Source: a virus
Taxonomy: Duplodnaviria > Caudoviricetes
Length of the DNA stretch: 26,111 nucleotides
IMG/VR virus record: IMGVR_UViG_3300044840_000005
Coordinates: 1 to 26,111 of that record
Direction: 5' to 3' (one strand)
The notes beneath the pieces were generated by a model, which was given only the letters and a program-made list of their open reading frames with translations, made no database searches and was not told the DNA's origin. Made by a program: the position numbers and the translations under genes. Positions 1-26,111 of the stretch are shown here, one piece after another; the stretch's first letter is position 1, and every line of letters starts with the position of its first letter.

Positions 1-137
1 GGTTTTTGGGTGAGATGCGCTGCTGGATCACCCGCTAAGTGCGCGCGAAAAATCTTGACCTTCTCAATGGTTTTCCTCCTCAACTATCTCGCCTAGTTTC
101 ACACGCGCGCACATGCGCGCACGCACCCGGAGGGCCG

Positions 138-278
138 ATGCAGCAGACGCTACCGCCCGAAGGGCAGCGCACCTACCCGAACGTCTGCGCGTGGTGTGGT
201 GCTTCGCCTGCTGAGCCGTACGAGCTCGAAAGGGCACAACGGCGCGCGGGCGACGCTGAGCGCGAGGTCGGCGAGTAA
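138..278 (+). CDS. Small hypothetical protein with CxxC (46 aa)
   Basis: GGAGGG at 129-134 precedes ATG 138; MQQTLPPEGQRTYPNVCAWCG...; TAA overlaps the terS ATG (TAATG). Confidence 0.5.
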   Translation: MQQTLPPEGQRTYPNVCAWCGASPAEPYELERAQRRAGDAEREVGE

Positions 279-646
279 TGCCCGGTCCCGCTCACAAGTC
301 TTGCCCTGCTGATCTCGACGCGGGCTGGCGTGCGATCTGGAACGTCGCGCACGCTGATATCTCGGAGCGTGGTTGGCGTGATGCGTATCACCCGACGTTG
401 GAGCGGTACGTCCGGTCGTTGCGCGCGGCGAGTGAGTCGCTTGCGGTGATAAAGGCGCACGGGATGACGACGCTTGGTAGCACTGGGCAGGTGGTGTTGT
501 CGCCGCACTGGAAGGTGTACACGGAGGCGTGTCGGATCGCTGATAAGTGCGCGGCTGATTTGCTGTTGACGCCGGCCGCGCGGGCTCGGGTTGGGGATCA
601 GGTTCCGGTTGCGAAGGGCGGGAAGTTCGACGGCAAGTTTGGGTAA
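278..646 (+). CDS. terS: Terminase small subunit, P27 family
   Basis: P27-type pattern (PADLD..W, LERY, SPHW..., LLLTPAARAR) and position upstream of terL. Confidence 0.85.
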   Translation: MPGPAHKSCPADLDAGWRAIWNVAHADISERGWRDAYHPTLERYVRSLRAASESLAVIKAHGMTTLGSTGQVVLSPHWKVYTEACRIADKCAADLLLTPAARARVGDQVPVAKGGKFDGKFG

Positions 647-740
647 ACCGTCGGGCCGTTACTGCCCGCAATGCTCTGGGCGGCGCCGTTGGCGCGGCCA
701 GGTGTGCCCGAAGTGCAAGGGGACCGGAAAGCGGGGGTAG
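639..740 (+). CDS. 33-aa zinc-finger microprotein (DnaJ-type CxxCxG repeats)
   Basis: Hand translation from TTG 639: MGKPSGRYCPQCSGRRRWRGQVCPKCKGTGKRG*; overlaps the terS end; not in the ORF track. Confidence 0.6.
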   Translation: MGKPSGRYCPQCSGRRRWRGQVCPKCKGTGKRG

Positions 741-742
741 CG

Positions 743-844
743 ATGATCGTGGTCTGTTTCTGCGGTGCCACGCTCCGCGGCCCGCGCGTCACGGTCTGCC
801 CTCACTGTCTTGTCCCGGTGCCCGGGCCGCACCCATCGGGGTGA
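743..844 (+). CDS. 33-aa Cys-rich microprotein (CxC...CPHC)
   Basis: MIVVCFCGATLRGPRVTVCPHCLVPVPGPHPSG*; GGGGG upstream; TGA overlaps the terL GTG (GTGA). Confidence 0.55.
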   Translation: MIVVCFCGATLRGPRVTVCPHCLVPVPGPHPSG

Positions 845-2337
845 GCGGCGCCTACTCGTGGTGCTACGAGGACTTCGCACGCTTCTACGAGCTCCTCACT
901 CTCCCCGACGGTAAGCCCGCCCGCCTAGAAGGGCACCTACGCCTGATCTGCCAGGAGATTTTCAACCGGCCAGGCGACTCCGGCCTGCTTGTGATGCTGC
1001 CGAAAGGCAACGGCAAGACAGCTCTCCTCGGTGCCCTGGCCGTTTACCACATGCTCGTCACGCCGAACGCGAACTGCTTCATCGGCGCTGCGAACAAAGA
1101 GCAGGCGAAGGAGATGTACCGCTTCGCTACACACTTCGTGCGCGCCGGCTCGGACTACGAGCTTGAGCGGTACGCGAAGGTGCTTGGCGGCACCCTGGAG
1201 ATCCGGTCTCGTCGCGATGAGGGGTTCATCCTCATCATCGCGTCGGACGACTCGAAGCAGGGCGGTAAGAAGCAGGGCCTCAACGCCACGCTGTTCCTGA
1301 TCGACGAGCTCCACGCTCACGAGAATGATTCGCTGTACACCGACGGTCGGTCGGGGCTGTTCAAGCGTGACGGGACTATGGTCACGATCACGACGGCCGG
1401 GTGGGATCAAGAAAGTACGCTTGGTCGGTTGCGTGCTGGGTTCCTCGCCGCGGACCAGTCTGGCGGGACGGTCGAGCGCAATCTTGTAGTCACTGACGAC
1501 GGCAGCTACGCCCCCCATCCTGACGGCCGGTTGACGGTCGCTCGGATCGGTGACAACGCGATGCTTGAGTGGGCGGCCCGGGAGGACGACGACCCGCAGG
1601 ACTTCGAGGCTGTGAAGCTGGCGAATCCGGCGTCGTTCGTGACGGTCAAGAGCATCCGTAACGCGTTTGAGGAACCTGGCATCACGCCTTGGATTTACGC
1701 CCGCTACCGGATGAATCGTTGGACGTTGGGCTACGAATCGTGGCTGCCGTACGGCGCGTGGGACGTTCTCCACGAGCCGGGGTTGATCTTGGACCCGGAG
1801 TCGCCGCTGTTCGCTGCGGTGGACATGGCGCGCTACCGGGACTGTGCTGCGCTTGTTGCGGTGCAGCCGCGGGGCGATAAGCCCGCGGCGGTGAAGGCGT
1901 GGATTTGGAAGCCGGGCGGCAGGGACGATCCCGTCCCGTACGCGACGGTGATGGATCAGATCCGCGAGCTAAAGCGCGAGTTCAACTTGCGGGCGTGTGC
2001 GTGTGACCCGCGGTGGTTCGATCAGGCTGCGGAGGAGTTGAACAACGAGGGCGTGCCGATGGAGGTTACGGCGCAGTCGAATGAGCGCATGAGCGCTGCG
2101 GCTGCGGATTTGCGGCAGGCGATCCTTGAGGGCCGCCTTGCGCACGATGGTGACCCGGTGCTGGCGGCGCATGTGATGGCTGCGGTGCCGAAGGACGTCG
2201 GCGCGAGTGCGTTCAAGTTGGATAAGCCGCGCTCCTCGGGGCCGGATATCGATGCGGCGGAAGCACTGAGCATGGCGTGGACGCTTGTGGGCCACGACGA
2301 AGTTTCCATGTACGAGGACCCGGAGGCGATCGTTTGA
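841..2337 (+). CDS. terL: Terminase large subunit
   Basis: Walker A LPKGNGKT, Walker B LFLIDELHAH, coupling motif ITTAG, RNase H-like nuclease motifs AAVDMARYRD and DIDAAEALSMA. Confidence 0.95.
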   Translation: MSGAYSWCYEDFARFYELLTLPDGKPARLEGHLRLICQEIFNRPGDSGLLVMLPKGNGKTALLGALAVYHMLVTPNANCFIGAANKEQAKEMYRFATHFVRAGSDYELERYAKVLGGTLEIRSRRDEGFILIIASDDSKQGGKKQGLNATLFLIDELHAHENDSLYTDGRSGLFKRDGTMVTITTAGWDQESTLGRLRAGFLAADQSGGTVERNLVVTDDGSYAPHPDGRLTVARIGDNAMLEWAAREDDDPQDFEAVKLANPASFVTVKSIRNAFEEPGITPWIYARYRMNRWTLGYESWLPYGAWDVLHEPGLILDPESPLFAAVDMARYRDCAALVAVQPRGDKPAAVKAWIWKPGGRDDPVPYATVMDQIRELKREFNLRACACDPRWFDQAAEELNNEGVPMEVTAQSNERMSAAAADLRQAILEGRLAHDGDPVLAAHVMAAVPKDVGASAFKLDKPRSSGPDIDAAEALSMAWTLVGHDEVSMYEDPEAIV

Positions 2338-2471
2338 CCCTAATCCTGCTCTCGGTCTCTCTGTGCCTGATTACGGCGGGAGTGGCGTGCATCTACTGGC
2401 CCGCGGCTCTCGTGGCCGCAGGCGTGCTTCTAGGGGCCTCTGTGTGGTTGCTTGAGAGCGCCGGAGAGTGA
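2334..2471 (+). CDS. Small membrane protein between terL and portal (45 aa)
   Basis: TTGA overlap with terL stop, GTGA overlap with portal start; two hydrophobic segments (LILLSVSLCLITAGVACIYWPAALVAAGVLLG). Confidence 0.7.
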   Translation: MTLILLSVSLCLITAGVACIYWPAALVAAGVLLGASVWLLESAGE

Positions 2472-3802
2472 AGCTCCCGAAGCTGCGCCCCCGCGGCACG
2501 CGGGACAGTCTCTCCACCCCGTCAGAGGACCTGATCGCCGCGTTCGGTGGGCAACAGACCTACTCAGGCAAGACGGTCACGGTTTCCAACGCGCTTCATC
2601 TCGTCCCGGTGTTCCGTGCCGTGACCCTACTGGCCGGCGCGGTGGGCTCACTGCCCCTAGAGGTTTACCGCCGCACGGCGGACAGTCGCAAGCAGCCGGT
2701 GTCCATGACGTCGCGGCCTTGGGAGCTCCTGCACGACAAGCCGAACGAACTCATGGCGGCGGACGAGATGCATTCGCTCGTCATGTCGCACCTCGCGACG
2801 TGGGGCAACGCGTTCCTGTGGAAGGAACGCGGCTCCGACGGGCGCATCGCGCATCTCTGGCCGATTGATCCTCGCCGCGTGCAGGTCGGGCGCTCTCCGG
2901 ATGCTAAGCCGGCGTTCCTTGTGCAGACGTACGGGACGACGCCTCCGGGGCAGGACTACTTTGCGATGGGGCCGAGCGTAGTCGTCGGCTCGGACGAGCT
3001 CCTGCACATTCGCGGGCTCTCCCAGGACGGGCTGATCGGCTATTCGCCGGTGCAGCTTGCCCGGCAGATGCTTGGCGGGATGATGAGTCAGGAGGAGTTC
3101 GAGGGCCGGTTGTGGGCGAACGACGCGACACCGGGCGTGGTGCTCGTGCATCCGAACAGGCTTGCGCCGGAGGCCGTGGATCGGCTGCGGGCGTTGTGGG
3201 ATAACCGCCACAAGGGCCCGAGTCGAGCTCGCGCTACGGCGGTGCTGGGCGAGGGCGTCCAGGTCAAGCAGATGACGATGCCGCTTGAGGACGCTCAGTT
3301 CATCGAGACGGCGAAGTTTCACCGCACGGACGTGGCGCTGTTGTTCGGCATCCCGCCGTACATGCTCGCCGCGGACACCGGGTCGTCTATGACGTACTCG
3401 AATTCTGAGACGCAGAGCCTTGATTTCGTGAAGTGGTCGGCGCGGTCGTGGATGGTTCGGATGGAGTCGGCGTACTCCTGGGACCCGGACCTGATGCCGA
3501 CGAACTGGTACGCGAAGTTTTGTCTGAATGAGCTGCTTCGCGGTTCGATGCAGGAGCGGTTTCAGGCGTACACAATCGCGAAGCACCTTCTCGTGGATGA
3601 GATCCGCGACATGGAGGACATGGAGCCGCTGCCTGACGGTAAGGGGCAGGTGCTCGCGTTCACGATTGGGCCGCCGCGTGGGACGACGATTCCGACGCAG
3701 GACCAGCCGCTAGCAGATCAGCCTACGCCCGGTGAGGGCGAGCCTGTGGGTGATGTGCCCACGGCGCCAACGCCGGATGGAGGTACGACACAAGGTGCAT
3801 GA
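2468..3802 (+). CDS. Portal protein, HK97 family
   Basis: Motifs VFRAVTLLAGAVGSLPL, PNELM, WGNAF, LLHIRG..DGLIGYSP, DAQFIE, FGIPP, YSNSE; position after terL. Confidence 0.95.
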   Translation: MKLPKLRPRGTRDSLSTPSEDLIAAFGGQQTYSGKTVTVSNALHLVPVFRAVTLLAGAVGSLPLEVYRRTADSRKQPVSMTSRPWELLHDKPNELMAADEMHSLVMSHLATWGNAFLWKERGSDGRIAHLWPIDPRRVQVGRSPDAKPAFLVQTYGTTPPGQDYFAMGPSVVVGSDELLHIRGLSQDGLIGYSPVQLARQMLGGMMSQEEFEGRLWANDATPGVVLVHPNRLAPEAVDRLRALWDNRHKGPSRARATAVLGEGVQVKQMTMPLEDAQFIETAKFHRTDVALLFGIPPYMLAADTGSSMTYSNSETQSLDFVKWSARSWMVRMESAYSWDPDLMPTNWYAKFCLNELLRGSMQERFQAYTIAKHLLVDEIRDMEDMEPLPDGKGQVLAFTIGPPRGTTIPTQDQPLADQPTPGEGEPVGDVPTAPTPDGGTTQGA

Positions 3803-4505
3803 TTTCGAGACGCGGGTCGCTGCCGTAAAGCGGGAGATCCGCGCCCGCTCGTGGGACGGGATTGAGCGGCGCACGGTGCCCGGCTCCGTCGAGGCGCGAG
3901 ACCTCGGCGACGGCAAGTGGCAGATCGCTGGCTACGGATTTGTCTACAACTCGTGGTCCGTGGACCTGGGCGGCTTCAAAGAGCGGATCGCACCTGGGGC
4001 GGCCGACGACGTGCTCGCTAGTAACCCCGACATTCGCGGGCTCGTCAATCACAATCCGGACCTCATCTTGGGGCGGACGGTCGCCGGAACCATGGTCGTC
4101 ACGAGCGACACCCATGGTGGCGCGTATGTGATCGACGCGCCGGCAACGTCGTACGCGGCCGACCTTCGCGTTTCACTCGACCGACGCGATATCAACCAGT
4201 CGTCGTTTGCTTTCCGTGTCGAGCGGGGTGGCGCGACGTGGGAGGACGACCCCGAAGACGAGTACGGGCTTCTCCGCACGATTACCAAGTTTTCAGGGCT
4301 CTACGACATGAGCCCGGTCACTTACCCCGCCTACGAGGCGACGTCCAGCGGGGTTGCATCTTCCGTACCCAACGCCGAGCGCAACGGTGATGGCCCCGCT
4401 GGGGAGCGCACCGACGATGGCGACGTTGAGGAGCAGCAGACGGATGGCGCGCCGTGGCGGCTTAGGGCTGCCCAGCGGGGCATGGCGCGACGCGAATCCG
4501 CGTAG
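3795..4505 (+). CDS. Prohead maturation protease, HK97 family
   Basis: IAGYGFVYNSWS.DLGGFKERIAPGA, LVNHNPDLILGRT, INQSSFAF, LYDMSPVTYPAY; GTG 3795 chosen from GGAGG at 3779-3783. Confidence 0.92.
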   Translation: MHDFETRVAAVKREIRARSWDGIERRTVPGSVEARDLGDGKWQIAGYGFVYNSWSVDLGGFKERIAPGAADDVLASNPDIRGLVNHNPDLILGRTVAGTMVVTSDTHGGAYVIDAPATSYAADLRVSLDRRDINQSSFAFRVERGGATWEDDPEDEYGLLRTITKFSGLYDMSPVTYPAYEATSSGVASSVPNAERNGDGPAGERTDDGDVEEQQTDGAPWRLRAAQRGMARRESA

Positions 4506-4533
4506 CGCACATCCGACCACTAGGAGGTACGCC

Positions 4534-5817
4534 CTGAGGCGTGCTATCACCACGCTCCTTGAGGAGCGCGCTGGCCTGTGGGAGCAGATGAAGGCTCTCA
4601 GTGACAAGGCCGAGGCCGAGGGACGCGATCTCACGGCCGACGAGTACGAGCAGTACGGGAAGCTGGAAAGCGACCTGGACGCGAAGGACACGCACGCTAA
4701 GCGCCTTCAGCGCGAGGCGGGCATTGAGTCCAACATGACCCGCGACGTGGCACTGCCCGAGGCTGTTCCGGCCCCGGTCGATCGCACCGTTTCGGAGGTT
4801 GCCGAGGTTCGCGCTCGCGCGGAGCGGGGCGACAAGCAGGCTCAGCGCGAGTACATCGCGTCTGACGAGTACCGGGACGCTTTCGTGGCGGGCATGAAGG
4901 CTCGTTCGCTGGGCGACCTGGACGCCGAGTCTCGCGCGGCGCTGAACGTTGGTACGGGCGCGCAGGGTGGTTTCCTTGTGCCGGCCGAGTTCCAGCGTCA
5001 GCTCGTGGAGTCGGAGCGGTTCTACGGGACGATTCGCCAGCTTTCCACGGTCATCGTGACTGCGGACAACGGTGCGCTGTCGATCCCGAAGGTTGACGAC
5101 GCTAACCGTATGGTGGCGACGTGGACCGCGGAAGCCGCGGCCTTCACGGAGTCTGAGGACCAGTTCCTTCAGGCTACGCTCGGGTCGTTCAAGCAGGGCA
5201 CCATCTCGAAGCTGTCAGACGAGCTGATTCTCGATAGCGCGTTCGACATTCTCGGGTTCGTCGCCCGTTCCGCCGGCCAGGCGCTCGGCCTGCTCGCTAA
5301 CACTGCTTACGCGGTGGGAGCGTCGGGTTCGACCACCACGCCGGAGGGGCTGCTTGTCAAGTCGAGCATCGGTCGTACGATGCCGACCGGCAACTCGACC
5401 AGCATCACGTCCGCGGACGAGCTCATTGAGCTCTACCACTCGGTTCGGCCGGCATACCGCCCTCGCGGTACGTGGGTGTTCTCGGATACGGCGATCAAGC
5501 AGGTTCGTCAGCTCAAGACGTCGCAGGGCGTCTACCTCTGGCAGCCGTCGCTTACGACTGGTGACCCGGACACGATCCTCGGTCGCCCGGTCGTTGCGGA
5601 CCCGGACGTTGCGGTTCCCGCGGCGAACGCTCTGTGCGGCGGTTTCGGTGACGTGAAGTCGGCGTACTGGATTCGCGACGTGCAGGACGTGACGGTGAAG
5701 ATCCTGAACGAGCTGTACGCGGCTAACGGTCAGGTCGGCTACCGCACGCATCGCCGTACCGACGGTGACGTGATCGACACGCTGGCGTTCAAGACGCTCA
5801 AGAACTCGGCCACCTAA
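4534..5817 (+). CDS. Major capsid protein, HK97 fold with N-terminal delta domain; probable CTG start
   Basis: Coiled-coil delta domain (LLEERAGLWEQMK..EGRDLTADE), GGFLVP, SDELILDS, YLWQP..GDPDTILGRPV, ELYAANGQVGY. AGGAGGT at 4522-4528 lies 5 nt before in-frame CTG 4534. Confidence 0.93.
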   Translation: MRRAITTLLEERAGLWEQMKALSDKAEAEGRDLTADEYEQYGKLESDLDAKDTHAKRLQREAGIESNMTRDVALPEAVPAPVDRTVSEVAEVRARAERGDKQAQREYIASDEYRDAFVAGMKARSLGDLDAESRAALNVGTGAQGGFLVPAEFQRQLVESERFYGTIRQLSTVIVTADNGALSIPKVDDANRMVATWTAEAAAFTESEDQFLQATLGSFKQGTISKLSDELILDSAFDILGFVARSAGQALGLLANTAYAVGASGSTTTPEGLLVKSSIGRTMPTGNSTSITSADELIELYHSVRPAYRPRGTWVFSDTAIKQVRQLKTSQGVYLWQPSLTTGDPDTILGRPVVADPDVAVPAANALCGGFGDVKSAYWIRDVQDVTVKILNELYAANGQVGYRTHRRTDGDVIDTLAFKTLKNSAT

Positions 5818-5830
5818 CAGGCCGATCATT

Positions 5831-5860
5831 GCGGTTCCCAGCCTACGGGCATGGCACCGC
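5831..5860 (+). other. RNA hairpin with C(UACG)G tetraloop
   Basis: GCGGT/ACCGC outer stem, CCA/TGG, and GCC-TACG-GGC apex. Confidence 0.55.
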
Positions 5861-5861
5861 T

Positions 5862-5922
5862 GGCGCGAATGGGTGCCCGCTGCTTTAGCGGTGGGCCCGG
5901 GGTTCGATTCCCCGGCGCGCCC
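5862..5922 (+). ncRNA. D-armless tRNA-like element
   Basis: GGCGCG/CGCGCC acceptor-like stem; T arm CCGGGG-TTCGATT-CCCCGG; one 9-bp hairpin GCCCGCTGC-TTTA-GCGGTGGGC in place of the D and anticodon arms. Confidence 0.55.
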
Positions 5923-5929
5923 TCATCGC

Positions 5930-6000
5930 CGCTCCGAGGGCAAAGAGTAAGCCACGGGCCTCATAAGCCTGGGAACCGGGTGCGACTCCCGGCGGAGCTA
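5930..6000 (+). tRNA. Atypical tRNA with CAT anticodon (Met/fMet-like)
   Basis: Cloverleaf: GCTCCG/CGGAGC acceptor with C1:T72 mismatch and A73; D stem GGC/GCC; anticodon arm CGGGC-CTCATAA-GCCTG; T arm CCGGG-TGCGACT-CCCGG; no encoded CCA. Confidence 0.75.
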
Positions 6001-6001
6001 T

Positions 6002-6060
6002 CGGCGGGCGGGATGGGGGTCCCGAGGGTTCCCGTCCTCGGCGCCGCCCGCCGTTCACTT
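6002..6060 (+). terminator. Strong stem followed by TTCACTT; possible terminator or attenuator after the capsid/tRNA unit
   Basis: CGGCGGGCGG (6002-6011) pairs perfectly with CCGCCCGCCG (6044-6053), with internal stems; the T-rich tail is short. Confidence 0.45.
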
Positions 6061-6076
6061 ACCGAGGAGGTACATC

Positions 6077-6271
6077 GTGAAGGTTCGCATTCTCACGGAG
6101 CGGCACCCCCACCACTCGCAGCCCGACCGCGAGTACATCGCGAGCGGGACGGAGATCGACCTTCCCGTCCAGCACGCGAAGGAACTACTCCAGCGCGGCG
6201 ACGCCGAGCCGATCGCGCAGAAGCGCGTCGCGAAGGCTGAGCGCCGCGTGGTGAAGCCCGAGACTCGCTAG
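6077..6271 (+). CDS. Small capsid-adjacent hypothetical protein (64 aa)
   Basis: GAGGAGGT SD; GTEIDLP..AKELL..GDAEP pattern common in genes following HK97-type capsids. Confidence 0.8.
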   Translation: MKVRILTERHPHHSQPDREYIASGTEIDLPVQHAKELLQRGDAEPIAQKRVAKAERRVVKPETR

Positions 6272-7110
6272 TGGACCGAGCCCTACAGTCCTCCACCGCT
6301 ACCGCTTCGGCCCAGTACACGACCGACGGCGCGAACGCCGACCCCGGCGTCGTCACGGTCGGGATCACGCGAGAGGACGGCACCACCCTCGTCGCCCCCG
6401 GTACCGCTACGGCCGGCGCGAGCACCGCGCCGCGGACGTTTGCGTTGACAACGGCCCATACGGCGACGTTGGACTTGCTGACGGTGACGTGGACGAGCGC
6501 GACGCTCGGCGTGATGACCACCTACGTGGAGATTGTCGGCGGGTTCCTGTTCACGGTTGCTGACGCCCGTGCGATCGCTCCTCTGTCGAACGCGACGCTG
6601 TACCCGAACGCGAACATCATCGCCGCTCGAACGGTCGCGGAAGCGGCGCTAGAGGACGCCTGCGGGGTTGCTTTCGTGCCGCGCTACTGCCGAGAGCTCA
6701 TCGACGGCCCGGCCGGTGGCGGGAACGAAGTCCTACTCGATCGCCCGCGCCCCCTATCGATCACGGCCGCGAGCGACACGAGCATTCCGGTCGCCGACCC
6801 TACGACACTGGTGCTGTACCGCGATGGCCGGGTCTACAACCCGACTCGCTGGGCCGAAGGCCGGCGCACCGTGTCGCTCAAGTACACGCACGGCTACCGG
6901 TTCCCGCCGCCCCGAGTAGGCCGCGCTTGCGCGCTGCTCGCGAAGCGGTTTCTCGTGGACTCCCCCATCTCTGATCGCGCGACCGTCCTTCAGTCGGAGG
7001 ACGGCACGACGCAGTTCTTTGTGACGGCCGGCGTGCGCGACGCAGTGTTCGATGTGCCGGAGTGCAATGCGGTGGTCGCTGAGTATGGCGTCCGGTTCGG
7101 GATTGGCTGA
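6271..7110 (+). CDS. Head-tail connector/adaptor with N-terminal beta-rich domain
   Basis: TVADAR...AEAALEDACG..FVPR...YTHGY..PP.VGRACALLA pattern and position; coupled overlaps at both ends. Confidence 0.7.
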   Translation: MDRALQSSTATASAQYTTDGANADPGVVTVGITREDGTTLVAPGTATAGASTAPRTFALTTAHTATLDLLTVTWTSATLGVMTTYVEIVGGFLFTVADARAIAPLSNATLYPNANIIAARTVAEAALEDACGVAFVPRYCRELIDGPAGGGNEVLLDRPRPLSITAASDTSIPVADPTTLVLYRDGRVYNPTRWAEGRRTVSLKYTHGYRFPPPRVGRACALLAKRFLVDSPISDRATVLQSEDGTTQFFVTAGVRDAVFDVPECNAVVAEYGVRFGIG

Positions 7111-7544
7111 TGGCAACATCAAGCGTGCCGTCGGTCAAGGCGGCGATCCTCGCGCTACTCCAGGGGCAGGCGGGCTTCTCCGGGGTGGATGTGCGTTACG
7201 CCCCGCCGACGAAGGACTGGCCGCGGGAGTGCGTGTTCCTGGGGAACGCGGAGTTCGCGGAAGAGTCGATCCCGACGCTGCGTCCCGCTCCTCATCGCCA
7301 CCGCGAGGACTACACGGTGCCGGTGTGGGTGAGCGTGGCGCTTGAGGGCAACGACCCGCAGGCGACCGAGGAGCGAATGTGGACGCTAACGGGGGTCATC
7401 GAGGACGCGCTGCGCAACAACCTGAACCCGTCGGGGACGGCTCTGTGGGCGATCGTGGCGGGCAAGCGCCCGCAGTTGGGCGCGGAGGACGCGCAGTGGG
7501 TCGCGGAGAACTACGTCAGCGTCCGAGTGAGGGCCGACATCTAA
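7110..7544 (+). CDS. Probable tail terminator/completion protein
   Basis: Size, position and pattern (SVPSVKAAILALL...REDYTVPVWVSV...IEDALRNN). Confidence 0.55.
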   Translation: MATSSVPSVKAAILALLQGQAGFSGVDVRYAPPTKDWPRECVFLGNAEFAEESIPTLRPAPHRHREDYTVPVWVSVALEGNDPQATEERMWTLTGVIEDALRNNLNPSGTALWAIVAGKRPQLGAEDAQWVAENYVSVRVRADI

Positions 7545-8056
7545 TGGCCCGTCCGCGAGACGTCCCGTCGAACACGCATGGCGGCGGCTGGCACTACACG
7601 GCGCTGATCGGGTTCGCCCCGGAGTCGCGGGATTGGAAGCCGGGCATGCCGACGTGGCATCCGGTGATCTCGCCTGGTGTGCGGCTTGAGGCGTATGTGA
7701 CGGTGGACGCCGGGGTGTACGCACCGACGTTCATCGGTGCCGACTCGTGGCTGATGAAAAAGGTTCACGTCGGGCACGATGCCATCATCGGGCGGAACTG
7801 TGAGCTCGCTCCGGGTGTCGTCATCGGCGGACACGCGATTCTTCGTGCCGACACGAAGATCGGTGTCAATGCCTGCGTGCTGCCGTACGTCAAGGTCGGC
7901 CGCAACTGCCGTATCGGCGCTGGAGCGGTCGTCACGAAGGACGTGCCCGACGGTGAGGTTTGGGTGGGCAACCCTGCCAGCCCCATCACCAAGACGAAGG
8001 TGTGCGAAGCGTCCGGGTGCTGCGGTGAGTGTGTCGCAGCCGGCGCGAGCGAGTGA
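7544..8056 (+). CDS. Left-handed beta-helix (hexapeptide repeat) acyl/acetyltransferase, LpxA/NeuD-like
   Basis: VTVDAG..PTFIG..WLMKKVHVGHDAIIG, repeated [IV]G hexads, IGAGAVVTKDVP..VWVGNPA; ATG 7544 in a TAATG overlap. Confidence 0.88.
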   Translation: MARPRDVPSNTHGGGWHYTALIGFAPESRDWKPGMPTWHPVISPGVRLEAYVTVDAGVYAPTFIGADSWLMKKVHVGHDAIIGRNCELAPGVVIGGHAILRADTKIGVNACVLPYVKVGRNCRIGAGAVVTKDVPDGEVWVGNPASPITKTKVCEASGCCGECVAAGASE

Positions 8057-8754
8057 AGCTCTGGGCGCTCTGCTCATGGTTCGATGAACGGCCCGAGCAC
8101 CTGACGGAGATGGTGCAGTCCCTCGCCGGGTTGTGCGACGGACTGATCGCGGTGGACGGACCGTACCCGCTGTATCCGCACGACCAGGCCGTGAGCCCGA
8201 CCGAGCAGCACGCCGCGCTTGCGGTCGCTTGCGCCGATGCGGGCATGGAATGCCACATCTACACGCCGGGCCCGCTGACGGAGGTCGACAAGCGCGCGTT
8301 CATGTTCCGCGCCGCGTTGTCCCTAGCCACGCCGTACGAGGACTGGTTCCTCATCATCGACGGCGACACAGTGGTCGGCCAATGCGCGGAGGAACTGCGC
8401 GAAGCACTGGAGCGCACCGCTGTCTCTGTCGGCGAAGTCACGATGCGGACGCTCGCCCCGCCACCGGGGCACGACACCGCAGACCAGTTCTTTCGGTCGT
8501 TGTTCCGTGCGCTGCCGGGCCTGACGGTCGAAGCGACGCACTACCTGTTTGTTGTGCCTACCGAGCGGGGGCGCCGTTATCTCTGGCACACGCCCGATGG
8601 CCACATCTCTGACGAGCCCGCGCTCGGTTTGGGTGAGCATCTTCGGCTGGATCACCGTCGCTGGGACCGTGACCCGGAGCGCAACGACGCGGCTAAGGCG
8701 TACTACGCGCAGCGCGAGAGTCTGCGTGTTGAGGTTCCGCCGGCCGAATGGTGA
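8053..8754 (+). CDS. GT-A fold glycosyltransferase-like protein (GT2-like)
   Basis: N-terminal WFDE..HL...SL....D.LIAVDG, KRAFMF, DxD motif in DWFLIIDGD, late LDH; GTGA overlap with the acyltransferase. Confidence 0.7.
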   Translation: MKLWALCSWFDERPEHLTEMVQSLAGLCDGLIAVDGPYPLYPHDQAVSPTEQHAALAVACADAGMECHIYTPGPLTEVDKRAFMFRAALSLATPYEDWFLIIDGDTVVGQCAEELREALERTAVSVGEVTMRTLAPPPGHDTADQFFRSLFRALPGLTVEATHYLFVVPTERGRRYLWHTPDGHISDEPALGLGEHLRLDHRRWDRDPERNDAAKAYYAQRESLRVEVPPAEW

Positions 8755-8859
8755 CCCGCCCGTTCTGACGGTTCGCCGCTACTTCTTTTACTGGGCGCGC
8801 AACGCGCTCGTCTCAGGGTTCATTGCCCTCATGTCGGGGCCTCACCACAAGGAGCACTA

Positions 8860-9036
8860 GTGCAGCTCGTCTACTCGGGCGCGCACGCTGAGGTCGAGGT
8901 CCCCGACGCGGGGATCGTCGCCCGGGCGGGCGTCCCCGTTGAAGTGCCGGACGCCGTTGGGCGCCGGCTCCTGGAGCAGGACACATGGGCCGAACTGGCC
9001 CCCAAGAGCGGGAAGCCGCCTAAGGAGAACGCTTGA
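8860..9036 (+). CDS. Small hypothetical protein before the tail tube (58 aa)
   Basis: AAGGAG SD, GTG 8860: MQLVYSGAHAEVEVPDAGIVARAGVPVEVPDAVGRRLLEQDTW...; TTGA overlap with the tail tube; not in the ORF track. Confidence 0.8.
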   Translation: MQLVYSGAHAEVEVPDAGIVARAGVPVEVPDAVGRRLLEQDTWAELAPKSGKPPKENA

Positions 9037-10028
9037 GCATCGTCGGCGGGCTTAGCGCCCAGTTCGGAATGGTGGACGAGACTACGTTCGGAACGTACGT
9101 CGCCCCCACCCGGTTCCTGGAATTCACGCAGGAAAGCCTCAAGCTCAGCCTTGAGCGCATCGAATCGGCGGGACTCCGTCCCTCCCGCCGCGTCCTCACG
9201 ACCGACGACTGGGTTGTTGGTCGCAGAGGCGCCGGTGGCGACGTCGAGTTCGAGGTTGCTAACAAGGGCTTCGGGCTGATGCTGAAGCATATGCTCGGCG
9301 CGGTCACTTCTGCGCAGCCGAACGCCGGGTCGAACCCGACGGTGTGGGAGCACACGGGGAAGGTCGGCGCACTGGACGCCAAGTCGTTCACTGCGCAGTT
9401 CGGGCGCGCCGGCAACGACGGCACGGTCCGCGCGTTCTCCTACCTCGGCTGCAAGGTCGCGTCGTGGGAGCTCTCGTGCGACGTCAACGGCATTCTGATG
9501 CTGAAGGCGACGCTGGACGCTGCGGACGAGACGACCGCGCAGGCGCTCGCTACGGCCTCCTACGCGGCCACGAGTGTTCCCCTCGTGTACACGGGCGGGA
9601 CGATCTCGGTGGGTGGCTCGCAGTTCGACGTGACGAAGTGCAGTGTCACGGGCGACAACGGGTTGAAGGCCGACCGGTACATGCTGCGCGGCGCGACGAG
9701 CAACGTGAAGAAGGAGCAGCTTGAGGGCTCCGGGCTTCGCCAGTACGGCGGCACGCTATCGGCCGAGTTCTCGGACCTGACGGCGTACAACAAGTTCATC
9801 AACGGCACGGTCGGCGCGTTCACCGCGTTCTTCTCCGGCGCGAACATCTCGGGTGCGTACAACTACGCGCTTGAAGTGACGATGCCGGCGGTCCGGTTTG
9901 ACGGTGACACTCCGGTTGTGGGTGGCCCGGACATCATCGAGCACGACCTGCCGTTCAAGGCGTTGGATGACGGGTCGGGCACGACTCCGTGTCAGATGGT
10001 GTACCGGACGACTGACACAACGCCCTAG
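9033..10028 (+). CDS. Major tail (tube) protein
   Basis: AQFG..DETTFGT.VAPTRFLEF..ESL, YLGCKV.SWELS, VRFDGDTPVVGGPDII; TAAGGAG SD; upstream of chaperones and tape measure. Confidence 0.85.
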   Translation: MSIVGGLSAQFGMVDETTFGTYVAPTRFLEFTQESLKLSLERIESAGLRPSRRVLTTDDWVVGRRGAGGDVEFEVANKGFGLMLKHMLGAVTSAQPNAGSNPTVWEHTGKVGALDAKSFTAQFGRAGNDGTVRAFSYLGCKVASWELSCDVNGILMLKATLDAADETTAQALATASYAATSVPLVYTGGTISVGGSQFDVTKCSVTGDNGLKADRYMLRGATSNVKKEQLEGSGLRQYGGTLSAEFSDLTAYNKFINGTVGAFTAFFSGANISGAYNYALEVTMPAVRFDGDTPVVGGPDIIEHDLPFKALDDGSGTTPCQMVYRTTDTTP

Positions 10029-10201
10029 CGGGCGATCTTCGAGGCCGCCATTTGGGCGTGCATGTCGGCCTCGGCGAATAGGCGACGGCGCTTGCGAAAC
10101 GCGAGGATCCCGGACCACCGGGCTCGACGTCGCAGGCGCCGCGCGCGGTCTAGGTGTTGCTCGGCCGTGAGGGCTTCGAGCTTGCGTGCGTGACGACTCA
10201 T
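10025..10201 (-). CDS. Antisense, leaderless, Arg-rich 58-aa moron
   Basis: MSRHARKLEALTAEQHLDRARRLRRRARW...; own promoter directly upstream; fills the gap exactly and shares CTAG (10025-10028) with the tail tube stop. Confidence 0.7.
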   Translation of the reverse strand: MSRHARKLEALTAEQHLDRARRLRRRARWSGILAFRKRRRLFAEADMHAQMAASKIAR

Positions 10202-10207
10202 GCGCGC

Positions 10208-10236
10208 ACGGTACGCCCGCCTTGCTGTTTTGTCAA
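10208..10236 (-). promoter_or_regulatory. Sigma70/SigA-type leaderless promoter
   Basis: TTGACA-N17-TACCGT-N6-ATG on the minus strand. Confidence 0.75.
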
Positions 10237-10246
10237 TGGGGGTGCA

Positions 10247-10702
10247 GTGGCCCGTCCAGTGAACCGCGAGGCGGGCGTGTATGTGGAGGGACTTGCCGCT
10301 ATGCAGCGGGTCCTTGGTAAGGCGGAAGGCGACCTCGGGAAAGAACTTAGGCAGCGCCTCAAGGGCGCTGTGTCGTTTGTTCGTACGGACGCACAGAAGT
10401 TCGCACCCGTTGGACGCGAGTCGTTTAGGTATGGGCCACGAGGCGCAGAGCGCACGAGTGGTCCGCACTTGCGCGACACGATCAAGGTGAGTGTGGCCCG
10501 ATCGTCGGCGTCCGTCTACTCCACGTCGGTTTACGGCGGGGTGCAGAACTTCGGTGGCCGCGTTGGTCGTAATCACGCAACGCTGATCAAGCGAGCGAGT
10601 GTTAGTCAGTACATGACCCGCGCAGCGCAGACGAACAAAGAACGGGTTGCCCGCGAGGTTGAAGGCGTCCTTGACTGGTTGGCCGAGGAATTGGAGAAGT
10701 GA
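10247..10702 (+). CDS. HK97 gp10-like virion morphogenesis protein
   Basis: VEGL...L, AQKFAPV, SGPHLRDTI, YGGVQNFG, YMTRAA pattern; GTG 10247 after GGGGGT. Confidence 0.65.
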   Translation: MARPVNREAGVYVEGLAAMQRVLGKAEGDLGKELRQRLKGAVSFVRTDAQKFAPVGRESFRYGPRGAERTSGPHLRDTIKVSVARSSASVYSTSVYGGVQNFGGRVGRNHATLIKRASVSQYMTRAAQTNKERVAREVEGVLDWLAEELEK

Positions 10703-10705
10703 CGA

Positions 10706-11047
10706 ATGTCTGATGTGTACTTCAAGGTCAAGCTCGACGGGCAGACGTACGAGCTGGACCGGCTGACGCTGGGCGAGGCCCGCATCCTCAAGCACGAGTT
10801 CGACATGCAGAGTCTCGAACTCCTGGACCCGAGCGACCCTGACCACCTGATCGGGCTGCTCTATCTTGCGATGCGTCGCAAGCGCCCGCACGACCCACGC
10901 GAAACGCTCATGGCGCAGATCGAAGGCGTGTCGTTTGAGGACATGGCTGAGGTCGAGTCGGATGGCGACCCTACGGAGGCCGACGAGGCAAAGGCGAGCG
11001 GTGGCTCCTCGGGCAAGACCCGGAAGAACTCTGGCAGCCGTGGCTAG
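10706..11047 (+). CDS. Tail assembly chaperone (lambda gpG-like)
   Basis: Position before the tape measure; LTLGEA; acidic region ending in DPT. Confidence 0.75.
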   Translation: MSDVYFKVKLDGQTYELDRLTLGEARILKHEFDMQSLELLDPSDPDHLIGLLYLAMRRKRPHDPRETLMAQIEGVSFEDMAEVESDGDPTEADEAKASGGSSGKTRKNSGSRG

Positions 11048-11148
11048 CTGAGCATTACCACATCCACCCCTGGGAGATGTGGCGTCTGAAAGTGTGGCAG
11101 TACCTTGAACTCGCCGAGGCCATGAAGGCTAAGGCGAAAGCGAAATAG
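10951..11148 (+). CDS. -1 frame extension of the chaperone (gpT-like), probably reached by programmed frameshift
   Basis: Open -1 frame encoding ...RWLLGQDPEELWQPWLAEHYHIHPWEMWRLKVWQYLELAEAMKAK...*, with no evident start or SD of its own. Confidence 0.65.
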   Translation, partial: GRVGWRPYGGRRGKGERWLLGQDPEELWQPWLAEHYHIHPWEMWRLKVWQYLELAEAMKAKAKAK

Positions 11149-11159
11149 GCAGGTGAGTC

Positions 11160-14100
11160 GTGGCCCGCAAGGCTGAGTTTATCTTTGTGGGCGACGCGCA
11201 GTCGGTCATCCGCGCCGCTAAGCAGACGTCCGCGGCGACAGAGAAGGCCGGCAAGAGCGTTGACAGCGTTCACGTCCGGATGCGCAGGAGCTTCGCCGGC
11301 CTCACGGCCAGCGCGGCGAAGATGAGCAGCGGGATCATCGCTGCGTACGCCTCTATCGAGGGCGCAAAGAAGGCCGTCTCCACGACGGAAGACCTCGCGA
11401 AGTCGACGCTCACCCTGCACAAGTCGTTCGGGCTGTCGATCAAGTCGGCGTCCGAGTGGGCATCGGTGGCAAAGGCCCGCGGCGCCGATGGCAAGAGCCT
11501 TGTCATGGGTTTCAAGGCGCTTGCGACGCAGACGCGCAACGCCCGTCAGGGCGTGGATGCGCAGTCGCAGGCCGTGGACAACTTGCGCAAAAAGCAGGAC
11601 CTCGCGCTCCAGCAGGCGCTGGCAACGGGCAAGTCGACCGCGGATGTCACGAAGCTAAAGCAGCAGCAGTCGCTCGCGCTGGACACCTTGACCTCGAAGG
11701 TCACGGGGAACGCCAAGACGTTTGCGCAACTAGGGATCTCACAGGTCCAGCTTCGCAAGCACGGCGACGACCTCAACTGGGTTCTGCATGCCGTCTCCGA
11801 CGGACTGGGCAAGCTCCCAGCCGGCACGGACAAGGCTGCCATTCAGGCCAAGTTGTTTGGTCGCACATGGACGGCTGTGTCGCCTTTGATCCGTTCGGGA
11901 TCGAAGGCAATGGACGAACAGTTGGCGGTCGCTGAGAAGTACGGAGCGACGCTGAATGGGCACTCCATCAAGAGCATTGAAGGGCTTGTAAAGGCTCAGC
12001 GCGAGGCCAGGTTGGCGTCGATGGGCTTGCAGGTGACGGTTGGTACGTCGCTGATTCCGACGATCACGAAGGGTATCTCGGCGTTTGCTGCGTTCGTCAA
12101 TCAGATCCGCAACGGTGGAGGCGGGTTTGCGAAGTTCCGTGCCGACGTCAAGGCCGCGGCCACCGAGGTCAAGACGGACATCACCGCTCTCGTTGCAGTG
12201 ATCGGGCCAGTCGTCACAAAGCTCATCGCCGGCTTTAAGAGCCTGCCAGGCCCCGTGAAGATTGCCGTCGGCGTCATCGCCGGCCTCGGCCTTGTCTTGG
12301 CTGCGACCAGCCCGCTTGGCGTCGCCCTAGTCGCGTTCGCCGCGATTGCCGTTCTCATCAAGCGTAACTGGGGCACGATCGGCCCCGTCATCCAGTCGGT
12401 GCGGAACGCCGTGTCGGGCTGGGTGAATCGCGCAAAGCCGGATCTCGAAGTCCTCCGGAAGGCGTTCAACGACGTGGCCACCGTCGTCAAGACGGTGCTC
12501 GCCGTGGCGTTCAACTTCGCGCTCGCGGTAGCGAAGCGCGCGTGGCCCGGTATCAAGGCTGCGGTGCAGGGTGCGCTCCAGGTCATCAAGGGCGTCGTCA
12601 ACGTGTTCCTCGGCATCCTGCACGGCGACTGGGCACGCGTGTGGGGCGGCCTGAAGGGCATCGTCTCCGGGGTTCTGAAGGGCGCGTGGGGCGCTATCCG
12701 CGCTGCGACCGCGCCGGGTCGCGAGGCGATCGCGTACGTCGTCAATCAAGCGCTCAAGCGCGCCTCTGATTTCGCCGGGAAGTTCCTGAGCATCGGTGGG
12801 GACCTGATCTCCGGGCTCATCAACGGCATCAAGGACAAGGCCGGCGACCTCATCAACGCCATCAAGAATTTCGTCACGGACAAGATCCCGAAGTTCGTAA
12901 AGAAGGCGCTCGGGATCGCGTCTCCTTCGACGGTGTTCTACGACATCGGGCAGTGGGTTGCGAAGGGCCTCGCGGACGGTATCGCGGACGGCAAGGACAC
13001 GCTTACGGCCGCGATCAAGGCCGGGATGCTGTTCCCGCTTGATGCCGCGATAGCGAACCTCAACGCGCAGAAGGACAAGCTCCAGCAGGCGTTTGATCTT
13101 GCCGACTCCACGCGGCAGCGCGCAGATCTCGTGACCGCGATTGCTACTGCGAAGCGCGGCAAGCTGAAGAGCGTGGGGAAGGGCTCGGCAAGTCTGGCGG
13201 GGCTGAGTGCCAGCGGTGGCGGCTCTGTCGCGCGGTCGGCCTTGGCGGTTGCTCAGCGCATGGGCGCGTCGCCTAAGCAGAGGCTTGCACTGATCGAAGC
13301 TGGCATCGTGGAGTCGGGGCTAAAGAACCTCTCGTACGGTGATCGCGACTCTGTCGGCTTCCTGCAACAGCGCCCTTCGCAGGGGTGGCACGGGTTGCGC
13401 AACGTCCCCGCTGCGGCTAGGGAGTTCCTACAGCACGCGATGGGTGTCAACTCCCGGAGCCTGACGGCTGGTCAACTGGCGCAGCGCGTGCAGGCGTCGG
13501 CGTTCCCGGCTCGTTACGACGCCGTGAAGTCTCAGGCGCTTAGCGTCATCGCGGGGCTCGGTGGCGGCGGTAGTGGTGGTGGTTCGTCCAAGGGCGGTAA
13601 GAAGCGCTTGGTTGTGGACCCGGGTGCGGTCCGTGATGCGATCAAGGCGCTCCACGACTTTGATCGTGAGCGCGCTCGTACTAATCAGATGGCGAAGCTC
13701 GACCTGAAGATCAAGGGCATCGAGGCGCTGAAGCAGTTCAAGGACGCTATCGCTGGCGTGCGCTCCCAGCTCCACGACCTCGCTAGTCAGGCCGCGAGCG
13801 TGTGGCGTACCCAGCAGGAAGCAGCGATCCAGGGCGGTGACCTCGCCCAGCAGTTGGCCGGGCTCAAGGCCACCGATGCAGCGCAGCAGGACGCGCAGCA
13901 GACCGCCCAGTTGCAGCAGGCGCTCTCGGACGCGATTGCTGCTGGGGACGTGAAGGCGCAGAAGGACGCTCAGGACGCGATCGACGCCTACGCAAGGTCG
14001 AAGCAGGAGGACGCGATCCAGGCGCAGATCGACGCGCAGATCGCCGGCCTCGACACGCAGGAGCAGAACTACCAAGCGACGCTGGACAACCAGCTTGCCG

Positions 14101-14534
14101 CGCTGGCGGACAACCTCCAGAACGGCACGATCATGTACAAGCAGTTCGCGCAGGACGTGAACGACATCCTGTCTGCTGTTGGCCTGAGCTATCAGGGCAG
14201 TCCGGACGAGGAAGCGTCGATCGCGAACATCCCGGCCGGCTCGGGCGGTAAGGCCGGCCCGTTGCGCATGGTCAACCAGTTTCAGCGGAACGCCCGGCCG
14301 AGGAAGAAGCGCGCGGCGGGTGGGTCGGTTCACCCGGGGATCTACCGCGTCGGCGAGCTCGGGCCGGAGGACCTGACGATCACTGGCTCGCGCTCCGGCA
14401 TGGTTACGCAGGCGTCGCAGTCTAACCAGGGGGGCGGTGGCAACGTGATAATGACCGGGCCCGTGTCCATGGGCTCCCGCCGCCACGCCGAAGCGCTAGC
14501 GAACCGACTCGCGTTCCGACTGCGGTTCGGCTAA
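11160..14534 (+). CDS. Tape measure protein with embedded putative peptidoglycan hydrolase domain
   Basis: 1124 aa, Ala/Gly-rich helical, LFGR motif, periodic W/F repeats, LGIASPSTVF; internal VESGLKNL.YGDRDSVGFLQQRPSQGW; C-terminal RAAGG..VGELGPE. Confidence 0.93.
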   Translation: MARKAEFIFVGDAQSVIRAAKQTSAATEKAGKSVDSVHVRMRRSFAGLTASAAKMSSGIIAAYASIEGAKKAVSTTEDLAKSTLTLHKSFGLSIKSASEWASVAKARGADGKSLVMGFKALATQTRNARQGVDAQSQAVDNLRKKQDLALQQALATGKSTADVTKLKQQQSLALDTLTSKVTGNAKTFAQLGISQVQLRKHGDDLNWVLHAVSDGLGKLPAGTDKAAIQAKLFGRTWTAVSPLIRSGSKAMDEQLAVAEKYGATLNGHSIKSIEGLVKAQREARLASMGLQVTVGTSLIPTITKGISAFAAFVNQIRNGGGGFAKFRADVKAAATEVKTDITALVAVIGPVVTKLIAGFKSLPGPVKIAVGVIAGLGLVLAATSPLGVALVAFAAIAVLIKRNWGTIGPVIQSVRNAVSGWVNRAKPDLEVLRKAFNDVATVVKTVLAVAFNFALAVAKRAWPGIKAAVQGALQVIKGVVNVFLGILHGDWARVWGGLKGIVSGVLKGAWGAIRAATAPGREAIAYVVNQALKRASDFAGKFLSIGGDLISGLINGIKDKAGDLINAIKNFVTDKIPKFVKKALGIASPSTVFYDIGQWVAKGLADGIADGKDTLTAAIKAGMLFPLDAAIANLNAQKDKLQQAFDLADSTRQRADLVTAIATAKRGKLKSVGKGSASLAGLSASGGGSVARSALAVAQRMGASPKQRLALIEAGIVESGLKNLSYGDRDSVGFLQQRPSQGWHGLRNVPAAAREFLQHAMGVNSRSLTAGQLAQRVQASAFPARYDAVKSQALSVIAGLGGGGSGGGSSKGGKKRLVVDPGAVRDAIKALHDFDRERARTNQMAKLDLKIKGIEALKQFKDAIAGVRSQLHDLASQAASVWRTQQEAAIQGGDLAQQLAGLKATDAAQQDAQQTAQLQQALSDAIAAGDVKAQKDAQDAIDAYARSKQEDAIQAQIDAQIAGLDTQEQNYQATLDNQLAALADNLQNGTIMYKQFAQDVNDILSAVGLSYQGSPDEEASIANIPAGSGGKAGPLRMVNQFQRNARPRKKRAAGGSVHPGIYRVGELGPEDLTITGSRSGMVTQASQSNQGGGGNVIMTGPVSMGSRRHAEALANRLAFRLRFG

Positions 14535-15410
14535 GTGCTAGCCACCCTCACGCTGGACGACAACACCGCCAGCGCCGTAGCCCTCCTCTCCACCGCCTCG
14601 CCGTACAAGCGCAACATCATGACCGCGTCCGGACTGTACGGGCTCGGCACGCTCCGCGACTCCAAGCGGGTGCGTCCGCAAGCGCACGGCGGGATCAGCG
14701 AGACGCGCTACCAGGACGGGCAGACGATCAGCCTTGACGGGGAAATCTCGTCGGCGGTGAGCATGGCCGACGCGTACAACGAGTGGCGTACCGTGATGTC
14801 CCCGATGCTACAAACACTGGACTCCGGCGCAGCACTGTTGAAGTGGTCTGAGGTCGGCGGCCTGGCGTTGCAGCGCTTGGTGAAGCTGGATAGTTTCAGT
14901 GACCCGGTATTGCAAGAGGCCGCGGCGGTATTGCATTACCAGGTGCAGTTTTTCGCTGAGGACCCTAGGGCGTATTCGCAGACGTTGACGACGGTTACCG
15001 GCACGGCGCTGTCGGCCGCGGCCGGCGGCATGGTGATGCCGTTCACGTTCCCGTTCAAGTTCAGTGTGTCCGGTGGTGGCACGGCGAGCTTCACGAACAC
15101 GGGCAACCGCCCCACCCCCCCGATCTTCCGGGCGTACGGTCGCGCGGTCAACGCGAACATCGTGAACCTCTCGACCGGGAAGCGCATCGCGTTGATCGGC
15201 ACGGTGAACAGTGGTGATTACCTGGAGTTGGATGCGTCGAAGCGGACGATCAAGTTGAACGGGTTGACGTTGCAAATGAACTTCTTTGATGCGGCGAACT
15301 CGTCGTGGGAAGAGGTTCCGCCTGGCGCGACGTACAACTATCAGTTGGTCGCGTCGGACTTTGATGGTTCTGCTCGCTTGGATGTGCTCGGGCGAGCAGC
15401 GTACGCGTAG
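14535..15410 (+). CDS. Distal tail (Dit-like) protein
   Basis: Directly after the tape measure; FFAEDPRAYS, PFTFPF.F, NTGNRPTPP, YLELD..KRT pattern. Confidence 0.75.
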   Translation: MLATLTLDDNTASAVALLSTASPYKRNIMTASGLYGLGTLRDSKRVRPQAHGGISETRYQDGQTISLDGEISSAVSMADAYNEWRTVMSPMLQTLDSGAALLKWSEVGGLALQRLVKLDSFSDPVLQEAAAVLHYQVQFFAEDPRAYSQTLTTVTGTALSAAAGGMVMPFTFPFKFSVSGGGTASFTNTGNRPTPPIFRAYGRAVNANIVNLSTGKRIALIGTVNSGDYLELDASKRTIKLNGLTLQMNFFDAANSSWEEVPPGATYNYQLVASDFDGSARLDVLGRAAYA

Positions 15411-15446
15411 TACGAGCACTGGAGACGGAGGCGCTGTTGGTGTGCG

Positions 15447-15671
15447 TCGGTGATCCGTCCTGCCGGACGGTGGTGGTAGCCCGGCACCGATCTTCCCCGC
15501 CCATTGCGACCCGGCACGCCCGTGAGCCCGAAGGGGCCGGGTCGTCGGAGCCATGCCCGCTGCCGTGACCGGGGGGTCACAGCATGACATGGGCGCTAAC
15601 GCTGCCCGCGCCGGCCCCAACCAGCACGAGCGGCGGACAGTGGGCGGGAAAGCCCTATAGCCGCCTATAGC
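15447..15671 (+). ncRNA. Candidate multi-stem structured RNA
   Basis: 279-nt intergenic gap filled with nested inverted repeats (details in findings); no convincing ORF. Confidence 0.5.
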
Positions 15672-15689
15672 TGATTAGAAAGGAGCCGC

Positions 15690-15980
15690 ATGGCGCGCAA
15701 GCCCCCGCAGGTCTACAACGTCGTACGAGCACAAGACGGAGCTCTCGTCGTCATAGGCGTTCCGCTCGGCAACGTGAAGGACCCAGCGCCCGGCACCGCT
15801 CTCTACGAGCGGGCGCGTCTCGCGGCCGAGGCGCGAGTGCAAGTCGACCGCACCGTCGAGATCCGGCATCCCGACACGAACGAACTGCTCCAGCCGTCGG
15901 TGCCGATCTACGCCGGCATGTTCCACGGGCAGATCACCGAGTACGAGGTGCGTGACGTGACGGGTGCGCCTGTCGCTTGA
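15690..15980 (+). CDS. Hypothetical protein (96 aa)
   Basis: Strong AGAAAGGAG SD and ATG; normal composition; no recognised family. Confidence 0.8.
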   Translation: MARKPPQVYNVVRAQDGALVVIGVPLGNVKDPAPGTALYERARLAAEARVQVDRTVEIRHPDTNELLQPSVPIYAGMFHGQITEYEVRDVTGAPVA

Positions 15981-16180
15981 GCACCCCGATTCACGTGTTC
16001 AGCATCGCCGGCCCGCAAGGCACGCGCAGGGTAGCGATCCCCGGTGCCTACTGCGCGTCGCGTTATCCGCGTCTTCGTACGGGCGAGCGGGTGGTCGATC
16101 GGACGTGGCGGTCGGATTGGCAGTACCTGGATCACCCGAATAATTCGCAGCCAGATTATCAGCAGGGCTTGTATCACTGA
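15977..16180 (+). CDS. Hypothetical protein (67 aa)
   Basis: TTGA overlap with the previous gene; fills the gap. Confidence 0.6.
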   Translation: MSTPIHVFSIAGPQGTRRVAIPGAYCASRYPRLRTGERVVDRTWRSDWQYLDHPNNSQPDYQQGLYH

Positions 16181-16214
16181 CTAGTGCCATGGGCTTTGCC
16201 CTGGGGAGGTAGGT

Positions 16215-17225
16215 ATCACTACCACGATTACGCCTGCCCTTGGTCAGGCCGCGCTTTTCACGCAGCAAGGGCCGGGTGCTTCACCGGGCTATAGCGCTAT
16301 TGATCTTCGCCGGTCGGAGATTCCGACGCCGACGCAGGAGGGCGTGTACGCGGCGGGGGATTGGATGGTCACGCAGCGTGGCGCTGGCGCGAACATGAGC
16401 GTGGATATCGCTTCGGCTCCGGTGAGTCTCGCGGCGCCGATTGCGTGCGTGCAGGGCGACAGTGTTGCCGGTCAGGGCATGTACGTGGTGGGTCCGCATT
16501 CCGCGACGGTCAATGAGGTTATCGCGACCGCGGACGCGACGAACCCGCGTATCGACCAGGTGATCTTGGAAGTCCTCGATAACGTGCACGATGCGAGCGG
16601 GTCGAACCTTGCTCGTACGCGGGTGTTGACGGGCACGCCGACGGTGGGTGCGACGTTGGCGAACCGGACTGGTGTGGCGACGTTGCCGGGTTCGGCGTTG
16701 TTGCTTGCTGACATTCTGGTGGGTGCGGCTGCGGCGAGTATCACGAATACGGTGATCCGTGACCGCCGGAAGTTCGCCCGTGGAGCGTACAACCGGATCC
16801 TTCTCAACCATGGGTCCAACTACACGACCACCGTCGGCCCCGCCGCAGTGGACACGACGAGCTTGCAGTTCCGTCTAGAGTGCTCCGGCGTGCCGGTTCG
16901 CATCCACGCAGCGGTCGATTTGCAACATTCCGTTGCTAACGCTTTCGTGACGCTTATCCCGTGGGTAGACAGTGTCAACCCTGACGGGTTTACGGGGGCA
17001 GCACATTGGCAGGTGCAGCTTACGACCAACGCGGCCAGCGACAGACGGACCGAATTCTGGCACGATGCTCTACCGGCGGCCGGCTCGCACCTATTCGCGC
17101 TAGCGTTCGGTGTTGTGACGGCCGGCACATTGACGATAGTGTCTAGCGCGACGGTACCCATTCTCTTCTCTGCGGAGGAAGTCATCCGTCAGAACACGGC
17201 GAACAACACCACGACCAGCGGCTAA
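16215..17225 (+). CDS. Minor tail/fibre-base structural protein; probable ATC start
   Basis: YSAIDLRR..EGV...GD..VTQRGAGANMSVD and NPRIDQVILEV.D...P...LLLADI.V......ITN..I.D.R motifs typical of actinophage minor tail proteins; GGGGAGGT SD at 16203-16210. Confidence 0.75.
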   Translation: MTTTITPALGQAALFTQQGPGASPGYSAIDLRRSEIPTPTQEGVYAAGDWMVTQRGAGANMSVDIASAPVSLAAPIACVQGDSVAGQGMYVVGPHSATVNEVIATADATNPRIDQVILEVLDNVHDASGSNLARTRVLTGTPTVGATLANRTGVATLPGSALLLADILVGAAAASITNTVIRDRRKFARGAYNRILLNHGSNYTTTVGPAAVDTTSLQFRLECSGVPVRIHAAVDLQHSVANAFVTLIPWVDSVNPDGFTGAAHWQVQLTTNAASDRRTEFWHDALPAAGSHLFALAFGVVTAGTLTIVSSATVPILFSAEEVIRQNTANNTTTSG

Positions 17226-17233
17226 ACGCCCCC

Positions 17234-17262
17234 TTGACAAAACGCAAAGCCGGGCGTACCTT
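17234..17262 (+). promoter_or_regulatory. Sigma70/SigA-type leaderless promoter
   Basis: TTGACA-N17-TACCTT-N7-ATG(17270). Confidence 0.75.
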
Positions 17263-17269
17263 CCCACGC

Positions 17270-17899
17270 ATGCGCTCTCCACGCCACTCCACGATCGTCG
17301 CCTACCTCGCGCTATTCGTCGCGCTTGGGGGCACCGCGGGCGCCGCTGTCACGCTGCGCGCGAACTCGATCACGTCCCGTGAGATCCGTAACGGGTCCGT
17401 GACCCGCGCCGACCTCGCCCCCAGTATCCGGCCGACGGCTGCGACGTTCCGCGCCGCGGTGACGGACATCGTGACGGACCCCGCGACGGGTATCCACATC
17501 AGCGTGACCGGCGAGAAGGGCGACAAGGGGGACCCCGGCCAGGCGGTTGCTGGACCCGCTGGCCCGCAGGGTGCGAGCGTGCAGGGGCCGCAGGGTCCCG
17601 GGGGGTCATCCGGCCCGCAGGGTGCGCCCGGTGACGTGCGAGCTTTCGGTCACGTCCGCCCCGACGGTTCGGGCACGGCGCAGGGCGTGACGGTTACGCA
17701 TCCCGGGCTCGGCGTCTATTGCGTGAACGGGACCGCGTCGGGTGTGTCCTTCCTGTCCGTGACGCCCGATGCTTCGAACTCGCAGGCGTTCGTCATTGAG
17801 GCTAACGCTCAGTCGAACTCGTGTCCGGTGGATCGCCTTGAGGTTGTCGTGTCGAACAACGGTGGCGTGGATACCGGCTTCTACTTCGTAGGGAGCTAG
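17270..17899 (+). CDS. Secreted collagen-like protein (moron)
   Basis: Signal peptide MRSPRHSTIVAYLALFVALGGTAGA, NSITSREIRNGSV...DLA, interrupted G-X-Y repeats, C-terminal beta domain with GVYCV and a second Cys. Confidence 0.85.
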   Translation: MRSPRHSTIVAYLALFVALGGTAGAAVTLRANSITSREIRNGSVTRADLAPSIRPTAATFRAAVTDIVTDPATGIHISVTGEKGDKGDPGQAVAGPAGPQGASVQGPQGPGGSSGPQGAPGDVRAFGHVRPDGSGTAQGVTVTHPGLGVYCVNGTASGVSFLSVTPDASNSQAFVIEANAQSNSCPVDRLEVVVSNNGGVDTGFYFVGS

Positions 17900-17933
17900 T
17901 CCTGCGATAGTCGTACCCACATAGGAGGGGCCC

Positions 17934-19082
17934 TTGGCCGTCGTCGCCTGGACATGGACACTCGCCGACAGCCTAGGGAACACCCTTGCTGATCTCACGA
18001 CCGCCGCCGGGCGGTCGTTGACATTCAAGCGCAACACCTACGTCGAGGCGCAGCTAACGCTCTCCCACGAGGACGACGCAGCCGCGCAGCTCTACACCTC
18101 CCTCGCGGCATCCGGTCCCCCCACCCTTCGCTGCTATCGCACCGGTCGCTACGACGGCCCGGGCGCCCCCATGACGCTCCGCTTTAACGGGTACCTCGCA
18201 ACGATCTCCGACGAGCTCGAAGAGACGGCGCTACTCACCGCGACGTTCCGTTCCCCGTTCGGCCGGCTGGTTGGGGACGGGCAGGGCACGGGCCGGTTCA
18301 CGGCGGCGAGCGACCCGCACACGGCGCCAGCACAGGACCAGGGCGCGATAGCGAAGGCGCTCATCGACACGACGAACGCTGACGCGGTTACCGGACTAAC
18401 CACGGCGTCCTCGTACGCGACGACAAAACCTCGCGACCGGACATATCAGTTCGCGAACGTGGGCGACGAGATCACGAACCTGTCGCAACTGCTCGACGGG
18501 TTCGACTTCGACGAGTCGTTCATCGACGGTGGCGGCTCATCGCTCGCGCTGTTCAACGTGTACGGCTCGCAGGGCTCCGACAAGTCCGGCACCGTGAAGT
18601 TCAACTACGGGCCGACAACGCTAGCGAATGTGTCGCACGTGTCGCGCACCATCTCGCCCCCAGTGAACCGCGTGACGGTGATCGGTGCTAACGGTTTGAC
18701 GAGCACATACAACGATGCGACTTCGCAAGGCCAGTATGGGTTGTGGCCGATGTTGCAGTCTGCGAGTGACGTGGTGGAGCAGGCGACGCTTGACGACAAG
18801 GCGCGGGCGCTGATTCGCCCGAAGCCGCTCAAGACGATCCAGTTCTCCCCGGAGCTCGCGTTGGAGTCGTGCCCGCGGTTCTTTGACGATTACGGTCTCG
18901 GCGACACGGTGAACTTCTACGGGTTGCGCGGGGCGTTCTCGGAGAGCGTGAGCGTTCGTGTCAACGCGGTGACGGTCGTCGTGGACGAGCAGGGCTTCGA
19001 GACGACTTCGATTCCGGACGCGACGGACCCCGAGTCTGATCGTGTTGCTCGCGCGCTGCTTCAGGTGGAGGTTACGTCATAG
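17934..19082 (+). CDS. Minor tail protein (hub/Tal-like, ReqiPepy6 Gp37-like)
   Basis: AGGAGG SD; DGFDFD, NRVTVIG, SQGQYGLW, DDYGLGDTV motifs; position. Confidence 0.7.
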   Translation: MAVVAWTWTLADSLGNTLADLTTAAGRSLTFKRNTYVEAQLTLSHEDDAAAQLYTSLAASGPPTLRCYRTGRYDGPGAPMTLRFNGYLATISDELEETALLTATFRSPFGRLVGDGQGTGRFTAASDPHTAPAQDQGAIAKALIDTTNADAVTGLTTASSYATTKPRDRTYQFANVGDEITNLSQLLDGFDFDESFIDGGGSSLALFNVYGSQGSDKSGTVKFNYGPTTLANVSHVSRTISPPVNRVTVIGANGLTSTYNDATSQGQYGLWPMLQSASDVVEQATLDDKARALIRPKPLKTIQFSPELALESCPRFFDDYGLGDTVNFYGLRGAFSESVSVRVNAVTVVVDEQGFETTSIPDATDPESDRVARALLQVEVTS

Positions 19083-19291
19083 GCCAGTTCAACGGTCCTC
19101 CCGACTTCATCGAGCAGATCAAGAGGCTGGACGCCCGTATCTCGTCGCTGGAGCGCACGCGGACGATCCCGATGGGTACCACGATCCCCGCGACGACGCC
19201 TCCGGATGGCGCGATGCAGGGTGACTCGTCCGGCCCGTATCTTTGGCTGAGGGTGGGGGGCGCATGGAAGCGGACAGCGGCGCTCGTATGA
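19079..19291 (+). CDS. Small tail-associated protein (70 aa); probable ATA start
   Basis: GGAGGT at 19067-19072, ATAG overlap; (M)GQFNGPPDFIEQIKRLDARISSLERTR...YLWLRVGGAWKR; ATGA overlap with the next gene; not in the ORF track. Confidence 0.75.
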   Translation: MGQFNGPPDFIEQIKRLDARISSLERTRTIPMGTTIPATTPPDGAMQGDSSGPYLWLRVGGAWKRTAALV

Positions 19292-19671
19292 GCGACGACG
19301 AGCGGTTCGACACTGGCAGCAAGGACCGCGCCACCGTCGCCATCGTCGCGGCCGAGGTCCGCGAGGTCAAGGCGATCGTCTCCGGTCACGCCGAGCTGAC
19401 GACCGAACGGTTCAAGAACCTTAACCAGCGGTTCGACATGTTCGTTGGGCTGCCGGATCTCGTGACGCGTTTGCTGGAGCGCTCCAAGGCACATGACGCT
19501 CGGCTCGACGCGCACGACAAACGGTTCAAGGCGTTGGATGACGCTGCGGAGCGACGTCGCGAATGGAGGATCGGCCCGCTTGTACAGATTCTCATTGGCC
19601 TCGCGGGGCTCCTCGTGGCGGTCGCCATGGTCTACGTGGTGGTTCACAACGGGGGCGCCCATGGGCGCTAA
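19288..19671 (+). CDS. Coiled-coil protein with C-terminal TM helix (lysis region)
   Basis: Heptad region RLDAHDKRFKALD followed by LVQILIGLAGLLVAVAMVYVVV. Confidence 0.75.
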   Translation: MSDDERFDTGSKDRATVAIVAAEVREVKAIVSGHAELTTERFKNLNQRFDMFVGLPDLVTRLLERSKAHDARLDAHDKRFKALDDAAERRREWRIGPLVQILIGLAGLLVAVAMVYVVVHNGGAHGR

Positions 19672-20002
19672 GGTGCGGCGGATCCTGCCCCGGTTCTTCG
19701 CCGCTCTCGGTATCGCGCTGGCGGTCGGAGCGATGTTCTTTGCGGTGTTCAGGAGTATCGCGGTTACGCACGCCATTCAGGTGGAGCGAGCTCGGAACGT
19801 GCTGACGAACTGCGAGTCGCAGAATCGTCGGCATGACGCGACGATCGAGACGCTTGACCGGCAGATCGAGCAGGTGCAGCGAGTGAAGCCGGAGCTTGCA
19901 ACCCAGTTCCGGGCGAGCCGGAACTTCACGGTGTTGCTCATCAACGCGATGGCGCCGAAGCAGGATTGCGCAGCGCTCGTCCGCAAGCAGGTGCAGCAGT
20001 GA
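19661..20002 (+). CDS. N-terminally anchored membrane protein (lysis region)
   Basis: TM segment FFAALGIALAVGAMFFAVF, then a helical domain with two Cys. Confidence 0.7.
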   Translation: MGAKVRRILPRFFAALGIALAVGAMFFAVFRSIAVTHAIQVERARNVLTNCESQNRRHDATIETLDRQIEQVQRVKPELATQFRASRNFTVLLINAMAPKQDCAALVRKQVQQ

Positions 20003-20121
20003 TCAACCCGAACGCCGTCTTCCTCGTCGCCTTCGCCGCTGTTGTGGGCGCCCTACTCGGTCATGTGCTGCTCGGCCTCGCGGTCGGGCTCGCGATCGTC
20101 CTTTTCGCAGCCTTCATCTAG
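19999..20121 (+). CDS. 40-aa hydrophobic membrane microprotein
   Basis: GTGA overlap; MINPNAVFLVAFAAVVGALLGHVLLGLAVGLAIVLFAAFI*; not in the ORF track. Confidence 0.7.
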   Translation: MINPNAVFLVAFAAVVGALLGHVLLGLAVGLAIVLFAAFI

Positions 20122-20129
20122 GAGTCGTC

Positions 20130-20495
20130 ATAGCTGAATCGCACGGCGAGCGCACGCTCGTCCATCTTGCCGACGTCGCACGAACCCAGTTCAAGCTGCA
20201 CGTTTGGCAGTGGCTCCCTGGTGACGTGGGTTCCGGGCACTCCCCCACGAGCCTGCACGAGCAGACGTTCCCCGGCACGAAGGTCGGGCGGGCGTTCGAC
20301 GCGTACCGGTCGAGCATCCCGCAGGCCCGGTACGCCCGCCACCTGCGCCGGCACTACGTGCCGCTGCTCACCGAGGCGATCTACAACGGCCGGTGGACGA
20401 AGCTGTCCATCAAGGACGGCAAGCATGTCGATCCGTCGTACTGGGGCGCTGACGTGTGGGCCGCGCATCGCGATCACGTTCACGTGGCGATCTAG
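20130..20495 (+). CDS. Putative Zn peptidase of the M15/Hedgehog-DD-peptidase (LAS) type; probable ATA start
   Basis: HSPTSLH...GRAFD...HRDHVHVA metal-ligand pattern; AGGAG at 20120-20124 before ATA 20130. Confidence 0.65.
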   Translation: MAESHGERTLVHLADVARTQFKLHVWQWLPGDVGSGHSPTSLHEQTFPGTKVGRAFDAYRSSIPQARYARHLRRHYVPLLTEAIYNGRWTKLSIKDGKHVDPSYWGADVWAAHRDHVHVAI

Positions 20496-20959
20496 TGGCG
20501 ACTCCTCTTGCGGTGCTCCGCGCGAAGCACGCTGGCGCGCGGTATTCGCTGCGGATCTACCTGGAGGCCCGCCGGGCGGGCGTGCCGTACTCGTGGGCGC
20601 TTGCGCTCGTGGACCAGGAGTCGGCCTTTGAGAACGTCTTCGGCTGCGATTCTGGGTCGATCCTCTGCCATCAGTTCGTCACTCATGCGCGGGTGATTCG
20701 CCTGCTTGGCCACGTCGCTCAGGGCGGGGTGAGTAATGGTGTCGGATTGACGCAGCTTACGTACCCGCCGCTGATCCGTGAAGCGGAGCGGAGGGGCGGC
20801 GCACACAAGCCGACCTACCAGCTTCGAGTCGGCCTACGGTACTTCCGCGGCATCGCTGGACCTGACTGGCGTGATGCGTGGAAGTACAACGGCTCACCTA
20901 CATACCAGGCGCAGATCGCCGCAAAGCAGACCTACTGGCATCGGGTGGTGACTAGGTGA
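20495..20959 (+). CDS. Lysozyme-like / lytic transglycosylase endolysin
   Basis: ALVDQES (catalytic Glu), GVGLTQLTY, AWKYNG..Y motifs; TAGTG overlap. Confidence 0.75.
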   Translation: MATPLAVLRAKHAGARYSLRIYLEARRAGVPYSWALALVDQESAFENVFGCDSGSILCHQFVTHARVIRLLGHVAQGGVSNGVGLTQLTYPPLIREAERRGGAHKPTYQLRVGLRYFRGIAGPDWRDAWKYNGSPTYQAQIAAKQTYWHRVVTR

Positions 20960-21705
20960 AGTACGGCAAGCTCCCCGTCCGCCACGACGCGCGGACCCTC
21001 GCGTTCGAGCGGTACACAAGCCGGCTGCCGAACCCGCCGCGCAGCGTCAGCCCCCTCGACCGGTTCCAACACTTCGGGTGGGGCACGCTCGGCAACGACC
21101 AGTACGGCGACTGCGTGTGGGCGGGCGCCGCGCACGAGACGATGCTCTGGACGACCGAAGCCGGCAAGCTCGCCCGGTTCGACGATGTCCACGTCCTCGC
21201 CGACTACGCCAAAGTGACGGGCTTCGACCCTCGCACCGGCGCGAACGACAACGGGACTGTCGTCCTCGACGCTCTCAACTACCGACGCAAGGTCGGCGTT
21301 CACGACGCGAGCGGCACGGCTCACAAGATCGGCGCATACGCGAAGGTTGATGCATCTAACACCGTGCACCTCAAGGCCGCCGTGTGGCTGTTCGACGCGG
21401 TCGGGATCGGCTTCGAGGTTCCCGACTATGCAGAGGACCAGTTCGCCCTTGGTCAGATTTGGCACATTGGTGGGCAGGACCCAAACGCCCCGATCGTCGG
21501 CGGGCACTACGTACCGGTCGTTGGCTACGACTCCGGCGGGCTGTGGCTTGTCACCTGGGGCGAGCTCCATCGGATGACGTGGCAATTCTTCCGCAAGTAC
21601 ACCGACGAAGCGTACGCGCTCCTGTCGCCGGACATGCTGCGCGCCGGTAAGTCGCCGGACGGGTTTGACCTCGCGACGTTGAACGCTGACCTCGCGGCCC
21701 TTTAG
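20956..21705 (+). CDS. Papain-like cysteine peptidase (putative lysin)
   Basis: LGNDQYGDCVWAG (Cys), GGHYVPVVGYD (His), VTWG; lies between a lysozyme-like gene and a holin-like gene. Confidence 0.75.
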   Translation: MKYGKLPVRHDARTLAFERYTSRLPNPPRSVSPLDRFQHFGWGTLGNDQYGDCVWAGAAHETMLWTTEAGKLARFDDVHVLADYAKVTGFDPRTGANDNGTVVLDALNYRRKVGVHDASGTAHKIGAYAKVDASNTVHLKAAVWLFDAVGIGFEVPDYAEDQFALGQIWHIGGQDPNAPIVGGHYVPVVGYDSGGLWLVTWGELHRMTWQFFRKYTDEAYALLSPDMLRAGKSPDGFDLATLNADLAAL

Positions 21706-21730
21706 GGCCGCTCTATCGAAAGGACCCAGG

Positions 21731-21895
21731 GTGCTGAATCTTCACCCGAAGATCAAGGCTGTCGTCATCGCGTCCGTCCTCGCCGTCCTCGGTGTTGTCG
21801 GTGCTCATGTCGCTGACCTTGGCCTGTCGCCCGAGATGGCGGCCGTGCTGGTTGCCGTGATTTCCTCGGCGGCCGGTTACCTCAAGCGCGCCTAG
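21731..21895 (+). CDS. Holin-like protein (54 aa, 2 TM)
   Basis: GAAAGGA SD; MLNLHPKIKAVVIASVLAVLGVVG...PEMAAVLVAVISSAAGYLKRA*; not in the ORF track. Confidence 0.75.
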   Translation: MLNLHPKIKAVVIASVLAVLGVVGAHVADLGLSPEMAAVLVAVISSAAGYLKRA

Positions 21896-21896
21896 C

Positions 21897-22289
21897 TTGG
21901 CAGAGTTCAAGTGCTACGTCGCCGGGCGTACCAAGGACGTGTCTGCGGTGCAGCGTGTGCAGGCGATGGTCCGCGGCGCTGGTGGCGAGATAACGTTCGA
22001 TTGGACCGGACCGGACGGTGAGATTCGCGGTGACTGGTCCGGCGTTCCGGATCGGGCTAGGGCTATCGCTGCGACCGAACGCGAAGGCGTGCGCGAGGCG
22101 GATCTACTAATTTTGGTCTGGCATGAGCACGGAGGGCTAGGAGCCCTGCTCGAAACAGGGATGGCTATGGCGCAGGGAAAGCGGATCATTGTTTACGGTG
22201 CGCCCCGCGAGTCCGTGTTTTGGTACCTGCCTAAGGTGGAACATGCACCCGATGCCTTGGCGCTAATGCGAGCGCTTGGCGTTGGCTGA
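21897..22289 (+). CDS. Nucleoside 2-deoxyribosyltransferase-like / N-glycosidase protein
   Basis: YVAG, GVREADLLIL, GALLETGMA.AQGKRIIV, SVF motifs. Confidence 0.75.
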   Translation: MAEFKCYVAGRTKDVSAVQRVQAMVRGAGGEITFDWTGPDGEIRGDWSGVPDRARAIAATEREGVREADLLILVWHEHGGLGALLETGMAMAQGKRIIVYGAPRESVFWYLPKVEHAPDALALMRALGVG

Positions 22290-23199
22290 GCTTCCGCGGA
22301 ACGGCACGCTCCTCGGTCTAGCGCGGAAGTTCGCCACGGACCAGGCACTAGCCGACCATCTCCAGGTTCCGCGCACGACACTGCGGGACCACATCTACCG
22401 ACTCGGGATGCGCGACGCCGTCAACGCTGTTCGCGAACGCCCGACAACGTCCATCCCCGACGAGATCCCCGTCATCACCCGCGACTACTCGTCGCAGGAC
22501 CGCCACTACATCTACCCGATGGGTGACGTCCACCTCGGCGCGAAGAACCACAACGCGTCGATGTGGCAGGAGTGGCTGCGCTACCTGGAGGACCGCGAAG
22601 ACGCGAGCCTCCTCGGCACCGGGGACTTCCTCAACACCGCAATCATCGGCTCGAAGTCCGACGTGTACGACGAGCAGATGACGGTCGGGGAAGCGAAGCG
22701 CCTCCTCCGCCGACAGCTTGAACCGCTGGCGAAGGCCGGACGCATCGACGGGCTCGGGCCGGGCAACCATGAGAATCGCATCACGCGGGCGATTGGGGAC
22801 TGCCCGATCCTTGACGTGTGCGACTTGCTGAGCGTCCCGTACTGGGAGGCGTCGGCGCTGTTCGTGTATCTCGTGGGCGACCAGGAGTACCGGGTTTTCC
22901 TGCGTCACGGCACGGGGACGGGGCAGGCGTTCACGGCGTTGGACAAGTCGCGGCTCGTGATCCGGGCGGACGTGTTCATCACCGGCCACGTGCACAACCA
23001 GGCTGCCCGAGTGGGCGACCAGTTCGAGTACGACTCGGGCGCGAAGTCGGTCGTCCGGCGCAAATTCCTTGTGGTGAGCTCGGGCGCGTTCCTCGGTTAC
23101 GAGAAGTACGCCGCTGAGCGCGGGTATCAGGCTGGGCATCAGGGCGCGCCGAGGATCTACTTGGATGGGCGCAGGCACGACTTCCACGCAAGCCTCTGA
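22282..23199 (+). CDS. Calcineurin-like metallophosphoesterase with N-terminal HTH
   Basis: GDVHLG, GDFLN, GNHE, RHG, GHVH motifs; N-terminal DQALADHLQVPRTTLRDHI. Confidence 0.88.
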   Translation: MAELPRNGTLLGLARKFATDQALADHLQVPRTTLRDHIYRLGMRDAVNAVRERPTTSIPDEIPVITRDYSSQDRHYIYPMGDVHLGAKNHNASMWQEWLRYLEDREDASLLGTGDFLNTAIIGSKSDVYDEQMTVGEAKRLLRRQLEPLAKAGRIDGLGPGNHENRITRAIGDCPILDVCDLLSVPYWEASALFVYLVGDQEYRVFLRHGTGTGQAFTALDKSRLVIRADVFITGHVHNQAARVGDQFEYDSGAKSVVRRKFLVVSSGAFLGYEKYAAERGYQAGHQGAPRIYLDGRRHDFHASL

Positions 23200-23470
23200 C
23201 TTCGGCGGCAACTGCCCGGGGTGCGCAGGGGTCGGCCGGATCAAGGTGGATCAGCCGGGTTGGGAGGACCACCCGGGCCTGCTCTGCCTGACATGCGAGG
23301 GGACCGGGCTTGCGATGCGCGCCCGGTTGCGGCGCGCGTACATGCTCGGGTTCGAGCAGGGCGTGGATGCGATGCGTCGCGCGCAGCCCGGCCCCCCGGG
23401 TGATGCGGTGGAGCGGCACTGGCGTCAGATTTGGGAAGGGGACGTGCTTGCAGACGACGACGATCACTGA
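23165..23470 (+). CDS. Hypothetical protein with DnaJ-type zinc finger (start uncertain)
   Basis: CPGCAGVG and CLTCEGTG, then AYMLGFEQG. Confidence 0.65.
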   Translation: MGAGTTSTQASDFGGNCPGCAGVGRIKVDQPGWEDHPGLLCLTCEGTGLAMRARLRRAYMLGFEQGVDAMRRAQPGPPGDAVERHWRQIWEGDVLADDDDH

Positions 23471-23636
23471 GGCTTCTACGGTCACCGGGGACCACCGGAA
23501 GGTGGTTGCTCACATCGCGCAGGGCGTGCCGTCTACGGCGCTGTGTGGGGCTCGTGTGACGAAGCTAGTGGAGCCGGGCGCTGGGCGTTGCGCGGTGTGC
23601 CTTGATTTGGCGCGGCCGGGGTTCACTGGGCGTTGA
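23448..23636 (+). CDS. DUF3039-like His/Cys zinc-binding protein
   Basis: TTG after GAAGGGGA; GDH...AH....ALCG...CAVC; TTGA overlap with the next gene. Confidence 0.6.
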   Translation: MQTTTITEASTVTGDHRKVVAHIAQGVPSTALCGARVTKLVEPGAGRCAVCLDLARPGFTGR

Positions 23637-24019
23637 CCGTCCAGGAGATGGTCCGCGAGTTTCACGACACGTTCAACCTCCCCGCTAGCGACAAGCCCGT
23701 CCCCGGCCCCCTTCTCGGTGACCGTGTGCGACGCATGCGACTCATTGACGAGGAGTGCGAAGAGACGCTAGACGAACTGGATCGCCGTGCCGGCGCGTTC
23801 GACCTCGCAGCGCTCGCGAAGGAACTAGCCGACCTCGTGTACGTCGTGTACGGGACCGCGGTGGAGTTCGGCATCCCGTTGGACGCGGTGATCGTGAAGG
23901 TGCACGAGAGCAACATGGCGAAGGTGGGTCCTGACGGTGTAGTGACCTATCGAGCAGACGGGAAGGTCAGCAAGCCGGACGGGTGGCGGCCCCCGGACAT
24001 CGGGGCGGTGCTCGGCTAG
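23633..24019 (+). CDS. MazG-like / PRA-PH family NTP pyrophosphohydrolase
   Basis: VREFH, LIDEECEE, KELADLVYVVYG, VHESNMAK, R.DGKV.KP..W.PPD. Confidence 0.88.
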   Translation: MTVQEMVREFHDTFNLPASDKPVPGPLLGDRVRRMRLIDEECEETLDELDRRAGAFDLAALAKELADLVYVVYGTAVEFGIPLDAVIVKVHESNMAKVGPDGVVTYRADGKVSKPDGWRPPDIGAVLG

Positions 24020-24723
24020 TGCTGCTCTACACGCTTGGCCCCATGTCCGACATGGAGGATCACAACGCGCCGGCCTTCCGCGAAACCGCCGAGATCCTTC
24101 GCGGACTCGGACACGAGGCGATCTCCCCCGTCGAGATGGACGAGGCCGAAGGCTTCGACTTCAAGCGCAAGCTGACCGAAGCCGAGTACGCCGCGTTCCT
24201 CGGACGGGACATTGAGAAGATCGCCGCGCTGGGCGCAGCCGGCAAGCTCGACGGTGGCGTGGCGCTCGACGGTTGGGAACGTTCCCGCGGCGCGGCTGCC
24301 GAAGCCCACGTAATCCGAGCTCTCGGCCGTCCGATCTACCGGCTCGTGCCGGTAGGCGCCAGCATCGACCACTGGGAACTCGAACTACTGCAGGACTCCA
24401 TCGCAAACCGACACCCGGGCAGCGAACACTTCCACGCGATCCTGCGGGACCTCGGCGCCCTGCACGACCGCAAGCAGCAGGACTACGGTCGGGTTGATGA
24501 CCCGTTCGCGAACGTACGGTCTGCTGCGGACTGGGGCGTGCCGGAATGGGTGGGCGGGATGATCCGTGCGACCGACAAGGTGCGCCGGCTCCAGACGTTC
24601 GCTCAGCGCGGGACCCTTGCTAACGAGGGTGTCGTGGACGCGTTCAACGACCTGGCCGTCTACGCCATCATTTGTCGCGTGCTCTACGAGCAGTCTGAGC
24701 GCGCACCCGAAGCCCCGCGTTAG
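24019..24723 (+). CDS. DUF4406 (NDT-like) domain fused to a DUF1599/Nmad1-like domain
   Basis: N-terminal GPMS...HNAPAF...LDGWERSRGA.AE; C-terminal RKQQDYG..DPFAN...IRATDKVRRL...NEGVVD.FNDLAVYAII. Confidence 0.75.
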   Translation: MLLYTLGPMSDMEDHNAPAFRETAEILRGLGHEAISPVEMDEAEGFDFKRKLTEAEYAAFLGRDIEKIAALGAAGKLDGGVALDGWERSRGAAAEAHVIRALGRPIYRLVPVGASIDHWELELLQDSIANRHPGSEHFHAILRDLGALHDRKQQDYGRVDDPFANVRSAADWGVPEWVGGMIRATDKVRRLQTFAQRGTLANEGVVDAFNDLAVYAIICRVLYEQSERAPEAPR

Positions 24724-24732
24724 CGGGGCTTC
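24709..24732. terminator. Hairpin between convergent genes
   Basis: GAAGCCCCGC-GTTA-GCGGGGCTTC perfect 10-bp stem; both convergent stop codons fall at the loop. Confidence 0.7.
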
Positions 24733-24905
24733 ATTCGTTCTGGCATGTCTTGCGGAGGATCGTCGCCGCGCTCCGCTGCGAGCCACGCAAGGTAGAACGC
24801 GATCGACTGGCGCACGAACCCGGAAACGGAGTCCCCGTACCGGGCGGCTTCCTCCTCGACGCGAGTCTTGGTTTCGTCGGGTAGACGTAAGTCCAGGCGC
24901 GCCAT
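24720..24905 (-). CDS. Ribbon-helix-helix (CopG/Arc-like) regulator, 61 aa
   Basis: MARLDLRLPDETKTRVEEEAARYGDSVSGFVRQSI: alternating beta strand followed by helix-G.S-helix. Confidence 0.8.
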   Translation of the reverse strand: MARLDLRLPDETKTRVEEEAARYGDSVSGFVRQSIAFYLAWLAAERGDDPPQDMPERMKPR

Positions 24906-24926
24906 GTCGGCGCCGCACTCTACCCC

Positions 24927-25015
24927 TGACGGCGGACACTCCGTCACGTGGCCTCCCCACTGCCCGTAGAACATCGGGCTAAAGTGTTTGGCGTACGGTG
25001 CCGACACCGTACACT
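24927..25015. promoter_or_regulatory. Two ACGG-N8-CCGT palindromes over divergent promoters
   Basis: TGACGG-N8-CCGTCA (24927-24946) and GTACGGTG-N4-CACCGTAC (24993-25012); the second overlaps TTGGCG-N16-TACACT. Confidence 0.6.
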
Positions 25016-25050
25016 ACGCCAGCCCAACTCGACAAGGACAGGTTGCAGGG

Positions 25051-25311
25051 ATGCCAAGCGCTCGCCTCACGCCCGAGGAATTGAAGGCCCTACAAGCCGT
25101 TGTATCAGAACTCCGTCGCGCTGTCGCGCAGTGTGGCGCAGCGAACCCGGATGGCCGCGCGTGGCGTGCGCTACTCGGAGCTCGCGCGGTCCTGCTTGAC
25201 GAGTTTCCGGAGTGCATCGAGTCGCTTCGGAGCCTCGGTCCAGTCGGCCAGCGGCGTGAACAGACGAGCAGCACGGGCGCGCAGGGCGGCGTCTCGCGGG
25301 AGAAGTTCTAG
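25051..25311 (+). CDS. Hypothetical helical protein (86 aa)
   Basis: Promoter-like element upstream; MPSARLTPEELKALQAVVSELRRA...; its 3' end overlaps the convergent HTH gene by 141 nt. Confidence 0.45.
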   Translation: MPSARLTPEELKALQAVVSELRRAVAQCGAANPDGRAWRALLGARAVLLDEFPECIESLRSLGPVGQRREQTSSTGAQGGVSREKF

Positions 25312-25572
25312 CGCCGAATCCCAGAGTTCGGGGATCGTGACGCCGGCCAAGTCGGCGTAGGCAGCGATGATGTGGCGTCGCCCCTTGATCCAGGAGATGC
25401 TGCGCTCCCATTCGCTGATGGAGGCGCCGTCCATGGGTCGACCACGGTGCGGCTCGACATAGATCCGCGAGAATTCCTCGGCGGTGATGTCGTTGTAGAT
25501 CCGGATCTCGGCGCATAGCCACATGAGGATGCGCTCGTATTCGAGAATTGGGTCCTGCGTTCGGTCGCTCAT
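25171..25572 (-). CDS. XRE-type HTH protein, putative immunity repressor
   Basis: IRIYNDITAEEFSR...GASISEWER...AYADLAGVTIPELW; GGGGA SD before ATG 25572; divergent from the early promoter. Confidence 0.6.
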   Translation of the reverse strand: MSDRTQDPILEYERILMWLCAEIRIYNDITAEEFSRIYVEPHRGRPMDGASISEWERSISWIKGRRHIIAAYADLAGVTIPELWDSALELLPRDAALRARAARLFTPLADWTEAPKRLDALRKLVKQDRASSE

Positions 25573-25610
25573 TTGTCCCCGGGACCATACCCATCTTTGG
25601 CGTTCGGCCA

Positions 25611-25640
25611 ACCATGCCAGAGCCGTTTGGCTCTCGTCAA
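25611..25640 (-). promoter_or_regulatory. Putative leftward promoter with palindromic spacer
   Basis: TTGACG-N18-CATGGT; the spacer contains AGAGCC-N4-GGCTCT (25619-25634). Confidence 0.45.
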
Positions 25641-25682
25641 GTGCCGTTCGTCGCAAGCGAACAGTGTTCGTGGGCGGATCGC

Positions 25683-25728
25683 TTGACAAAACGCAAACCC
25701 CTCGTCAGGCTCCTTTGCGAATCGCAAA
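25683..25728 (+). promoter_or_regulatory. Rightward early promoter and operator
   Basis: TTGACA-N17-CAGGCT followed by the palindrome TTTGCGA-A-TCGCAAA (25714-25728). Confidence 0.65.
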
Positions 25729-25746
25729 TCACGAGGGAGGGGCGCG

Positions 25747-25953
25747 ATGTGGGACACGCTGGTTGAGGGGTTCTCCCCGGAGTACCACGAAGAGCTGATC
25801 GAGGAGTACATGGCTCGGCTGGACCTGCGTCATGGTCGCATGTTCTCCCTGGATGAGGACGCTCCGGGGTACGCGGAGCAGTTCACGCTCTTGGCGAACG
25901 ACGCGTACGAGCTGTCGTTGGATGTCGATGCTCTGCGCTCGGAGATCGCCTAG
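25747..25953 (+). CDS. Small acidic hypothetical protein (68 aa)
   Basis: GGGAGG SD and ATG; 17 D/E versus 4 R and 0 K. Confidence 0.8.
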   Translation: MWDTLVEGFSPEYHEELIEEYMARLDLRHGRMFSLDEDAPGYAEQFTLLANDAYELSLDVDALRSEIA

Positions 25954-26111
25954 TGAGCACCGCTGAGCTTCTGCGCGCTGCGCGCGACCGGTACGCATCG
26001 GCACCGTCCCACGCGGTGTTTGGTAAGCACCCCGCACTAGGGACTTACTGCGTCGTGACGGCCATAAGGCACGGATATGACGGGATGCGGTGGGCCCCCG
26101 ACGAGCCAAGC
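25953..26111 (+). CDS. Hypothetical protein, truncated by the window edge
   Basis: TAGTG overlap; MSTAELLRAARDRY...YCVVTAI, open to the end of the window. Confidence 0.6.
   Translation, partial: MSTAELLRAARDRYASAPSHAVFGKHPALGTYCVVTAIRHGYDGMRWAPDEPS

What the first reader, a model, noticed from the sequence alone, without database searches (positions are those of the whole stretch)
4522..20132. Recurrent non-canonical start codons (CTG, ATC, ATA, ATA) in late genes, including the major capsid
Seen: capsid AGGAGGT-N5-CTG (4534); minor tail GGGGAGGT-N4-ATC (16215), with an in-frame TAG at 16182 and no ATG/GTG/TTG until 16344; 70-aa gene GGAGGT-N6-ATA (19079), with an in-frame TGA at 19037; peptidase AGGAG-N5-ATA (20130). 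In each case protein-like or family-typical sequence begins right after the odd codon. The nearest canonical alternatives for the capsid (4588) and minor tail (16344) lie only 2-3 nt from an SD. Only about a third of my called genes use ATG. Known: IF3 normally discriminates against such codons. Inference: this phage or its host relaxes initiation fidelity, or uses start-codon identity as a late-gene switch.
Basis: partly seen in the sequence, partly recalled or inferred. Interest (0 to 1): 0.8.

Follow-up and report, generated by a model that had tools for sequence, protein, structure and literature searches.

The report
Phage late genes with near-cognate starts
In this soil phage the capsid gene and three other late genes carry CTG, ATC or ATA at or next to the place where related proteins begin and likely start there, and an initiator-like tRNA gene just behind the capsid gene may help the phage use these weak starts.

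Summary
Observation confirmed. The window is a 26-kb HK97-type phage, probably of a Solirubrobacterales-like host. All four codons sit 4-6 nt behind an SD where homologues begin: 109/119 at ATC16215, 105/119 within 3 codons of CTG4534, 9/23 at ATA19079 (none later), 6/6 within 3 residues of ATA20130. Contigs confirm three sites; one also in a second study. The pattern is wider: none of 11 strong-SD starts is ATG. It is not a general host trait: candidate hosts show near-cognate starts in few genes (3/1162 ribosomal-operon starts) and no excess in an SD scan. It is not conserved gene by gene, so a dedicated late switch is unsupported. New here: an initiator-like tRNA-CAU (5930-6000, missed by ARAGORN) with a flipped 31-39 pair and an A18/G55 elbow lies right behind the capsid gene. 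But such tRNAs are common in phages, and their neighbourhoods show no near-cognate excess (17 seen, 17.6 expected). Best reading: ordinary SD-anchored near-cognate initiation that trims late output; tRNA help about 20%. The scan noted near-cognate starts and initiator-like tRNAs before in other phages, separately.

The parts
4522..4536 (+). SD (AGGAGGT), 5-nt spacer and CTG start of the major capsid gene; predicted 8-bp hairpin puts the CTG in a 4-nt loop
   Evidence: SD pairing -11.6 kcal/mol against an assumed anti-SD
4534..5817 (+). HK97-type major capsid protein, 427 aa from CTG
   Evidence: Pfam PF05065 E 4.9e-59; phrog_10; 105 of 119 homologues begin within 3 codons of the CTG; GTG in the same register in L082 and L166
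5862..5921 (+). tRNA-like remnant: acceptor-like stem and intact T arm, no proper 7-nt anticodon loop
   Evidence: Rfam hits below gathering score only; fold
5930..6000 (+). Initiator-like tRNA, anticodon CAT: C1xU72, G2-C71, C3-G70, A73, G11-C24, G29-C41, G30-C40, flipped C31-G39, A18/G55 elbow, no encoded CCA
   Evidence: Rfam RF00005 37 bits, gathering 29; arms parsed; ARAGORN default finds none, finds it at lowered threshold
16203..17225 (+). SD, ATC start (16215) and minor tail / virion structural gene, 336 aa
   Evidence: 109 of 119 homologues begin in this column; TTG or ATG at this position in L320, L323, L343; phrog_3398
19067..19291 (+). SD, ATA start (19079) overlapping the TAG stop of the 385-codon tail gene (ATAG overlap), 70-aa gene
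   Evidence: 9 of 23 short homologues begin in this column, 14 earlier, none later; ATG with ATGA overlap at this position in L323; stop overlap
20120..20495 (+). SD, ATA start (20130) and 121-aa gene in the lysis region, VldE/M15-like Zn-peptidase fold as a lead
   Evidence: 6 of 6 homologues begin within 3 residues; model pLDDT 89.7 with helix 2-19 upstream of the first GTG; Atlas 0.95 to VldE C-terminal clusters; Foldseek best hits VldE, E 0.015

Best explanation
The four genes likely begin at their near-cognate codons, read with one mismatch by formyl-Met initiator tRNA that a strong Shine-Dalgarno site holds in register, as the far end of a late-operon pattern in which strong ribosome-binding sites are paired with weak start codons. 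Shown: position, SD, homologue register, the 0-of-11 ATG pattern. Inferred: the SD supplies the binding energy that the codon lacks; at 19079 ribosomes ending the upstream tail gene on the overlapping TAG would also re-initiate directly; host ribosomes tolerate such starts at a few genes of their own. Inferred purpose: output per transcript is trimmed and kept under IF3 control, which would limit virion and lysis proteins from leaky late transcripts and is paid for by abundant late mRNA. The phage tRNA most likely tops up initiator supply and escapes host enzymes that cut tRNA-fMet; it need not be specific for these codons.
For: Homologue N-termini and canonical codons at the same positions in relatives' DNA. 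Residues 1-18 of the capsid (before ATG 4588) are strongly conserved in close homologues. Near-cognate starts have stronger SDs than canonical ones in the window (one-sided Mann-Whitney p 0.028); 0 of 11 strong-SD starts are ATG against 8 of 22 weak-SD starts (Fisher p 0.031) and 109 of 240 SD-led starts in host ribosomal loci (binomial p 0.0013) (the -9 kcal cut-off was chosen after seeing the data). The minor-tail family already leans to weak starts: 10 Leu and 6 Val first residues among 37 JGI-translated homologues. Candidate hosts use such starts: rnc CTG in 3 of 3 genomes, a kinase-like gene ATT in 3 of 4, adk ATA in an ATAG overlap in 3 genomes. Precedent: extended SDs carry AUU/AUA starts at about 10-30% of AUG output in S. 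aureus (PMC13009471, passages); an extended RBS precedes the IF3-repressed GTC start of sigR (PMC5472188, passages).
Against: A capsid protein is needed in hundreds of copies, and CUG, AUC and AUA gave only 1-2% of AUG output in E. coli reporters (10.1101/063800, passages); the capsid start is also predicted to lie in a hairpin (z -1.84, 10 of 200 shuffles as stable). Simple tuning does not explain why only this phage shows the pattern: related prophages and phages use mostly ATG and no comparison group shows an excess. Canonical start calls for many window genes rest on SD and overlap, not on homologues. No expression or proteomic data.
Confidence: 0.5

Rival explanations
1. The phage's own initiator-like tRNA, made from the capsid transcript, is policed less tightly by IF3 (changed elbow, flipped 31-39 pair) or swamps it by amount, so near-cognate late starts are read well only during lytic growth: a positive feed-forward gate on late translation.
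For: The tRNA lies 112 nt behind the CTG-started capsid gene on the same strand. It keeps the formylation-type acceptor and G30-C40 but changes U55 to G, where IF3's N-terminal domain touches the initiator tRNA; breaking that contact from the IF3 side raised AUU starts about 5-fold and AUA 1.5-2-fold (PMC9723500, passages). Flipping 30-40 lowers discrimination against CUG (PMC11497404, passages); a cg/GC/cg tRNA still supports E. coli (PMC5389676, passages). Host fMet tRNAs seen all keep the three G-C pairs; none of 14 matches to the flipped arm in 301 host-class genomes is a tRNA. Two promoter-led leaderless genes and the first gene of the rightward early region use ATG.
Against: The tRNA type is common in phages (about 1100 stretches estimated; 78 with G55) and their flanks show no near-cognate excess: 5 seen vs 7.7 expected and 17 vs 17.6 (flanks of 6-10 kb only, few with virion genes). 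The 30-40 flip did not make CUG initiation efficient. The closest relative with DNA (L162, capsid 66% identical) has no tRNA behind its capsid gene.
Confidence: 0.2
2. The true host belongs to a lineage with lax start-codon proofreading, and the phage has simply drifted among ATG, GTG, TTG, CTG and ATH.
For: All 34 IF3 sequences with Ser in place of the Gly of the DYGK motif have a canonical infC start; of the 25 Gly-type, 20 start at ATA behind an SD (three of the 20 read by eye). G001, G378 and the relatives of G378 are all Ser-type. By my recalled numbering this Gly is E. coli G71, the counterpart of the S. coelicolor G63D fidelity mutant (one search shows only the S. coelicolor name). GTG and TTG are frequent in host ribosomal genes (477 of 1134).
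Against: Ser-type genomes show no excess of SD-led near-cognate starts (8 vs 8.1 in 400 kb of G378; 11 vs 18.1 in 800 kb of four relatives), and their prophage in G378 uses mostly ATG. The IF3/infC match follows kinship and may be one or two events.
Confidence: 0.17
3. The capsid really starts at a canonical codon (ATG 4588, or ATG 4444 with an extension that is later cut off with the delta domain), and only the three low-copy genes use near-cognate starts.
For: 7 of 119 capsid homologues were called at the Met matching ATG 4588; ATG 4444 has an AGGAG 10 nt upstream; high capsid demand.
Against: Those 7 are gene-caller outputs without DNA check; the 18 residues before ATG 4588 are conserved; nothing aligns to the ATG 4444 extension; the 7-nt SD in the intergenic gap has no canonical codon 4-11 nt behind it in any long frame.
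Confidence: 0.09
4. Assembly error or a decaying prophage whose start codons have mutated.
For: Uncultured contig; depth only 6-10; ATA 20130 not checked against a listed contig.
Against: Three sites match contigs without a difference, one in a second study. Single-base changes giving a premature stop outnumber start-destroying changes 8.4 to 1 (1945 vs 231), yet all 33 called frames are open. All four codons are among the best near-cognates.
Confidence: 0.04

Closest known systems
S. aureus near-cognate starts behind extended SDs (cvfC1 AUU, ccpN AUA, citZ AUA, infC AUA; PMC13009471, passages)
   Same: Near-cognate codon at the true N-terminus, strong SD at normal spacing, reduced output expected
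   Different: There a few conserved regulatory genes; here 4 of 33 genes of one phage operon, including the capsid, and not conserved gene by gene
IF3-repressed starts: infC (AUU/AUC/AUA) and Streptomyces sigR GTC (PMC5472188, passages)
   Same: Actinobacterial setting, long SD before a non-canonical codon
   Different: No feedback loop evident, no IF3 gene in the window, IF3 dependence untested
Bacterial initiator tRNA-fMet
   Same: CAU anticodon in a CUCAUAA loop, unpaired 1-72, G2-C71, C3-G70, A73, G29-C41, G30-C40
   Different: C31-G39 instead of G31-C39, G55 with A18, short D loop and variable loop
Phage tRNAs altered to escape host anticodon nucleases (PMC10264068, passages)
   Same: Changes next to the anticodon loop relative to the host tRNA
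   Different: That paper reports that phages of its Shigella set generally avoid encoding tRNA-fMet; resistance of this tRNA is untested
Termination-reinitiation at -4 overlaps (PMC10666635, passages)
   Same: Start at 19079 overlaps the upstream stop by 4 nt
   Different: The overlap is ATAG (ATA start, TAG stop) rather than ATGA; the same arrangement occurs at secY-adk in three host-class genomes

Membership tests
IF3-controlled near-cognate start (infC / sigR / ccpN type) | Near-cognate codon at the conserved N-terminus with no usable canonical codon | tested here: met
IF3-controlled near-cognate start (infC / sigR / ccpN type) | Strong SD at normal spacing | tested here: met
   -11.6, -12.1, -10.5 kcal/mol; weaker (-6.8) at 20130 (anti-SD assumed)
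IF3-controlled near-cognate start (infC / sigR / ccpN type) | Odd codon conserved across relatives | tested here: not met
   109 of 119 minor-tail homologues were called with a canonical start there; ATG/GTG/TTG in relatives' DNA. For the capsid unclear: 6 of the 12 closest homologues are called 3-18 codons short, no DNA available
IF3-controlled near-cognate start (infC / sigR / ccpN type) | Translation rises when IF3 is impaired | not testable with these tools
   needs reporters in an infC fidelity mutant
Bacterial initiator tRNA-fMet | CAU anticodon in the CUCAUAA loop, cloverleaf | tested here: met
Bacterial initiator tRNA-fMet | Unpaired 1-72 with G2-C71, C3-G70, A73 (formylation determinants; C1-A72 in PMC11497404, the others recalled) | tested here: met
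   C1xU72, G2-C71, C3-G70, A73; 5' end inferred from the cloverleaf
Bacterial initiator tRNA-fMet | Three consecutive G-C pairs 29-41, 30-40, 31-39 | tested here: not met
   first two present, third is C31-G39; hence called initiator-like, not filed as tRNA-fMet
Bacterial initiator tRNA-fMet | G18/U55 elbow | tested here: not met
   A18/G55; the two co-vary in viral tRNAs of this type: AG without GG in the D loop in 46 of 57 with G55, 2 of 96 with T55 (related sequences not corrected for)
Bacterial initiator tRNA-fMet | Charged with Met, formylated, enters the P site | not testable with these tools
   no RNA run holds the stretch; needs biochemistry
HK97-type major capsid protein | PF05065 domain above cut-off, with terminase, portal and protease upstream | tested here: met
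VldE / M15-type Zn peptidase (g20130) | Fold and His/Asp/His metal site | tested here: inconclusive
   invariant H43, D57, H116, H118; Foldseek E 0.015, TM about 0.5; Atlas 0.95; no Pfam hit

The most novel reading that the evidence does not exclude
A phage-encoded variant initiator tRNA, co-transcribed with the capsid gene and altered exactly where IF3 and the 30S head inspect it, loosens start-codon proofreading late in infection and so switches on virion and lysis genes that are locked behind CTG/ATC/ATA starts: a tRNA-gated late translation programme.
Probability: 0.2. Interest if true: 0.88.

Novelty: new variant of a known kind. Interest (0 to 1): 0.55.

Why it matters
A major capsid gene that starts at CTG runs against the rule that near-cognate starts mark scarce proteins, and gene callers cut three of these proteins short (the public calls for this contig are 409, 286 and 89 aa against 427, 336 and 121). 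The phage puts weak starts and a variant initiator tRNA on one transcript, which gives a simple reporter test of a long-open question: what phage initiator-type tRNAs do beyond topping up supply. If the tRNA has no effect, the case is still a clean example of SD strength traded against codon strength.

Tried and rejected
Restriction-site avoidance as the cause: ATG-containing 4-mers are not depleted (CATG 174 seen, 172 expected). Genome-wide host laxity: no excess. General link between this tRNA type and near-cognate starts: not found. The window count in that SD scan (4 near-cognate, 0.3 expected, 3 canonical) is circular because I set the rules knowing the four sites; only the comparison groups are informative. 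Ile2 (AUA-reading) identity for the tRNA: rejected because its acceptor and 29-41 pair differ from the non-initiator host CAT tRNAs seen and 1-72 is unpaired (Ile2 determinants recalled). Search for DNA of close capsid relatives: viral scans gave only distant capsids or nothing, the metagenome scan gave one 66% relative cut before its start (L162), GenBank phages under 60%; 6 of 401 host-class genomes hold a capsid match and 3 of 401 a minor-tail match. Clustering ribosomal ORFs by connected components failed through off-frame ORFs and the first host orthologue pass was noisy; both were redone with filters, which dropped 33 of 103 and 18 of 95 clusters. No RNA holder listed, which says nothing on expression. 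Promoter/terminator consensus scans were at chance level. No paper linking a phage initiator tRNA or a phage capsid gene to near-cognate starts appeared in the listings; the library lacks most subscription papers and I read no supplements.
Full report
What the window is. The window is the whole held record: 26,111 bases, 65% G+C, with terminase, portal, protease, HK97-type capsid, tail and lysis-region genes on the + strand. Two soil runs hold it. The best capsid match among GTDB genomes lies in a contig titled uncultured Solirubrobacterales (L082, 48%); a prophage with eight homologous head-to-tail genes in the same order lies in G378, a genome of the same class; one minor-tail homologue is labelled Solirubrobacter sp.. 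The host is therefore inferred, not known.

The observation. All four codons, SD motifs and spacings are as reported. Contigs of X1 match without a difference across 4534, 16215 and 19079, and a contig of X2, another study, across 19079; 20130 is in none of the 16 listed pieces.

Are they starts? Minor tail gene: 109 of 119 homologues begin in the ATC column, 3 slightly earlier, 7 later by 1-14 codons, none at GTG 16344; relatives' DNA has TTG (L320) or ATG (L323, L343) at this position. Capsid: 105 of 119 homologues begin within 3 codons of the CTG, 7 at the Met of ATG 4588, and none aligns to the frame upstream of the CTG, which argues against ATG 4444; the 18 residues before ATG 4588 are conserved, and L082 and L166 have GTG in the same register. 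70-aa gene: of 23 short homologues among 31 hits, 9 begin in the ATA column, 14 belong to a longer form that begins earlier, none begins later; L323 has ATG there. g20130: all 6 homologues begin within 3 residues of the ATA, and the model folds residues 2-19, upstream of the first GTG, as a confident helix. Decay is unlikely: premature stops are 8.4 times the larger target and none is seen in 33 called frames.

The wider pattern. My 33 start calls from the small terminase to 24019 are 15 GTG, 8 ATG, 6 TTG, 2 ATA, 1 CTG, 1 ATC. None of the 11 starts with a strong SD is ATG, against 8 of the other 22 (Fisher p 0.031; cut-off chosen after the fact; anti-SD assumed). ATA 19079 overlaps the TAG of the upstream 385-codon gene, an ATAG version of the usual ATGA overlap; ATA 20130 overlaps a second in-frame TAG behind the upstream gene. 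The capsid CTG and the ATC are predicted to sit in hairpin loops whose stems take the end of the SD (weak, z -1.84 and -0.98). Three copies of a TTGACA box precede ATG genes, two of them leaderless.

Host or phage? In 40 ribosomal operons of the class, 1153 of 1162 starts are canonical, 3 are ATA (adk, overlapping the secY TAG) and 6 were unresolved long N-termini. In four relatives of G378, 1 of 70 orthologue groups has a clear near-cognate start (RNase III gene, CTG in 3 of 3); in four genomes of another branch, 2 of 77. An SD scan with control codons finds no excess in host DNA (22 vs 22.2, 8 vs 8.1, 11 vs 18.1, 10 vs 15.9), in 240 capsid loci (12 vs 11.0, 10 vs 9.3, 11 vs 8.8) or in 23 tail relatives (2 vs 3.0). 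So these hosts can use such starts but do so rarely, and this phage stands out. One lead for a milder host effect: G001, G378 and its relatives have Ser for the Gly of the IF3 DYGK motif and a canonical infC start (34 of 34 Ser-type), while 20 of 25 Gly-type genomes start infC at ATA; this follows kinship and is not independent evidence.

Between the capsid stop and the next gene lies a tRNA gene with anticodon CAT (5930-6000; Rfam 37 bits, gathering 29) that ARAGORN misses at default settings, preceded by a tRNA-like remnant. It has an initiator-type acceptor and G29-C41, G30-C40, but C31-G39 and an A18/G55 elbow. Host fMet tRNAs keep three G-C pairs. The flipped arm is common in viral tRNAs (about 1100 stretches estimated; about half of 118 parsed have an unpaired 1-72; 78 with G55), and A18 co-varies with G55, so the gene looks maintained rather than decayed. 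In E. coli the IF3 contact at G19/U55/C56/A57 and the anticodon-stem pairs both bear on start-codon choice (PMC9723500, PMC11497404, PMC5389676; passages). That makes a tRNA-aided reading plausible. Against it: DNA flanking these tRNAs in other phages shows no near-cognate excess (5 vs 7.7; 17 vs 17.6), though few of those flanks hold virion genes; the 30-40 flip did not make CUG efficient; and L162, the closest capsid relative with DNA, lacks the tRNA. Escape from host tRNA-fMet nucleases is the more ordinary role (PMC10264068, passages); a review passage notes that such cleavage stimulates initiation at elongator codons (PMC3905216).

Mechanism. Most likely (0.5): ordinary SD-anchored near-cognate initiation, helped at 19079 by coupling, as the extreme of a strong-SD, weak-codon late operon, with the tRNA as a general supply. 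Rivals: tRNA-gated late translation (0.2), an unsampled permissive host (0.17), a canonical capsid start (0.09), error or decay (0.04). The main unexplained point is how a CTG start feeds capsid demand: E. coli reporters give 1-2% of AUG (10.1101/063800, passages), S. aureus extended-SD sites about 10-30% (PMC13009471, passages).

Novelty. Near-cognate bacterial starts and phage initiator-like tRNAs are both known, and earlier notes of this scan report each in other phages (unchecked notes). None of those listed concerns a capsid gene or the two features together, and my paper searches listed none; supplements were not read. Verdict: real, a new variant of a known kind, interest 0.55.

Noticed in passing
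window 10222-10236 (-), 17234-17262 (+), 25683-25711 (+): Three copies of a TTGACAAAAC-box with a 17-nt spacer (3 seen, 0.01 expected); two lead within 6-7 nt to an ATG (leaderless genes at 10201 on the minus strand and 17270), the third to the gene at 25747. Likely early or lysogenic promoters.
   Followed up: partly
window 5862-5921: tRNA-like remnant ahead of the CAT tRNA: good T arm and acceptor-like stem, long hairpin without a 7-nt anticodon loop; decayed tRNA or processing signal.
   Followed up: partly
window 6003-6052: G+C-rich inverted repeat right behind the tRNA, read from the sequence, not folded; could end or stabilise a capsid-tRNA transcript.
   Followed up: no
window, whole: Strong avoidance of palindromic hexamers (CTCGAG 0 vs 16.9 expected, AGGCCT 0 vs 10.8, AAGCTT 0 vs 10.5, CTGCAG 2 vs 16.2), as expected from host restriction.
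   Followed up: no
L242-L272, L366-L395: IF3 of G001, G378 and its relatives has Ser in the DYGK motif and infC starts at GTG/ATG; most Gly-type genomes of the class start infC at ATA behind an SD.
   Followed up: partly
G402, G414, G419 (L396-L435); L287, L291, L311; G016, G064, G118: Host near-cognate starts: RNase III gene at CTG; adk at ATA overlapping the secY TAG; a diacylglycerol-kinase-like gene at ATT; one gene with ATA where its orthologue has GTG (gene names from recalled motifs).
   Followed up: partly
L486-L682: Viral CAT tRNAs with a flipped 31-39 pair form a large group; G55 co-varies with A18.
   Followed up: partly
window 7544-8754: A hexapeptide-repeat acetyltransferase-like gene (by eye) and a glycosyltransferase (phrog_7009) sit between head-completion and tail genes; possibly virion modification.
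   Followed up: no
window 15411-16184: Insert of short ORFs and inverted repeats between the distal-tail gene and the ATC-started gene; in L320, L321, L322 and L343 these two genes are adjacent. A 7-codon ATG frame (16189-16212) ends 2 nt before the ATC.
   Followed up: no
window 25174-25572 (-): 133-aa gene divergent from the promoter box at 25683, without a family hit; position of a phage repressor.
   Followed up: no

Follow-up and report, generated by a model that had tools for sequence, protein, structure and literature searches.

Why phages carry initiator tRNAs is a long-open question, and the locus described here raises it in a particular form: an initiator-like tRNA gene lies in the capsid 3′ region of a siphovirus in which several late genes open at unusual start codons. 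An initial annotation of this DNA had suggested that the tRNA and the odd starts together form an alternative initiation system. What is this tRNA, is it tied to the odd starts, and what might it do for the phage?

Start codons of the late operon

The window, by which we mean the whole stretch of DNA that was analyzed, is an entire virus record of 26,111 bases (65% GC) and holds the late region of an HK97-type siphovirus, with terminase, portal, protease, capsid, tail, and lysis-region genes recognized by PHROG matches. Its sequence is present in two soil metagenome runs from two studies, one of which is possibly its source; a contig of one run, which may be the source sample, matches positions 38-7385 with zero letter differences. 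No RNA run was found among the sequencing runs that contain the sequence. Among genomes, the capsid finds its best match in a Solirubrobacterales prophage (48%), one homologue of the ATC-start gene described below is named Solirubrobacter sp., and the family of that gene matches a prophage in Thermoleophilia (E 1.6e-103). From these matches we infer a Solirubrobacterales-like host within the Thermoleophilia.

Four genes of the window begin at near-cognate codons:

4534..5817, + strand: HK97-type major capsid gene (PHROG 10), CTG start, with AGGAGGT at 4522-4528
16215..17225, + strand: virion structural gene, ATC start behind GGAGGT
19079..19291, + strand: 70-aa gene, ATA start behind GGAGGT
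20130..20495, + strand: 121-aa gene, ATA start behind AGGAG; the first in-frame GTG is codon 33

The CTG start of the capsid gene, already proposed in the initial annotation, is backed both by its Shine-Dalgarno sequence and by the N-termini of homologues: 49 of 56 start within −5 to +6 of the CTG at 4534, none starts further upstream, and 7 are called at the internal Met19, where the calls may themselves hide near-cognate starts. For the ATC at 16215, residue 1 of 109 of the 119 homologues maps onto the codon. The two homologues of the gene at 19079 both start at its ATA, at −1 and +1, and the gene is covered by a contig from a second metagenome run with zero letter differences. Its start overlaps the upstream TAG stop (ATAG, 19079-19082), the same −4 geometry as ATGA, GTGA, and TTGA elsewhere in the operon. 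At 20130, homologues P0244, P0245, P0247, P0250, P0251, and P0253 align from query residues 4-10 and from their own residues 2-13, upstream of the first GTG; the Atlas matches of this gene are viral VldE-like clusters.

Hand assignment of 37 starts, with a few small frames set aside, gave 16 GTG, 10 ATG, 7 TTG, 2 ATA, 1 CTG, and 1 ATC, i.e., 27 non-ATG starts, 4 of them near-cognate. At the internal ATA rate, two ATA codons among 37 starts have a probability of 0.0007. By these comparisons, the CTG, the ATC, and both ATA starts are real.

Near-cognate initiation is familiar from infC, which starts at AUU. In the E. coli measurements given in 10.1101/063800, CUG, AUA, and AUC starts yield 1–2% of the output of AUG, which makes a CTG start on a capsid gene a real puzzle. 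The window resembles the Shine-Dalgarno-led cases described there in its codons and its strong Shine-Dalgarno sites, but it has four such starts in 26 kb, the major capsid gene included. Weak starts appear to be a habit across the whole clade: 16 of 38 JGI homologues of the ATC-start gene begin with L or V, which represent start codons if, as we infer, JGI keeps the residue of the codon. Because gene callers skip CTG, ATC, and ATA, they cut off N-termini, and the database proteins for this contig are shortened to 409 from 427 aa, 286 from 336, and 89 from 121. As to whether the host tolerates such starts, in ribosomal-protein operon stretches of five Thermoleophilia genomes (7 of 9 fetched stretches; highly expressed and thus a biased sample), the recognizable genes start at ATG, GTG, or TTG, and the CTG, ATA, and ATC calls lie beside a canonical codon or in doubtful frames.

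An initiator-like tRNA in the capsid 3′ region

Downstream of the capsid stop, the window holds a block of structured RNAs followed by a small gene:

5831..5860, + strand: hairpin with a UACG loop past the capsid stop (fold z −2.72)
5861..5922, + strand: D-armless tRNA-like element (fold z −2.84)
5930..6000, + strand: initiator-type tRNA-Met(CAU), 71 nt (called from Rfam RF00005, base positions, and a class survey)
6002..6053, + strand: GC-rich hairpin 3′ of the tRNA (fold z −1.63, weak)
6077..6271, + strand: small conserved gene that begins at GTG (at ATG in the relative L162)

The tRNA had been described as lying directly after the capsid gene; it starts 112 nt past the capsid stop (5817), and two RNA elements lie between. 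The closest relative with DNA (L162, the single close contig from a metagenome scan) is short and does not include the capsid start; its capsid is 66% identical. A UACG-loop hairpin occurs there at the same place as 5831..5860, and relatives likewise have hairpins downstream of the capsid gene. The RNA block and the tRNA are absent at the same place in L162, which points to a recent or sporadic insertion of unproven function. In its own capsid 3′ region (1290-1356), L162 carries a four-way junction with three hairpins (z −2.91) and no Rfam match. Structured RNAs may have a slot here, 3′ of the capsid gene.

The element at 5861-5922 is built from a 6-bp acceptor-like stem, a 7-nt linker with GG, a 9-bp hairpin with a 4-nt loop, and a 6-bp T-arm with TTCGATT. 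The T-arm is perfect, the acceptor/T stack spans 12 bp, and the element ends 7 nt before the tRNA. Its match to mascRNA in Rfam is weak (E 0.21). Among the eight matches to a descriptor in 4.87 Mb of fetched loci, it is the only one with an unpaired linker and a single long hairpin; the shuffled control gave none. The element may be a degenerate tRNA, a processing signal, or a decoy. A reading as an ochre-suppressor or Lys tRNA was rejected, since by inspection no register places a 7-nt loop on a paired stem. Separately, two viral loci (L262 and L338) hold compact folds that resemble tRNAs and have a 4-nt loop on each inner arm. The hairpin at 6002..6053 is possibly an attenuator; neither a sigma-70 promoter nor a U-tract terminator was found near the tRNA. 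The capsid frame also stays open for 140 codons past its TAA, across both RNA elements (5818-6240), probably by chance at 65% GC.

The tRNA itself matches RF00005 at 37.0 bits (gathering threshold 29, E 1.6e-4). ARAGORN does not call it at default settings; with -ps85 it appears as tRNA-Met(cat), one among 10 low-threshold calls, and the -ps70 output is pure noise. CCA is not encoded. The cloverleaf lies 2.1 kcal/mol above a minimum free energy (MFE) rod, which is not unusual, as the anticodon stem is missing from the MFE structure in 45 of 149 viral initiator-type tRNAs. The oddities first noticed in its bases hold to the letter: C1 (5930) opposite U72 (5999), A73 (6000), A8 (5937), A18 (5946), G55 (5982), and C31:G39, within an anticodon stem of G29/G30/C31 (5957-5959) and G39/C40/C41 (5967-5969) around the CAT at 5962-5964. 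An exact-pattern scan of IMG/VR found no close copies, and the closest match (86% over 58 nt) belongs to a jumbo phage of Sinorhizobium that is unrelated. The sole match of a plasmid search was a partial anticodon-arm match in an unannotated stretch of a Nonomuraea linear plasmid (L524, 1501-1538).

The identity bases bear out the earlier view that the tRNA is initiator-like and fit the predicted charging and formylation. The formylase determinants are a 1:72 mismatch, G2:C71, C3:G70, and a purine 11:pyrimidine 24 pair (PMC7949028; PMC9976931). The tRNA has all of these, with G11:C24 in place of the usual A11:U24 of E. coli (PMC7949028). Among the methionine determinants (the Met and Ile lists come from PMC9976931, the Ile list from its Table 1), A73, G2-C71, C3-G70, U4-A69, and CAU are present, but position 5:68 is C5:G68 instead of A5-U68. 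The middle pair of the anticodon stem, G30:C40, is also present, and G30 is given as the only stem position essential for initiation in E. coli (PMC5389676).

Compared with bacterial tRNA-fMet (E. coli metZWV/metY; Thermoleophilia L205/L206 and L451-L475), the window tRNA thus has the same 1:72 mismatch, G2:C71, C3:G70, R11:Y24, G29:C41, G30:C40, CUCAUAA loop, and A73, and its C1×U72 is common to 4 of 4 well-parsed host-class sequences. It differs in having C31:G39 rather than G31:C39, G11:C24 rather than A11:U24, and shorter D and variable loops, and in lacking the universal core bases U8 and G18/U55, for which it has A8 and A18/G55. The three consecutive G-C pairs of the anticodon stem (29:41, 30:40, 31:39) are a textbook, near-universal mark of initiator tRNAs. 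Because the third is C31:G39, we class the window tRNA as a variant and not as a canonical initiator tRNA-fMet.

The C31:G39 variant in viruses and bacteria

The initial annotation had read the loss of the third G-C pair as pointing to an initiation system of its own, a view that the same stem in another setting does not support. An engineered ‘3rd CG’ tRNAfMet (GC/GC/cg), with last three anticodon-stem pairs identical to those of the window tRNA, sustained E. coli without all four chromosomal fMet genes, and it is not among the mutants that the consulted text gives as cold-sensitive (Shetty et al., 2017, PMC5389676). By analogy, the missing third pair would not disable initiation, and the stem that served as the sole E. 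coli initiator is also a common viral variant. The window tRNA differs from the engineered one in being natural, phage-borne, and remodeled in its body. The natural exceptions to the three G-C pairs listed in that text are only AU and GU (mycoplasmas and alpha-proteobacteria; PMC5389676).

We estimate that the C31:G39 CAU pattern occurs in about 2,700 IMG/VR stretches (from 3 of 64 parts) and the G31:C39 pattern in about 5,900 (from 2 of 64 parts). Each scan returned 120 loci, of which 118 were parsed. The C31:G39 sample held 115 distinct sequences; 94 fold well as tRNAs, 70 of them with G2:C71 and C3:G70, and 24 of these 70 have the GC/GC/CG stem of the window. The corresponding G31:C39 counts were 117, 97, and 79. 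The C31:G39 share of viral initiator-type tRNAs is therefore about 29%, a rough figure, as the loop and the pyrimidines at 40/41 are fixed in the search pattern and some of the canonical set may be host tRNAs that flank prophages. In 563 bacterial genomes, a sample that does not include Pseudomonadota, the scan found no C31:G39 pattern: 0 of 401 in the likely host class Thermoleophilia, and 0 of 81 in each of two other phyla, one that of a Chitinophagaceae bin and the other that of Gracilibacillus. As a positive control, the canonical pattern matches 130 of 151 host-class genomes and 4 of 5 genomes outside that class.

BLAST places C31:G39 in cultured phages of Sinorhizobium, Stenotrophomonas, Streptomyces, and Myxococcus, and U31:G39 in a mycobacteriophage. 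C31:G39 is thus a viral variant class, enriched in viruses relative to the sampled bacteria. Phage initiator tRNAs and exceptions to the three G-C pairs are already known; we found no paper on a virus-enriched C31:G39 class in searches limited to open-licence literature. The annotated tRNA-Met(CAU) genes of Sinorhizobium phage Phosso, Stenotrophomonas phage Ps15, and Streptomyces phage Patelgo (gene 123) and the unannotated one of Myxococcus phage Mx1 share C31:G39 and an initiator-type acceptor stem with the window tRNA. Phosso also shares A8 and the GGAA loop, and Mx1 shares A18/G55. These are large phages, mostly with tRNA clusters, whereas the window has a single tRNA gene, placed 3′ of the capsid gene of a siphovirus. 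The Mx1 gene lies at about 52265-52335 of its record (L203). In another C31:G39 locus (L243, 4025-5224), a 400-codon frame opens at an ATC directly after TAAGGAGGT, likely a genuine near-cognate start.

Viral initiator tRNAs vary widely. A29:U41 is found in 81 of 149, and 15 of 149 have a base other than U at position 8, some of these being parse errors. The D-loop and T-loop changes of the window tRNA go together: among the same 149, the D-loop GG is missing in 7 of 8 tRNAs with G55 and present in 141 of 141 with U55 (P 3e-11), and Mx1 again has A18/G55. The two changes are one coupled swap, and the covariation of positions 18 and 55 supports the suspicion that the T-loop change is compensatory.

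Possible roles of the tRNA

If the tRNA served the odd starts, the two should co-occur, a check that the initial annotation had proposed. In favor of a link, CAU tRNAs are lacking in the relatives with DNA, whose orthologous starts are ATG, GTG, or TTG (capsid in 6 of 6 phages, ATC-start gene in 4 of 4); these relatives are mostly fragments or 20-kb stretches, with two records bearing terminal repeats, and exclude the 12 closest capsid homologues (P0002-P0013). ATG stands at 76 of 113 confident canonical starts in relatives without the tRNA versus 7 of 25 in the window (P 0.0005), with only ATG, GTG, and TTG counted because the automatic start caller makes false near-cognate calls. A single-sequence capsid scan added one distant locus, and broad-alignment scans gave mostly 33-39% relatives, which served as background only.

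The wider screens point in different directions: three versions of a Shine-Dalgarno screen disagree and are noisy. The loose one found 64 near-cognate codons near C31:G39 tRNAs against 45.6 expected (1.40-fold, P 0.006), with ratios of 0.74 near G31:C39 and 1.13-1.14 at capsid loci. The stricter one gave 1.35 (C31:G39), 1.05 (G31:C39), and 1.60 and 1.36 (capsid loci), with equal ATG shares (0.74 versus 0.73) and a P of 1.0 between the two tRNA sets; by hand count, 6 and 7 candidates, from 80 loci each, had no canonical codon upstream. This screen missed all four true window cases and is therefore weak. Patelgo, with its C31:G39 initiator-type tRNA, uses 22 ATG, 5 TTG, and 2 GTG in the 29 annotated starts checked; one possible hidden ATA start precedes its tape measure gene. 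Relatives thus lack both traits, but there is no robust excess in the screens and Patelgo starts are ordinary, so a link between tRNA and odd starts is unsupported across phages.

We propose, with moderate confidence, that the capsid transcript is the likely source of this initiator-type tRNA-Met(CAU) and that its likely role is that of a spare initiator, which a host nuclease directed at initiator tRNA would leave uncut. A backup against an fMet-cleaving nuclease was among the alternatives named in the initial annotation. Host RNases would cut it out of the abundant capsid transcript, CCA would be added, and host MetRS and formylation enzymes would charge it with methionine and formylate it. 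Where a nuclease destroys the host initiator, the phage spare would keep initiation going, and CTG, ATC, and ATA would be read by ordinary near-cognate CAU pairing behind strong Shine-Dalgarno sites. A late operon poor in ATG would suffer more when initiator tRNA runs short, a possible reason for the phage to keep a spare.

The expected resistance would come from the 31:39 flip. An enteric VapC cuts tRNAfMet between A38 and C39 (PMC4105405), a cut known for enteric VapC only. The phage tRNA has G39 where the host has C39, and its stem would still pair; since the flip changes the base at the cut bond, the tRNA is predicted to escape such nucleases. The third pair is flipped at this base in roughly 3 of every 10 initiator-type tRNAs of viruses, versus none in the 563 bacterial genomes, and the flip offers a single-base-pair test of why phages carry initiator tRNAs. 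In 2018, Walling and Butler reportedly found that VapC cutting requires G-C pairs in the stem. VapCs recognize both sequence and structure, and those that cut fMet are described from Proteobacteria and Leptospira, with none from Thermoleophilia in the accounts cited here (PMC7180214; PMC8522696), a point against our proposal. Van den Berg et al. (2023, PMC10264068) have put forward the hypothesis that phage tRNAs evade anticodon nucleases. The window tRNA resembles the tRNAs considered there in that the phage copy differs from the host at the cut site; its change, however, is a stem pair flip in an initiator, with resistance predicted only. According to the same source, Shigella phages mostly avoid tRNA-fMet and the recognition sequence is not known, which counts against a spare initiator. 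So do the absence of the tRNA from L162, its much remodeled body (A8, A13.A22, short loops), its non-MFE cloverleaf, and the greater use of ATG in relatives without it, which favors a tie to weak starts.

Such a tie could take the form of a tRNA that selectively raises initiation at CTG, ATA, ATC, GTG, and TTG by slipping past IF3 proofreading, so that late genes, and the capsid gene above all, would be translated well only after the late transcript had yielded the tRNA. The 27 non-ATG starts of the window, its four near-cognates, the poor fit of a 1–2% codon (10.1101/063800) with a major capsid gene, the location of the tRNA in the capsid 3′ region, the canonical orthologous starts of relatives without it, and the excess in the loose screen all agree with this. 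We nevertheless consider it unlikely: the anticodon is plain CAU, so its codon pairing would be no better than that of the host initiator; the stricter screen, which admittedly missed the four window cases, sees no significant difference between tRNA sets; Patelgo combines the tRNA type with ordinary starts; weak starts extend across the clade in the JGI homologues; and a single genome with both traits is one event. A broader version, in which the viral flipped-31:39 class both escapes initiator-cutting toxins and loosens start proofreading, so that the phage has a switch and CTG, ATC, and ATA late genes become abundant only after the late transcript frees the tRNA, is speculative and seems to us quite improbable. 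We find it unlikely, too, that the tRNA is a plain dosage supplement or a passenger from another phage, with the flip as tolerated drift and the weak starts as an unrelated clade habit. E. coli tolerates the flip (PMC5389676), viral initiator tRNAs vary at position 8 (parse errors included) and at 29:41, the closest match is in an unrelated jumbo phage, and L162 lacks the tRNA. Drift, however, poorly explains a double change kept Watson-Crick in about 29% of viral copies, by the rough estimate above, and in none of the sampled bacterial genomes.

The tRNA and the D-armless element might also stand outside translation altogether, as a decoy that titrates a tRNA-targeting host enzyme or as a degenerate pair. 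A8, A13.A22, the missing CCA, the non-MFE cloverleaf, and a neighbor with neither a D arm nor a 7-nt anticodon loop would suit this account, which we think very unlikely: all stems of the tRNA pair, its identity bases are intact, A18/G55 are coupled, and A8 and the GGAA variable loop recur in the annotated tRNA-Met of Phosso. A decoy, moreover, should keep the host-like target and not alter it. Least probable is a lysidine-modified tRNA-Ile2 reading AUA, one of the alternatives first offered, or an elongator tRNA-Met. The CAU anticodon, A73, and the two ATA starts are compatible with these identities. The 1:72 mismatch and R11:Y24 are initiator marks, however, and an elongator tRNA cannot start translation at ATA. 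We rejected tRNA-Ile2 because none of the three Ile stem determinants is present (U4:A69, C12:G23, and G29:C41 stand in place of C4-G69, U12-A23, and C29-G41), and AUA demand is low, with 8 internal ATA among 7,715 codons across the 37 genes.

Apart from the tRNA locus, two further stretches of the window stand out. At 7544-8754, two genes are inserted in the head-tail region; one encodes a hexapeptide-repeat-like sequence by eye, with PHROG matches of no known function, and the other a glycosyltransferase (PHROG 7009), a pair that could possibly act in virion glycosylation. At 21897-24723 lies a nucleotide-handling cluster with matches to a DNA repair exonuclease-like protein, a MazG-like pyrophosphatase, and a nucleoside 2-deoxyribosyltransferase.
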